From positions 1,909,659-1,973,658 of the forward strand of contig OZ316895.1 in the NCBI GenBank assembly GCA_973895155.1: 64,000 nucleotides of DNA, in the 5' to 3' direction. Both the position numbers and the translations under genes were made by a program. The notes under the pieces were generated by a model, which worked only from the letters and a program-made list of their open reading frames with translations, had not been told where the DNA came from and searched no databases. This DNA comes from Marsupella aquatica. Lineage: Eukaryota > Plantae > Marchantiophyta. Shown here one piece after another: positions 1 to 64,000 of the stretch. Positions within the stretch are counted from its first letter, which is position 1. The number at the start of each line of letters is the position of its first letter.

Positions 1-622
1 TGCTCACGCCACCGGTAGTCTGCATAAGGCCTCCGGCGGAGTGGATGCGCAGGCCTTGGGCGACCAGGCAATCTTGGATCGAGATGCGGACGGCAGCATC
101 GCCGTTAATGGAGAAAGTTTCGTCCCGGCCCCACGAGGCCGAGACGTGATCGAAAATCATGTCGTTACCGTTGGCCAGACCCATGGCGTCGGCGCCGTCA
201 TCGCCATCGATCCCCATGCGAAAACGCATGTAGCGACAGATGGTATTGTTCGCGCCGGAGAAGGAGATCCGGTTTCCGTAAACGGTGATCCCACCTCCCG
301 GGGCGGACTGCCCGGCAATGGTGAGATTGGACGAGACGACGACCGGTGTATTTATTTTTATGATACCCCCCACGTCAAAAACGACAAACCGGTTGGAGGC
401 CGAAACGGCATCGCGAAAGGAGCCGGCGCCGGAGTCGTTTAGGTTTGTGACGTGATAGACAGTCGGGCTCGCCGATGCGCGCGCGCCCAGCGCGGCCGCA
501 CCGAAGCCCTCCGCTCCGGGAAAGGCGGGAAGCGCCAGGCCGCGAGAGCAGAAAACAGCGATGCACAGGAATAACAGCTGCGCGGTCCGAAATGAGCGCG
601 ATGATAGAATACTACAGTTCAA
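1..622 (-). CDS. Bacterial pectate lyase (PL1-type), 5' part; runs off the window start; one apparent frameshift near 520
   Basis: Manual minus-strand translation: signal-peptide-like QLLFLCIAVFCSRGLA, then LPAFP/GAEGFG (one base missing), VYHVTNLNDSGAGSFRDAV, VVFDVGGII, TIAGQSAPGGGI and MIFDHVSASWGRDETFS, all typical PL1 motifs. GC-rich, no introns. The TTG start at about 622 is inferred. Confidence 0.8.
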   Translation of the reverse strand, partial: MNCSILSSRSFRTAQLLFLCIAVFCSRGLALPAFPGAEGFGAAALGARASASPTVYHVTNLNDSGAGSFRDAVSASNRFVVFDVGGIIKINTPVVVSSNLTIAGQSAPGGGITVYGNRISFSGANNTICRYMRFRMGIDGDDGADAMGLANGNDMIFDHVSASWGRDETFSINGDAAVRISIQDCLVAQGLRIHSAGGLMQTTGGVS

Positions 623-701
623 TGATTGAGCCGCAGAGGGACGCAGAGTCCGATTCGGGGAAACTGAGCGCTCAACCGCGGTGACAAAGAATACGTTTGA
701 A

Positions 702-1207
702 CCTAAATTCCGCAGTTGAAGGGTGGTTTTGGCGGGGGTGAAGGACGAAGTTGGATGGTTTTATGAAGGGACGGGGATGGCGGTTTTCAACTGCGGCGCA
801 GTTGTTCGTATCCAGTCGTGGAGGCGCAGGTAGCCGTCGCGCAATTGCTCGGCCCAGCCGCCGCGGATGGAGACTTGAACTTCTTTTTGCCGGCCGGATT
901 GGACCAGGCGGGCGGCGATCAATAGAAACCATCGTCGGCCGCTTTTGGCCTCGGTGTGTTTATGCGGCACGATAAAGCGCACGAACAACACCCACAGATT
1001 ATACACCATCAATAAGAGGCGTGCGGCCAGCTCGCTGGTCGCCCGGGACTTGGCGCAAAAGCCGGAGAAGCCCCACTGGTTCTTGAGTTCGTCGAAGACG
1101 TTTTCGGTGTCGGCGCGTTCGCGATAATACTGCATGATCTGCCAGGCGTTAAACTCCAGGGGCAGGCTGGTCACATACACCGCGAACTCGTGTTTGTTTT
1201 TGTCCCA
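702..1207 (-). mobile_element. IS1380-type (IS4-like DDE) insertion sequence, 3' half only: transposase C-terminus 761-1207 plus probable right end at about 702
   Basis: ORF 761..1222 has VYVTSL...YRERADTENVFDELKNQWG (Y-2-R-3-E-6-K signature) and LMVYNL. It is cut at about 1207, where AT-rich repeat DNA begins. The end motif cctaaattccgcagttgaa at 702-720 is an inferred IR. Confidence 0.75.
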
Positions 1208-1900
1208 TGGTTTGTTATGCAAAAAGCACCAAACAAGACCAGGTGTGTTTGCTCGTGTGTTTGATACAAGTCAAAGAAAAACAGTTAGAACTTGTAACTG
1301 TAAAAACAATTGAAAAATGAAAAATAACATTTGCCACATCAGCACTATTGGTCACAAACAAGAATGGTTCGTTATGCAAAAGCACCAAACAAGACTATGT
1401 GTGTTTGAAACAAGTCAAAGAAAAACAGTTAGACCTTGTAACTGTAAAACAATTGAAAACTAACAATCAGTTCAAATAGACAAAGAAAAGGGTGTAAAAG
1501 AAAATAACCTTTGGATGAGTTATGATTGATATATCAGTGTTTTCCCGTAGGGAGTATGAGTTTTCTATTTAATTAAAAAAAATTGGAATAACCATGGGTG
1601 AAAAGAAACTCTTCAACTACTGTAACATTTACCAAGGTAACAATATAAGAAACCTTTTGGTTTCTATAGAAAAAGAAACACCAAGGGAACATAAGAAACC
1701 TTTTGACTACTATGGATAAAGTAATACCAAGGAATGTAATCAAGAAACCCTTTGGAAAAAGGAACACCAAGGGAACATAATAAACCCTTAAATGAATACT
1801 ATGGATAAAGGAATACCAAAAGGATGTAATGAAGAAACACTTTGGCTTCTATAACATTTTGCATGGATTCTATGGACATAGGAGTACCAAGGGAACATTG
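1207..1900. repeat. AT-rich degenerate tandem repeats: two copies of a ~155-bp unit, then several ~90-bp units
   Basis: gttatgcaaaa(a)gcaccaaacaagac...caagtcaaagaaaaacagttag...cttgtaactgtaaaa occurs at about 1214 and 1370. ccaagggaacata...aaacc...tactatggataaag recurs between 1630 and 1900. Confidence 0.7.
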
Positions 1901-4900
1901 TGCATGCACTTCTTCCATGAATAATCTATTCATTTTCCCCTCTCATGTCTATATTCAAATCTATTCCAATATGCAACTCTTCATGTGTTTGAACTTAGTT
2001 ATTGAATATCATCAAACTTACATAACCAAGAGGTCCTTGAACTAATTTTCTAGCAATTGATTCAATGTATCCTTGTTGCTTTTTGGGCATATCCTGTTTA
2101 CGTGCTGTTAACACCATTTGATAATGACACTGAAAACAAGTTTTGCTAGCAAAAGAAGCTTCAGTCTTGTCTAGGTTTAATACCAAAATACCATTTTCTG
2201 TTTCTGACACATAATTATAACGATAGCCATAAAACAATCAAAATATTGAAAAGAAATTAAACTTAAAGGTCCTCTACGATTTACTGGAAATTTTAATTCA
2301 TTCTCATTTTCAGGAAGTTTTTTACTTTTAATTTAGGTGACCAAGTGCTATTGGTCAAACTTTTTAATTAACTTTTTCAGTTAGCTCTTTCTTTGGTCTA
2401 GTGTCAGAAATCTCTGTAATCCAAATTTTTCTCTGGCTTTTGTTGTCTGTAGCTATCTGATCAAAATGAACTCATGAACCCATCTATATTGGTGATTTTT
2501 TGGTGTGTTATTGAACTAGGGATCTTCGGGTCCTTTCACCTTGCGTTTGCTGTAGTTGGCCTCCTTTTTGGTGTGGGAAATGCATTTGGGTTTGTCAGTT
2601 TGCTATTGCTTGAATTGATCTCTTCAGGTTTTGTTAGTGTATAACAAAGGACCCGCTGCTAACCTAAACCGACATAAATAAAAAATGCTGCTTAGAGAAA
2701 AGAAAAACGAAGAAAGGAGAAGTTCGCGAGGTCTCTTTTCGGTCACCCACACTGGGATATCTATTGTTCTATTAGCACACAAAACTCAAAACATATTAGG
2801 CGCTGATTTCAAATGATGCACTGTTAATCGCATTGTTAAACGGAATCATTGTTTAAGCGGGTAATTATGGCCATGATTGTTGCGTTTAAAAAGTTTAACT
2901 CGGCGTGGTGCTACTGGCCAGGGCGCCCCCGGCCTTCCTTCGCCGGGAAAGTAATGAGTTCAAAGACCGGCAGCGAATGAGGGGCCGGCATCCGAGCGCG
3001 TAGAGGAGCGCGGCGTGCGTACATGGACGGAATCAGATGGACGGTGAAACAGAGGTGCCGGCAAAATACTACTCATCAGACGACGAAGTTTCTCCGTCCG
3101 CAACGACCGGGATCGGAAAGGACGCCCGGGGCACTGTTCTCGAGGCGAAGAGGTTTTTGGCAGCTTCTTCGTCTTCGTCTTCTGTCTCAACTCTGTCTCC
3201 GGAGAAATCGCGCTCTCCTCTGTTCTCTATATTTTCTCTATCATCCTTTCCTTTCCTCCTGTAGTCCTGTAGCTCTTACAGTCAGTGCTCCGAACGCGAT
3301 GGAGAGTGAAGGAACGAGTGGATGAAAGAGCGCCGCTTCCACAGCTTCGGTGGAATTTGGACTGAGAAAGAAGGAGGAGGGAGGCGAGGAATCCAACTGA
3401 GAATACTCGAGTGGGAGTGATTCTCAGCGGCGAAGGTGTGTGACACCATAAATGATCCATGTAATGGACTCGACATGGACAGAGGGGTTCTAGTACAGTG
3501 GAGGATGTAGGAGTAAGTTACTGTACTGTTGGAGAGAGGGAGTAATTGATCTGACTTTGTGAAGGAATCTATGCGGTTGATGGAATTGGGGCGACTTGCT
3601 TGGGAGCGTCTGTGTGTCTGCCGGTTTGGCTGCTGCGGCCCTGTCTGCAGCAAGGGCGTGGATCTGGGAACCGTTGATTCCGTGCGGAGATTAAGTTTGT
3701 CCATGAGGTACCGTAATCTGCTTTAATACGCTTACAACCGAGGGTGCGTGTTGGAGATGCGCTCGCGTCGTCTGATGACTTGGATTTCCGGGGTATAATC
3801 GCCTTTGGATTCTCTCCCGAGTCGTTGCTGCAATTGCTGGAGTGGTGTACTGGTCTTGCAGCTTCGGGTAACTCGCGTTCTCATCGCCCTGTTTACGGTA
3901 CCTTTACCTTCCCGGCTTGATCTGATCTCCTTTGTTGCACTTTCCCCGTCGCTATGCCGCAGCAAATTATGCCTGCACCCTCCTGGATTGTCCTTTCTGG
4001 ATTCCTCTCTCGTCCACGCCGATTCATCCACCGCCGCGCACTTCCTCTGTCCGTCAACCGCCTTCAGCTTCTTCTCTCTCACTGTGCGCATCAGCTCCAT
4101 TCGTCCCTGCCTATCAGAAAAGCAGTGGGGCACTACAGTAGCTGCTGAGGAAGTGAGGGCATTCTGCTCACCGAGTCTTTAGCTGATAGGCCTTGTGCTT
4201 TTGGCGTGATGTAAGCTGATTGATGCTTCACTCTAGCGGAGAAGGATGAGATAGATCTTCATATCATCATCACCCAAGAGAAAGCTTTTGTTCTATTTTT
4301 ATTCCCTTCCTTTATCTCCGGTTCCCACCCTGTTTGTTTACACGGACTACAGTAGTATCTTCGCTCTGCCTATGATCTTCGATGGTCCCGCGTGCGTCGT
4401 CTGGGAGTCCGTTCTTATCGTTGTTGTTCCCTTGGGCCATCATTTACCTCTCCTGCAGTCCGCGGTTTCTGCGCGCTCTCCGCTATCCATCTCTGTCCAT
4501 TCCTTTCTCGTCTCTCACCGCCGGTATCAGTCTATTGCTCATGCCCTGTAGTATGTCCGTTTTGCAAGCAACTTTATGGTGATTTCGTAGAGGGACTGGG
4601 TACTTGATACTCTCCGGGAGGGTAAATGTGTGAAGTATTGGCAGATGTGGGTGGCAGGTTACACTGTGGAGTAGACGCGGGTCGATCTGGACGCTCAGCT
4701 TCGGCCTCTCAGCTCCTTTTGGCGGTCAAATCTTAGGAGATAAGGAAGTCAAAACATGGGCTGCTAGGGCTACTAGTAATTTTGCTACCTCGGAAGATTT
4801 GCTTGGAGGCGCAACGACGATTACAGCAGACGACTTTTGGCCAGTACTGCTCCTGGCTGGCCCACTATCACCTAGGGATTATGACATCACGCACAGAGGA

Positions 4901-6026
4901 CAATCCTTTTTTTTTTCCTGATTCGTTCACCAAGCAATAGTTAGCTGCCAGAACTATCCTCACTGGAGTGCACGCAGTGCGAATTTGTACTGGCATCTAT
5001 GGGATGGTGCACTAGTTCAAAGCTGGGAAGGCAGGGAAGGCGTTCAATTTAGGGAAATTCGTCAAGGAAGGCTGGAAGGGGCACTTGTGGACTACTCATG
5101 GGGTTATCTCTTCCGGGCGATCATGATAGTAATGCGTATCCTTTGAAGGGTTGAGAGTTGACGATTGTGTTGCGCAAAGTTCGTATGGAAGGAAATTGGA
5201 ATGGGTCAAACTGGAGTAGGGGTTAGAAATGTTGACAGACAGCCAACGCGCTCGTGATAAGAAGCAGGCGGTGACATTATCGACGCAGATGCAGTGTCTG
5301 AGAGACTACAGGTTGCAAATCAAGATGTCCGTGTGGGCTAATCCGATTGATGGTACACGGAATGGCTGGATGTGCGTGAATCAGGTGTGTGCAGCAGCTA
5401 CCATCTTATTAGGTTTTAAGTTAGGGGTCGGCAGTTTCATAATAACGATACTTAACGATGTCAAGAGCCTAAGGCGTGGGTGGGTACACCTTTGCTTCGA
5501 GGTGTACAAAGTAACGTGCTGAACTGATTAGTCGTTAGGAAAATCTTCGTCGTCCTTTTTTCCCGAAAGTTTTGGATTCCTTAGTGTCATGCCTAGTTGC
5601 GAGCAGTTAGAACCTACATAACGAAAGCACTGATCACGGGACCAGAGTGTAACCGGGTGCTCGGAAGAGTACCTGTAAAAGCGAGGTGGCTAATTTCATT
5701 GCCCTGAGTACCCTACTCGTGATAGATTTGTTACTTTAGACTACAACACAGTCACTCGATCGATTTTTCTCGGGTGGGGTCGAAAGGTAGGATATTTTTC
5801 ACAAGAGGAGGATGTTTGCGTGTCAGATGATGATGTTGTTGTGGTCTCCTGATATTAGAGAACTCGAAGAAGATGTGACATGCGCATTTGAATTTGGATC
5901 TATGATGCGAGCGCCTGTACTGAAGGCGTCTCTGATCATCACATTTAGAGCAGTAGATTCTGATCAGGAGGACAATGATGAAACTGCAGTGTTGGTGCGC
6001 GAGCGGGTTCTGAAGAAGGCCTAACC

Positions 6027-9000
6027 ATGCGAGACTTTCGTGGGTTGGGGGGGATCGGAGCAGATTTGCGAAATGTGAATCAGGAGCAAGGGAATGAAGA
6101 GGCGATAGGGCAATCGAAAGGAATGATGCCATCGTGGCCCGACGGTGCCACTGGATCTAGTTCTCAGCCTTCATGTTCCCGATATCACCCCTACGTTCGC
6201 AGAACGCATCCGTACGACTACTCTGACCCTCCACAAAGTTTGAATCCAGGACTGTTGCGATGTTCATAGCCATGAAAATGCAACGAATCTAACGAGTACG
6301 GCTAGGTTGTCAGCTGTGATCGAAGAATTGCGATGTTCTTCCCTTAGTGTGACTACGCACTGTTTGAAAACAACTCTCAATGTCATATCGACTGACTTTG
6401 GTGTCCGAAACCTTTCATCGGGTCCCTGTAGGTTCAGTGCCCAATGAATCAAGCAATCCTGCTCCCCGACATCTGCAAATCTGTTTAGAGGTTAACATCT
6501 AGCAGATTTGCACATTCTATGGATGCTCTAATATCACTATCTCGAGATAGTATCACCTGCAGGGTAGCAGTTTGAGGAGACTGTTTCTGGCTGCTCGTTG
6601 TCCTCGTCTCGTGTGAATGAACCCATAATGTCGGAGGCCTTGCAGGTTGTTGACTGCGTTGCTAACTTGAAAGGAATTACTGGATACGGCTTGTTGCCGG
6701 AAATGCACGTAGTATTGTAAGCTATGTTCGTGAACCGTTATTCAGCCCTTCATATTTGGATGTGCAGGGGGGAAAACGTGTTGCGCCTGCTTGCTTTAAG
6801 AGAAGTTGCTCCGTCTGTCAAGAGGCCTTTACGGCGACTCTGGGGTGATGCGGCTGCTTCGAGTGTCAGTTGCTCCGGACATTATCGAGAAGTGACGGAC
6901 GCAAAGAGGGCCCTCATCTCCTGGTCTGTTCCGAGAGTGCATCCGTGCCGTCCCCTAGTGTGCCGTCTATTTCCTGAAGAGATTAGTTACTTGTAGAGTC
7001 AATGGAGCAATGCCCGACCTTTTCAATCCTGGCTGCGTGTCAGTGTTCCTGGTTTTCTTCAGTATTAAGGTTGTAAAGTTGAAACTAGTAGAAAAGTGTT
7101 TCATGATGTCCCAACTTTTGAGATGGCAAGCCGGTGTTCTTATGCACCTCCACTAAATCTGTGTCCGTGGTGGCTTGGTTTAGGCTCGAGGCAGAATCCC
7201 TGAGGCATTGCACGGCTAAATATTGCCCCTTGCTACCAGCACCGAGGTCAACAATTGCAGCAGCGTTTAGTCCGGACGGAAATACTCTCGCTTCCACCCA
7301 GTAAGGGATTCGTGCAAATTCCCTTTGCTTTTGAAGTGGTCATAGTTTTGGTTGTTTTGAAACATATACTCGTTACTTCTATATCGGCGAATCGGGTGGC
7401 TCTATGTAGCTGATTGAGCTTGAATCCTGGGTTATCTGGCACTTCTTTCGTGGATAATTGACATTGTTTGCTTTTAATTCTCGTGTTTTCATTTGCTCTG
7501 TCCTGTTGTGCAGTGGTGACCATACTGTTAAGATAATCTGTTGCCGGACAGGATACTGTCTAAAAGTTTTGAGTGGACACCGTAGGACTCCATGGGTGGT
7601 GAGTGACATACTTCTGAACATTAAGAATGCAAGTTTGGTGTTCCACATTACTGCACAGTGAAATATTTTCCTTGCTGACGCTGCGCCTTTTTCAATCTAT
7701 CAGGTCCGCTTCCATCCAGGGAGTTCAGAGGTTCTTGCTAGCGGGAGCCTTGATAATGAAGTACGGCTTTGGGATGCCAACACTGCGGAATGTGTTGGCT
7801 TTCAAGACTTCTGTAAGTGTATTAGCACTAGCTCTTTCTCTTGTTATCTAAGCGAACCGTTTAAATGGGCTGAAGGTAGGTGCTTCTGATTGAGTGCATT
7901 GATGTTAATCCCAGATCCCCATTTGTGGCAAGTGAAAGTGTACTACCAACCTGTGTTCTGGGCTAGATGGTGAGCTATTTCTGGGAAGTAAGTTAACTCT
8001 AGTATTCTGGTCTGCTTGTTTCACAGATCGACCGATTGCTTCCCTCGCATTTCACGCACAAGGAGATTTACTCGCCGTTGCATCAGGTCACAAGGTGCAA
8101 ATGCATCCTTCTGTTGTCCGAGATTGAAGTTTCTCACACCAATGCCTGTACATGACGTGCGACGTGCAGGTTGTGGGTTTATTTTGTTGTGTGTGTGGGG
8201 TTTGACTCATGGAGGCTGTTTTGTCCTCTCCCTCGGACGTCTATTTACCCATCATGTGTTAATACTTCAAAGCGTAAATGGACGTCATACTGGTTGCAGC
8301 TCTATATATGGCAATACACCAAGGAGGCCGAGGCAGCTTCTCCAGTTATTGTACTACGCACCCGGCGCTCGCTTCGGGCAGTACATTTTCATCCTCATGC
8401 TGCTCCTCTTCTCTTGACAGCTGAGGTAACCAGGGGCAGAGTAGTTGACATTATATGGTTTGTCCATTTCTGTAGGTGTCCACCGCAAGGCTTAATCTGA
8501 ACTGGTGGTAAGAGTGCAAGTATAGAAAAATGGAAAGGTCTGTCAGTGTTTTGTGCCTGCTTCTTGATACTGTATTGGTCTTCTGTGTGCAAGTTTATCT
8601 GCAGCAGGTGTGGAAACCTGACTAAGGACAAGATCGTGCATTTTTGCAACTCCAAATATATAGACTACTTTTCACTTTGGCCAAATTTGGAATGTCCGCA
8701 CTTGGACATTGCGTCATTGTGTCATGTCGCATAGCACCACCTGGAATCAGCTCACGAAAGGGATAATTCACATGTAGAATGTTCTGTCAAGTAATGAAAA
8801 GATTTAGTTGGTTAGTCTAGACACTCTCCAGTTCTCATGAGAGTTGGTGATTCTGCTCTTCAACGTTTCCGTAAGCAACCTCCAAAACTTATAATGTGGA
8901 TGCTTGCAAACCAAAGGTTTCAAAGCATCTCAACTGTGGATGCTTATCTTGTTGGCAGGTGAATGATCTCGACTCTCCTGATTGCCCAATGACTATTGCA

Positions 9001-12000
9001 ACATCAAGAGGTTATCTGCACTACCCTGCTCCAGCTATTCATTTCACCACTGCAACGTCTGCTAAGCAATCAAACACTCAATTTCCAGTTTCTCAACCGT
9101 TTGTATCCTTTCCTGTTTGGTGTTGGCCAGGACTGGCAAGAGGTACTACTGATTCCCAATCAGAAGTAGCATTGGCTGAAACCCCAGCAGGAGCTACAAA
9201 TACAGACGATGACGTGGAAGAGGGATGTGATATTGCACCAGAATCAGAGAGGGATACCAGTTTCGATCTGCATCCTTCTGATTTTTCATCCGCTGCACCC
9301 ATGGATGTTTCTCCCCGACCGAGTTATATGGAATCGTTAGCCGCAAGCACCAGTGGTGTTGCAGAACCTGCGGAAAGCGTGTTGCTAACCACTGCGGTAG
9401 TTGAGGAGATTTTTGGGGCTCCGAATGTTAGCCAACCTTTGCCTGGAGACCCAGGTAGAAATAGTCCGACAGTTGTTGGAGCACCATGGGATGTTGGTGA
9501 GGCTACCATTGCTTCGCCAGCAAGAGGAGGGACTGGAGCAGCGTCTATTTTCCCAAGTGGACCTGGTGCTCGAAGACAGGAGGACACGGGAATGTCTGGG
9601 TCAGGTCCGGTCCTCTGGCCAGTGAGTGCTCTTACCAATATGAGCTCACAACTTTTCACTGGAGGTCCAGTGGTGTCACAATCTCTGCCACTTACAGGGG
9701 GATTTTCAGGAATGGAACTTCCCTTTCTACCGGGGTTGGCGCAAGGTCAAACTCATATTGGCGCTGGCCAACGTCCGACCCCTTCTGTGATGGGAGGTTT
9801 GCGGGCTGGATTGGCTATGGGTGCAACAGCGCAAGGTGAGGCGAGGGTACCTCAACAAAATCCATCACCTGGCACAGTAGCATCTGCAGCTTTGGCAACT
9901 CTGGCGAATGCTGCACGTTTAGTTGCTGGCAATCCTCAGGTTGGTCTTGGACAAGGCTTGGGTCCACAACCAGCAGTGCGACTTACTATAAATCAAAACC
10001 AGGCTCCTGGAAGAGGAATTTCAATTCCTAACATTGGTGATGTTGAAGCTGCCCAGGCAGCAATGGCAGCTGCTGAAATGCCTTGTACAGTAAAGCTTAG
10101 GATATGGCCACATGACATTAAGAGACCAAGTGCTTCGCTTGACCCAGAAACTTGCAGGCTAACTATACCTCACGCAGTTCTGTGCAGGTTTGTAAATGCT
10201 GCACGCCCTGTCCTTTTCTGTGTCTTCTTCATTTTGTTATCAATACCAAAGCCGGTGGGACCGTTTGTCATCACTGGCTTGCCCTTCTCGTTTAGCAGAG
10301 CATGTTTTTCCTCCAGTCCTTTGTGTCTATTTCTTGTATACCGGTTTAGTTCGTCCATTTGCTATTCTCCAGTGTTGGTACTTCCCTCTAGTTGGCTTCA
10401 GGTCGAATACACGGCTCCAATCAAAACTCGGAATAAATTTGCCGGTTTCTGATCAGTTGTGATTGATGGATGTTATCTTGAACAGTGAGATGGGTGCACA
10501 TTTTTCTCCATGTGGAAGATTCCTTGCTGCCTGCGTGGCTTGTGTTTTGCCTCCATCAGAGTCAGACTCACATGGCCAAGGTTCTCGGAGCATGAATGGC
10601 TCGCCTGGCGTTGGGATGTCTGTCCATTCACCCACTCAACATCCTATATCAGCACAGCAAGTTATATATGAGCTCCGAGTTTATTCACTGGAGGAGGCCA
10701 CGTAAGCTCTTGAACTGTGGGATAAGCGAGACTGTATTTGTGTTGCCAAGTCATGTTTCCTCCTAATACTTAGAGGATCTCATCTTGCAGCTGAGGCTTC
10801 TCGTAATGGCAAGGCGTATTCCCGTCAGTTGCTTACTACATGGGCTTCTATCCCATCTAAGAAATTTCGAGAAAATTCAATTTATATGTCGATGACACAG
10901 GGTCAGAACGATGAGCTTCTAGTGGAAATCTTGTCAACTTGTCTTTGTATACTAGCAATAGATGTGACGAGACTAGCACGTCGATGGTTTCTTAACCTTC
11001 GCACCTTTGATTGCAGATTTGGTCAAGTCCTTGCATCTAGAGCAGTTCGAGCTGCCCACTGCCTTACCTCTATTCAGGTTAGTTTCGATACATACAGTTT
11101 GGACGATGCTCCCTTTCGTTGTGTAAACCTTTGTCCTCTACAGCCTTCCAAATTTCAACCTCACTTATGGTCTTCGTTTGTTTCAGTTTTCTCCAACATC
11201 TGAACATATTTTACTGGCCTATGGTCGTCGCCATAGTTCACTTTTGAGGAGCCTTGTTGTAATGGACGGAAGTCAAACAATTCCCATTTACACTATCCTC
11301 GAGGTATATTGTCTCATCTTGGAATCATCATTGGGTGAAAGAATCATTTTGTAAATGTTGCATTCCAAAACTAGTTTATGGGCTTCTCATCTTGAAGCAC
11401 AATAATGCTTCTGAAATTCGAGTTGTGTCTATTATTTGAAATGTTTAGGTCATAAGAACTTGAGCTCTTGAGATTTGGAGCAGTGCCACTGCGGTTTTTA
11501 AAATTGCATGGAAACCTGAGCCCATGCCTTGGATAACTTCTAGATCTAAGGGCAAGGTCACGCAATGGATACAAGAAATGCCTCTTGAGTAGGATCTTTG
11601 AACTAACAAATTATGTTAAATACACACAGGTGTATAGAGTTTCAGATATGGAACTTGTGAGAGTGCTTCCAAGTGCCGAAGATGAAGTTAATGTAGCTTG
11701 CTTCCACCCGAGAGTTGGCGGTGGCCTTGTGTATGGTACCAAGGTCTGTGAATCAGCACAGCTTAAATGTTTGATTTTTTGTGTCCATTCTAGATTGTCA
11801 TTCCCTGTAGCTCTACTTAGCTCTGGCTCTGAGGTGTCATTGCTAGATGCTTACTACATGTTTGGGGGAAATACCAGGAAGGCAAGTTGAGGATACTCCA
11901 CCATGACAGGACACCTCGACATCCGAACCCTCGTAGAGTGCATGAGCTGGAGGATGAACTACTCGAGGTATTCTACCTCCCATCGCCCGGTTTTCTAAAT

Positions 12001-12231
12001 TCTGGTAGTTAGTCGTCATTGCAGAGAAGTTCATGGAGTGGTTTACAGCGATGTACTGAGGGGATCACCCATTATGCCAGTAGCTTCAGTCTCGTCCATA
12101 TTTTACCATTGTGTTCTTCCAGAGCCTTGGAAGTTCGCTGTAACGTTTCAAGTTCAGAGTTATTTCAGATAGCGTTTACCTGCTCGTTGGTGTGCTCGTT
12201 GGTGTGCTCGTTGGTGTGCTCGTTGGTGTGA
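6027..12231 (+). CDS. AMBRA1-like plant WD40/transducin protein (DCAF-type), about 14 exons
   Basis: Exon peptides across GT-AG introns: NVLRLLALREV; AESLRHCTAKYCPLLPAPRSTIAAAFSPDGNTLASTH; GDHTVKII...GHRRTPWV; VRFHP...LASGSLDNEVRLWD; RPIASLAFH...AVASGHK; RTRRSLRAVHFHP; AEMPCTVKLRIW; SEMGAHFSPCGRFLAACVAC; YELRVYSLEEAT; FGQVLASRAVRAAHCLTSIQ; FSPTSEHILLAYGRRH; LPSAEDEVNVACFHP...LVYGTK; EGKLRIL. The start (6027 or 6123) and the last exon are uncertain. Confidence 0.9.
12181..12228 (+). repeat. Four exact copies of the 12-mer tgctcgttggtg (encodes CSLV x4)
   Basis: Read directly; followed immediately by TGA at 12229-12231. Confidence 0.95.
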
Positions 12232-15200
12232 TATCCTCTGAAGTATGGAATTTCTGATTTACTGCTTTTGTGACTCTCTAGCAGGCTGAGACAGCAGATC
12301 CCTTGAGTTTTGGATTTGTACCAGATATGGAAGAGCCCATTTGATCCAAGTCAATGTTAACTACCTGCTTTCGTGTACTTAACCTTGCTGCTGTGCATGG
12401 AAGTACTGAAGTGCCTAGTAGGCTTTCTGGTTGGATGTTGTCACCATCAATTTTGAAGCATTCCATGGATCAGGCTTATAAAAGTTGTAGCTCAACAACG
12501 GAAAGTCATAAGATTTTCCCGACTGTCGATTGATTTGACCAACGAGTTGGAGTTATTCTGCTGGTGGTACACACGATCGCTGTGCCCATGACCTGCTGCC
12601 TGGATGGGTCTTTGAATTTGGATGAATTTTTTGACAGACATTGAGGAGAGTTGATCACTGGGGTATAGGCAACCTTGCAAGCAATATGTGCGATAGTGGT
12701 TTTCAAAACGGCCATAATTCGAAAAATGGAGACGAGATGGAGAAAGGGACCTGCCATCTTTAAGGCGATCCACTGTCCCCGCTGTGCAAGTCAAAAGCGC
12801 ATCAAATTGAATCATAATATCTGGCTATCTGGCGATGTTGCCTTTAACAGTAAATTCCCCATGACATGTATAGACACGAGGAGTTTGGTTGGAAATGTAT
12901 CTCCCCATGACTTGTAAAAATCAGAAGCATAGGTTTGCAATTGTTTTGTACTTAATTACAGTATCCTGTAAAGTGAGAAGGTTGTAGGCTGTAGTCTTGA
13001 GCATAGATACACAGTACGGGGATATGGATCAGAGTGAGGTGTAGCATGGCAAGCTGATAACATGGCTGGTGTAGAGATGCAAGCAGCTTCCGCTGGCCAT
13101 GTCCAAAGAGAACTGATTCCTCATTGCACAAAGGTTCCGTTGTCTTCTTGGGCCATGTAGTTAAAATGGAAGCCATCTAAAGCACGACGTATATACGGCA
13201 TGGCTGGGTGGGGTTGAGATATGCCCCATTCAACAGCTCCATGAAGTCCTGGAAGACCATGAATAAATCCTTTTTGGCCGTCCATGTAGTTTGTAGAGAA
13301 GGCTGCACCTTCTCAACATCGTTAGTGAAATGAACAGTGGATTGTTCTGTTCTCAATTGTAGGATCAAACACAGGCAAGAGCTCGATTTTGACGAGATAT
13401 TTCCAGCATGGATTAAGAAAGGAAAAGAAGTCATTCTTGTAGATAAATAACAGCAATAACTTTTTTAATGCAAGGGGGAACTTCGGTGAAATTAGACAAG
13501 TATCTCATAGTTTCAATGTCATCCGTCAAGCCATATTTCAAGATAGAAAGTATCTTGAAAATGTGCCCTTGTAGGAGACCCACCCGTCCTGCTTCTGAAA
13601 CTTGAGAAAGTGACGAGCAAATCGTATTGTACATTGACCTGCTGCACTCCACAGTGACTGCTGCTATTTTGAGATGCAAGGCTGTCAACAAGGATCAGCA
13701 TGCGGGCATTGGCACGGTCAGCCAAACACACACATGTTCGAACTCCCCACTTCTGGCTGGCCGGAAGGCTGATTTTAAGTACAATGCTGTAAGGGACTTC
13801 TGTGGAGCACTCTTATCCCAAGATTGTCCCCATACAACTGAGCAGGAACATTCCCTGCCCGGGTACAAGTTATCATGCGAGCTGCAACATCCTCTGGTCT
13901 GAAACCATGTGACAATCTTACTAGTAAATAGCGATAGAAACCTACTTTAGTTAGGTCTAGAGTGAAAACTCTCGCACCTCTGCCTGCCTCACTTATCTAT
14001 GGGGGTGCAGGGAATGGGGACAAAACAAAACTGGGAGTATCAGCAAAATCTATTTCTTGCAAGATTTTTCCTTTTGTACCAGAAGAGAAGCTAGAATGAG
14101 GCCAATGGGTTAGAGTGAAACCTCTGGTAGGGGCAGATGGGTAGCATTGACTGGGTGGGAAATGAAAAAAAAGGCTCTTTTGTTTTGACCAATTATTGAC
14201 GTCCAAAGGACTACACATTATGACATTCTTAACTAGTCTGCCCATGCTAAAGAACCAGGTGTATATGGTATACACATGTTTCCGAGGCTGCTATATGGGG
14301 GGGACACTCTTTGGCTATCTTGTCTCATTGAATTTGATTGAAACTTATTTTTTTGTTAATCTGGCCTAGTGGATGCTTTTGCCATGTACTATTTAGAATT
14401 TAGTCATTTTTGGCAGCCCCTTTAGTTTTTTTCATTTCCTTAATTTTTATTAGGTCCCCTGTATTTTATTCAACATTTTGAGGGGGCATATTTCCTTATT
14501 TGCTTGAGAAGGTTAGGCCATCAACCAAGAAACTACTGTAGTATTCTATTTATTGATGAGTACACTTTATATGTCATTGGTTATAAAATTTACCTTGTGC
14601 ATGGTTTACTGATCAACAGGTGTCACCTAAATAGAGAGCCCCAAATAGAACAAAAAATGACAACATGAAAAGGTTCAGGCTCTTTTCTTTGAATCATAAA
14701 GTGCTCTACCTATACAAGTACATTTACTAGTACCCTGAAATTAATGCACTTGTCTAAAGTGTTATACTTTTCTCACTTTTAAAAAGATGTGTAGTTTTTT
14801 CATTAACTTTCTTATAATTATTCTTTCAATATTATTTTTCATAAACAAGTCAAATTAAAATGTCTCCCCACATAACTCTTTATGAATTGTTTCAATTCTT
14901 TTAGATAAGTCAAATAGGTATGTAGTAGGATGAACATGCTATATGGTATACATCTAGTGTACTTCCTCGACTCATTAGGCTATATTAAAAAATGAGAGAA
15001 AAGAGACAGGATAGGAGATGGCCCACCCTGCATGAGAGAAAGTGCTTTTCGAGATAGGCCCAAAATTCCTCCTTGCCATGGGCTCTCTGAAAGCCTTTCT
15101 GTCCTGACTATATTTGCACATTCTAATCAAATTGAGACAACTTCCCAATAGGTTGTGCACCATATATGCTCTGAGTCTGCTGGTTGATTTAGATGTACAA

Positions 15201-15604
15201 GTTTAACAGAATGATGAGAGTCAAAGCCGCTTACATATAGCTGCTTCAGCCCAGCCCAGCATCTAGATGCATTTGGGTAGCTATGTAATTGACTGGGCCC
15301 AGGTGGAAATACGTGGAGTCTTCATGCGAACAATGTAGATCTAGGGAAAATTCACTGTTAAGATCCAACCAACCAATGTGATTATTGATTGGATCAATGA
15401 GCCACACATTTCCCATGTTTGAGTCTACCAGCGATGAAAATGTGGCATGGATCACTAAACCCATGAAGAGAAAAGTTATTGCAACAAGATTTCCAACTAA
15501 CCTGGGATGGCAAGGGTGTGTTTGGAGTCAATCTAAATTCATTGGTCATTCAATAATGAATGGGTGAACTCACAACCCAGCAAGGATGTCTTGTCTAGAT
15601 CATG

Positions 15605-18600
15605 CTCTGGGCCCTCACTTTTAGTATATTAAGTGAACCCCCTGAGAATGTAAGTGGTGGACCTCGCCACCCAGCGCCCTCACCAATCCCAGCACTAGCG
15701 CCTAAGTGCCCTTGGTGCCCGAACGCCTCCACGGAATACCTCGAGCAAGCATCCAAGTGCCTCTAGCACCACCTGCGGCCACTCCCATACGAAGCCGCAC
15801 TTGCTCACCTACACGACCGCTGCTCAACGGTCCTCATTGTCAGCACAAACAACCAAGCACCTCGGTAAGTAACCCCTCCGGACCTAGAACTCGCCCAATC
15901 TAGCATCCTAACTCAAGCTCAACAGACGTTGGTAAACAGGTCAGCGATAGGTCCTCCCGATGCCATAAGCCGGAACCAGAACCCACGCCCACTGTCCGTC
16001 CAGGACAACTCCTTCCTGGGCGCGGCCCGGGTTCCCCCTCGTACCTATCAATCACCAACTGACCACCCTGACCTCAAGACATGCTCATGGCCCGAATAAC
16101 GTAGCTTGTCCTAAAGCTTGTCCCAAGCTTGTCTCAACACGTCGGGACCAGAACGGCCCCGACTCTAACAACCGCTCCCGGTTCGCCCCACTGATGGTCT
16201 AGGGACCGAGTGCCCTTGGGACTCAGCCTCCATACCTACTTGGCCTTGCCTCCCCAATGCAAGCTCCCTTGGGAGGCTGAACGCGGCTTGGCTGCTGTTC
16301 GGCAGGATTTGGCAAGCGGGCGAGTTGACACCCGCAGAACACGAGAATCCATGGCACCCCCAGACCTAGCTGAGCTCAAGAGGGTGTAGCCCTCCTCAAG
16401 AGATTTACAACGCACCTAAGAAGTCCTCCAACAGACTTTCCATTGGGAAGATATCGCCATTTCCGTTTGGCGGTTTTCCTTAGTGTCGCGACCGCCGCAA
16501 CTCACGACTTCGGGCCCTTAGCCCCCAGGGAGATACCACTCCCCTCATATATGATTCTGGAGACCTGCCACCCCCGGACCAGCTTTGGTCCCTAAACGTT
16601 TGGCCCCCAACCCGGATCCCATCGCGCACCACCAACTGGCAACGCAAATAACTTTCTTGATAGGCATCCGCAAGCGGAGTGCCTTAGCCCGTTGTGATCG
16701 GGCCAACCCAGTGCTCATGCCTAGGCCCTCAGGTCTGATCGCCGCTCGAGGCTCCCGACCGGCCCAACCCGGATCGGGCCACAACTTGCGCCACAAGCGT
16801 CCGTTGCCAAAGGCGTCAACTCCATTGGCCTTGGGCCCAAGAGGAGCTCACTCCCAAGCCCTCAGAACTCAAAGTCCATCCGACAGTCCGGACGACCATC
16901 CTTGAGCCCGGCCCATTTCCCCTTGACCCAACCAGCCATAGGCTAGTCCAAGTCCTTAGTGTGTGTCCCCAGCTTGGCCCCTTGCCTCGCTAGTGCCACG
17001 TCTCATTGCCCGCAAGTCTCCCCATGCTAAGTCCTCCCCGGATGGCCTATCCGGGCTTGGACCATAAGGGAGCTCGGCGTCGGAGTCAGCGATGCCGGAG
17101 CTAAGTGTCAAGGTAGTCGAGTTCCGCGACTATGTACCCCTTTTGGCACCCTTTATTATTATTATCACATAAAAAAACTCTTGTTAATATAAAAATATTA
17201 AATTTACCATTAAATTACATTCTTATGTAATTTATAATAGAATTTTTCAGAGAATTACAAACGCCTCTGTATTTTTGGAATATATAGATCCATGCCTCAT
17301 CCATAGGCTCACCCTAAAATCCCAAACCTAAATCAAGTCCTTAACCAAGCCCGCTCTAAAGATCTTGGCCCCAACATTTAAATGACTCTCAATTGCCCGG
17401 GGCTCCTCCCCAGACCCATTCACACCAAGTTGTAGGCCTAAAAGTTTCATTCAAACCTTAATATTGCTTTAGAATAGCATTAGGGAGCCTTAGGATAGCA
17501 TTTAATTAATCACCCACTTTACAATCTGTACATGCATGTACCAATGAGGTGTTGACACATGGGCCAATCATGCAATGACACGTGTACTTGTAATTTTGAG
17601 AACCCTTGCATAGAAAATGAGTGGCATGTGTTTAATAAAAGACTTACTACTTAAAATATGTCATATATATATATTGGGATGTTAATTAATTTTAATATTA
17701 TTATAAAAATTAGTTTACATTCAATTTAAAATACCGTGGTGGGACCTAACTTAAAGCGCCCATGTACTGATAGGTTGTCCATGAAGCCCCCATGGATATA
17801 TGAAATTTGGATGGACTAGGCTAAAACATAAAAATATGCATGGATATTAGTGTTTACTTTTCTGTCCAATCATATAGTGTCAATGACCAAAGTAGTCCAA
17901 AGATTTTCTCTGTCACTAACCGTGTACTCATTCATGTCTTAAAAATAATTTGTCAGAGGCCAGAGCACTTTGATTGAAATCTTGGATCCATTCCCCCAAT
18001 ACACTTCAATAAAAATATGAAATATAAAGTACATTTAGGTCCTTATATAAATACCTGCTTTGGCCTTCATAGTTTATAGAACTTTGAGTAAATTCAGTGC
18101 CTCACATTTTACTCATACTGCCTCAAGTAATCTGCTCAATGATAATATACCAAATGAACTTAATTTACTCAAAATATATTTGTTAATGTTTATAAGCCTC
18201 GCTAAAGGGGAAGCAAGCAACACAATGACTCATGAACCAAAGCAACAATTCTCACCAAGGAGGCTATGGGGCAAATCTAAAGCCCAAATAACCTCAATTT
18301 TTTAAAATGGATTCATATTTTTCTACACACTTTCTTAAGATTCTAGGGCATTGACACTTTGTGGAATGAGTATACTACTTTCCAAAATGTTTTTACATAA
18401 TCTTGTATTTTATATAACATAGCTCTTGTTTCCGGGATTGTAGAATTTCTTTTCATTGCGGAGCTAAAGGGAATTGAATTTGCATGAGCATTGTTGCTGA
18501 ATACTATTTTTGAGAGACCATTGTTTTTGTTATAAATAATTTTTGACTGATTTATTGCTATTGATCTACTTGAGATTTTTTGGGGGAGTATTGTTGATGA

Positions 18601-19649
18601 CCCATTTTTTAGAGAGCACTCCTCTTGTTACAAGGAGCACTTTGAGTACTTTGACATGACGGAGCTGCGAAAGATTTTAAATGTGCATCATCACTCCATT
18701 ATTTTCATTGACATTCTCATTTTGACTTTGAGGTGAGCACATAATGTTCTTAGGCTGACAGAAATATAGGTAAATAATTAATGAGTAAATTTACCATCCA
18801 TTTGCAATTGGGCTGTATCATAAGGACATGTAAAATGGTCTCTCCCCTGTTACAGTCCATGGGGATAGTTGGGGCCAACGTAGCAGTCCATCCGGGCTTT
18901 TGTTAGAAACCAATTTGGAATGTAGAGACTTAGTTCTTGGCTGCAATATATTCTCTGGTCTTCAGAGGAACCTTGCTATATATAGTTGGTGGCACGTACT
19001 CCCAATATTAATATTAGGAGGACTTTACAAGAAGTGGGGGCACTTGGGAGTTTTTTTCACCAATTGAAAGCAAACTGGAGGGCCATTTCACACACTAGAT
19101 GTAGCGTCCTGGGGCTAAAAACATTTTTTGAATCCAAGGTCTTGTAAAGCCAAGTGCATCCAATGGTGCCAACTTAATTTACTAAAAGACATATTGAGTA
19201 TCCATTCCACTTGAATGTCTAATCTTTGGCTGAAGTCTTTCTAGATGTGAGAATAGAAGATCTTATGAATGACTTGTGGGTCTCCTTTTCAAGCAAATTA
19301 CTTAAAAATAGAAATGGACCAAGAGGCCAAAGAAGAGACCACCGAGAAAGATGGTAAATCTAGGACAAAAGAGTGCTCCACATAAGCAAATATTAGACCA
19401 AACTACATTCCATGTAGGATTGGTAAGGTAAGAGTGCTCCACATAAGCAAATATTAGGCCAAACTACATTCCATGTAGGATTGGTAAGGTTTGGTGGAAA
19501 GTGCCCCAAACCTTTTGTAATTAAAGTGAACAGCAGCGATTTCTCGCAAATTTCTCCCAAATGGATGGCCTCGATTAGATGTTGGAGACAAAAAAAGATT
19601 GGAACCTGCCCCCAACTTCTTGTAAAGCAAGCCTAACGAAGGCCCAGGG
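15605..19649. mobile_element. Non-autonomous TIR element (4045 bp) related to the giant transposon
   Basis: Left end ctctgggccctcactt (15605); right end gaaggcccaggg (19649). Flanks are agatcatg (15597-15604) and agatcacg (19650-19657), a 7/8 TSD differing at a CpG. No recognisable coding ORF inside. Confidence 0.75.
19369..19490. repeat. 61-bp tandem duplication near the right end of the non-autonomous element
   Basis: aagagtgctccacataagcaaatattag(a/g)ccaaactacattccatgtaggattggtaaggt occurs twice. Confidence 0.9.
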
Positions 19650-21155
19650 AGATCACGTACCATAGTACGCTAGCACTATAGGCACGAATTGTCTTGCAAG
19701 TGATTAAGGATTCTGATGACCTGGCCACTCTGAGACATCCTTTGATGTATAAAAACGAAGGGCGAGAGATCGACTCAACGTCTGATTCTGTACCCAAATG
19801 ACTCGTATCCAGTTTTATCGATTCCCAATCACACTGATTATACTTTTGAGATGTGTCACCAAACCAGTGCAGCAGCGAATTAGGAGCGAGCAATTGAGTC
19901 TTGGACTGAGCATAGATCCCAGCAGATGGATCTGCTTGCCTTCAATTTGATCATGATGCAAGAGAACACATCGACGACGAATTATGGTGACAGATCGTAC
20001 TGTCTGTGCACCTGAATTGCTATGCATGCTTTCCTCGATCACTCTCCGGAGTAACAGCTACATAAGTATGTGCGAAGAATAGAAAATGAACCACAGTATA
20101 TACAGGAGCTCCTGTTCTAAGAATCAGTACACTAGAATGATGTTGCATGGGAAGTACGAAGATATAATTATACCAACATCCTCCAGGCCGACACGAGAAA
20201 TGCGGCGCAACTCACGAACGGATGAGAGTTCAAGGTCGGCAACAATAATATATCAGGTCCGACAAAAGGCATCTTATATATATGTCGACCGTCAAGTCAT
20301 ATGATAAGAGTACTTGTGTTGCCCAGCAGGTGGGTGTCCAATAGGAGTAAGCAAAGCACTCGGATGTCTACGTTCCTGATTGTCGTGATTGAACCTCGGT
20401 TAACTGGCCAACATTATTCTCAGACAAAAGATTATTAGCATATATGCCACCAAAATAGCTGGATATGCGGAGAGTACAATGATGTGCGACAACCTACCGT
20501 AACACACCAGGAAGGAAACTAAGGAGACTTTCCTGCCTAGAAAAGGTCGATCGGATCGAACTTTCGACCTGGTTTGAATTTGATGTTGATTTATTTAATA
20601 TCTACACCTGAATGAATCGAACGATCTTAGGCAGCTGGTTGATTTTGGGGTCTTCCGGCCCACAGAATCCAGTTTTCGTCAATGCTTCCCACCCTTGTGA
20701 CTAGCTGCTGACTCTCATGCTCGACGTTCCTTTGCATTTGATCCAATCCATCGATCAGCCTAGCGGCCCGCTTAGAGGAGATCTCTTGCTAACTGCAGTA
20801 TTCAGTCGAAGATTTATTAGATTTTTGGTTACCCGAGCGTAGGCTAAACTGGCTGTTTTAGAGGTAATTCACTTTGACTTTCACGATAGGGTTGTCGATG
20901 ACTCTATCTAAGAGATGTCAAATGCATTCAGATTTATTGTTCATTGAGTCTCCATCGAGATAGCTAGTGATTGTACCCTCCTTCGGACCAATTGATCAAA
21001 CTTTACAGTATCTGTCATGAATTGTTAGCTAGCTGTGAATTCAACGAAGTGAGTCAATTCTTTGCCAGTGTTAGTAGACGTCTGGCAACCTCGATCTGGG
21101 GAGGATTCACAGAACTTCCAGATAGCCACGAACAGTGAGCCTTGTAGTGGTCCAG

Positions 21156-22490
21156 ATGGGCCAATGCTTGTCTTTTGTACGTCCAGGATGGAGGAAGGTA
21201 CAATCCGCGAGCATGCAGAAGGGTTCCACAGATGTTAAGTCGACCTCAGCTAGATCACGTAATGCTATCGGACTCTACTCTCTACGGGCAAAGCGACGAC
21301 AATCTCTTAGTCAGCGTTTGAGTAACGCTACGGACGAATATGCAGCGGAAGCTGCGAGTGGTTTTTTCAGTGTGTCGGATGTTTCTAAAGCTTCCGGAAG
21401 TCCTGCCGCTGGGGCACCAAAAGGTAAAGAGCACCAAACGTTTGGAAGGCTCATCGCCCAGGAAGCTATAATCGAGGCTATGTGGAAGACTACCGAGCGC
21501 CTAGTTTCTCCAGGAAAGCCATCACCTAGGCCATCACCTAGGCCATCACCTAGCCCTATCTTTTCATCGAAGGCTTCTGGAGATGGCCCTAGAAAGAATT
21601 CCCCAGCACACCAAAAATCGGGAGAGATTACGCCTGTAGCCCCCGACTCAGTTGCTAGCGGATTGAACATCAAAGGCAGACGTTCGTTAGAGAGACTAAG
21701 ACAGCTCCCACCAGACGACCCACGGAGTCTTCAAAAGAGCAGGTCCAGCAAGGACCGGAGGGAATCGAACCAATCTTCCTCCGGTCCCGTCGACTTCGAT
21801 TTCCTCGTACAGAAAGCATCCAGCGACAACTCCAAACAACCTTCTCAAGCTCGTAGAGATGTTGAATGTCCAGCGCCCAGTTCAGAGCCTACCCAGCAGG
21901 TGAACGGTTCTGAAAGTGTACGCCCCAGTTCGCTAAGTGCCAAGGACTTGAATGACTTTTCAAAGTCTTATAGGGAGTCAGCGGCCAAGGCAGCAGCGCG
22001 AGACCGAGATGCCTTCAAGTATATAAGCTCCAGCGAGAATGATCTCTCCATAACAAGCTCAGTGGGGGCGTCTCCTGCTGCGAGGCCCAGGAGAAGGCGC
22101 CAGAGCAGGAGTGCAAGTAGTTATAGTGGTCCTGATGAAGAATTGAGAGAAAGTCCTTCCGAAATGGTGGTGAAACATAGTGGTGCCGACCGCAAACAGA
22201 AAGCCATCAGTTCCCCGTTACCCAGGCCTGTTGGACTCATCAGACACAAATCTTCTCCGTCAATTCCCCGAGGTACGCCTCCAGTCGAGGCCAAGCCTGT
22301 TGGCCTCACAAGAATCAGGTCTTCTCCGAGCTCACTGCATCGAGCTGGTTTAACAGCAGCTGATGCGCAAGCGCAGGCAAGGCAGAAGTTTGGTGAGGCC
22401 TCGTTAGTAGCCAGAGCAGGAAAGCCGAGCAGTTTAACTCAGAGTTCAACTCAAATCAGAAGGGTAGAACGTGCTATTCCTGATCGATGA
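21156..22490 (+). CDS. Uncharacterised Ser/Pro/Arg-rich, probably disordered protein with an N-terminal MGQC acylation-like motif
   Basis: Uninterrupted 451-codon ORF; first ATG at 21156 (MGQCLSF). Contains an SPRPSPRPSP repeat and duplicated PVGLxRxxSSPS motifs. Family not recognised. Confidence 0.7.
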   Translation: MGQCLSFVRPGWRKVQSASMQKGSTDVKSTSARSRNAIGLYSLRAKRRQSLSQRLSNATDEYAAEAASGFFSVSDVSKASGSPAAGAPKGKEHQTFGRLIAQEAIIEAMWKTTERLVSPGKPSPRPSPRPSPSPIFSSKASGDGPRKNSPAHQKSGEITPVAPDSVASGLNIKGRRSLERLRQLPPDDPRSLQKSRSSKDRRESNQSSSGPVDFDFLVQKASSDNSKQPSQARRDVECPAPSSEPTQQVNGSESVRPSSLSAKDLNDFSKSYRESAAKAAARDRDAFKYISSSENDLSITSSVGASPAARPRRRRQSRSASSYSGPDEELRESPSEMVVKHSGADRKQKAISSPLPRPVGLIRHKSSPSIPRGTPPVEAKPVGLTRIRSSPSSLHRAGLTAADAQAQARQKFGEASLVARAGKPSSLTQSSTQIRRVERAIPDR

Positions 22491-25400
22491 CAATCTTCCA
22501 AAACACTTCGGGTCTTAGCAACAAAACCCGGATGGAGATTTTCCTAAGAGGGCAAACGAAGCTGTCCAGTCCAATCCAGACCGTCCCGAAAATGCAAAAT
22601 GAATATTAGTAAGACTAAGCTGATCTCAGTTTCATCGTGGACCACGGCAGCGAGAGGCGACGAGATTCTTTGAAATGACGCTCCAAATATCAGGGCAGAG
22701 GTACGGACTTCACTTCCCATTATCCCAGCTCACTCGAATTTCTAGGCAACTAGCCGACCTCAAGGAAGATAGAATTATACATAAATACACAGTCAATCAG
22801 ACCATCGTTCGTCAAGGCATGATCATGGGGATGAAGAATATACGGCTTGGGTGGCTTGGAATCAGTGGGCAGCGGATCGTTAAGAAACTGGTGAGGACAG
22901 TAAATGCTAGTTTGTATACACGGACAGGATCCACCCGTCGTCCATACTCGCCCGAGAAATCTACAGTGGAAATGTGTAATTACAAAAGCCTGGTGTCTAG
23001 GTGCGTTATCGAGTGCCAAAGAGGACTCTAGCTTTTGGATTCTCAAGTAACTATCGAGATTGTGACACCGTCTAATCTTCTGCTTAAGTAACTTGAGGAT
23101 ATTTTACTCCAGCGTCGATAGCTTAATTGCAGATTCTCATGCCGCCTGCATTGATAGCTTAATTACATCAACGAAAATACTCGAGTTCGCCGACATCGAC
23201 CCTCGATGGCAACGTGTTTAGGTTCTCGAGCCCTCTACACCAATTAACAAATTGATAGGGTATCACCTGAAGGTATTCAAATTACAGCAACAGGTTGAAG
23301 GATGAAGGCTTTCAGATTCACGACTCTTTAGAATTCACGCATTCATTTGGCATTGCTGAGAATTTGATCCATCAGCTGGTCTACCACGAGTGGCTCGAAC
23401 CCCCCTGAGTGGGCAGCTCTCAAATTGTCGGCCCGAATTGACACTTTCATGTTGCAATAGAGTCAGAGCTTGATGAAGACTGCAGCTACTCGACCATCCG
23501 TGGCTCGTTTCTCGATTCAAACCCTCAGGTGAACGAGATTCGTCAGATTCTATCGCCCTCCCCAAATGTCAGGCGATGACGAGTACATTGGAAAGACAGT
23601 GTATGATCTGGATGCAGAAAATAAGTTCATGGTCCAATGAGAGGCAAATATGTGTATGGCCTGGGTTTTGATGATGGACAACTACAGATGAAACTGTAGA
23701 TCAAGAAAATTATTCGACGTTTAAGCCTTAGTTGGCCAAGTCTTGCTCGAGTCGGAACGCCTTGTCAAATGGCTTTTGTGGCACAGACCCTGTTAAATCT
23801 TTTTCTCTAGAAGCATTTTCTCTAGAAGCATTGTTGAAAATGCGGAGCTACGGCAGGGACATGCATTTGAGAGGAGGCTCCTCTCGTCCCGACACTAAAA
23901 TGAATATTTCCTGTTGAAAAAATTGGCTGCACCTGCTTTCTTCATATCTTTCTGTGTAAATCTTTTCTCAAATTAACATTGATCTTCTTTGTGCGCCACA
24001 AGCTAATGGTGCCGTGTCAAAACTGGTGATCAGCTTTGTGACTGTCGCACTTTGTAGGTATGGACCCGCAATTGAAATGCTATTCGACTGGTTACTCCGT
24101 CATCTTCTTGGGGCAAGAATAGTCTAGGCATCCCCCGGGAAATAGTCTAAGCATATATCTGAGAACATTCACTCATCAGTGTTGACATAGTTGCTTTGTC
24201 AAGCTTATCAAAAAAGAGGGGTGATCGAAGTTATCGAGACGGAACTCGTTCAGTCGTCGTTCACCACCCTTGTATCTAATAAAAGTACATTTTCTATTAC
24301 TGTGATGATGCATATTGTGTAAAGTTTATATTTTTGCGCTAGAGGTCGTTGGAGTTCTCCACCCTAAATTTGACCGGTTCTTACAGACTTGTGCTCTATT
24401 GAGCAGCATCCCCTGTGTCTCTCCTCATGGTCTTCTTTAGGCTTAGGGTGTCCGTCTCATTTCAGAGGGCTGAGGCTGTCACCATTCTTTGCAGATCAAG
24501 CTGAGGCAATTGGTTTAATTTACTGTAGAAACTCTTAACAGATTACTCTTTGTGGTGCGGTTTACTCCACAAGTCTACCAAGCTTTTCAGTTTTCTGCCC
24601 TGAAGAATTCGATTTCTACTGGGTTTCTAAGTGTACTTTTTGTTCTTTAGTACCTATGGGGGTCTCTGGGGCTTGTTGGACCCTTTGGTTTATTGAGTTC
24701 TTTTCCTTTCCCCTCCTTATCTTTCTCCCCTGATCGTGTCTCCCCATTTGGCACTTTGTCCTTTTGCCCTTTCGTCAGTGTGATATGTATATTTATTCCG
24801 TCCTGACTCCCTAATTGGCACTTTTGTCCGTGATATTTCTTCTGTCCTAAAAAGAAGTGTGAGTTTGAAAAATGTCACTAATAATGTAAAGATTTCATAA
24901 AAAGAGATGATGGACTTTGCTACAGCCGGCAACTTTAATTAAATACCGCTGCTGCGGTCCTGCCTCACCAAACTGACACATCTTGACTACCGTATAAATA
25001 ACTGGCTGACATGTGGAGAATACTTACACTAGATTCTTGTAGAGTATACTGGCCATGGTATTTAGTGTGAGTGAACAATTAGTGTGACACCAAAACTAGA
25101 GTGAATACATAAACTTCTTTTACTAGGAATCACACTAACTACAGTAAGTATGTCACTTCACATCATTTATGGGAAAATAAATGTTATGAAAAACGAACCC
25201 TGCAGAAGCATAATGCAAATATAAAGTCTGGATGGACCCAGACATTGTCCTTGCCCATCCCCACCACGGACCGCCTAAAGCAATTGTTGCTTTCACACCA
25301 AAAAGTAAAAGACCAAAAAGATAAAAGAACTGGTTGCGAACCTTGAGTACTTTGTGGAAAAAGTAGGCAAGACATCATGATTTCAATTTCCACTACCTAA

Positions 25401-26861
25401 TAATTATTCATGTGGGTCAATTGACAACAAGTTTTCCTAAGTAATGGTATGACGTCTTGCAGGTTCAAGGTTGTCAAGTTGCCAAGTTACTGAGGAGATT
25501 GGTTTGATATAGTAAGTGATGGTTTGATATAGTAAGTGAAACCGGCTGCAAACAGTTAGGTGACTGTTTTTGTAGGTAGTATTTCAGTCAAAAGTGTAAA
25601 CAATGTTATCTGAGTCAACTGAATGTTCTGAGCAACTCCATCCAAGCTTTTCCATTCCATTTGGGCTTCATAGACACACGGAGTTCCATCGGGGCTTTAG
25701 TTGCCTTTGGTCTCAGTGATTCTTTGTGTGCGATTAATTTGGGTGGACAGCTAATTGTGAGAGACAGTGTAGTTGAATAAATGATAACTCCTTGAATGGT
25801 TGATTGAACACATTGCTTTGAAGCACCTTCCAAAGTGTTGCAATCAATAGGTTTCCAGCTAATTGCACCCCGACTCCGTTTTCTTTCCATGGAAATCCAA
25901 ATTCTAGACATAAATGGTATAGACCCGTTTGCCCTTCCCCCGTCTTGGTCCACCAAAAAAATGGTTGGTGGGCAAAAATTACCCAGTCACTTACCTAAAA
26001 AGCAATCAGGCTAAAGATATTCAGGCTGAAATTTACAAAATTCTGTTTCATCTGCACCACCTACTGGACTATGGGGGAGTGTTTGCTAGGAAATACTTTA
26101 CAATAGTCAAATAGTGTTCTATAATTGAAAGTAAATACTCCATATCCCAGACCTGTGCTTTTTCCTGACCATCTGGAATATGAGATAAGGAGTATTTTCC
26201 CTTTGGAATATTTTCCTGACTGTCAGATCTATTAGATATTTACTCTTAAGCCTAGGGTTATGATTGTAACCATAGTTAGGGATACAATTAGTCTAATAAT
26301 CCATATCCCAGATATTGATATTCTCCCTTATGAAAATACTCCATAAAATGTGGAATGTGCACTCAAATTTTGACAATTGTTTGAATTTGGGGTTGTGAGT
26401 GGTGGCCCTATGGTGATCCGTCAGTAAAATAGTTCATTTTTCCGTGATCGGCAATGGGCCCAAACTACAAGCATGCAACTTGAATCGGCCATAACTTTTG
26501 GCCCCTAGGTCCGTTGGCCGAGAAATATGCGGCCCCATAATCGGGCTCATGTGGGGCCTCTCGGGCCCCTATGGTGATCCGTCGGAAAAATATCTCATTT
26601 TTCCTTGATCGGCAACGGGCCTAATAGAGTTAAATTGGAGCGCGCTTTTCTCAAGCCTTGTCCTTGCTCTTACTAGCCTCCTCTTTGTTAGTCGCTTCCC
26701 TAATGGCCATGATGGTAGCAAGACTAAGAGGGGCTAAACGTTGGAGTTAGGCAACGCCGGAGCAATGATGAGTAGGTGAAAGTTGTATTCGCGACTTTGT
26801 GTTTGAGTTGGACATTGTGTTTGAGTTTTGACCCTAAACTACTCTAGATTGAGTACAAAAC

Positions 26862-26879
26862 CCCTGGGCCCTCACTCTT
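26862..26879 (+). repeat. Left TIR of the giant transposon
   Basis: ccctgggccctcactctt directly after the TSD tacaaaac. Confidence 0.85.
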
Positions 26880-27170
26880 CTTATTAATTTTTCTCCTATA
26901 GAGATTATCCTTGTTTTTTATAAAAACCAAAAATTTTCTCTTATTAAAGTATCTTCAGTGTATTACAAAAGGGAGTTTTGGGCAATAATAATTATCCTTC
27001 ATATATTACAATTTCACTCCACACACCCGGTCCATCCCCCATCGCCCCCAATCCTCCCTTCAAAACTTTTCTGGCTTAGCATAGCTGCCAGTATTAACAT
27101 TTTAATCTATGAAGGAGATATGGATACTGTAAGGATAATACACGTGTACCAATTATAATTTGACACGTAT

Positions 27171-27192
27171 ATCACTATATTCATTAAAACTG
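27171..27192 (+). repeat. Subterminal inverted repeat, left copy (partner at 44272-44293)
   Basis: atcactatattcattaaaactg is the exact reverse complement of cagttttaatgaatatagtgat. Confidence 0.9.
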
Positions 27193-27629
27193 TACTTTTA
27201 AAAGTCCATAAGATGAACCCTAAAGTTTTTTTTTTTCAGGCCAAATTTCTATTAAAGCATTCCCAAAAGCTAATTTTTTTCAGCCCAAATATACACTTTT
27301 GAACGCCCAAAATTTTGTTTTTTTTCACCCAAATGTTTAATAATAACTTAAATCATATATTCTAATTAATTTAAAAATTAGAGTAAATTTAATTTAGTCC
27401 AAAAATCAGAGGCCAATACCACTCAGACCATCTATAAATTAAAAAATATAGATGGTCATAAATCAAGGGTCAAAATGAGATTGACCCACTATATAATTAT
27501 TAAATTATCCAATCCAGTGAGAGAGCCTCACACTAAGCATATCCTAATTATTTACTTTATCCTACATGTTCAAAACATATCCTTTGACATAATATGAATG
27601 TACAATTCAGGGTAGGCACTAGAGCAACC

Positions 27630-28691
27630 CTATCTCCTAATGATCAAGACAAAACTTGTTTGAACAAGAAAGTCTGCTTCCTGATTTATCATAGCGGATA
27701 TCACGGTTGCAAGTATCTCTCGCATGGTGGTTCTTAAACTTATTGGTTTGGTGAGATCCCTAGTTCTGAGAACTTTCCAAATAAAATGTCTTCTATTTTG
27801 TCTATGAGGACCAGAATAGTTGTCTCCAAGTATTACGTTTGCAGTTTCTTCGATCTCATCCGTGGTCCACGTCTCCAGTGGTGGGTAATGCTGCACCTCG
27901 TTCTTTCCGTCCCAAGGAATCTCTTCAGGAGTCACATCCAAGATGGTGCCAAACTCCTTATGGATACAACGACAATCTCCCCACTTCTGTTCCAAAAGAG
28001 CATAGATGGCAGCATGATCCTCCTTGCTTGTTAATAAATTGAAAACAGACCACTTTGGATTGTTGACAGTGATATAATGTAGAACGCAGTAAGCCTTTCT
28101 CAATTTGCAAAGATACGGCCATAATATCTCGGGCAAAAAAGTGTCATTTGAAGCTGTGTGAGTAAATGGATTTGGAAACAATCCATTCACGTCATAATTC
28201 AAAAATGCCTTCAATGGAGAATCATCAATAAGAATTGTATTAGAAGCATCATATTTTTCTGGAAAACGGTCCCAAATGGTTTGCAAATTCTTCAGAAGTA
28301 AATTGGCCTTCCCATCTGTTATATCTGGCCTTTGGATGCAACTATCAAAGGTATCTTCTTGAGTAAAGACAAACTTGAACTTCTGTCGCTCCTCCTCAGT
28401 GAAAATCAACTCCATTAAGTCCATTGTTTTTGGCCTCCTTGCACAGGTCCAAATTGCGACGTCAAAAACCATGAAAGCTGCATATAGAAATTCGTGGAGG
28501 TATGGGCGCTCCACATACATGAAATTAAACCCTCCACGTCTCCCCCAGTGCACACCACGTAAACTTGTCTGATTTCGCCATGATCCTGAGCTTCTGGTCT
28601 TAATGCAATCCCAACAAATCTTGTTAAGGTCAAGAACCAAGAGCTTTCGCCGGATCGGAGAGTGTAGTATTGGAGTAAATTTTGGAAACAT
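27630..28691 (-). CDS. FCP1/SCP (NIF, HAD-superfamily) phosphatase-like domain; probably the last exon of the cargo gene
   Basis: KLLVLDLNK (DxD motif variant), ERPYLHEFL, FDVAIWTCA, LLKNLQTIW, NTILIDDSPLKAFLN. A phase-compatible intron (about 28736-28873) links it to upstream ORFs, but with two in-frame TAA stops. Confidence 0.8.
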   Translation of the reverse strand: MFPKFTPILHSPIRRKLLVLDLNKICWDCIKTRSSGSWRNQTSLRGVHWGRRGGFNFMYVERPYLHEFLYAAFMVFDVAIWTCARRPKTMDLMELIFTEEERQKFKFVFTQEDTFDSCIQRPDITDGKANLLLKNLQTIWDRFPEKYDASNTILIDDSPLKAFLNYDVNGLFPNPFTHTASNDTFLPEILWPYLCKLRKAYCVLHYITVNNPKWSVFNLLTSKEDHAAIYALLEQKWGDCRCIHKEFGTILDVTPEEIPWDGKNEVQHYPPLETWTTDEIEETANVILGDNYSGPHRQNRRHFIWKVLRTRDLTKPISLRTTMREILATVISAMINQEADFLVQTSFVLIIRR

Positions 28692-29879
28692 TAAAATAAG
28701 CCCTTAGTCAATGGGACTCAAAGTTTAAACAATTACTACGGAGGAAAACTCTCAAAATTTGAAATCAAACAAACTTTGTTAAAGCATTTGAAGTAGAGAG
28801 GAACGACCTCGGGGCGACCCTCCTAGAAAAACATTAATTACATTCACTTGCCATTTTTTAGATCCAAAGTATACCTGGGTCAAACCCTTCCTCAACAGCA
28901 ACGCTTTCCGAGGGAATGCCAACAAAATCCTTTGAGGAAGGAGATTCTACGACGGAACTTTGGTCTGTAAAAAAGTATATTATTACAAAGATAAAGCTTA
29001 GATTGTCATTAAAATACCAAGAACCAAAGAAAGGGCTAATAATTTCCAATGCTAAAATGCCCAAATTCATCTATTGTTTGATCACCTAGAACACTCTGTA
29101 TCTCGGAATTGATACCACTGGGAAGTTGCTCTTCAAAGGATGGGGGTGCAAAAACTGGGCTCAGTCTCAAGTTCAGTTTTTTGTAATCTGATTTTGCCAT
29201 TATCTTTGGAGCATCGTCTAGTGATTCTATCATTCCAACCTTTGGTCCATTTCTCCATATAAAATGAGTTGCAGGACGGACTGTTTTCATATATCCAGTC
29301 CTGCCGATCTCGGATCCAGAATTTTGTGAAAATGATAATACTACGGGGCTTCCTGTAGAAGCACTTGTAAAAACCAATTTAGTCTCTGATGAGCAATATA
29401 GAGGAGACAGGGGAGGATTTGAAGCACCAGCCTTCTCTTCTTCATTTGCAGCGGTCTCAGGTACTTAACGATCATCCTCCTTTGCAAGCGCAATGTCTGA
29501 CATTTCTCCCAATTATGCTGCATCAATATTGCCTAGACCATCTGTGCTTGCCTTCCAATGTGCATCCGATGTGGACGATGTAAGATCTAGGTCCGACTGG
29601 TGCATCCAATTCTCTACACCGGCAAAGGGATTTCTTGGTGGGTCGCCCTCAGGTCAACCCACAACATCGGCCAACCCCACACCAAAGTAGGGAATACCTA
29701 CCACTTGTGTTCCACGTTCATCCAAATTTTGGGTGACCCTGTCGTCTGTGTCGTGACCCAATTCTCCTTCCTCAATATCATCTTCGCCCTGGTCTACGCC
29801 TTCTTTGGCGCCAACATGCTCGGAAACCCCATCGCGGGCTCTACCAAATTTGGAACCGCCCATCCGGTCACTCATTATG

Positions 29880-30763
29880 GAAGGAAATTTCTCGCAGAGA
29901 ACCCTTCCATATGCCTGAGTGAAATCATATTCATCCTCAATGTCTCAATACGCAAAGCATTCTCTGAAACACAACAATGGCACCTTCATAACCTGTCCTC
30001 CCGAGAAATAGTCAAGTATAGTCTCCCCTTCAGCCAAAAAAAATTCAATAATACTCTGCAGCATACATTTTGGCTTAGCGTGAATATTCACAAAGCCACC
30101 TCTACTTCCCACCATCTCAAACATGGGAGCCTTTTGTAAGAAATCTCCAATGTGAAATGCCAAAGTTGACTCAGTCTCTGTCTCCTTACTTGTCTTACTC
30201 TTATTCTTATCTCGCTTCTCCGTCTTGTCTTCCACTTGGAAATCAGGGTCGATCGCCGAATTGTAAGAAAATTAGCAATTAAATCCAGGCCTGAACACTT
30301 GCTTCCAATCAAATTTCTCCTCAGTGGTGATTCCTGCAAAGATTATCTCCTCCATACCACAACTGAAAAGTAAGCCCTCTGGAACTGGTGTATCACTCCG
30401 TCGATAGCTCCCGTAGTCAACGTGGATGTCCATTCCCTTTTCATGTTGCAATTTCCTAAGGGCACTCAAAATGTTTGCAGCAAGTGGCCCCGGATGCACA
30501 GTCATGACAACAACAATTGTTGGATTTCTTGGAAGATCCACAATGTATTGCAGTAATGCAATAATTTCAGCATCGGTCCAAACATGTTGTCGGAGCCTAC
30601 TGAAGTCAACAATGGCAAGAGGACACAAAGGCGAAGGCTCTTGTAGCATTTCCGGCACGGTCGTCTTCATCAAATTATCACTAAAAAATGTCAAGAAAGG
30701 CTCCGTGCGAGAACGACCAATCCCACCAAATTCTTTACAATACAACCCATCTAGTCTGACCAT
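29880..30763 (-). pseudogene. Beta-class N4/N6 DNA methyltransferase-like domain, degenerate and split over ORFs 30272-30763 and 29945-30235
   Basis: HAKPKCMLQSIIEFFLAEGETILDYFSGG...FRECFAY resembles the KP..L...I....Gd.VLDpFxGSG...R...E C-terminal block of N6_N4_Mtase. Upstream CPLAIVDFSR sits where motif IV (DLIxxDPPY) is expected, giving the beta-class order. Confidence 0.55.
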
Positions 30764-30769
30764 CAGACT

Positions 30770-31360
30770 TTATGGGAAACTCTCCTTGACCACATTCTTC
30801 TTCAATGAATTGTTGAGGTAAACCTCACCCGCTGCTCTCCTCAATTTTGTCATCTCAAGCTCAGATTTCAAGGAAGGCAACAATATCACCAGAGACTCCC
30901 AAGATGTGCCAACATGAAACTTCTCACGATACTTTTCCACGAAATAGCCAATAATGACTGTTCTCAATTTGGACATTATCTTGATTGTAAGGGCCAAGTC
31001 TCCCATTGCGACAAGCTCTGATTTGTTGGTGATATCCTTCTTCAGCAAGACACGCTCCTCTTCAACGTCCTTCAAGATCTCAATTATCTGTTTGCTACTA
31101 ATCTCTCCTTCAAAGCATCGAAAGGTACCGGGAGTGATCAATTTTGGGGGTCTTGGCCCTCCATACCCACCAGCCCCGTCTTGGAGCTTCCCACTCAACC
31201 ATTTTGCACACATGTTCCGCCATAATTCAAAGAGCTCATCTTCGGCAAAAAGTAACCAATAAATGCTCTTTAGGCTTGACTTCCCCATTGTAACCTTTGC
31301 CAGGGCAAGCCAATCCTGCATATCCAATGGACTTGACATTAGTTTCAGGGTACAATGCAT
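30770..31360 (-). pseudogene. Helical linker exon of the cargo gene between the ParB-like and MTase-like parts
   Basis: 196-aa ORF, co-linear and in frame with 30272-30763 across a single stop. No family recognised. Confidence 0.45.
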
Positions 31361-31649
31361 ATGTTAGAAAATTTATACCTATGTTTGAAACAGGCTAAGC
31401 CGCCTCGCCCCAAGGGCGTGGCGAACCTCTACATCTAACCGCAATTGACTGAAACGGAACTAGGGAATTATTCGTAGAGAGACTAGTCTAGGTTGCCTCG
31501 CCCTCAAGGCAAGGCAAACATTTGCTTTAATCTTCTAACCAAGGAAAACAAGAAAAGGTAACCTCGCCCTTGGGGCGAGGCAAACCTCTACCACTGACAA
31601 TCTTTAAACAAAGTGGATCAAGAATAGTTTGCATTGCTCCAACATGTAC

Positions 31650-32609
31650 CTGATAGTTTTTTCTATCTGTATTCTGATTAGTCCCAATCCCTGGACGCGG
31701 CAGTTTCCCGCACTCCTCAAACTGCCTTCGTGCATGAACAATAGTCTCTAAAAAACAAGACTTAAATTGCATAGTATCATTGACAGCATTCGATAAACTT
31801 GAATGCTCAACCAAAATTTCTTCGGAGTGAGGTCAGATAGGATCCTTGCTTTCCTATACTTTAGTTTGTTGGCAAGATCTATTAGCTTGGCGTCAGTCTC
31901 GGCCCACCCTTGGATCCATTGGGCAGCTCTTGTAGAATGCTGGCCACTGATGGCAAGGAATTGGATCTCATGCTTCTTCACACCAATCAAAAACTCTTTC
32001 CTATCTTTGAGGTGTGTTGTCATAATGAAGCAACTGTTTAGTGCTCTCGCGATACAGAATCAAATCAGCAACTTGTGGTTCCTGTCCAGGGTTTTTCATC
32101 ATAGACTTTGATATCTCCATTGCATGCGAACAATTGAACATTCGATATACAAAAATAGCCGATGGCGGATTAATACTTTTTATAGGAATATCAAAAACTT
32201 TGCGGATGCCAAAAGTATAATACTGCTCAATATTACGCAAAACCTCTTGGCCTTTGAGCACATCATCTTCTTTGGGTCCTTCTGTCGGACACATATCATC
32301 CTCTGGATGCAAGACAAAGTTTGAAGTCGACGCCGATATTGGTTTTGATTTCGCAACCTTTGCCTTCTTTGTCTGTTTTTTTGGGGGGCCCTCATCATCT
32401 TCATTTTTTTTAGCAATCTTCTTACGGCATGAACTCCCAGATTGTTTCTCTTGTTGAACAACTAGCTCTCGAAGCTTTTGTTTCTTCTCTGTCTTTGATT
32501 GCGCACTTCTTTCCACTGTCTTCTTTCTCTCCTTTGCCTTATGCTTTGCTTCTTTTTCTTCATCTCTGAAATCCACGTCCGGCACGCGGCCTCTTGAAAC
32601 TGTGGACAA
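31650..32609 (-). pseudogene. ParB/Sulfiredoxin-like domain preceded by a Lys-rich NLS-like segment; frameshifted
   Basis: FDIPIKSINPP...YR...HAMEISKSMMKNPG.EPQV, then after a frameshift FLAISGQHSTRAA (compare the ParB/Srx iidGxHRxxA motif), ARIL, and LVEHSSLSN. Confidence 0.6.
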
Positions 32610-34080
32610 AAAATGAAACTCTTGTCGATTGGTTGCTCGTATGAAAAATGTGTCTTCTCAATCATCCTTTGAACTATCCAAGTAGACGGAGGGTCCACAC
32701 TGTCCGCATTGTCATGCATGTGCTTCTTTACGTAGAGAAATCCAAACAATAGGTCAACTCCACTTATTTGAGAACGCGTCTTCTCAAACATCTGATCAAT
32801 TGTTACTCAATCTGGGAAGAATCCCATATCAGCTACGCTTATCTCCAATCGAGCCATCCACTCAACATTTAGTAAAGTCGAGTAGAGTTTTATTGGCACC
32901 AGAAGTCTCATCCACTGAGATTTCTTATTGGACTCAACAATAATCATTGCATTGCGGTTGTTGTCTGTGTTCACAAGGACGACTGGACCTAGAGTAACAA
33001 TTGTCTTGCGGTCATTCAATTGACTTGTGAGGCCCTTGAAACAAATCAAGAGACTACCTTCCGCCGACACCCCAACTTCTAGTGCCCATCTAAATCCTAG
33101 AGTATCTTGGTCAGGGAAAACAAAGTCCTTGATATCCTTGTCCATAATATTTAACTCCGGCTTCTCAAGATTTTTTCCTGGTAAGAAACATTGAAAACAA
33201 ATGGTCAGCATCATATTTTTAACATTGACATGTGGAAAACTTTCAAGGTGCCTTGCCCTTGGGGCGAGGCGACAAATAGAAGATTGCAAAATCTTCTTTG
33301 CTCCTAGTGCAATTAGCCCTGCCACCTCATCCAAGCAATCAAACATTATTTAGGAATGCAGACGACATCGCCTCGCCCCAAGGGCGAGGCAACTTCTGGG
33401 AAAGCAAACAACATTTAGGAATGCAGAGGACGAAAGTAGACAACATTTAGGAATGTAGAGGACATCACCTCGCCCCAAGGGAGAGGCAACTTCTGGGAAA
33501 GCAGACAACATTTAGGAATGTAGAGGACATCGCCTCGCCCCAAGGGCGAGGCAACTTCTGGGAATGTAGACAACATTTAGGAATGCAGATAACATCACCT
33601 CGCCCCAAGGGCGAGGCAACTTTTGGAAATGCAGACTATATTTTAGGAATGCAGACGACATCGCCTCGCCCCAAGAGCGAGGCAAAAAATAGAATATAGC
33701 TAAAGATCCTTTATTAATGTAAGATACAAGGTCCAATACGCCTTCGGAGCAACAAGAAATCTAGAATGAAGTAGACGTCGCCTCGACCTTGGGGCGAGGC
33801 GACTGCAAAGGAATATAGAAATTTTCCTAATAAGAAGTTTGAAATCCAAATTAAAGTAAAGTTGCCTCGCCCTTAGGGCGAGGCAAGAAGTTGAAGCAGG
33901 TGGTGCCTTACGTGGAAAAGTTAACTGGGCTTTCTTTGACGCCTCCAATGCATTGTTAACCAATTTTTGGACATCCGGGTCTTCAGGGTCATATTCGTAT
34001 AGAGAGTTATAATTGAAGTTCAATGACTCTTGAGAACTGGCGGAGGTGGTGGAAGCTTCAGAACTGGAGGAAGTAGACAT
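32462..34080 (-). pseudogene. 5' exons of the cargo gene (unknown domains)
   Basis: Co-directional ORF pieces (33700-34236 with internal MSTSSSSEAS, 32807-33346, 32462-32791), separated by repeat-filled probable introns. TATA-like tatagg on the minus strand at about 34386-34391. Confidence 0.4.
33346..33690. repeat. ~65-bp tandem array carrying the hairpin GCCTCGCCC-CAA-GGGCGAGGC
   Basis: Five hairpin copies at about 33370, 33467, 33532, 33597 and 33663 within the unit catttaggaatg(c/t)aga.gacatcgcctcgccccaagggcgaggcaacttctgggaaagcagacaa. Dispersed copies lie at about 31402, 31495, 31562, 33250, 33780 and 33864. Confidence 0.9.
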
Positions 34081-35269
34081 TGTAAGGGGCGAGTGAGATT
34101 TAAGATGATACGTGGCAGCAATGGAGAATGCCACAGGCTGCAAGAGGGCACTAACAGGCAAACAATGATCGAGGGAGCGACCCAAAAGGGAAGGGAGCAA
34201 GGCGAAAATAAAAGCCTTAGAGCGAGGCGGAAACAAAATCCCAAGAGCGAGGCAAAAACAAAAGCCCTAGAGCGAGGCAAGAGGGAGGCAAGGAGTGAGG
34301 AGATGAGAGAGGAGCCTGAAGAGGAGGAAAGAGAAGAGGCAAGAGGGAGGCAAGGAAATGAGGCCTCAAGCGCAAGGCCTGCCTTCCTATACCCCCTGCG
34401 AGCGAGGAGTCCAAGGAGGCAAGGATCCGAGAGGGTACGGAGGCATCAATGCGCGCCAATGATGGAGACCCTCCTCACTGCATGTGATCGTGAGTCACCG
34501 ATGGTGTGACCACTCACGACCACTCGCGACTCACCTACCAATTTTAAACTTCCGAGCTGTCAGCGGTGTGTGCTCGCAACTCACCTATCACTCGTGAGTG
34601 ATTGGCTGACACCCTATCCGATGTCTACTTGTGTGCTGGGTGCGTGCCTCATCCACCCGTGCCCGATCTGTTGGTGTCCACTCGTGTGTTGGGTAATGTG
34701 TGGGCTTTTTGCCTCTCAAACTGAGTATAGACCTCCTGCAATCCATTTTTTGGTTCATTGTCATTTAGACAGTGATTGGTACGATCACTGACTCTCCTCT
34801 GTCCGAGTGCCTTGTTTAGGTCCGCATGGTTGAATGCAAGGTTTAGTAAGGGCACTGGTGAACACTGTGGTGCTAAGAGTTACAATGCTGGCATCCAAGG
34901 TACCCATTTAGCTTGTACAAGGGTGGGCAGAGATATATTGCGGAGCAGGTTAGTGATTTTATTTATTTATCTTAGAAGTACTAGCTCAACTACATCTAAT
35001 TCAATACCTTTAAGCCAAACCTAGATTAAGATTTACACATTAGGTTCTAGATCATATATTTTACTCATTTCTAGACCTTTATCCACAGTCTAGCATGTGT
35101 AAAACTTACTGTACCCCTTTATGTGATTACTAACATAGTTTCTAGAAGTGAGTCGGAATTATTTCGTGCCGACCTGACTATGTCATCTTAACTAGCATTT
35201 TAAACTGGTATATAAAAGCATAAGCAAGATAGTTTCACAAATAGTTTTGACATAATTTCAACTTAATAG

Positions 35270-35590
35270 TTGGAGTAGGGTTGAAATAATTCCGACCCAA
35301 CTTGTCAATGTTTAGTCAATTAAATCATTTTAAGACATATTGTTGGAGGAGGGTCGAAATAATTCCGACCCGACTTATAAATGTTTAGTCAATTCAATCA
35401 TTTTAAGACATATTGTTGGAGGAGGGTCGAAATAATTCCGACCCAACTTGTAAATGTTTAGTCAATTCAATCATTTTAAGACATATTGTTGGAGGAGGGT
35501 CGAAATAATTCCGACCCGACTTGTAAATGTTTAGTCAATTAAATCATTTTAATGTTGGAGGAGGGTCGAAATAATTCCGACCCGACTTGA
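35270..35590. repeat. 73-bp tandem array (about 4.5 units) with the palindrome GGGTCGAAATAATTCCGACCC
   Basis: Palindrome starts at about 35278, 35351, 35424, 35497 and 35563. The intervening sequences are near-identical. Confidence 0.9.
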
Positions 35591-35715
35591 ATGTATTTAG
35601 GGTTTTGAGTGATTTTACAATATTTTTTGGAGGAGAGTCCAGATTTTGAAACATGGTTGTAACATGGGGAACTTAACAATTTCTAACTTTATTTGAATAT
35701 AGATAGTCCGCTATC

Positions 35716-36880
35716 ATGATCAATTTTACACGAGGGGATGAAGTGTCATTGGTGATCGATGGATTTGAAACGGGAATTGGGATAGTTCAAAAGGTTGACC
35801 CCCAAGATACTATACAGAACATTTGTCTAGGGGATAATCGAATTGAGGTATTGATCAAAAAGTGTTTTGATGGATCGCGTCAACTTCCATTTCCTTCGCC
35901 CAAATTTTCTACATTGGCTGAGGCAATTGACTCCTGCGTGATTTGGGATTGTGCATTGGCATACTTTAGGTCATCAACTCAGCGCCGAAGAATCAATGTC
36001 GATGATTTCTCTTTGGCTGGAGATGCTGGAAATGATAAATCCAAAATTGATGCAAGGGTTGAAGAGGACGTGTTCAAGGAAGGAGATGAAGTTCAGATGT
36101 TCATTTTTGATCAGTTGGTTGCAAATGGAGTCGTTTTCAAGACAAATCCGATGGATATTTGTCATACTGAAACACTCGGGGTTGGTCGCATCAGTATAAG
36201 AATATCTGATATTGTTAAGGGAAATCAAAAATTGCCATACTCGCACCCTGGAGGTGATACAATAGAAGAGGCCTTGCATACCTGGGTTATCTGGGATGTT
36301 GCGCATGTTTCTAGAAAGGGCACTCTACGAGATTTTGGCGTGTTTGGTAGTTCAAATATTTTCAATGATCTTCCATTAAAAGATTTTACACTACGTTCCA
36401 ACTGGATGGCGGAGGAGGTTGATTTGTATGACGCTTCTCGTTGTCGGAAGGTTGCAACAGGTGTTATCACGGTCCCATTTGAAACAGGTGCCGTTGACGA
36501 ACTAACTTCTTGGTGCAGATCATGTTGGTGTTGTTGTTGTGAATATCAATGAACCCGGATTATTTCCAAATATCCGTGTTGGTACCCCTGGCTTGGTGAG
36601 GTGGGAAATCAAATCCCTTCTATTGATTTCGTCTCAAAGGTTTCTTGGGGATATCCTTGAGGAAGTTTCAGAGAAGTGGATGGAGTCGGGTCGAACTAAG
36701 GGCGATCCGGATTCGGATGGTGATGGTAAACCTACAAAAAGACCATACAATTTCATTAGGAGGACAAAAGTTGATCTTGAGGAGAAGAAGAAAAGGCATT
36801 TGGAGTCGAGGGCACTTTTGAAAATTAACGAGGAGTCCATTGATTCCATCCAAAGAGAAGGTTGTTGCAAGCTGAAGTGA
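35716..36880 (+). pseudogene. Three tandem Tnp1/En-Spm-like (CACTA TnpA-type) domains followed by a transposase N-terminal Cys motif; probable 5' half of transposase B
   Basis: Repeated pattern GDEV.....(VA.)G.V.K.dP.D......LG..RI.(V/I).I.....G...LP(F/Y)P.P...T(L/I).EA.....VIWD, with the third copy frameshifted. The ORF ends SIQREGCCKLK*, parallel to EIHKYSCCDNYC in transposase A. Confidence 0.6.
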
Positions 36881-37654
36881 ACACGATTTCGGACCGAACG
36901 AGAACTATTTCCTCTAAACGAGAAGTTTATTTTCATTTTCCGCCGAATCTCACGAAATCGGCAGTTTTTTTCATCAAAAACACGTTTTTGGGGAAATAAT
37001 GTAATTCGTATTGGAGTTCGGATTGAAACAGCAAATTTAATAATGATCAAAACCAATGAAATTCATGCTAACAAACATTCGTATTATCAAGGAACAATTA
37101 GATCCGAAAAAATTTCTCCTCAACCTCATATTCACGCTCTCCGAAGATATCTGAAAGGTCTTATCTATAAATCCATATCCACATTTCGAGCCAAGTGCGA
37201 TAACTGTATCAGACTCCGGATTTGAGCCATGAAAGCTCCGACCCAATCTCAGTTTTCTCAGTTTTTGGATATTTACCAAAAATATTTTACATCACAGTCG
37301 ATAAGAATTACTACACGGTTCGTCAAATTTACCTTGCAGTTACCTCCGCAATTGACCCTCCGCAAGTGACCATAGTCAACATGCCATTCTTTCAATAGCA
37401 ATGCGCAGTCCGATAAAATTATCGCGAAAACTACGGGCAAAAAAAATACTAGTCGACAATACTAAGATCCTTCGGTTCATCGGTTAAATTTCAAAATTCC
37501 TATCCATATGAAGAGAACTCTTCGCAATACCAACATCAGATAAATTTATCGCTTCAATTTCAAAACTATATAATTTACCACGATGCATGTGTGAGAATGA
37601 AATTGGAAATCCAAGAAATATACCCTTTTCTGCTATTTTGTCGTTTAGGGTGAC

Positions 37655-37705
37655 AGCCAATCAAAAGTGGACACGTGGGCCAACCCCTCAACAGACACTA
37701 TAAAA
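37655..37705 (+). promoter_or_regulatory. Candidate Pol II promoter of transposase A (CCAAT, G-box CACGTG, TATAAAA)
   Basis: ccaat at about 37658, cacgtg at 37672-37677 and tataaaa at 37699-37705, about 150 bp upstream of the ATG at 37850. Confidence 0.45.
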
Positions 37706-37849
37706 GGGCCACCATCGATAAGTTTTTGGCGTCATTATCGAGAGTAGAGTTTTGGGAGTTGTGTTTTTGGAGCAACATTCTGTCCGTTGAGCCTTTCGTT
37801 TTCCCTGATTGCGGGAGGAATGCAAAGCCCCATAGTGTCTCGGATAGCC

Positions 37850-40800
37850 ATGTCTCAATCAGACACAGATTCACCTTCCAGTTTAGTTGAATCCTCTCCT
37901 AATCTTGTCGCTCGCTGTTTGCCAAGTCACATACTTAAAGCTCTACCTCTCTCACAGCAAATAGTGCCCGAAATCTCTGACTCAGATTCTGATGCAAGTT
38001 CTGGTCCTGAGCCCAGTGCTTACTATGTGTCGCCTAGTAAACCTGAGAAGCGTCGTCTCTTGAGCGTTCCATCGCCAAGAAATGAGAAACTTTCAATCCC
38101 AGGTTTAGGTCCGAGACGTCGCTTCAGGCCATCCATCCCGGGTTATGGAGAGGGTATCGGATGACCGATACGCGTATCGCAGTCGGCATTCAAGTCGCCA
38201 CATTCAACACAAGTTCAACGACGGATCTTTCAGTCTTTGGGTGAGGATCGGGACACATAAATACAAAGACCGATACGGCGATCGGTCTTTGCATTGCCTG
38301 GACTTGATGTGCGAGCAAGCGAGAGAATCGGACTGCAAAGTCCAGACTCGGCCCTTTCTCGAATGGTCCGTGGGAATCGTGGTGAACAAGTACTCAATTT
38401 TCCAGCAGCTCGCGAAGTCGTTGGGACTGCACGTGCGAATCCAGAATCTCCAAGTTCTCAAGGGCGGACTGTCATTGGTTCCAGGCTCCAAGTATCGAGG
38501 AGAGGTCTTAGTGGCGTTCGGGTTATGTATAGAGAGCCACGGAGTCCAATTGTGTTTTCAAATGAGTTGAGTGCATCAGAGGACGAAGATGAGGAAGGAG
38601 ATAGAGAATCCGATATAATAGCACAAGTTGTGTCTGAATGTTTAGGAAGAGCTGTCGAAGAGAATAGTTATAGTCGTCTATTCAGTGCCCCTCTAAATGC
38701 GTCAAGGAGATCTATAGCGGATGGTAGCTCAGCAGAGAGTGATGCATCTATTCGCGAGGCATCTGAAGGACCCGAAAATGCCAATGTTATGAACGGATTT
38801 CAGGCTGTAGAGAAGTCAAATGAACCTAGTAAAAAAGATAGGGACCGAATTACTAGGAAAGACAATGTGATAAATGACAAATTGAATAGAAACAAAATGA
38901 GAGAAATTCATAAGTATTCGTGTTGTGATAATTACTGTCTGAGGAATTTGGGTCTGCTAGCTGTGACGAAACAACGCACTTAATACTATGGGCTATCCTA
39001 CCCAGAGAAGAACGTCCTTCTAAGAGGATGTGTGAAGGGTGGGCATGCTGGTGCAAGTGGTTACTCAGTTAGCGGTAGATCCTTTTGTCGGAGTGGTTTT
39101 AAGAAATTATTTTTACTAGGAAATAATCGTCTCCAAAAAATCTCGCAGAACATGTTTTCTCGGATACAGATCGGTACAGTTTATCGAGAAAAATCACCCG
39201 CACATCTTGGTCTCGTCCAATGGCTGGATGATTTTTTTTCCACAAATGTCGAGAGTCTCCCCAACAAGGATATCTTTCATTTACCTGACAATTGGACAAA
39301 AACATAAGTTTTTGATGCCTTCCAGTCCGAAACTCTAATGCGCCAAGAACAAGGCATGACATATTCGTGGTTTGTTTGCATTTGGAACAAGGAGTTTCCT
39401 CGCGTGCGCATCCCCAAAAGGAGTCGTTTCTCTACCTGCGCCCCGTGTACTGAATTCAAAGCACTCCGTGACAAGGCAACACTCGAAGCAGAAAAGAGTA
39501 AGTTTCTAAACCTGTGTGTTACTCCCGATAATTTTATCGGGTTGAGTATTCATGTGCTTCTTCTTTGGCCATGTGAGTGAATATATCGTTTGAACAGTTT
39601 GAATACTGAACCTGATAAATTTATCGCTGTCACAGTTTTTCATTACGGTCTTGTGTTTGAATACTGAACCCAATAAATTTATCATTGTAAGGGTTTATCA
39701 TTACGGTCTCGTGTTTGAATACTGAACCCGATAAATTTATCGCTGTCAGGGTTCAACATTGCGGTTATCATGTTTTGTCCTAAACATTTTTATTATTGTA
39801 GGAAAATTCTAAACATTGCTAAATGAGCATCGGAAGGCACAAGCAGTCGAGAGGGAGAAGTTAGCAAAGCACCGGAGCAAATGTTACAAGAGTCTGGAGA
39901 AATATTTGGGCATCTGTATTGATGGAATGGATCAAAAGAAGACAGAGTTACCTCATTTCATTCGGTGTCCGAAGAATATGGATGAAAAGTATTTCATCCC
40001 CGTACACATAGTGGGTTGTTTGATCTTCAACAAACAATTAAGTTCAAATGTTTTTTTGAACTATCCAAATATTCACAATGATAGCAACCTGACCATCCAC
40101 GTTATCCAGCATATTCTGAATACCTGGGAAGGTCTGCTCCCTTCAGTGCTTTACCTCCAGCTTGATAACACAGCTCGGGAAAACAAGAATAAATATCTTA
40201 TGGCATATTTGAATATGTTGGTGGAGATAGGTGTTTTCCAGAAAATGAAGGTTGGTTTTCTATTGGTGGGGCACACCCATGATCAAATTGATCAAATGTT
40301 TAGCAAGTTTTCTTCAAAATTGAACAAGCGAAAAGCTTTCCGGTTGGACACTCTTTCAGCAATCATAGAGGAATCCTACAATCCTATGGCAAAGATATTT
40401 TTCGTCGACGAGGTTGCCGATTTCAAGAAATTTGTGTCAGACAAGGATCAAGCAAATGACAAGGATATGGATGGTTAGGTTCTACGTACTCTCCATGGCA
40501 TAAGTGCTCAAAAACAATTTTGGATTACTAGAGTACTCAAAGATGGAAGTGCTCGGTCCGTATTCCATGCCAAACATCTTTCAACGACAACCGATTGGGG
40601 GGAGACGGTGGATTTTGTTCGGTACATTCCATCATCTGGAATGTGGGTCGCACCACAAATGGCATTGAAGTCGGCCACGGGAGCGACAGGAGACAATGAA
40701 GAGCAAGAGAATGATGTTGAGGAACAAGATGAGCGGGCGGCTCAAAGTTATTTGTCAACTCTTCAAAAATATCGAAGAGCAATTGAAGATGGATTCAATT

Positions 40801-41405
40801 ACTTTGACGACGAAGATCGTCTATGGTGGGGTCGTTTTTTTTACAAACAAAAAGAAGTGATTCAGCACCACCTAAAACCTGCACAATGGAGTTTTGATTG
40901 GAGTTGGCCTAAGGTAAACGTACAGAGAGAACTTCCGAGTAATCCTACGGAAGCAGCAATGGAACCTAGCTTGGTTGATAAAGTAGCGGGTGTGAGGACA
41001 GTCATGTATTCCGGAAGTCGAAGAAAAGTCACAGAAATTGGAGACTTCAAGGATCTAGAGGTGAATACTAAATTTGCAATGATATGTGTAGCAGCCCATC
41101 AGGATCCCAAGGGAAGACCATTCTGGATGGCAAAAGTGACTGAGATTCTCACAAGAATTAACGACATCTCGGAGCGGATTAAAATCACTTGGTATGCAAT
41201 GGATTCGGAGGAAGAGTCTGCAATTGAAGGCAGATATTATCCGGAGAAAGAGGCTTCGTCTAGCAAAGTACTGGAGGATGAATTGTCCCTAGCAGAAACT
41301 GTCGTTTATGCGTATAACTTTGCATTATTGGCAAATAGTACTCTCCCTATACAAACAAGATGAATCATTCAAAATGCAATGGAGACTGTAGTCGTTGATA
41401 GTTGA
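37850..41405 (+). pseudogene. Transposase A, DUF7869/Sola-like DDD type, with a spliceosomal intron at 39498-39801 and several stops and frameshifts
   Basis: CCDNYC; FCRSGF; HLPD; STCAPCTEFK; ICIDGMDQKK; LYLQLDNTARENKN; GFLLVGHTHDQIDQMFS; C-terminal PFWMAKV...ITWY domain. The GT-AG intron joins the ORFs in frame. Confidence 0.85.
39520..39770. repeat. ~59-bp intronic repeats with the 14-bp palindrome CGATAAATTTATCG
   Basis: tttgaatactgaacc.gataaatttatc occurs three times. Variants lie at about 37410, 37540, 39526 and 41560. Confidence 0.85.
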
Positions 41406-41593
41406 AGCTAGTTGCAGGTTTAAGTTATAATGGTTATCGTTCCCATGAATATGTACAGTGGTTATCGTTCTGGGACTATGTACTCCGCAGCTATAATGAT
41501 ATCTTTTTTTTTTAAATAATTGCAATGACAAACCAGTTAGAGCATACAATGCTAAGTCCGATAAGATTATCGACAACTCCATTCCCCCCCAAG

Positions 41594-43752
41594 ATGGAAT
41601 TAGATGGGTTTGCTAAGGTTACTGAAGTTACTATGTACACCATTTGGAAAAACTCATTTGATAATTTTGACTTTCACAAGGGAAGTGCATTTGCCAAGTG
41701 CACATTTTGCACTGAGTTCAAAGATCAATTGATGCGGGAGAAGAGAAAAAAAGAGCGTGCAGAGATTGAAGAGAAAAGAGCGTGACATCTTTGTGAACAA
41801 ATGTCAAGAAGATATGTTTACTATGCTCATAGGGTTCTTGCAAAGAAGGATCCTCAAAACTATCTTTGCATTATTCACGATAAGATGGATCAAGCCAAGA
41901 CTTGGATCCCCAGGTTGGTCCCCACTCCAAAATCCCTCTCTGGTAGTGGTCAGCCTTTGCCTATTGCTCTTACTGGGATGTTAACCCATGGAAGAGATCC
42001 TGGAGTGTATGCACATTTCAGTTTGACTGGACTTTGGCCTGGAGATGCAGACTTTACCGTGACATCTTTGGCCAAATGCCTCCGAGATTTGGAAGATTAC
42101 ACAGGAGACAAAACTGGAGACCTTCTTGAGGGATTGAATTGGAATGCAACTAGGCCAATATTTCAGTCCCTTCTAGACTTTGAAGCATTTCTGGCCGGTT
42201 ACTTGGAACCCAAAAATGTTTCAATTGTTCAATTTCAAGGCATTGAAGATGGTCAGGAGACTAAAAAGTTAAGCACAGTGGATGTTGGTTCTAAGGATGA
42301 TCCTGAGACTACTAGGGGCTCTTTCAAGCCCTTACCAAGGCACCTAACGTTGCAGATGGACAATTCAGGGAAAGATAACAAAAATCAATATGTGATGGCA
42401 TTTTGCACTGAGCTTGTTAGCAGGGGGTGTTTGAAACTGTGCAAATGTCATTCCTCATGGTTGGCCACACCCATGAAGACGTGGATGCATTATTTTCTCA
42501 AGTATCCAAACAGGTCAGATACAAAAAGGTTGCTACCCTCTTGGGGTTGATGGCTGAGATTTGGGAGTGTGAAAGCATTCATCCTGTACCATGATTGATT
42601 CAAGAGGTTGCATCTTACAAGGAGTATTTGAAAACTTTCCAGGTGAAAGAGATAGAAGGTCACTCAAAACCAGTGGCATTTCTTTTCTCCATGAGGGATA
42701 ATGTGCCAATGTATCAATATAAAGCACATGTCAAGCAACCTTGGCTTCTGGCAATGGGGAGGTCCATTTGGAGAACTAATCCCATCACAAATGCGCTCAT
42801 TTTACCGGAAGGCCAACCATTTGCAAAACCTATATCTGGGGATGTACAAAAGAAGGCTGGAGAAATCATCCCATTCCTTAATCGCTATATTGATTTCTTG
42901 AAGAAAAGTTGTAAGGATGAGACCTCTACAGCATATAAAGAGAGATTTCCTCTGGTCAAATATTGGGAGAATCTTGTGCAAGCACCGTCCGAGGAACTTA
43001 CAATAGAAGGGGAGGGGGAAAGACAATTGCCATTGACAACTGATTTTTGGCCAAAGGCTAACCATGGCACAGGTTACAAGATGATTTTGGGGACATCTCA
43101 GCCGTCAAGTGAACCTTCTCAAAATCCAGAGATGATGGACCTTCAAAATGAGTACATGGAAGAGATGGAAGATCAAGCTGCACCCTTTGTTGGTGCACGA
43201 CAAGAGCGAGAACCCGCACGTTGGATTCCTCTACAAGATATTCAAGAAGGTCACTTTGTATTTTTACGTCCAGAGGATGAATGGGAACAGGAAAATGGCA
43301 AAGGGCGTTTCTGGTTGGTTCGAGCTTTGGGTGGTGTGGATCCAAACCGTGAGGTTCCCTCAACAGATTTGCAACATATTGAAGGGTCTTCTTCAACGTC
43401 TGTTGAAAGCATTCCTCTTAGGAATGCTCCTATGTTCCAAGTACAATGGTGGAGGCCTAAACATGGTAAGCATGATGCAAAGGATGATGTTCAATATGAA
43501 CGTTGCTTTCAAACCACTAAGACTTGGGAGCTGGATCCTGGGTTTGACAATGTTACTCAAAGTTGGCAGTTTGCAAATTCTGCAATGTATGGGTTTAAGT
43601 CAGGTGCTAAAGAACAAAATATTATGGATAGAGGTTTGAAAATTCCTAAGAATGTTTTGAAAACTCTCAAAATTTACATGGAAGGTATAATTGATGAGCA
43701 GATTGATAGAACTCGTAGGTTACAAGTCTCCACTCAAATGACTTGTGATTAA
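41594..43752 (+). pseudogene. Transposase B catalytic and C-terminal part, DUF7869/Sola-like, disrupted
   Basis: FAKCTFCTEFK; IIHDKMDQAK; LTLQMDNSGKDNKNQYV; frameshifted FLMVGHTHEDVDALFS; C-terminal RFWLVRA...VQWWRP domain. Confidence 0.85.
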
Positions 43753-44504
43753 GAGGGTCGAGTTGATTTCCATGCGTTTGTCTAAAGTGAGAGAACAAGA
43801 CAATCAAATTAATACTCTATGATCTCTCAAAGTTATTGAATGGACTTTCTTATAATTATTATTTTATTTGTCTTAGTATATTTTAATTCTAGAAAATGAT
43901 GTCATTTCATTCCTTCTAGTAGGTTGGATATCATCCTAGTTAACTTTGTCTAGACAGTATAGTCATTCCATTGTATTGGTGCTTAGTTAGATATCTTACT
44001 CAAGCTAAATGTTTTGAATATAGATGCTATCCAAGCTTATATGTTATTACTAGATTCTATCTATTTTCCAACCAAATGAACACTTTTATCACCCAAATGT
44101 TTTCTAATATCATCCAATTTAATATTTTACTTTCCCAAAATTTCATTTTTTTGTCCCCAAATTTACATTTAATGATGCTTGAATTTTCATTTTTCATCTT
44201 CCAAATTTACAATTTTCATGCCTAAAACTATGTTTTTAAATCGCCAAATTTCCCTATATCCTTTATAATTTCAGTTTTAATGAATATAGTGATGTATACC
44301 AATAATATGATGCCGCATGTTGCTACCTATTGATTTACCCTTCCGCAAAAGTAAGAAGGATGTCATTTCAAGGGATCTTGCAAAATTACAAAGTGGTTTC
44401 GGTATATATACGGAGGTTGCGGAATTGTAAGCGAATTATAAAAATTACCGCCGAAGGGATAAAAATGACCCTTGAACGGTTCTCACATCCTCCCCGTATC
44501 AGAA

Positions 44505-44522
44505 AGGAGTGGGGGCCCAGGG
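44505..44522 (-). repeat. Right TIR of the giant transposon
   Basis: aggagtgggggcccaggg directly before the TSD tacaaaac. Confidence 0.85.
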
Positions 44523-46895
44523 TACAAAACGTAAAAATTAGTGAATCAGATGACAATGTCAATATTCAAACACAAACTAAGCCAATATTTCTAGCAAAAT
44601 GATGATCTTCAAGTACAAAAAATGAAAACATATAGTCAAAAGTTGAGTGCAATGCCCTGGGCGCACTATTTAAATAAAGTGCCCCATGGCCCACTATTCA
44701 AATACAATGCTAAGGCCTTGTTTTTTGGGGAAAGGTAGTACTTTTGTTAGTAAGAGTCATGATTGTTAGTCTTGCATGGTTGATGTTCTGCCAAATGCTT
44801 CTTTGTGGAATCATGTTTTATGTGTTAGGCATTTAGTACTCTTTGGTCTAGAGTTATGACTGTTACCATAGTTAGGGCTAACCTTAGTTGCAAATTTGGT
44901 TATGTAAGCCCTATTGCATACTACATCTCAAGCGGGTGTTTGTTTGGATCGGAATAACTCAGGTTCATTGTTACGGAGCCAATTGAGAGATAGGGAGATC
45001 TTATATTATGGAGACTTGGTATGGCCAATGGGCATAGAGTGTAGTAAAGCTTGTGTGTTTTCATGGAAACAGTCTAAGTGAACCATGTATTTGTTTGTAT
45101 CGATTACTTGTGTTTTGGATGATCATGGGCTTGCCATAGTGACTGTAGTCTTTGCTCAACAAAATATTCCTAAATTTAAGGATGATGGTTATATTCTGGC
45201 TAATGGGACTTGTGATTTGGTGGGAACTAGCTAATGAAACATAAAAATAACAAATCTTGGCCAAAAGTGGCAAACTATTTTTTGGGGAGGTGTAATTTGG
45301 AGAGTTTTCACCACTGTCATACACAAAATAATTTACTGGAAAAAGGGGTTGTAATAGTGGAGTTGTCCATGAACAGTCAACCTGTTATTAATGGAAAGAA
45401 TCCAGAACTGCGGTGACGCTGAAGTGCAGTGAGAATCTGCTGTCGTAAGTTAGCAGACTACCCTCCAATAAGCTTTGAATATTATTGCGGAATCGAGATT
45501 CTGTGGCTCTCCACTGCTCAGTGCTCACCACCTACCTCAAGGCTGGTGAGAGCATGAGAGGAGCGAATCAGGAAATGCACGATTGATGCAATGTTTCCCT
45601 TCACATGATGACAGAACGAGATTCAGGCGGGCGCTCGAGGTTTGAGCCTTTCTTTCTTGGTCTCGTTCATCATTCTTTGCCGCTCTACTCATGGGACCGG
45701 GAGGCGAGCCTTTTCGATTCCAGGGGCACTGATCGTTTAATCATTCGGCTTTCTCTCGGTTGTTCAGTGTCAACCTGAGGACCTCTCATTCCCGGATTCT
45801 CTACTAATAATAAATCCTTGTTGTGCTCTGAAGCAGTGTTATAGGTGGTCGGTGGGCTTGTGCTACGGTGCCGTCCCTTTTTGTGTCCCTCCCCAGTCCA
45901 CCACTTAACTTCTTCAGGATGACGGCCACGAATGCTCGGATTGAGAGGCATGCGCTTGGAGCAGGGTCAAATAATGAAGCGTGAAGGAGTGCTGCTGACA
46001 AATTCTGCTTGACCTGGAATCGCGGTAGCCGGCAGAGCGTAGGGTAGGGGCTGCTAACGATTCCTTTCCTTTCCCTTGTGGGTCTCAAGGCAGGCAGGAC
46101 TGTACTCTGTCCCCGTGCATGCAGCAAGAATCAATGGCTTAGATGGAGGCAAGGGATTGGAGACCCAAAAACCTCCAATTTTGGCGAATGGACATCCCAC
46201 AATGGATTGGCGATGAAATTCATTCGGTGTTGCATTCTTCCCCCGCGACACAAGCCACTTGCAGTGGCCGGGAGAGCAGGGGAGAGCGCGCAAGCAAGAG
46301 CTGAGTGTGCCCCTCGCACTGTCGTTGAAGCAATGGCCGCAACATGTGCAGTGCTAGGCAGATGCCAAGGTTTGATCTAGTTGACGAAGATTCTACTGGG
46401 CATGAAAAATTGAAGGTCCTTTCCAGTCCTTTTAGTGTTAGGTTTCCCAAGCAATTGGTTCTTGTGTTTCATTGAATGAGAAGATGTTTCATTAGGACTT
46501 TCTTACCTTCTTGCATTGCTTCGGCAACACAGCTCGCGCCAGATTCCAGAACTATGGAGTTTTCATTGTAATTTGGGAAAGTTGTAGCTCGTGGAGCCTT
46601 CTTTAAACTAATTCTACGTGCGTTCAAAACCATTAGCTCGTGGAGGTATATCGTCACAGCGTCGATCCAGCACGACTGAAACTTTGGTGACTTTTGTTGT
46701 AATTCAGGAAAGATGTATCTCGTGGAGTCGAATCGTATTGCACTGAGTTTCCTCTGCGAAACAGGATCTCGTTGAAGCTGCTTTCTGCTCCAGGAGTCGA
46801 TTGAGATGTAAAGTGTCCCTGACGATTCCTTAAGCAGGAGTTGGGACCAGAGGGGTCGGGAGTATTTTACCTCCAATTGCATTTGGGATTCCAGG

Positions 46896-47996
46896 ATGGT
46901 GATCTCGTTCGAGATGAAGCTCTTTTGCAACTCCTTGGCTTTGATGGTCCTGTTCATTGTTATCAACCGAGCGGACTCAACTGACGTCTCTTTATTGTCT
47001 GAGGGCAAAGACGTTGCTGAGTCGAAGGTCTGCTGGAGAAATGACCCGGCCATGGATCCCTTCTATGAAGTCAGATACGGGCAGGACGTCGTGTGGCAAA
47101 TTCCCCCCAACCCGAAAGCAGTCCTCTTCTTGGCGCATGGAAAGGACAAAGAGCCACTCAGCTACTTCGATCCCGCTCCAAACTGCCCTAAATGCTCCGG
47201 ACTCCCAGAAGACCGTGGTGCTGTGTTGTCTGCTTTAGAAAGGAACTACGCGGTCATAACGCTAAAGAGCGTGACTAGTTATTGGTTACCCTGGGGTGTG
47301 GAGGTATGGCCGCCCGAACCTTCCGAGGACAGAAGAAATGTCATCAGCCTCATCAAGGAATGGACCAAAGAGCATTCGCTGGATCATTTGCCTCTCGCAG
47401 CTTTTGGCTACTCCAGTGGGGGAAACTTTTCGACTTTACTGACGTACGATATTGACTTCAAGTCTTTGATTCTCATGTGCACTCCTGGAGAGCTGTTGGC
47501 GCTGGTGCATGCCAACGCCTCATTCCCTCCCACTCTCTACCTCGCCATGCCTGTTGACGCGGATGGGTACTACCCTCAAGTTGCTTATGCTAGACAAATT
47601 CTCGAATCTAGGGGAGTGCGAACGGGGCAGATCGATATGTTGCCAAGACCCGTCCGGCCCTCCAACTTCAGTGAGAAGATCCGATGCCTCGAGCAGTCCA
47701 CCGCTGAGCAGATCTATGAAGCCTGCAAAGCTGAGAGCTGGTTAACCGATGACGATTACGTCATGAAGAACCCGCTCCTAGATGATGTCGAGCCTGTGCT
47801 CAGGAAGCACAAGGTTCTGCCTTTCTGTGAGAGTACTAATGATACCTGCTTTGCTAAGCACGTGCAGCAGGAAATTAGTGTGGCTTACGCCTTGCATTCG
47901 TTTTCAAGCCAGTTTAACAAGGAGATATTCGATTGGTTGGATCACACCGTGTTTCCTGGCTCTTCTGAACCGGGCGGGTTGTGGACTTCTCAGTGA
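46896..47996 (+). CDS. Secreted alpha/beta-hydrolase-fold protein, copy 1 (intronless)
   Basis: Hydrophobic signal-like N-terminus, AVLFLAHG, C..C.GLPE, nucleophile elbow AFGYSSGG, FPPTLYLAMP.D, and a C-terminal His (YALHSF). Confidence 0.85.
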   Translation: MVISFEMKLFCNSLALMVLFIVINRADSTDVSLLSEGKDVAESKVCWRNDPAMDPFYEVRYGQDVVWQIPPNPKAVLFLAHGKDKEPLSYFDPAPNCPKCSGLPEDRGAVLSALERNYAVITLKSVTSYWLPWGVEVWPPEPSEDRRNVISLIKEWTKEHSLDHLPLAAFGYSSGGNFSTLLTYDIDFKSLILMCTPGELLALVHANASFPPTLYLAMPVDADGYYPQVAYARQILESRGVRTGQIDMLPRPVRPSNFSEKIRCLEQSTAEQIYEACKAESWLTDDDYVMKNPLLDDVEPVLRKHKVLPFCESTNDTCFAKHVQQEISVAYALHSFSSQFNKEIFDWLDHTVFPGSSEPGGLWTSQ

Positions 47997-50900
47997 TCAT
48001 CTCAGTGATCATCTCATTAAGAGGTTGAATCTCAACTTCCACACTATCCGCGAAAGACGATGCAGGCAACGTAAGCCATGTTGTTGTCTAAATTTTATTT
48101 GGGTCACACTATTTCTGTGGCTTCCATCATAAAGTTTTCTTTTGCAATTGCCTGGTCGGAGTACGTCTCGTCGTGCTAGCAGAATTTGGGGATATGGTAT
48201 TGGTCTATCTTGGAGAAAACAGACGGAGACCACGTGGGCTTCCTTTGAATGCAGAACAGAGTGGTTGCTGGAGGCTAAAATGTTAAAATGGAATCTTGGT
48301 ATGAAGGATGTGGTCTTAAACTACAGACTGAAAGAAAGTGGGATCTGGCGTGGACACTACTGGAGAAGGAATGGCAGAAAAGAAGTGCGGATGGAACAGA
48401 TGATGACGAGTTGAACAACGCGAAGAACGAGACCATTCACTCCAAGGCCAAATTTTGAAGTCATTCACACCTTGCGAAACCCCGGGCACGTAAGAAAAAT
48501 TGGCGTGATGGACTCCCCACGTTTTATGGTGTTTCTTGGAATGTACTTCTTTGGAACGCCACTCCGACAGGATTTCTGACTATAAGTCGAGGTCGGTTGA
48601 TTACATTATGAAATAAATGTTTGGGAACCCTAGTACAAATGTTTGGGAACATTAGTACCGAGAAAGGTGGGTTACGCCATTACTCGATTTTAGCTTGGTT
48701 GATGATGAATGTTTTCTCTGTTCTTTTTGTCAAGCAATTCATCCCTGGAGGCATCTGGTGCTACCTCGTCTCTCCGCTTTCAGGAATATGTGGAGGGATG
48801 CTTCGGCTAAGAGGACCAAGCTTGCGTTGCTAGCTGCCTAGACTGAAGTGAAAGCTTCAGAGATGACCCAAAGTCTGCAACCAGTTCCAAGGTGACTTGC
48901 GCACTCGTCATCTAGCTCAACAACCTAAAACTACCCTGTTCCTTTCTTCGGTCAAAGTCTCTTGGCTTGTTGTCTATTCCGTCCTTTACCCCCGAGTTAA
49001 GGTCGTCTTCAATTGTTTCATTCTCCCTGATGTTTGTTGTAACTCAAAACTTTTCAAAATGTCTCAAATCTGACTCGCTCTCTCTTAGGATTACCAAGTC
49101 TCTCCCGGATTGATTAACTCTGGGTGCCACATCTTGGCTTTGGTCCGAGGAAACTTAGTTGGAATTGCCATCTTGCCTCCAGAGCAGAGGGCTTTCTCAC
49201 GCGGATGGGCGTTTGATAGTCTCGCACGTACGAACACATTCAAAGTGTAGAAATGACCATTTCAGGGCTCATAGTTGTCTCTCTACTCGTCGTCCATGCT
49301 TCTCATCTGCCTTGAAATTGCCTCAGTTCCACTTCATTGAAATAGGAGGAGCAAAGCACACTCAGGCAGGTACCGTGGTCCACAGGAGGCAATCAGCGTC
49401 AACCACTCTTCAGCGGCTTTCCGTCTGATTTCGCGTCAAGTACAGGCACGAATTCTCTGTCAGAGGGGTCTCGGAATTCGAAAATCGAGTTCTGTCAGTA
49501 AGAACCCGTCGGCCGAATATCTGCCGGTGGTCTGCAGCAACTAGCGAGTACGATTTCTGCGCGAATACTCAAAGATCTGACAATGCACCATAGCGCAAAA
49601 GGAAGAGGATTGAGTGAGCTATGGAATGAGCCAAGAATAGCTAGATTCCGATCAAAGAGAAGAAACTAAAGCTCTGCAAAGCATTATGTTTCGGTACCAT
49701 CGTTCACTTGAAACTTCGATTTCGAAGTTTACTTCACTTTCCCCAGATCGATAAATCTATTGAGACACTCGAGGGTGCAAGTTTCTATACCAACATTTTT
49801 GCCTTGATTTCACACTTGACATGCTCTAAGTCAAGGATTTGAGATTGTGGAAAAGTTCAGGTCTTTCTCAATCAAGGCAAAAATGAAGGGCATACAGAAT
49901 TTCACCCTCAAATATCTCAATCTATTGATTCATGGTATTCACATTCTGATTCCCAGCGACAGCTGAACTATGCGCAGGAGGTCAAAGCTCCTGCTCCACT
50001 TTCATCACTTCCAGTGGTCGCTTGAGTTGACATTATGAAAGAGAACTTTGAATCTGCTAAGGAACTTGATCGCATAGTGAAATCTCCACAAAATTCCCTG
50101 AAAGAACCCAGAGAACAATGGACCAAATTATGTTGGCATACAAAGAATAAGTGAAGGTTCCAATTGACAAGATTCATTCCACTACTAGCATAGAGGGGAA
50201 AGCAAACCTTTACTAGCAGCCAACACCTCCAGTGAATTCCTTTTGTCAAAATGTGAGAATTCTTGCAGGGTTGAAGAGAATGTGTGAGTGCGTAGCAATT
50301 GTTCCCCAACAAGGCAAATTCAGTAAAGAATTATTCCTAAGAATTATGGTAGTGCCATGAATTGCTTACCTGAGGTGGACTTGATGTGTTGATGGGAGAA
50401 ATGTTCCCGGACGTCTGACTGACTATGGACCGGCAGTAGTCAGTCACAAATGCTTTGTTTCCAAGGTTCCCGATCGCACCGGTCACCATGAGGGACCACA
50501 AAACAAAGTGGAAGGCTTGTCGGGCCATCCACTCTCATTTTGTACTAAAGGGTTGCCCTCACATGACAAAGGCTACAATACATTCCCAGAAGTGCGGAGG
50601 AACCCTCAAACAAGACTTTGAGGCTAATGGAATAGTCCCGACTGACCCAACCACCATGCCCCTTCTCTACTTTATCTCTAACGCTATCTTAGCAGTTGAT
50701 CTTAGGTCTGCCTGCTCTACCGTCAATTCACGGGCTTCTCTTCGGTCCCTCACTCCACTACTTATAGTGGCACCTCTTGTTTACTCCTTTGTAGCAAGAT
50801 AGATTATCATTTGTTACGATTAGTTCCAACAGATTTTGATAAATTTTGCATGGGTTTTCTCCTCACTTTTTGTATCAAGGGCCAGAACCTGGAGGAGGTA

Positions 50901-52444
50901 CAATTCAGCCAACTACAAAATCACCCTTCTGTGGGTCCTTGAAAGCTAAGCCTGGATGAAAGACCACGTTGGACACAATGCTCCCGTGGACCACATTTTG
51001 GTGGTCCATGGGAGTTTTGGTCTTAGAATTTTATGATTATGAGTGTTAAAATAATTTATAGTTTTTCACAGGCAAGGCAACTGGAGAAGAGGAGACACAA
51101 AAAAAAACACAAGCCCTAATATTTCATTTTAATCCAATGAAAATTAATCTAGTAGAATTTACCCCTCCATATTCCATGATGAATAATTCTACCAAAATGG
51201 TCAAAAATTCAGTCACTTTGGTGGAAGTGTAGCTCACCTAGCACTCTGACTACGGTAACACATACTCAAAACTAAAGAGTATTTTAATTTATGAACATCA
51301 AATTATTATTAAATTTAAATTTTGGGAAATGTGGTCCATGGGGGTTTCAGAGACCAAAGTTATGGTCCATGGGAGCATCCTTTTTGTGGGTCCACACACT
51401 TTGCTTTCCTGTATATCCATTGGCCAGCATCTTTTTCGTGGGTCCACACACTTTGCTTTTCTGTATATCCATGGCCACCCTATATTGTTGGATCGACTTC
51501 AAGACAAAAGCACCCTCCAGTGTTAATACTCCAATTAGTTCGTGGACCCCCACCTGTTTTTATTCGATTAGTGGACTACTACGTTGAGCTTCAGTGATCT
51601 GCTAGAGTAGTTGAGGTTGATCAGTCCTTATCGATCTTGTCAATGTCCTTATCGATTCTCGTTGCTTCTCCTTCTTTCTGCTCGATCTATTTGTTTCTGA
51701 TTAAGATGTGCTGCGCCTCTTTTCTGTCCTCGATCAGTTCTCATTTTTCCTTTCTTCATTCGGCTTCTGATCTTTTTTGATTTTGTTTCTCCAACATTCC
51801 TCTTTACTTTGCACTTCAAGAGGCGAAACTCCTTTCGAGCTTTCCTCTTTTCATTACTTTCATCAAAAGCCTTCCTCCCTTTCGAAATGTTGATGTGCTT
51901 CTTTTGTTCTGACGATTTTATTTCGGCAGTTACACAGGAATACGGTTACTGTTTACGTTGAACACTATTTACTTTTATAAAAAAACATTTATAAATTTAA
52001 GTAAAGAGAATATGGGTGAATGTTTTTAATCTCGCCCTTTGTATCAATAGATTTGGATAAACTTTTAATTACTTTTACATTATGTTTTGACGGCATGGCA
52101 TCCATAAAATTACACGAAAAGCGACGTAAACAAGATGGAGAGGAGTTTTTTCTTTGCGCAAACATGACCATTCTTGTTTGTTGCGGTTGTTGCTGATGTG
52201 GCACGCTGTGGTGCCAGGAATTTTGGAAGGAACCTCTAGTGGGGTCCGTAAAGATAATGGTCTTTTGATTGGTGGGATACTCTGTCGGTTTCAATCATGC
52301 AAAAAAGATACTGAAAGTCGGCTCTCCCTAAGCCGCCACGTCATGTACACAGATTTCCCTAGATTTAAGGCTCACCGTTAGATGATGCCTGAATTAGGTG
52401 AAACAATAGCTAATGAGACAGAAAAATAGTAACGAATTTTAGCC

Positions 52445-52700
52445 GAGGTGGAATTTGGCGAATTTTCGCCACCACAAGAAACAGTGGATCACTGGAGGTC
52501 GAGCACTGACACTAAAGTGAGACACATGACTAACGTTGAAATCTGTGGATTCGTTCCTGGCATGGCGAAAGATTTGTGTGGGGAGGTGGAATTTGGCGAA
52601 TTTTCGCCACAAAAAAAAAACACTGGACTGGAGGTCGAACAATGACTTTAAATTGAGACACATTGGCTCACGTTGAAATCTGCGGATTCATTCCTGGCAT
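52445..52700. repeat. Two diverged ~140-bp direct repeats, each with the palindrome TGGCGAA-TT-TTCGCCA
   Basis: gaggtggaatttggcgaattttcgccac...ctggaggtcga...gagacacat...cgttgaaatctg.ggattc.ttcctggcat at about 52445 and 52584. Confidence 0.8.
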
Positions 52701-53417
52701 CCCGGCGGACTGTCTACTTCTTGGTCCCTGCCCCCAAGTGGGCTGAGCTTTCATGGTGCTCCTGGGCCGCAATGTGTCGAGTGACAGCCGAGGTACGTTA
52801 ATCTAGTCCACGATGTTTCAGCTGGGCTCGAAATGTGAAGGTCTCTTCTCTTCCTTAGTAGTACGCGCGCCCTTCGAGCAGAACATTGCTACATTTTGAC
52901 ACACAGATTACTTTAGTTTTTATACACTCCTTGCATGATTTTGCCACATTGCCTGCGCTCTCAACAATTAAAATCTTGCGGAGTTTCACCGCTTGAATGC
53001 AACGTTCAATTGTCACCGTCGATTCTGCAAGTCTGAAACTTTGTTAACCTGTTTTTTTGTAATCCAGGAAACTTGCGTCCTCGCTTGCATCTCGTGGAGC
53101 CTTCTTCAGAATGCTTAATTCTCAGTGAAATAGGATCTCGGTGAGGCTGTTCTGTGCTTCACGAGTCGATTCAGATATATAAGTAACTATATATCCTCAG
53201 CAATTCAGCGGGGTCAAACCGCTCATTCCAGCTCAACATCGTCAGCGAAACAGTGACTGTGGATGTGGTCGCTTGTTTACAACCCATTCTAGGTGCTCAG
53301 GACCTTACTGAAGTTGGAGGGTTAGGCCCTAACAATTCGACTCCAGGAGAAAGTGAACGCACACACGAGAAATTTGGAGTATTTTGCCTCCCATTTCATT
53401 TGGGATTGCATTTGGAG

Positions 53418-54500
53418 ATGTCATTCGAGATGAAGTCCTTCGCTTCGGCTTTAATGGTCCTGTCCATTCTCACCAACCGAGCAGAGGCGACTCATGTCTC
53501 GTTGTCGTCAGGGGGCGCAGACACTGCTTTATCCAAGGTTTGCTCGAGAAAGGACCCGGCCATGGATCCTTTCTATGAAGTCAGGTATGGGCAGGACGTC
53601 GTGTGGCAAATTCCCCACAACCCCAAAGCAGTCCTCTTCTTGGCGCATGGAGCGAACAAAGACCCGCTCAGCTACTTCGATCGTGCTCCGCACTGCGGGA
53701 AATGCTACGGACTCCCAGAAACCCGTCGTGCGGTATTGTCTGCTTTACAGCGGAACTACGCTGTCATATCGGTGCAGAGCTCGGATGTCGTATACTTGCC
53801 CTGGAATTTGGAGGTGTGGCCACCCCCACCCTCCGAGGACAGGACAAATGTCGTGGCCATCATCAAGGAGTGGACCAAAGAGCATTCGCTGGATCATTTG
53901 CCGCTGGCAGCTTTCGGTTTCTCCATGGGGGGGAATTTTTCGACTGTATTGACTTACGATCTTGACTTCAAGTCTATGATTATCATGTGTACTCCTGGAG
54001 ACCGCATGGCGCTGTTGAATGCCAACGCCTCATTCCCTCCCACTCTCTTCCTCGCCATGCCGGTCGACAAGGATGGGTTCTACCCTCAAGCTGCGATTTC
54101 CAGAAACATTCTCAAATCTAAGGGAGTGCGAACTGCGCAGATTGATATGTTGCCCAGACCCATCCGCCCCTCCAACTTCACTGAGAAAATCCCATGCCTT
54201 GAGCAGGACACCGCTGAGCGGATCTATGGAGCCTTCAAAGCTGAGAACTGGCTTAATGCTGAGGATTATCTCATCAAGGTCCCATCTGATTTCGAGGCTG
54301 TGCTCTGGAAGCACAAGGTTCTGCCATTCTGTGAAAAAACTCATGACATTTGCCTCTCCAAGCATGTGGGGCAGGAGCTTAATGTAGCATATGCCTTTCA
54401 TTCGTTTTCAAGCCAATTTAACAGGGAGATTTTCGATTGGTTGGACGATACCGTGTTTCTCGGGTCTTCTGAACCAGCCAGGTCGTGGGCTTCTCAATAA
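53418..54500 (+). CDS. Secreted alpha/beta-hydrolase-fold protein, copy 2 (tandem paralog)
   Basis: Co-linear with 46896-47996 (DPAMDPFYEVRYGQDVVWQIP is identical). AFGFSMGG elbow. The start at 53418 or 53430 is inferred by alignment to copy 1. Confidence 0.85.
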   Translation: MSFEMKSFASALMVLSILTNRAEATHVSLSSGGADTALSKVCSRKDPAMDPFYEVRYGQDVVWQIPHNPKAVLFLAHGANKDPLSYFDRAPHCGKCYGLPETRRAVLSALQRNYAVISVQSSDVVYLPWNLEVWPPPPSEDRTNVVAIIKEWTKEHSLDHLPLAAFGFSMGGNFSTVLTYDLDFKSMIIMCTPGDRMALLNANASFPPTLFLAMPVDKDGFYPQAAISRNILKSKGVRTAQIDMLPRPIRPSNFTEKIPCLEQDTAERIYGAFKAENWLNAEDYLIKVPSDFEAVLWKHKVLPFCEKTHDICLSKHVGQELNVAYAFHSFSSQFNREIFDWLDDTVFLGSSEPARSWASQ

Positions 54501-56058
54501 TGTCATTGTTTCTGCATGGAAAACTTTCCATATCAAAGATAGTCAGCTATTGGATGTGACGAGAGTAACCAAGAACTGTGTCCCTTGGGAGAAAGGTAGC
54601 GAGACTGGGGAAAAAGTGTGTTGGGTCAGGTAGGAAAGAAGTGACTCCAACTGATACATTGCAATGTTGGATGGTTCATTTAGGAGCCAACTATTCATTG
54701 TTTACTTTTGGTGGAATTGTTTTTGTTAACCATGATTCTTCTAGTGTAGATGTAGATCAGGTATAAAACCTCTCTACATTTTGCTGTCCAAAGCAATGTT
54801 GGATTGTATCATAAAATCTCTCTAGTTTTTGCAGTCCAGATTAAAGGCAGGAGTGATCCCCAAGCCAAATAGGCACTGTTTGCTTTCAGGTGGAAAGAGT
54901 GCTTTGGTTAACTTTGCCCTGATTGTTCCAACCCAGTCTTTTGACTTTAGATGAATAAAAATTTATGAAACAAATTTCATCTGGGCTCCCCCATGAAAAT
55001 CTATAACTACAATTAATTACTGTAGTCATAGTTAAGTAAGGGCAGGTGGGTTGACTTGCTTAAATTGCTACAAACCAATCGTTTGACCTTAGTGAGAGAT
55101 TTTCCACGATTGACTTGAATCGAAGGAATCTGATCCACGGGACTGGTAAAGAATAAAGTGGCCTCGACTCCTCCAGCTCCGCACTGACTAAACCACAATC
55201 TGCAATCTCTATTCTGTCTTGGTTAATCCGCCCTCTCGATCCTCTTCGACTGAGTTGTCGTGCTCAGGAATGAACTGAAAATGGCAGATTTATTCCAACT
55301 AGCCCCATTATCAAGGAAAGTAAATAGATATGAGAAAAAACAGTCTTGCATAATAAAATTTCTGTGTTATTTCATATTTCAGTTCATCTTTGCCCCATCC
55401 TTGTTTTTTGTCCACCCTCATTTCACCTTTTCTTTATTTGGAATCAATATTATTTATCATTTTTGTCCACCCTCATTTCGCCTTTTCTTTATTTGGAATC
55501 AATATTATTTATCATTTTTGTCCACTCTTCATTTAAAGATTTTTTGTTAATTGACATTTATGATCACTTTTGTCTCTAGTAAGGGTTACCGTCTTCACTC
55601 TTCACTCTAGGCCCTTAAGAGTAGACTTAGTTCGCGTTTTTATAATAAGATTAGTACCGTTTCTGAACGGATTGAATAAACTTGCTCACAGACTCTTGTG
55701 TTTGATTTCTGCATAGGGACACTCATCTGCGTGACGCACCTATATTCCCAGAAACGAAGATAAGAACTAGTTAACATACACTCGAAGACTCCAAACTGAG
55801 GAACACCGACCTATGGATTCAAAAGTGGCTACATTCACAAACAAAAACTTCCAGAACCAAAGCCACCGATGTGTACGTCAGCTGGATAAACGGCCAGCGT
55901 CTAGTCTGGGGTCACCTCCCAGAGCAGATGTTAGAACAAGCTTAGTGCCTCGAGAGAATGTACATGAACAATCTTGACAACAAGTTACTTTGTCAATCAA
56001 AATTTCGGAAGAGGCGACGGTCGATTCCCAAAACATGTGAAAGTGAATATTTTTACAG

Positions 56059-59000
56059 TTACAAGTTATAATCATCGAATCCAAGATCCCGAAGAGCAGC
56101 AGAAGCTGCATCTCGGCATACCACATGGTTGGCTTTAGCTTGTCTAATCAGCTTTTCCAACCCCTTCTCCAGTATTATTGGCCTGCGATTCAACAAGTCA
56201 AATGAAAAACTAACATCAGGTGATGACAGAAATAATAACCAGACTTAGATCGGGCCTGCAATCTATCAATGAGCTTGTAAGTCTCCCACAACAAATTATT
56301 GAAGTCGATGGATAGTAGATTGCCTCTCACAACTTCCTCTGTGGGTAAGTCCCTTTGATAGGATAAGACTCTACCTATTCTCCAGATTGCGAACAGCCAA
56401 GTTTCGTATGAGTTGGCATGCTTGTCGTTGCAAGCCTGAAGAACCAGCGTGTTTTTCCATCATCTCAGCTGTAACATCAACTACTCCGCTCTTCACTGCT
56501 TCACCGGCATTGACGGGAGATCTCAATGTCAAAACTGCGACAGCAGTCAGAGCCTGCAGTGTACATGCTCGAAAACGTTATAAGGATTCGTGGCGCTACG
56601 GTACTTTCACTCTTCTTAAGCATGGAATTAACTCAGATTTCGGGTTATTGCTTCCCTTTTCCAAGACGCATATCAAACATGGCACGCTACACCACATCAT
56701 GACTACATTTAACCAAATAGAGTGCATTAATTTTCAAGTACACAGGAGTTACAATTTTTCATTCATGATGATGTCCACAGTTTAAGCGGAGCTTTAGAAA
56801 TTAACCCTCTGGCTCAAAGTGTATATTGCCTACATTCCATTGGAGCTGATCCTAAAACTCGGTAATATCCATGCCATGACCATAAAGGAATTCTTTGCTT
56901 TGTTGTCATTTTACAGTATTGCTTCATCTGCCATGCCCTCTTCTGACGCTCACTAAACTTCGTAAGAACCTTATTTGCTTAAGCTTACAAGGTACAGCCT
57001 AAGAGCATGAGTAAGAGTTGTTTAATATAAAGCACCTCCTGGACAACTGAAGCTTCTTGAGAGAAATGGCTGATAAGGTCCACAATTTGAGGGAGCCCTC
57101 TAAGTTGTTGCACAACTGCATCCTTGTTTGTATCACTGCCGGACAGCTGCAAAACATCTCAGAGGGACCAATCACGTCATTAGTGATTAAAATAATTAAT
57201 TTAATCACCCGGAATCAACTCATTATCGTATGCCCAGCACGCCATGGAAGTTGTTTTCCTAAACAACGTTGGTCTCCCTTGAGTAGACAAGAAAATGCAC
57301 CAACCCCGGCAGATACCTGTATAAGCAGGATACAGGCACTTCTGGCCATTATTTTGTGATTTTGTTCCCTAGATGTCGTTATAAACCTCATGACTAGTTC
57401 AAGTCCACCTTTATCTGCGACAGACCTGCAGATTTCGTCCTGCACACATATACTTCTCAGCAACAGCCACAAATCCTAATGACAACGTAGTTCACATTTC
57501 AGAGAGCCAAAAGAATCATAACATTGTATGGCAGGCAATCACTAAGACCTTCAACCCTCGTCTGGCAGCCAACCCTGGTAGTCGTGTGGAAATGTCAATC
57601 AGAAACCCGTGTTTTTAGTCGAAGCATTGCCCATCTAATCGAAGCACTATTCTTAGCCAGGAACAGAAACATTGTTTAAGCCATCCATTTCATAGATGAT
57701 ACTGAAAGTTGAAGACATATTAGAACAAAGCAGTTACAGTCGTTCGGGGTAACTTTCTTACATTCACAGCTAAGTTTTTGAGTGCTATACACAGAGATGG
57801 AAGTACAGAGTTGGACTTGATTTGCTGCAGCGCCACTTCTAAGAGTGTATCCATGGCTCCAGCCTTCGCAATCAGCATGCCGTTTTGGAATGCCTGCCGA
57901 GAAACAAGAATGCACAGAAGTGATCTGAGTAACTTCATACCTCATTCCAAAAAATAGGAATATGATACTGGAAATAAATCCCACCCACCACCTCCTCAAG
58001 CACTATCTCAAGTGAAGTGTCATCAACTGAAAGTTCTCCACATCTTCATTCATAATGTGTCAATGACTCAACTGCAGTATGCCAATTGAGAAGTCGAGTG
58101 TTTGCAAAAATTTGTTATCACAACTTAGACTGAAAATTGCAGCATAAGAGTGATAAAGTACCCGAGAAACGGCTATACGTTCGTCATCAGCAGTTACCAG
58201 TGACCGCAATGCATCACACACTGCTTGCACAACTCCTTGATAACTTTGATGTTTTTTTAGCTCATCTACAAGCACTTCATGCACCTGCAAGCGAACAAAC
58301 ATATCCTTGACATCCTCGTTTTTCAATGATGCAGCAGCAATTACGGCTGCACCGTGCTCGAGAATTTTATCAGTGACATTCTCCCCAGATAGAGACTCAA
58401 ACACAAATTGAGGTCCACAGTGTAGTCTGAACTTCTCCCTGCTCTTGTCATCTGCATCAACCAAGACATTGGAGATGGTGAAAAATGGTCGAGGATACTC
58501 GACAACCCATATGACTCGAATTAACAAAAGCAATAAATAAGTAAAAAGTTTGCATTAATGTAAAGAAAATTGGGAACTGAACTCAGAGGAAACGTCTTTA
58601 CACAATTATTGACGGCTTCTATGACGGTTGGGTCTAAGGTTTCATGATTTCTCGTGCCTATACAAGAAGGGAATCCAATCATTTCAGAGTATCCCAGAAA
58701 GTGCTCACCAGTTAAACATGCTGCGAGGGCCGCTAAAGCATGGTCTCGGGAAGGTGATTTGCATGCCGTCAAGGTTTTGCAAATAGCAAGGAGAACTTCC
58801 ACACCTCCATTTCTTTCAGCAATAGAAACATTGTTGGGTTCTTCCTCACTGCAACTATTTCGTAGTGTGTCTAATGTGCGAACAATGTCAGATTCAAACT
58901 CTGGAGTTAAGTCTGGTTCTCCGACTAGAATTTTGCTGTATAATTCTTCGAAATCAGTTGTTGGAAGCTTTTCTCCATATACAGCAGCAACAGCAGTTTG

Positions 59001-59803
59001 TAAGCTATGGATTGCCATGATTACAGGATGCTTGTCGAGGGAAGCCCCTCCTCCTCCGTTAGTTATGATACCTGCATCACGAAGTAAAAACGTCAGATTT
59101 CTTCATCAAACGACCCCTGTGCAAGTGAAGATTTCCAAGAAAGTACTGCAGTTGTTCAAAGGGCTGATAAGGTTTTGATACACTTCTTCGTAAAATGTCG
59201 TTAGACTCTTACTAAGCAGCCCATCTTTCTCATTTTCACTCTTACAGTAGGCTGCAGTCTAAACGTGGTCGTTTGAACGGGATACACGTCATTGTGCAAC
59301 GCTTGCCACGGGTGTGAGAAGTCTTGTTAAGAGGGGATAGTAACCGGTAATCGTTTTTAACGTGACACTGGAAGGCAAAATATTCGACAAGGAAGGAGTC
59401 CAGCAGTGGCTGATTTGTGAAAAAAATTGGCACCCTGCAGTACGTCAGATGTGATTGACATCAACCTACTTTGGAATACGAATGTACAACAGGTCCAAGA
59501 ACTTCCTCTGCTGCAAGCTGTCAGCACTGACCAACAATAAAACAATCAAGATTGGTGAGGGGACGTATAGAGCCGAACATATGGTCGGATGTTACCGAAC
59601 AATGCTAGGCAGAGACACCGCCACGAGAAGCGAAGCTGCTCCCCGATGAGCATACCTGAAAGATCCACTCCTTGTAACTCAAATGTGGTGATGGCATCCG
59701 CAAGGGCCTCATCCATTTCCATGCCAAACTCGTCCATATTCTCCTTGACGACGGAATCGAAAGCTTCTTGCGAGATCTGCGCCTTCTTCGACAGAGGACC
59801 CAT
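56059..59803 (-). CDS. ARMC6: Armadillo repeat-containing protein 6 homolog, multi-exon
   Basis: ISQEAFDSVVKENMDEFGMEMDEALADAITTFELQGVDLSG; KNEDVKDMF; VCDALRSLVTADDER; LCIALKNLAVN; DEICRSVADKGG; LQRQACQLIRNLAVRN; final exon ASAALRDLGFDDYNL* with the stop at 56059-56061. Confidence 0.9.
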
Positions 59804-61554
59804 CTTGCCTCACAATGTTTGCAGCCAAGAGGCTACTTCTTCGTTGATCCACTACGTCACCTGCCTTCTGCTTCTAGGGCCAATTCTCTTGCCAATGTGA
59901 AGGAAACAGAAACCTCAGGACAGATCCCGAATTTCCACAGGCTCGAACAGACGAGGGCTTACAAAAACACTCTAGATCGTCGTACTCCTGCGTTCTCAGT
60001 TGGGTCTACAGAGAACCACTTGAAAATTCTACTTATTTAGTATTACTAAATGAAACTCTCTCATTCAATCCATCTTCTTGAATCGAGTTTTCAGTTGGCA
60101 ACAGGGAGCGAGGCTCAGTGATATACCCGTCAAGGTGGCGAAATGGAATCGCTCAAATCAAAAGAAGTTCGGCAGGAAACGAGCGGGAATGGGAAAGCCT
60201 GTAACGACGGGACTTAGCTTTTTGCAAGGTTGGTAGGAAAGGTTGGGACGGGAGGTGAGAGTTGTGAAATTGAGAAGGGAGAGAGAAATTGAAGCGTAAA
60301 AGTCATGTCCTGTTGAACCCCAAACAGATCGGGACGAACGAACTTCTACAATATGTGGGATTTAAGCTCTCCCTGAATTTCAGATTCAGATTGTATTTGG
60401 AGTAATTTAATGGCGACATCTAGACTCGCAACCTGTACAACAGGGTATTCATAAGTCACAGGATACAAGTTCCCTTCAATTTTGAGAATAAATAAAGCTT
60501 AGTTTGGGAGTGCTCTAGGAGAAGGGTCTAGATTTGGATCAGGGCGCTATGAAATCCGTCCTCTAATCTACTACTATAATAAGGAATCGTGCCAAAAATG
60601 ATGGGTGGTCGATTTACAAACTTTTGGAGGGAACATATTATGACCATTAGATTCTTACTTTGTTTATCCTAACCTTTCAGTAGCCACAAGTCAAATCTCC
60701 CAAACCAAAGCACACAAGACAAAGAATTTGGTATACCACAAGATTCTTGATGATGGGCATGATGACATAAGAGGTATGCGAGTGTCATGGGTTGCTCTGA
60801 AGCAAACGGAAACCAAGAGAGGAAAAATACAAGAAATGGAGCACCTCAACATCCTCAACATCTTTTCCTCACATCAGTATAGTTTTCTCATTATTACATC
60901 CTTTTCTCAGCTTGTTATCTTTTCTCTCTTTGACATATTTTTTCACCTTGACTTCTTTTCCTCTCCTCTATATCTTTTCTCACCTCAACATATTTTGTGC
61001 AAAGCAGAGGCATGGGGCTACTATAAATAGTGACAGTAAGGTGGGAGTGAAAATGTTTTGAGGGGCCATTATTGCCCATAATGTTTTGGAAATAGGACCT
61101 TCATACACTTACAGGCCTGATTGATTTTCATGTTTAGTAATGACATCATCCAAATCTTGATTAGGCATTTTTCCCGATAATGCACTGGAAAATACAAAGG
61201 GAAAAATCACAAAGGGCTTTAAGGATATAGTTAAGCCCGGGTAACAAGGCATTGTGGCCAGAACACCCTGCAGAAGTAGGGCTTTAGCTCAAGTAACTAA
61301 TCATATGTTGAGTTAACACTAACCCAGATGGGGGTTAGATTAGCAAATAATTTATTTTGGAGGACAGTTTAGTAAATAGAGTTAGTTTAGGGGAGAGCTT
61401 AGTAAAAAGCTGTTTGAAAATAACTCTTGGAGTAAGTAAACCTCCTTAATGATGAATTTTTTTTATATTTATTTTGTAGGTTTTGACAGTCACGGTTTGC
61501 ACTGCAGCCGGGGAGGATAGAGAAAAGAAGATTGGTCGAGACTTATTGTGACCA

Positions 61555-61638
61555 AAGCCCTTCATCATCTTGTCACTAAAGCCCTTCATCATCTTGTCAC
61601 TAAAGCCCTTCATCATCGTGTCACCGAAGCCCTTCATC
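61555..61638. repeat. 24-bp minisatellite (aagcccttcatcatcttgtcacta), about 3.5 copies
   Basis: Read directly. Confidence 0.85.
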
Positions 61639-62298
61639 AGGTTCCTGGTAAGTGTCAACCTTACAGCCTAGCGTTCTGAGTCAGAACTTCCTGGACACCT
61701 GCGAGTTTCGGGTTTACAATATTACAATAATTTTCAACACATCTGATGGAAATGTCGCCTAGAAGGTCTTTGTACAAAACCATCCTCCAACGACCACATT
61801 ACAGTAACACCACAAACTTATGAGGGACTTCACATTGTGCGATTCTGACATGAACACTGTTTTGAAAGAGGCCTTAGTGACTGCAATTACTTCGGCCCCT
61901 CTCTAATTAGCTAGAGTATAACAAACGGGAGGTTATTCATCAAGCACTACCAATTCAATCATGAAGGTGATGGCTTTCTTCACACTGCAGGGGGTCACTC
62001 TGACAAGACGAAAGCAGCAACGCTTTGCGACCCTCCCAAGCCAGCTAGCCTGTGAATACATTCCTGAATGGGCCACTCGCAAGACTGGATTGATCACTAG
62101 TAAGACAAAGTATATAGTTGAAGAAAGGGTGCCCTCCAAGACATTGACTTGAGCTCCATCCATCTCCACATTAGTCTCCTCATCATGCTAGTAGAGTCCA
62201 AGACTTTCCATAGCGTCGACTGGAATCGCCCAAAATTTTCAGCTTAGGTGGGAATATCCCTCTCATTATTATGTCTAGAATTCTATACAAATATAAAA

Positions 62299-63427
<1,129 letters not shown>

Positions 63428-64000
63428 TCAGTACCAGATGCTGTTAGGATATTAGAGAAATGAAAAGCTTAAGCTCGCAATAAGGTTATGGATCATTTTT
63501 GAACAGCCTCAAGAGCTTGCATATACAGCAGCACTTAGACCCACAATTCATCAGTAAAGTCGCAGACGCCACTTTCTATCCCTCGTTTTAAGGTCCGTCT
63601 GTTGTCCACCATGCCGTTCTAGAGGAACACCTTAAGTGCAGGTAACAAAGAATTAAGTAATCCCAGATGACTTAGAGAGAACTACACCACCAGATGGGTA
63701 GCTAGATCTAAGTAGAGCTGCAAGAATGGGGTTTTCCGGACATCCACAACCACAAAAATTAACCATCCAACATGTTGCTATGTTAGGTGGAGTATATGAT
63801 CCACTAAGTTGTGGTCTAACGATAGTTAATTGAACTGGCTCGGAGCCTTCCCTGCTGAATCTTCGCCTTGAAGACCAACCCGAATGAGACAAAACTGAGG
63901 CTACATTTGTAATGGCTTTCCAGAGGGCGAGACCTCACAGTCATTGGTACAGTTCAATGAGAGAACCACCATTAAAGGCTGGCCAAACTTTGACATATTA

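Follow-up and report, generated by a model that had tools for sequence, protein, structure and literature searches.

The Sola superfamily (Bao et al. 2009, via PMC10741241) is described as having a DDD transposase, terminal inverted repeats (TIRs) and a 4-bp target-site duplication (TSD), with some members exceeding 15 kb, and is known from the moss Physcomitrella; for insect Sola1 an AWWT target is reported (PMC3845634). The giant Sola1-1_Ec32 of the brown alga Ectocarpus measures 21.5 kb, with a 4-bp TSD, a 282-bp imperfect TIR and a target bias that the available part of the source describes only as ending in A (PMC12477816). Giant Plavaka (EnSpm) elements of 17-19 kb, with accessory ParB-like and N6-methylase-like genes, are found in the red alga Bostrychia (bioRxiv 10.1101/2025.02.11.637652), while 8-bp TSDs are given for hAT and KDZ in the available rows of the Ectocarpus element table. 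In the literature searched, which lay outside Repbase Reports and the subscription journals, neither a land-plant description of such an element nor the term DUF7869 was found.

The locus considered here (26854-44530) lies within a stretch of 64,000 nucleotides of Marsupella aquatica, the whole of which is called the window. A sequence-only reading had taken it for a single 17.7-kb element with CCCTGGG ends and an 8-bp TSD, but it is three stacked insertions (Table 1). Most probably, a multi-copy transposon of 17,123 bp has split a 534-bp mini-element with an 8-bp duplication. The transposon has inverted ends of 22 bp and a duplication of 4 bp and is likely a cut-and-paste element of the Sola type; a second DUF7869 insert, 4.7 kb long, likely disrupted its transposase gene at a later time. 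The features named in the earlier reading are present in the sequence: the outer inverted ends match at 16/18 positions (15/16 over a shorter span), the 8-bp flanking duplication is perfect, the inner inverted repeat matches at 22/22, and the quoted transposase motifs occur in two regions that Pfam, as had been proposed for a check, assigns to DUF7869 (E 1.6e-48 and 5.6e-16). It likewise stands that this plant genome harbours a giant multi-copy DNA transposon that carries cargo and has DDD transposases like those of Sola. The features do not, however, belong to one element. The 22-bp repeat, regarded as subterminal, is the true terminus of the 17,123-bp element, whose multi-copy contigs stop at 44293 and not at 44522, and it owns a separate GTAT duplication. 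The impression of a new lineage arose because the 8-bp TSD and the CCC...GGG ends come from another element, the 534-bp host; the Sola-like transposon itself shows the canonical duplication of 4 bp, and there is no 8-bp Sola lineage at this locus. Each pair of inverted repeat and duplication is unique in the window and had 0 and 0 counterparts in 60 composition-matched shuffles, in which a looser 16-bp/4-bp pattern gave four chance pairs.

Table 1. Features of the nested locus (positions in the window).
Feature	Position	Strand	Remarks
Older high-copy repeat, left part	26456..26853	.	received mini-element; ends approximate; single-copy contigs stop at 26455, resume at 44965-44973
8-bp target duplication, left copy	26854..26861	+	TACAAAAC; of mini-element
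Mini-element, left half	26862..27170	.	309 bp; non-coding, MITE-like; TIR 26862-26877
4-bp target duplication, left copy	27167..27170	+	GTAT
Sola-like giant transposon, decayed copy	27171..44293	.	17,123 bp; perfect 22-bp TIRs 27171-27192 and 44272-44293; multi-copy contigs of four runs end at 44293
Subterminal short repeats (family D6)	27222..27342	+	44-bp spacing; related copies 44116-44257, 22-bp spacing, direct orientation
NIF/FCP1-like HAD phosphatase gene	27630..28703	-	PF03031 E 4.8e-17; 357-codon open frame; first motif DLN rather than DLD
Passenger gene, broken in this copy	29036..32806	-	ParB-like N-terminal part (weak) and beta-class N6/N4 methyltransferase fold; likely intron ~31322-31630; 5' end approximate
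21-bp palindrome, 11 copies	31402..33884	.	GCCTCGCCC-nnn-GGGCGAGGC type; 3 in likely intron, 8 upstream of passenger gene; none elsewhere in window
73-bp tandem array	35265..35639	+	just upstream of transposase B
Transposase B, N-terminal part	35707..36880	+	homologs P0176, P0178, P0179, P0183-P0185 align here and again from 41591
Nested segment, 4.7 kb	36880..41588	+	transposase A and own palindrome (CGATAAWWTTATCG, 7 copies); replaces ~150 codons of B; ends approximate
Transposase A (DUF7869)	38696..41402	+	broken by stops; likely intron ~39515-39800; acidic triad codons ~39921, 40164, 40290
Transposase B, catalytic and C-terminal part (DUF7869)	41589..43752	+	stops and frameshift near 42422; acidic triad codons ~41879, 42359, 42484
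4-bp target duplication, right copy	44294..44297	+	GTAT; overlooked in the sequence-only reading
Mini-element, right half	44298..44522	.	225 bp; TIR 44507-44522; three other-copy contigs match to 44522, then differ
8-bp target duplication, right copy	44523..44530	+	TACAAAAC; of mini-element
Older high-copy repeat, right part	44531..44968	.	~0.85 kb when rejoined with left part

The contig evidence is drawn from four public sequencing runs of two organisms (X1-X4), two runs with a small share (X5 and X6) being left out. The older host repeat shows an empty-site-like loose end before 44543 in five X1 contigs. The right half of the mini-element is found from 44292 in three contigs (X1, X3 and X4) with different letters leftward. 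Its end is fixed, and its duplication set at 8 bp rather than 9 bp, because in three contigs the match stops at 44522 and different sequence follows; a 9-bp duplication (GTACAAAAC) was rejected for the same reason. In X1, X2 and X4 the right junction of the mini-element is found without any difference at the depth of a single copy, and it is therefore common to both organisms. Being short and non-coding, with short TIRs and an 8-bp duplication, the 534-bp element is like the non-autonomous elements of hAT and KDZ, but among the table rows listed no hAT or KDZ terminus agrees with its CCCTG end.

For the inner element, the fine-scale contig evidence concerns the right boundary. In each of the four runs, contigs of high depth stop precisely at 44293 (depth 349 in X1, 1344 in X2, 1607 with 0 differences in X3 and 552 in X4), and from bin 44275-44293 to bin 44294-44312 the summed depth drops from 2010 to 205 in X1, from 5983 to 1277 in X2, from 20840 to 982 in X3 and from 18156 to 529 in X4. 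The boundary 44293/44294 is bridged by none of the contig pieces listed (32 of 877); three diverged contigs of single-copy depth end at 44290 instead. An empty site of the inner element was also found. In one X2 contig (depth 401), 27146-27168 is followed by a single letter and then by sequence from 44297; the short side comprises 23 letters with one substitution in this one run, and the length of the joint is exactly that of an empty site with a 4-bp duplication. This 4-bp length rests on one filled site, this one empty-allele contig and one distant DUF7869 element (L038, see below). Copies of the inner element number tens or more, about 25 by contig depth in one run, and are 97-99.5% identical; the family is young and multi-copy.

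These boundaries bear on two other readings of the element. In one, everything from one CCCTGGG end to the other, 17,661 bp in all, would be mobile as a single unit and make 8-bp duplications, either as a new lineage or through mini-element ends with the inner element as cargo. The perfect 8-bp duplication and the 15/16 TIR do enclose the whole unit, giant Ectocarpus elements are described as staying mobile with fixed nested insertions (PMC12477816), and the depth of 205 at 44294-44312 in X1 is about ten times single-copy; with this depth and 32 of 877 pieces listed, a few composite copies may therefore exist. This reading is nevertheless improbable when set against the bulk of the inner copies, which end at 44293 in four runs, against the mini-element free of the insert, seen in the X2 joint and three further contigs, against its single-copy right junction shared by both organisms, and against the perfect TIR and duplication that the inner element has of its own. 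Even less credit is given to a CACTA/EnSpm type merely carrying DUF7869 genes, which would run from CACTA to TAGTG (27173-44291) with a 2-bp AT duplication. The TIR contains CACTA and has AT on both flanks, subterminal repeats are present, Transposase_23 matches weakly at 35707-36549 (E 0.027), and a 2-bp TSD is given for Ectocarpus EnSpm-1 in the available part of its description. That match, however, is under the cut-off (14.8 vs 21 bits) and lies within the N-terminal part of transposase B, Transposase_21 matched 0/20 ORFs scanned, the high-depth contigs end two bases past TAGTG, and the empty allele is 6 bases shorter than predicted. A boundary two bases inward, with flanks ATAT/ATGT, is less probable, needing a 4-bp deletion in the empty allele. 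The contig ends at 44293 and the length of the empty allele point to AT termini and a duplication of 4 bp rather than to a CACTA terminus with a 2-3-bp TSD. The inner element is likely of the known Sola type, an assignment made from the DDD triad in an RNase H-like transposase, the 22/22 TIRs and the 4-bp duplication of one filled site, with Sola known by description. Neither GTAT nor the TTAG of L038 fits AWWT; the alternative register ATAT/ATGT nearly does.

The two transposases of the earlier reading are really one split gene, B, and a nested insert with transposase A. Full-length B homologs of 1100-1330 amino acids map to 35716-36880 and 41591-43734, and contig joints skip the segment between (36879 to 41589 in X4, 36879 to 41663 in X1). 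That A and B form a stable two-gene design of the family is hardly probable, even though a single TIR pair encloses both on the same strand, their depths are similar in X1 (~500), and the scan for ends found no TIR or TSD for the A segment (best candidate 18/25, without duplication). A sits inside the reading frame of B in place of about 150 codons and has its own palindrome motif, the contigs that skip it are nearly as deep as B itself (439 in X1, 5508 in X4), and the A:B depth ratio is reversed between the two organisms. In the tree, A and B fall into different supported DUF7869 clades (97/93 and 97/94), and both carry the DDD triad motifs. An RNase H fold is predicted for P0001, a close homolog of A (model pLDDT 87.6), where the triad residues are placed at the end of strand 1 (D58), after strand 4 (D139) and in the helix that comes next (D181); among known structures it best matches the Mos1 transposase (Z 9.2, rmsd 3.3 over 160 aligned positions) along with retroviral integrases. 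Against PDB sequences the transposase profile was blank apart from one row of E 0.64. The N-terminal domain of B is precomputed as PF26133 and had no Atlas hit.

Relatives were sought more widely. The exact 22-bp TIR had 0 matches in JGI metagenome contigs, and no transposase relatives were found in viral contigs, where the passenger alignment gave nine loci with weak matches over the SAM-binding stretch. A TIR/TSD scan of metagenome loci left 31/36 without a clean element. In a second scan of 30 loci (16/17 of the genome collection and 14 metagenomic), the matches listed, the first six rows per locus, include one clean case, L038, and no 8-bp case. L038:1828-15577 is a separate, distant DUF7869 element of 13.75 kb with A...T termini and the 4-bp duplication TTAG. 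Of the 1969 ORFs from 53 loci, L038 among them, none matched a profile of 45 passenger-family proteins.

With TIRs, a 4-bp duplication, an uninterrupted mini-element allele, an acidic triad and a copy number of tens or above as observations, transposition would proceed as follows. Intact sibling copies would make transposase B, which would bind the TIRs and subterminal repeats and excise the element; reinsertion would occur with a 4-base stagger. The present copy, being broken, would no longer be able to move itself.

The passenger, transcribed divergently, is predicted to fold as a beta-class amino-methyltransferase that retains the SAM-binding motif but has lost the presumed catalytic one. 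An N4/N6 amino-methyltransferase domain is matched in 4/4 homologs below cut-off (PF01555, E 1e-5 to 8e-5), the sequence matches M.RsrI at E 0.004, and a model of mean pLDDT 46.7 matches M.MboIIA and CcrM (Foldseek E 9e-7; Z 13.1). DFFSGG, the SAM-binding motif, is kept in 20/28 rows of the alignment. The presumed motif IV, (D/S/N)PP(Y/F/W), whose place is taken from its position in the alignment, is kept in 0/30 aligned rows, most of which read DF(S/A/T/G)R. The methylase-like domain is kept across 110 sequence clusters, and motif IV is absent in all 30 alignable over it. To judge from sequence, the passenger is likely inactive as an enzyme. In its N-terminal part, the motif SGQHS..A presumably resembles a ParB motif; this part had no Pfam match to a ParB domain and no PDB sequence match, the ParB lead coming from the ESM Atlas, where one row at 0.90 has ParB_N assigned to 32% of its members. 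In the relative P0295, a NIF phosphatase-like domain is fused to a methyltransferase-like domain. With somewhat less than even probability, the passenger would recognise its own element as a DNA-binding protein that reads the palindrome array through its ParB-like part, and would not act as a methylating enzyme. More doubtful is the wider idea of a conserved module for self-recognition in the giant Sola-like transposons of non-seed land plants. In it, a ParB-like clamp fused to a SAM-binding, catalytically dead methyltransferase fold, with an RNA-polymerase-CTD-phosphatase-like partner, would be loaded onto the palindrome arrays of its own element and would shield the element from host silencing or regulate it in the face of silencing. 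Such a module, of bacterial derivation, would correspond to the sequence-specific anti-silencing proteins known from transposons of flowering plants. Because the methylase-like domain is so widely kept while the presumed catalytic motif is missing from all 30 alignable sequences, the family is a concrete system for asking if passengers of this kind work by binding to the element that carries them and not by methylating it.

Summarizing, the giant Sola-like element with an 8-bp TSD is a nesting artefact, and the same trap awaits any TSD call made at a single locus. What remains may be seen as a land-plant member of the known algal design of giant Sola with ParB and methylase, having a conserved pseudo-methyltransferase. 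With the Sola superfamily as described, the inner element shares the DDD transposase, TIRs, 4-bp TSD and a size above 15 kb, and, in its preferred register, departs from insect Sola1 in its target (GTAT vs AWWT; PMC3845634). The design is not undescribed, as had been thought possible, since a giant Sola with a ParB and methyltransferase passenger and a 4-bp TSD is already published from Ectocarpus (PMC12477816). By the available description, Sola1-1_Ec32 and the present element are both giant (21.5 kb vs 17.1 kb), with a 4-bp TSD and termini starting with A; both have, on the strand opposite the transposase, an N4/N6 methyltransferase gene with a ParB-like part, a tentative one here, and nested insertions, as here, are common in such giants. 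The differences are an alga versus a land plant, a 282-bp imperfect versus a 22-bp perfect TIR and the added NIF phosphatase-like gene; moreover, the Ectocarpus protein is predicted to methylate, whereas the family here is without a PPY-type motif. The Bostrychia Plavaka elements, as far as their available description goes, are alike in size, in methylase-like and, tentatively here, ParB-like accessories, in inverted-repeat arrays in tandem beside the ParB-like gene and in proposed self-binding, but their transposase is of another superfamily, and two separate genes encode a fusion of ParB with a 2OG oxygenase and a fusion of the methylase with a SET domain.

Two nested elements occupy the locus: a 17,123-bp element is inserted into a 534-bp non-coding mini-element, which owns the outer ends and also exists without the insert. 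A whole-window scan for inverted ends with adjoining duplications returned one 16-bp/8-bp pair and one 22-bp/4-bp pair; 60 composition-matched shuffles of the window gave no pair of either type. Just inside the outer duplication, 15 of 16 positions match in the inverted-end comparison. The GTAT duplication around the 22-bp repeat is newly recognised and absent from the sequence-only reading, whose literal features (duplication, near-matching ends, 22-bp inverted repeat and two DUF7869-matching regions) are all present.

Coordinates of features at the locus (window positions)
Feature	First part	Second part
Older host repeat, arms of short inverted repeat	26786-26818	44553-44587
Outer 8-bp duplication TACAAAAC	26854-26861	44523-44530
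534-bp mini-element	26862-27170	44298-44522
4-bp duplication GTAT	27167-27170	44294-44297
17,123-bp inner element	27171-44293	
Perfect 22-bp inverted repeat	27171-27192	44272-44293
Subterminal repeats	27222-27342	44116-44257
NIF phosphatase-like ORF (minus strand)	27630-28703	
Methyltransferase-fold passenger gene (minus strand; 5' end approximate)	29036-32806	
Overlapping short ORFs (both strands)	33700-34509	
Transposase B (plus strand)	35707-36880	41589-43752
Duplicated domain at start of transposase B	35707-36500	
4.7-kb segment with transposase A (ends approximate)	36880-41588	
Tandem alpha/beta-hydrolase-like host genes	46812-47996	53187-54500

Of six public runs listed, four (X1-X4; two coded organisms, two studies) supplied assembled contigs that were aligned to the locus. 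In X1, contig depth across 27990-36818 is 421-515 versus 19 in unique flanks, which relative to these flanks gives about 25 copies of the inner element's interior, and these contigs carry from 3 up to 36 differences per 0.6-1.7 kb. In each of the four runs, the contigs of high depth terminate precisely at 44293 on the right-hand side; summed contig depth, which does not equal copy number, is 5- to 34-fold lower in the adjacent bin beyond. The 44293/44294 junction is bridged by none of the best 32 of 877 contig pieces, and three contigs hold sequence from 44292 rightwards with leftward letters that differ from the window; three diverged single-copy contigs ending at 44290 count against this boundary. 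In X2, a contig of depth 401 runs from 27146-27168 into 44297 via a single letter, so that the joint has the length expected for a 4-bp target duplication. The empty allele of the inner-element site is represented by one short contig. Three further contigs match as far as 44522 and then diverge from the window, which fixes the outer end and an outer duplication of 8 bp; a 9-bp reading is thereby ruled out. A five-contig X1 consensus resembles the predicted empty outer site. From the contig ends, the skipping contig and the contigs ending at 44522 it follows that the outer ends belong to the 534-bp element and that the 17,123-bp unit is the insert. The single 17.7-kb element with an 8-bp TSD proposed earlier thus gives way to two elements, and an 8-bp Sola lineage is left without evidence, a real feature having been misread.

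The transposases in the two DUF7869-matching regions do not form a pair. Transposase B yielded 31 homolog hits, and homologs of 1100-1330 aa align to 35716-36880 and then to 41591-43734, with about 150 homolog residues unmatched in between; contigs jump from 36879 to 41589 or 41663 in X4 and X1 (depths 5508 and 439). Transposase A (123 homolog hits) lies in the segment interrupting B, which carries its own palindrome (seven of nine window copies). In a midpoint-rooted catalytic-core tree built without Repbase references (44 non-redundant cores, taken from the 102 that 151 proteins yielded, plus two window pieces), A and B belong to different clades, both of them supported and both including Riccia sequences. 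Given the split homology, skipping contigs, palindrome and separate clade, B is one split gene and A is best read as a nested element or fragment; ends of the A segment were sought and none were found. Both transposases are broken in the window copy, several breaks reading differently in other copies. Among the named relatives are liverwort, fern and Chara sequences and some of marine invertebrates, which makes a non-seed land plant the likely host. Transposase B starts with a duplicated domain, for which PF26133 is precomputed in homologs and which has weak similarity to TNP1/EN/SPM Transposase_23. At its C-terminal end the A-type model has a beta domain resembling BAH/Tudor folds (Z 6.5 against DNMT1 BAH1), possibly a chromatin reader.

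P0001, a close homolog 86% identical to transposase A over the query, gave a structure model of mean pLDDT 87.6 that matches RNase H, integrases and IstA in Foldseek, and the Mos1 transposase with Z 9.2 (rmsd 3.3, 160 aligned); its conserved D58, D139 and D181 occupy the canonical strand-1, strand-4 and helix sites. Among 30 scanned loci, an unrelated one with DUF7869 (L038:1828-15577) was the sole clean TIR/TSD case and holds a 13,750-bp, intron-containing element with A-initial inverted ends and the 4-bp duplication TTAG; its contig is filed under a bacterial MAG and is eukaryotic in appearance. A further DUF7869 locus (L007:1-2217), 2.2 kb long, has at its borders inverted repeats of 110 bp that are 93% identical and start at the contig end. 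A Sola assignment is likely on the basis of the triad and fold features, the 4-bp duplication and Sola-type motifs. Sola transposons are described as DDD elements with 4-bp TSDs, some >15 kb, found in Physcomitrella (PMC10741241).

Two minus-strand passengers accompany the transposases: a NIF phosphatase-like ORF (E 4.8e-17) and a gene, broken in this copy, that spans some 1250 codons and has a tentative, candidate ParB-like N-terminus. The family of the latter comprises 110 clusters at 50% identity, with one named member from the liverwort Calypogeia; N6_N4_Mtase matches below cut-off in four homologs. Residues 199-477 of a low-confidence model (mean pLDDT 46.7) match the beta-class methyltransferases M.MboIIA, M.RsrI and CcrM (E 9e-7, Z 13.1). 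Among alignment rows (proteins of at least 150 aa, among 113), 20 of 28 keep the SAM-binding motif unaltered, and a PPY-type sequence is absent at the presumed catalytic motif in all 30 covering rows. Since one relative has this methyltransferase-like domain fused to a NIF domain, the family keeps its two passengers together. All 11 window copies of a 21-bp palindrome lie within or upstream of the methyltransferase-fold gene; five distant DUF7869 loci (L027, L039, L041, L044, L052) have their own short-palindrome arrays on both sides of the transposase, which suggests a general trait of the group. Overlapping short ORFs that match nothing in Pfam lie between the palindrome array and a 73-bp tandem array, and may represent a first exon or another small passenger, the third. 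The subterminal repeats are in direct, not inverted, orientation (six CCAAA and no TTTGG per end). Outside the element, the paralogous hydrolase-like genes have long intact ORFs, 81% identical in DNA.

Alongside the nesting, terminal inverted repeats, duplications, copy multiplicity and acidic triad observed here, a mechanism may be proposed in which intact sibling copies would supply transposase B for cut-and-paste transposition with a 4-base stagger. The passenger might bind the palindrome array and regulate or shield the element without methylation. The host repeat would have come first, followed by the mini-element and the giant element; the A segment would have come last, part of B being lost. 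The right junction of the mini-element is common to both coded organisms; its insertion point is the loop between the host-repeat arms.

Definitions were drawn from PMC4455052, PMC5751038, PMC3845634, PMC10294476, PMC6431247, PMC3985635 and bioRxiv 2021.09.26.461848. Sola1-1_Ec32 of Ectocarpus is reported as 21,549 bp long with a 4-bp TSD, best matching Sola1-1_PPa, and as carrying, on the strand opposite to its transposase, a gene that combines ParB with an N4/N6 methyltransferase (PMC12477816). ParB-like genes adjoin inverted-repeat arrays in the Plavaka giants of Bostrychia (bioRxiv 2025.02.11.637652), and ParB-fused adenine methylases are described from chlorophytes and chytrids (PMC4738411). 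In the literature searched, no description of a giant Sola-plus-passenger design in land plants was found. The inner element most likely represents a land-plant version of the known giant Sola design, distinguished by its conserved, predicted pseudo-methyltransferase and NIF partner.

What the first reader, a model, noticed from the sequence alone, without database searches (positions are those of the whole stretch)
27630..34080. Transposon cargo gene reading as a ParB/Srx - amino-DNA-methyltransferase-like - FCP1/HAD phosphatase fusion
Seen: co-directional minus-strand pieces giving a ParB-like ISGQHSTRA domain, a beta-order MTase-like domain (AIVDFS ... KP...ILDYFSGG) and an FCP1-like domain. 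A GT-AG intron (about 28736-28873) joins the phosphatase exon in frame, with two TAA stops. Known: ParB-MTase fusions occur in prokaryotic mobile elements, FCP1/SCP enzymes dephosphorylate the Pol II CTD, and bacterially derived 4mC MTases act in Marchantia and bdelloid rotifers. Inference: a TE-encoded chromatin or anti-silencing module that recognises or marks its own element and influences its transcription.
Basis: partly seen in the sequence, partly recalled or inferred. Interest (0 to 1): 0.85.

Follow-up and report, generated by a model that had tools for sequence, protein, structure and literature searches.

The report
Plant transposon's likely dead methyltransferase cargo
A broken copy of a much-repeated plant cut-and-paste transposon carries a gene with a bacterial DNA-methyltransferase fold that lacks the catalytic motif, a predicted ParB-like domain and eleven palindromes in its own introns, and it likely makes a self-recognising DNA binder rather than a methyl writer; the phosphatase-like exons behind it are not shown to be part of the same protein.

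The parts
27173..44291 (.). Host DNA transposon, 17,119 bp here (about 12.4 kb without the nested element)
   Evidence: Inverted ends (I1); high contig depth in 4 of 4 runs against 15-19 (X1) and 28-30 (X4) on unique flank; an X4 contig runs on unlike sequence after 44293
27173..27202 (+). Left terminal inverted repeat, begins CACTATATTCATTAAAACTG; preceded by ATAT (27169-27172)
   Evidence: First 20 nt identical to the right arm
44262..44291 (-). Right terminal inverted repeat; followed by ATGT (44292-44295). Target duplication reads as 4 bp ATAT/ATGT (one mismatch) or 2 bp AT
33912..34080 (-). Predicted exon 1 (56 codons, MSTSSSSE...), donor CAC|GTAAGG, phase 1
   Evidence: Sequence only; frame sum fits exons 2-3
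33178..33911 (-). Predicted intron 1 with 8 palindromes GCCTCGCCC-NNN-GGGCGAGGC, partly in 65-bp tandem units
31650..33177 (-). Exon 2: N-terminal beta-rich domain, lysine-rich linker, ParB-like region (about 32240-31690, ISGQHS at 31951-31934); three frameshifts and one TGA in this copy
   Evidence: tblastn to intact homologue P0098, 60-80% identity over the ParB part; indels at 32552, 32006, 31818 differ in other copies; Atlas
31316..31649 (-). Intron 2 (GTACAT...ATGCAG, phase 0) with 3 palindromes
   Evidence: Junction matches spliced Calypogeia model P0017
30722..31315 (-). Exon 3, helical domain of unknown fold
   Evidence: AlphaFold model, block pLDDT mostly 86-97 over residues 41-210; conserved in homologues
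29948..30721 (-). Exon 3, beta-class amino-methyltransferase fold; motif IV site reads DFSR (30607-30596), motif I reads LDYFSGG
29036..29947 (-). Exon 3, acidic linker and conserved tail (29440-29051) ending DEFGHFSIGNY-TAG; possible alternative phase-1 donor TAG|GTGATC at 29085
28875..28964 (-). Predicted 90-nt exon (phase 1 at both ends) ahead of the phosphatase-like exon
   Evidence: Acceptor TTTTTACAG at 28965, donor CAG|GTATAC; sequence only
28682..28874 (-).
27630..28681 (-). NIF/FCP1-homology HAD-fold exon, motif I reads DLNKI; other copies lack 5 nt at 27743, which changes the tail
34195..34278 (-). Three 25-bp tandem units upstream of exon 1, each with a half-site GCCTCGCTC
35707..36879 (+). 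Host transposase region, 5' part (weak PF03017 hit, E 0.027)
   Evidence: contigs join 36879 to 41589 (X4) and 41663 (X1)
41589..43752 (+). Host transposase, 3' part: DUF7869, D...D...D motifs (HDKMDQ, QMDNSG, GHTHEDVD), broken
36880..41588 (+). Nested second DUF7869 element, absent from some copies

Best explanation
This is the accessory gene of a multi-copy, Sola1-like plant DNA transposon, and its roughly 1,325-aa product is likely a self-targeting DNA-binding protein that is predicted to recognise the palindromes in its own introns and to use a catalytically dead methyltransferase fold to hold or shield DNA rather than methylate it. Shown: the element's ends and repetition; the beta-class fold; family-wide replacement of DPPY by D-F-x-R; ParB-like and methyltransferase parts in one frame in a homologue; 11 palindromes confined to introns 1 and 2. 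Inferred: a dimer binds the palindrome, with the ParB-like region as dimer or clamp module and the helical or methyltransferase domain reading the sequence. Occupancy near the shared promoter region of the two divergent genes would regulate the element or keep it open, in the manner of VANC. The NIF/HAD exons most likely give a second or alternatively spliced product (all junctions are phase 1), probably also non-catalytic, and not a Pol II CTD phosphatase.
Against: No binding data. The ParB call rests on language-model features (0.95-0.96 to fungal clusters, mostly DUF3723; 0.90 to a cluster with ParB_N in 35% of members) and a weak DndB hit (E 0.052). CpG observed/expected over the cargo gene (0.56-0.69) is no higher than in the flanks (0.64, 0.69), though the host transposase 3' part is lower (0.28), so protection from 5mC is not visible. 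The nested element has its own palindrome (6 copies) with no ParB cargo seen in the window, so such palindromes may serve the transposase instead. Motif I (F 25/25, G 23/25, G 24/25), the K-P and the motif IV Asp are conserved, and Asp follows the motif II site by one residue in 11 of 20; SAM binding and unusual catalysis remain possible. For fusion: Riccia model P0085 runs from the methyltransferase into RKLLILDVEGL (an 11-residue match, E 0.13), and Val follows the tail Phe in 4 of 8 families, as a GT donor would give.
Confidence: 0.45

Rival explanations
1. The domain is an active amino-methyltransferase with a new catalytic motif (D-F-x-R) that puts 6mA or 4mC on the element near the palindromes.
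For: Whole fold kept; conserved Asp, Phe and Arg at the motif IV site, motif I and K-P; the algal counterpart is predicted to methylate.
Against: 0 of 35 with the PP[YFW] that stacks on and activates the target base in known amino-methyltransferases (mechanism recalled); motif II acid shifted or missing; transposon-borne dead methyltransferases have precedent in DIRS1.
Confidence: 0.2
2. The protein is a transposition helper: it binds internal repeats to bridge or organise the transpososome, or to autoregulate its own gene, with no role against silencing.
For: No CpG retention over the gene; palindromes sit inside the accessory gene itself; the nested element has palindromes too; weak TNP1/EnSpm-like hit on the transposase side.
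Against: The palindromes are 4 kb or more from the left end and over 10 kb from the right end, with none near the termini; related cargo moves between unrelated transposon classes in red algae, which fits a transposase-independent role.
Confidence: 0.2
3. One reading: one ParB-methyltransferase-FCP1 polypeptide that marks the element and dephosphorylates the Pol II CTD.
For: An in-frame splice path exists (donor 29085, exon 28964-28875, acceptor 28682); Riccia model P0085 joins methyltransferase to a NIF-like start; NIF keeps its C-terminal DD pair (ILIDDS).
Against: That path removes the conserved DEFGHF tail; the TAG at 29038 appears kept in the majority contig; DxDxT reads DLNKI; FCP1_euk scores E 0.0064 against HAD-IIID 2.6e-14; the 9 NIF relatives of 624-2000 aa, among 528 candidates, carry only PF03031 (weak evidence).
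Confidence: 0.12

Closest known systems
Accessory gene of Ectocarpus Sola1-1_Ec32 (PMC12477816; passages and supplement rows read)
   Same: Giant Sola1-type DNA transposon; accessory gene on the strand opposite the transposase; ParB-like plus N4C/N6A methyltransferase domain; proposed to bind and modify its own element; 4-bp target duplication.
   Different: Brown alga, 1104 aa, predicted active; termini AACCG..CGGTT with 282-bp TIR; no phosphatase or palindromes in the passages seen. Here: land-plant relatives, DPPY replaced, NIF exons downstream, intronic palindromes. Sequence kinship was not tested.
Plavaka accessory genes PAG2 and PAG3 of red algae (bioRxiv 10.1101/2025.02.11.637652; passages read)
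   Same: Transposon cargo with a PF01555 methylase and a ParB-like domain; tandem inverted repeats beside the ParB gene proposed as binding sites.
   Different: ParB and methylase are in separate genes, fused to a 2OG oxygenase and a SET domain; Plavaka transposase.
VANC anti-silencing proteins of Arabidopsis VANDAL elements (PMC5735166; passages read)
   Same: Works-like model: element-encoded protein binding a short motif multiplied in its own introns and tandem repeats.
   Different: Different protein and transposon class; VANC motifs are 8-9 nt and non-palindromic; VANC function is shown by experiment.
Beta-class amino-methyltransferases (CcrM, M.MboIIA, M.RsrI, M.PvuII, rotifer N4CMT); Marchantia DN4MT1
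   Same: Fold and motif order.
   Different: They carry (D/N/S)PP(Y/F) (TSPPY in DN4MT1); this family has D-F-x-R. DN4MT1 is a sperm-specific host gene pair.
UBLCP1 / HAD-IIID and the plant FCP1-homology family with LDVNGL
   Same: NIF fold by sequence: UBLCP1 E 2.3e-9, TIGR02245 E 2.6e-14, 30% identity to P0101.
   Different: No ubiquitin-like domain; DLNKI motif; below the NCBIfam cut-offs.

Membership tests
Beta-class DNA amino-methyltransferase (N6_N4_Mtase) | Fold with motif order IV...X-I-II | tested here: met
   [not shown]
Beta-class DNA amino-methyltransferase (N6_N4_Mtase) | Catalytic motif IV (D/N/S)PP(Y/F/W) (definition recalled; TSPPY cited) | tested here: not met
   0 of 35 covering sequences; none anywhere in 93. 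The residue-level match of DFSR to DPPY is inferred from strand order and model range, not from a printed alignment
Beta-class DNA amino-methyltransferase (N6_N4_Mtase) | SAM pocket: motif I FxGxG and motif II acidic residue | tested here: inconclusive
   Motif I kept as D-F-F-S-G-G, one residue shorter than M.RsrI; motif II site non-acidic in 20 of 20, Asp one place later in 11 of 20
Beta-class DNA amino-methyltransferase (N6_N4_Mtase) | SAM-dependent methyl transfer to DNA | not testable with these tools
   needs an assay or modification-aware reads
ParB/Sulfiredoxin superfamily | ParB/Srx fold | tested here: inconclusive
   Model too poor to test (mean pLDDT 44.8); Atlas features 0.95-0.96 to fungal DUF3723-type clusters and 0.90 to a ParB_N cluster; DndB E 0.052 in 1 of 6 proteins scanned
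ParB/Sulfiredoxin superfamily | G-x-(H/R)-R nucleotide-binding motif (recalled; GHRR in RepB) | tested here: not met
   GQHS in the window and in 5 of 5 homologues covering it: the arginine is serine
ParB/parS-like system | Cognate palindromic sites in cis | tested here: inconclusive
   11 palindromes present; binding untested
FCP1/SCP CTD phosphatases | NIF domain | tested here: met
   PF03031 62.5 bits, cut-off 21.8
FCP1/SCP CTD phosphatases | DxDx(T/V) motif (recalled) | tested here: not met
   DLNKI; the X1 majority contigs list no change there
FCP1/SCP CTD phosphatases | Best match to FCP1/SCP rather than other NIF subfamilies | tested here: not met
   HAD-IIID E 2.6e-14, dullard-like 4.3e-7, FCP1_euk 0.0064; PDB best hit UBLCP1
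Sola1 DNA transposons | 4-bp target duplication with AWWT preference (PMC3845634) | tested here: inconclusive
   ATAT left, ATGT right, one mismatch; a 2-bp AT reading fits exactly
Sola1 DNA transposons | Transposase with D-D-D triad related to Sola1 (recalled) | tested here: inconclusive
   Three Asp motifs and DUF7869 hit; no named Sola1 sequence was available to compare
EnSpm/CACTA | CACTA termini, 2-3 bp duplication and EnSpm-type transposase | tested here: inconclusive
   Termini read CACTA..TAGTG; only a weak PF03017 hit (E 0.027) and no Transposase_21 hit among the pieces scanned
Single three-domain fusion | One transcript joining 29086 to 28964 and 28875 to 28681 | not testable with these tools
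   In-frame path exists but drops the conserved tail

The most novel reading that the evidence does not exclude
Seed-free plant transposons carry a family-specific self-recognition system: a ParB-like clamp loads at palindromes in the element's own introns, and a methyltransferase fold with a new D-F-x-R active site either writes a non-5mC mark by unusual chemistry or reads and shields methylated cytosine, while a spliced-on NIF domain couples the complex to the transcription machinery. This would be an anti-silencing system independent of VANC, built from bacterial parts.
Probability: 0.2. Interest if true: 0.85.

Novelty: new variant of a known kind. Interest (0 to 1): 0.5.

Why it matters
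Only VANC is shown to let a plant transposon recognise and unsilence itself. ParB-methyltransferase cargo has been proposed to do so in algae but, in the passages read, is untested. This family supplies a candidate binding site (a 21-bp palindrome), a multi-copy element with apparently intact relatives, and a sharp question: the methyltransferase fold is conserved over divergent liverwort-type families while its catalytic motif is uniformly replaced. A binding assay and a methylation assay would tell writer from reader or shield. The searches found no paper describing this cargo in land plants or with a NIF domain. The library lacks most subscription journals, and bioRxiv supplements were not seen.

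Full report
Observation. Pfam gives NIF at E 4.8e-17 for 27633-28700 and N6_N4_Mtase at E 0.0065 for 29948-30268; the ParB-like pieces have no relevant hit (29 pieces scanned).

The element. A 35-nt inverted repeat pairs 27168-27202 with 44262-44296; the inner arms start CACTATATTCATTAAAACTG and agree over 20 nt, flanked by ATAT and ATGT. Public contigs of 4 runs from 2 studies cover the whole interval at high depth: about 480 on the main X1 contigs against 15-19 on the unique flank. An X4 contig leaves the window sequence after 44293. Depth is not a copy number, but the element is clearly much repeated. Two DUF7869 transposase regions lie on the plus strand. Contigs joining 36879 to 41589 or 41663 show that 36880-41588 is a nested second element, so the host unit is about 12.4 kb with the cargo gene and the transposase gene back to back. 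CACTA termini leave EnSpm-like open. Named relatives of the cargo come from the liverworts Calypogeia fissa and Riccia sorocarpa, so the host is likely a seed-free land plant.

Gene structure. Exon 1 (34080-33912) is predicted from sequence alone. Exon 2 (33177-31650) aligns with intact homologue P0098, and exon 3 (31315-29036) with P0003, P0097 and P0012. Other copies differ by single-base indels at 32552, 32006 and 31818. With these, exons 1 and 2 sum to 1,698 nt and meet exon 3 in frame, as in the spliced Calypogeia model P0017; the product is about 1,325 aa. Four of six internal stops of exon 3 are sense codons in the X1 majority contigs. P0095 holds the ParB-like and methyltransferase parts in one frame.

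The phosphatase junction. The X1 contig over 28608-28756 keeps both TAA codons and has CAG at 28682, where this copy has CAA. The productive intron is therefore 28874-28682, still in frame. Upstream, exon 3 ends DEFGHFSIGNY-TAG, and no change is listed there (one difference of that contig was not shown). The same tail motif lies near the end of 11 stored proteins from 8 families; most are frames called on genomic contigs, so their ends could be intron read-through, but the named model P0097 also ends there. A phase-1 donor at 29085 would join the NIF exons in frame but remove this tail; the exon 1 donor is also phase 1. Riccia model P0085 runs into a NIF-like start. Fusion is possible as an isoform and is not shown.

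ParB-like region. Evidence is limited to Atlas feature similarity, a DndB hit at E 0.052 and a motif pattern. The invariant GQHS lacks the arginine of G-x-H-R. The structure test was inconclusive.

NIF domain. Best matches are HAD-IIID/UBLCP1 and the plant LDVNGL family. Motif I is DLNKI, without the second Asp and the Thr, so CTD phosphatase activity is unsupported.

Cis sites. GCCTCGCCC-NNN-GGGCGAGGC occurs 11 times with up to 2 mismatches, none expected by chance, all in introns 1 and 2; three half-sites lie upstream of exon 1 and one far outside. This mirrors VANC motifs (PMC5735166, passages) and the repeats beside PAG3. Against an anti-silencing role: no CpG excess over the gene, and a separate palindrome in the nested element without visible cargo.

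Comparison with what is known. ParB plus N4C/N6A methyltransferase cargo, opposite the transposase, is published for Ectocarpus Sola1-1_Ec32 with the same self-marking idea (PMC12477816, passages and supplement rows); its reference for green algae was not seen. Red algal Plavaka elements carry the parts on separate genes. Retrotransposon DAMs are a different system (bioRxiv 10.64898/2026.05.21.726589, abstract and passages). TET-carrying fungal transposons are a further analogue (PMC12730594, passages). PMC10853773 (passages) places DndB in the ParB superfamily. Marchantia DN4MT1 has TSPPY (bioRxiv 10.1101/2021.02.12.428880, passages). The rotifer paper PMC8885841 was seen only as a listing. 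Earlier unreviewed notes of this scan report the same cargo in this genome and others, including a 13-kb Sola-like element with the same three parts; they are leads, not support.

Verdict. A real, land-plant variant of the algal ParB-methyltransferase accessory class, set apart by a family-wide non-canonical active site, a linked non-canonical NIF domain and intronic palindromes. Best mechanism: self-targeting binder with a dead methyltransferase fold (0.45). Interest 0.5.

Noticed in passing
window 36880-41588: Nested second DUF7869 element with its own palindrome CGATAA-NN-TTATCG (6 copies against 0.03 expected) and higher CpG content (0.91 against 0.28 in the host transposase 3' part). No ParB cargo is visible; its right end looks cut.
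   Followed up: partly
window 27637-27741, minus strand: The frame that other copies would enter after the 5-nt difference at 27743 reads ...DTCNRDIRYDKSGSRLSCSNKFCLDH-stop, a possible Cys/His zinc-binding tail on the NIF product.
   Followed up: no
[not shown]
   Followed up: partly
window 35265-35626: 73-bp tandem array (4.5 copies) between the two divergent genes, with GGTCGAAATAATTCCGACC, itself an imperfect inverted repeat; another candidate binding site.
   Followed up: no
window 26400-27168 and 44297 onward: The element sits inside another repeated sequence; one X2 contig joins 27168 to 44297, close to an empty site.
   Followed up: partly
window 46812-47996 and 53187-54500: Two paralogous intronless ORFs (80-84% alike over the matched stretches, 6.5 kb apart), the first with a weak alpha/beta-hydrolase hit (BD-FAE E 0.0064); ORFs 8875-10452 and 21126-22490 have no Pfam hit.
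   Followed up: no
window 761-1270, minus strand: DDE_Tnp_1 transposase fragment (E 1.6e-8) of another element.
   Followed up: no
P0095 (ENA): A relative with the ParB-like and methyltransferase parts in one intron-free 1009-aa frame; a good construct for assays.
   Followed up: partly

What the first reader, a model, noticed from the sequence alone, without database searches (positions are those of the whole stretch)
31400..34280. At least 11 copies of a 21-bp hairpin palindrome, noticed only in the ParB-like cargo gene: parS-like self-binding sites?
Seen: GCCTCGCCC-CAA-GGGCGAGGC (perfect 9-bp stem) in both orientations, mainly in apparent introns and in a 65-bp array, with half-sites at 34215-34280. 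Known: ParB proteins load at palindromic parS sites, and TE anti-silencing proteins such as Arabidopsis VANC bind short motifs amplified as tandem repeats within their own elements. Inference: a cognate protein-motif pair for self-recognition.
Basis: partly seen in the sequence, partly recalled or inferred. Interest (0 to 1): 0.7.

Follow-up and report, generated by a model that had tools for sequence, protein, structure and literature searches.

The report
Transposon's own conserved palindromic docking sites
A broken 17-kb jumping gene, likely from a liverwort, carries 11 copies of one DNA palindrome in two predicted introns of a ParB-like helper gene, plus related sites elsewhere in the element, and the helper protein likely binds them to recognise its own family, an idea already proposed but untested for algal transposons.

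Summary
The 11 palindromes are real (chance 0.01; only 3 are perfect). All lie in two predicted introns of a broken cargo gene inside a 17.1-kb Sola-like DNA transposon (22-bp TIRs, 4-bp TSD, empty site seen). The cargo has a predicted ParB-type fold (modelled on a homologue) and a beta-class amino-methyltransferase fold. The family lacks the ParB CTP arginine and the DPPY catalytic motif. In intron 2, related copies differ at 0 of 54 arm positions but 30 of 271 other positions (p=0.003). There are no compensatory changes, so sequence rather than hairpin is kept. The motif is not confined to the cargo gene: a second intronic array and scattered hybrids share the core G(G/C)(G/C)TCG-N9-CGA(G/C)(G/C)C across the outer element. 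Best reading: family-specific binding sites for the element's own, likely enzyme-dead ParB/pseudo-methylase dimer, working like VANC motifs rather than as CTP-clamp parS sites. Binding is untested and the host genome was unavailable. The design and hypothesis are already in print for Ectocarpus Sola1 and Bostrychia Plavaka elements.

The parts
27171..44293 (.). 17.1-kb TIR DNA transposon, Sola-like; decayed copy of a likely multi-copy family
   Evidence: 22-bp perfect TIR ATCACTATATTCATTAAAACTG and 4-bp TSD GTAT; empty-site joint 27168->44297 in runs X2 and X5, contig ends at 27171 and 44293
27171..27192 (+). left terminal inverted repeat (no copy of the palindrome in it)
44272..44293 (-). right terminal inverted repeat
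27630..28703 (-). NIF/HAD phosphatase-like ORF downstream of the cargo gene
   Evidence: PF03031 E=4.8e-17
29036..34080 (-). cargo gene: ParB-like domain + helical HTH-like domain + pseudo beta-class amino-methyltransferase; three predicted exons; broken by frameshifts and stops
   Evidence: homologues; folds; frameshifts at 31818, 32006 and 32552 absent in other copies; stops
33178..33911 (-). predicted intron 1 (GT..AG, 734 nt) with 8 palindrome-A copies, 5 of them in the 65-bp array
   Evidence: homologue P0003 aligns only from 33202 down; no RNA evidence
31316..31649 (-). predicted intron 2 (GT..AG, 334 nt) with 3 palindrome-A copies (31402, 31495, 31561), directly before the HTH-like segment
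   Evidence: six homologous ORFs run out just after a Val codon (GTN) at this site, and P0107 and P0020 run on across it; conservation test
33337..33720 (+). 65-bp tandem array, 5 units, one palindrome A each
   Evidence: family D1
34195..34280 (+). 25-bp array of four right half-sites upstream of the cargo ATG
35150..35583 (+). palindrome B, GGGTCG-AAATAATTC-CGACCC: five copies in a 73-bp array plus one reversed copy, in a predicted 5' intron (about 34949-35702) of the transposase-side gene
   Evidence: the intron is predicted from splice signals only
29640..29660 (+). hybrid site (B-type outer, A-type inner) in the low-complexity coding tail of the cargo gene
   Evidence: PWM 19.9, top hit after masking A and B; its one mismatch coincides with a premature TGA
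36688..36708 (+). hybrid site in the transposase-side coding region
   Evidence: PWM 19.3
28800..28820 (+). hybrid site between the cargo and phosphatase ORFs
   Evidence: PWM 17.6, 2 mismatches
27467..27630 (+). two weak sites near the left end (27467, 27610); a further weak one at 43755 just behind the transposase stop
   Evidence: 2 mismatches each; individually weak
35707..43752 (+). outer transposase gene (weak Transposase_23 piece, DUF7869 core at 41786-42594), interrupted by the inner segment
   Evidence: PF25273 E=5.6e-16 and 8.5e-17; PF03017 E=0.027, below cut-off
36880..41588 (+). inner 4.7-kb segment with a second DUF7869 transposase gene and its own palindrome C (CGATAAWWTTATCG, 7 copies), no ParB gene seen; borders approximate
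   Evidence: joint 36879->41663 in X1, loose ends at 41589 and lower depth in X3; no TIR pair found

Best explanation
The palindromes are likely family-specific double-stranded DNA binding sites for the transposon's own cargo protein, a predicted ParB-type/pseudo-methyltransferase that would dock as a dimer on the core G(G/C)(G/C)TCG-N9-CGA(G/C)(G/C)C. Shown: the sites exist, are confined to the element in this window, share a fixed 9-bp spacing, and are conserved in sequence among related copies. Predicted from models: ParB N-domain, helical HTH-like domain and methyltransferase fold, with both catalytic motifs lost. Inferred: the helical domain reads the half-sites; the protein works as a non-catalytic occupant or scaffold, not as a CTP clamp or methylase; and its job is VANC-like self-protection, keeping the two divergent genes of its own family transcribable against host cytosine methylation. 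New sites would spread by small tandem duplications (65-, 73- and 25-bp units) and loop inversion. My odds: protein-read site 0.8, cargo protein as binder 0.6, anti-silencing rather than autorepression about 0.4.
For: 11 copies against 0.01 expected, none outside the element. Intron 2: 0 of 54 arm positions against 30 of 271 other positions differ between run X5 (25% of depth or more) and the X1 majority, Fisher p=0.003. The three arm differences of the dead window copy are all G>A, and the other copies carry the palindrome-restoring G. No compensated change in any arm of 11 copies; the flanking Y/R pair is complementary in only 4 of 7 independent copies. A contig of run X7 and a minor X3 variant keep an intact half-site in an otherwise different intron stretch (loose ends at 31381). 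The combined core has 18 matches at 1 mismatch or fewer, 17 in the outer element, chance 0.31. With A, B and the half-site array masked, spacer 9 still gives 7 matches at 2 mismatches or fewer in the outer element against 0-3 (mean 1.0) for 20 other spacers, with no excess outside. ParB fold of homologue P0107: Z 8.1, rmsd 2.5 A over 98 residues to Caulobacter ParB; 195 of 208 KorB residues aligned, rmsd 5.0. Window protein: CcrM-type fold, Z 17.5, rmsd 3.6, 214 residues. Precedents: PMC12477816, bioRxiv 10.1101/2025.02.11.637652, PMC5735166 (passages read).
Against: No binding, expression or methylation data. No host genome was held, so family-wide enrichment is untested. The ParB match is middling: Foldseek best E=1.3e-3 with none at 0.001 or better, best wide VIA Z 7.4, and no ParB or HTH Pfam hit among the 25 families listed for 39 members. 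The model is of a homologue (48-66% identical to the window pieces), not of the broken window protein. The conservation test covers one intron and one pair of runs, uses contigs that break near repeats, and falls to p=0.02 if the shared mismatch at 31419 is counted. Some X3 and X5 copies lack palindrome 3 (joint 31558->31644). The combined core was defined after seeing two hybrids; without them 5 matches remain against a mean of 1 (Poisson about 0.004, by hand). The inner segment has its own palindrome with a transposase but no ParB gene in cis.
Confidence: 0.5

Rival explanations
1. The sites are bound by the Sola transposase (or its N-terminal DNA-binding part), as internal enhancers of transpososome assembly or of autoregulation.
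For: The inner segment carries a different transposase and a different palindrome (7 copies in 4.7 kb) with no ParB gene seen. Weak core sites lie about 300 bp from the left end and behind the transposase stop.
Against: The TIRs hold no copy of the motif, and most copies lie 4-9 kb from either end. In red algae, inverted-repeat arrays are reported beside the ParB gene on Plavaka elements, a different transposase superfamily (bioRxiv 10.1101/2025.02.11.637652).
Confidence: 0.15
2. Neutral by-product: one palindrome spread by local duplication and kept symmetric by hairpin template switching, with no binder.
For: 5 of 11 copies are one tandem array. Copies 31402 and 31561 share their 3' flank but have inverted loops, a sign of template switching. 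Copy 3 is deleted in some relatives.
Against: Template switching restores symmetry but should let the sequence drift through compensated changes, and none is seen. CpG-rich arms stay fixed while flanks diverge by 11%. Unrelated repeat units (A, B, hybrids) keep the same core and spacing.
Confidence: 0.12
3. True parS-like system: the cargo protein is a CTP-gated clamp that loads at the sites and slides along the element, possibly methylating it.
For: ParB N-domain plus helical domain in the order of ParB, KorB and Noc. The Asp at the motif-IV position is kept in 33 of 34 aligned rows, and the SAM-binding motif reads DFFSGG in 16 of 28.
Against: GxxRxxA has S for R in 10 of 10 homologues. None of 110 stored proteins contains (D/N/S)PP(Y/F/W).
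Confidence: 0.1
4. The palindromes act as RNA or single-stranded DNA hairpins (splicing aids, cruciforms or small-RNA sources).
For: Both introns fold far better than shuffles (z -12.2 and -4.7). A copies form hairpins of -11 to -14 kcal/mol.
Against: The folding follows directly from the repeats. There is no covariation, both orientations occur, and lone half-sites are kept. B and hybrid sites pair poorly inside (0 to -6.3 kcal/mol) yet keep the core. The strand bias of wobble-compatible changes is not significant (6 against 1, p=0.125). No Rfam family reaches threshold.
Confidence: 0.07
5. The sites recruit a host transcription or chromatin factor rather than an element protein.
For: Intronic and promoter-proximal position at both divergent genes fits enhancer-like use.
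Against: No copy in 46.9 kb outside the element, which includes host-type genes. A different element segment uses a different palindrome.
Confidence: 0.06

Closest known systems
Sola1-1_Ec32 of Ectocarpus and its 1104-aa accessory protein (PMC12477816; passages, reference parts and supplement rows read)
   Same: Giant Sola-type element with 4-bp TSD; accessory gene on the strand opposite the transposase, with ParB-like and N4/N6 methyltransferase domains; proposed to bind and modify its own element.
   Different: Here a land-plant (liverwort-like) host, 22-bp rather than 282-bp TIRs, a methyltransferase fold without motif IV, an extra NIF phosphatase ORF, and a defined, conserved palindrome. 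The word 'palindrom' does not occur in that paper's main text; its figures were not seen.
Plavaka accessory gene PAG3 and adjacent inverted-repeat arrays of Bostrychia (bioRxiv 10.1101/2025.02.11.637652; passages read, supplements closed)
   Different: EnSpm/Plavaka element; ParB is fused to a 2OG oxygenase, and the methylase sits in a separate gene (PAG2). No conservation or binding test was seen in the passages read.
VANC proteins and their motifs in Arabidopsis VANDAL elements (PMC5735166 passages; PMC10398659 abstract)
   Same: Element-encoded protein; short motifs in introns and other non-coding parts, amplified as tandem repeats; family-specific.
   Different: VANC motifs are 8-9-bp non-palindromic words on Mutator-type elements, with binding and demethylation shown. 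No relationship to VANC was found or tested here, and nothing is shown biochemically.
Bacterial ParB/parS, Noc and KorB (structures; CTP motifs from PMC11229316 passages)
   Same: Predicted fold and domain order; palindromic site.
   Different: CTP arginine replaced, no ParA seen, a methyltransferase fold follows the helical domain; 21-25-bp site with a 9-bp variable centre.
Beta-class amino-methyltransferases CcrM, M.RsrI, M.PvuII and rotifer N4CMT (PMC10406627 passages)
   Same: Fold and motif order (IV before I); partly kept SAM-binding motif.
   Different: Catalytic DPPY/SPPY replaced by DFxR-like residues throughout the family, so it is predicted inactive.

Membership tests
ParB/parS (CTP clamp) | ParB/Srx N-terminal fold | tested here: met
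   Homologue P0107 model (pLDDT 91.9): Z 8.1, rmsd 2.5 A, 98 residues to 7bm8; the first 13 entries listed by Foldseek are all ParB or Noc; scores middling
ParB/parS (CTP clamp) | Central helix-turn-helix DNA-binding domain | tested here: inconclusive
   Helical domain aligns along KorB (195 of 208, rmsd 5.0) and Noc (196 of 221, rmsd 5.4); helix-basic turn-helix seen in the alignment; no HTH Pfam hit among the families listed
ParB/parS (CTP clamp) | CTP motif GxxRxxA | tested here: not met
   S instead of R in 10 of 10 homologues covering it (motif from PMC11229316); position assigned by sequence inspection
ParB/parS (CTP clamp) | Palindromic site bound by the protein, CTP-dependent spreading | not testable with these tools
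   Palindromes present; binding needs EMSA or DAP-seq
Beta-class N4/N6 DNA methyltransferase | Permuted methyltransferase fold | tested here: met
   Z 17.5 to CcrM, Foldseek E=1e-7; PF01555 weak in the window piece, E=0.0065
Beta-class N4/N6 DNA methyltransferase | Catalytic motif IV (D/N/S)PP(Y/F/W) | tested here: not met
   0 of 34 rows covering the position and 0 of 110 stored proteins; DFSR-like instead
Beta-class N4/N6 DNA methyltransferase | SAM-binding motif I | tested here: inconclusive
   DFFSGG in 16 of 28 rows, DYFSGG in the window; shortened against the canonical FxGxG (recalled)
Sola DNA transposons | TIRs and 4-bp target-site duplication | tested here: met
   22-bp TIR, GTAT on both sides; feature from PMC10741241. 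The empty allele in X2 reads GTGT at this place
Sola DNA transposons | Sola-type DDD transposase | tested here: inconclusive
   DUF7869 (PF25273) hits; equating DUF7869 with Sola is recalled, and no Sola profile or reference was compared
VANC-type anti-silencing system | Family-specific motif in non-coding DNA, amplified in tandem repeats | tested here: met
   tested in the window and in laid contigs only; two hybrid sites are in coding DNA
VANC-type anti-silencing system | Protein binds the motif and lowers DNA methylation of the element | not testable with these tools
   no methylome or binding data
VANC-type anti-silencing system | Homology to VANC proteins | not tested
   No direct comparison was run; the folds found are ParB and methyltransferase types

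The most novel reading that the evidence does not exclude
Land-plant Sola transposons have turned a phage-type ParB-methylase into an enzyme-dead 'barcode reader'. A dimer reads a family-specific, CpG-containing TCG-N9-CGA palindrome spread over the whole element, and shields it from, or senses, host 5mC. This would be a second sequence-specific anti-silencing system in land plants, independent of VANC, with a protein-motif code readable from sequence.
Probability: 0.3. Interest if true: 0.75.

Novelty: new variant of a known kind. Interest (0 to 1): 0.5.

Why it matters
[quoted passage not shown] ParB-bearing algal transposons have been proposed to do the same but were not tested in the passages read. 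This locus supplies a concrete, testable protein-site pair in a land plant, with comparative evidence that the site is read as sequence. It also makes two sharp predictions: binding should be CTP-independent and no methyl mark should be written. If true, it adds an independent anti-silencing strategy and a possible programmable epigenetic reader.

Tried and rejected
No host genome was held, so no genome-wide motif map. The look-up of sequencing runs listed no RNA holder, which is no evidence on expression; splicing therefore rests on splice signals and homologues.

Protein-seeded scan of metagenome contigs: 148 pattern matches, none confirmed. These look like unrelated prokaryote-type stems and say nothing about the host genome.

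Homodimer prediction for residues 42-519 of P0001 gave no answer (score 0.01, alignment not used, fold uncertain); it is not evidence either way. Sequence profiles did not reach ParB structures or families; only M.RsrI (E=0.008) and weak DndB (E=0.031) appeared. Rfam: only two sub-threshold MIR5565 rows on the 73-bp array, treated as chance. No TIR pair was found for the inner segment. Run X7 covered only 41 bases of intron 2. Faster arm decay in the window copy (3 of 54 against 5 of 271) is not significant (p=0.13). An ESM Atlas search of the ParB part could not be run.

Literature searches listed no paper on such elements in liverworts, judged from titles and abstract starts; only the top 12-25 rows of the larger result sets were shown. 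Subscription journals, Iyer et al. 2011 (not read) and bioRxiv supplements were out of view and may hold it.
Full report
OBSERVATION. The pattern GCCTCGCCC-NNN-GGGCGAGGC matches 11 times at up to three mismatches, all between 31402 and 33884, against 0.01 expected from shuffles. Three copies are perfect, six have one mismatch and two have two. Five are units of a 65-bp tandem array, so about seven are independent. Loops are CAA (6), TTG (3), TCA and TTA. The conserved half-site extends to TYGCCTCGCCC. Four right half-sites form a 25-bp array at 34195-34280, upstream of the cargo ATG at 34080.

THE ELEMENT. The region lies in a 17.1-kb DNA transposon, 27171-44293, with 22-bp perfect TIRs and the 4-bp duplication GTAT. 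Contigs of runs X2 and X5 join across it, so the empty site exists; in X2 the target reads GTGT. The four runs laid gave 718-11562 matching contigs, so the family is likely multi-copy; summed depth is not a copy number. A 4-bp TSD fits the Sola superfamily (PMC10741241, passages). The transposase pieces hit DUF7869; that this Pfam family is the Sola core is recalled, not tested. A 4.7-kb inner segment (about 36880-41588) with a second DUF7869 gene interrupts the outer transposase and is skipped or thinner in some runs. The closest named homologues of the cargo are from the liverwort Calypogeia fissa, and the two best ESM Atlas clusters are Streptophyta, so the host is likely a liverwort.

THE CARGO GENE. 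It reads on the minus strand from 34080 to about 29036 in three predicted exons. Intron 2 (31316-31649) is supported by six homologous ORFs that run out just behind a Val codon at this site and by two proteins that run on across it. Intron 1 (33178-33911) rests on splice signals and on where homology starts. All 11 palindromes lie in these introns. The window copy is dead: three frameshifts that other copies lack and at least six stops.

A model of homologue P0107 (pLDDT 91.9) matches ParB-family structures: Noc at E=1.3e-3, with none at 0.001 or better; Caulobacter ParB at Z 8.1, rmsd 2.5 A over 98 residues; KorB over 195 of 208 residues, rmsd 5.0. The downstream window protein, read with X at its stops, models as a beta-class amino-methyltransferase (CcrM Z 17.5, rmsd 3.6, 214 residues). 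Both catalytic signatures are lost family-wide. GxxRxxA (PMC11229316) has S for R in 10 of 10 homologues. No (D/N/S)PP(Y/F/W) occurs in 110 stored proteins; the position reads DFSR-like, with Asp kept in 33 of 34 rows. An NIF phosphatase ORF follows.

ARE THE SITES CONSTRAINED? Contigs of four runs were laid on intron 2 (X7 covered only 41 bases). The table lists 34 variable sites at 25% depth or more. Three are in arms, all places where the window has A and the other copies have the palindrome-restoring G; one is in a loop; 30 are in the other 271 bases. Between X5 and the X1 majority, arms differ at 0 of 54 positions and other sequence at 30 of 271 (Fisher p=0.003; p=0.02 if the shared mismatch at 31419 is counted). 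This holds although 12 of the 54 arm bases are in CpG. A contig of X7 and a minor X3 variant keep an intact half-site in an otherwise different stretch. Against this: some X3 and X5 copies have lost copy 3, the test is one intron, and contigs break near repeats.

SEQUENCE OR HAIRPIN? No arm shows a compensated change. The flanking Y/R position is kept as a class in 13 of 14 half-sites but pairs in only 4 of 7 copies; both orientations occur and lone half-sites persist. The strong folding of the introns follows from the repeats themselves. Copies 31402 and 31561 share a flank but have inverted loops, which points to template switching as a way the sites are reshuffled.

THE MOTIF IS WIDER THAN THE FINDING. 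A second 21-bp palindrome, GGGTCG-AAATAATTC-CGACCC, forms a 73-bp array in a predicted 5' intron on the transposase side. It shares the core TCG-N9-CGA with the first. A scan with its outer arms revealed hybrids with B outside and A inside (29640, 36688). The combined pattern GSSTCG-N9-CGASSC has 18 matches at one mismatch or fewer, 17 of them in the outer element (chance 0.31). With A, B and the half-site array masked, spacer 9 gives 7 matches at two mismatches or fewer in the outer element against 0-3 for 20 other spacers. The rest of the window shows no excess (10 against 5-18; Poisson 8e-5 at the mean, 0.03 at the maximum). The three best masked PWM hits of the window are all in the outer element and score like known copies (17.6-19.9 against 17.5-26.7; best outside 14.9). 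The pattern was chosen after seeing two of these hits, so the test is not fully blind. The mismatch at 29640 coincides with a premature stop, which suggests the intact letter completes the site (inferred). B and hybrid sites pair poorly inside, which again favours a protein reading two half-sites at fixed spacing. The inner segment has a different palindrome, CGATAAWWTTATCG (7 of 9 window matches, chance 0.56).

MECHANISM. Most likely the cargo protein docks as a dimer on these sites through its helical domain (one search shows a helix, basic turn, helix segment with variable exposed residues). It would act without CTP clamping or methyl transfer, as an occupant or scaffold that keeps the family's two divergent genes active against host 5mC. 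Sites and conservation are shown; folds are predicted; binder, dimer and purpose are inferred. Main rivals: transposase sites (the inner segment pairs a transposase with a palindrome and no ParB gene), neutral amplification, a true CTP clamp or residual methylase, hairpin function, and host factor sites. KorB-like autorepression is an alternative purpose for the same binding.

WHAT IS KNOWN. Ectocarpus Sola1-1_Ec32 carries a ParB plus N4/N6 methylase gene opposite its transposase, proposed to bind and modify its own element (PMC12477816). Bostrychia Plavaka elements have inverted-repeat arrays beside a ParB-like gene, with the same parS-like proposal (bioRxiv 10.1101/2025.02.11.637652). VANC is the tested precedent (PMC5735166; PMC10398659 abstract). 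Passages of PMC4738411, bioRxiv 10.1101/2021.02.12.428880, bioRxiv 10.64898/2026.05.21.726589 and PMC10406627 were read for context. Earlier AI notes of this scan report similar elements in the same genome; they were used as leads only.

VERDICT. A real, constrained motif and a plausible cognate protein: a new variant of a proposed, still untested kind. It works like VANC motifs; it is not a member of the CTP-clamp ParB/parS class or of the active methyltransferases by the motifs tested. Interest 0.5.

Noticed in passing
window 1-1240: GC 59%, intronless bacterial-type DNA: an ORF that looks like a pectate lyase (2-760, minus; name recalled, not scanned) and an IS1380-like transposase remnant (761-1270; PF01609, PF13701), joined abruptly to AT-rich plant-type DNA. 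Likely a contaminant or chimeric join, possibly a recent transfer.
   Followed up: partly
window 36880-41588: Inner Sola-like segment with a second DUF7869 transposase and its own 14-bp palindrome CGATAAWWTTATCG, four copies of it in a predicted intron (three in a 58-bp array); no TIRs or ParB gene found.
   Followed up: partly
window 27630-28703: Open 357-codon NIF/HAD phosphatase frame, no stop in an otherwise decayed element, in the same direction as the cargo gene; could be a further exon or a partner gene.
   Followed up: no
window 46812-47996 and 53187-54500: Tandem pair of intronless alpha/beta-hydrolase-like ORFs, 80-84% identical in DNA, 6.5 kb apart; weak BD-FAE hit for the first, E=0.006.
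   Followed up: no
run X3 joints 31585->27171 and 31506->34354 (window coordinates): Rare rearranged copies whose breakpoints lie in or just beside palindromes, one joining to the left TIR (table 5c).
   Followed up: no
window 34350-34385: A further imperfect inverted repeat (AGGCCTCAAGCGCAAGGCCT) and GAGGC-rich half-site relics upstream of the half-site array, in the putative cargo promoter.
   Followed up: no
window 26406-26624 and 26241-26292 / 44837-44888: A 58-bp direct repeat pair left of the element, and a 52-bp direct repeat on both sides of it (81% identical), which suggest insertion into an older repeat.
   Followed up: no
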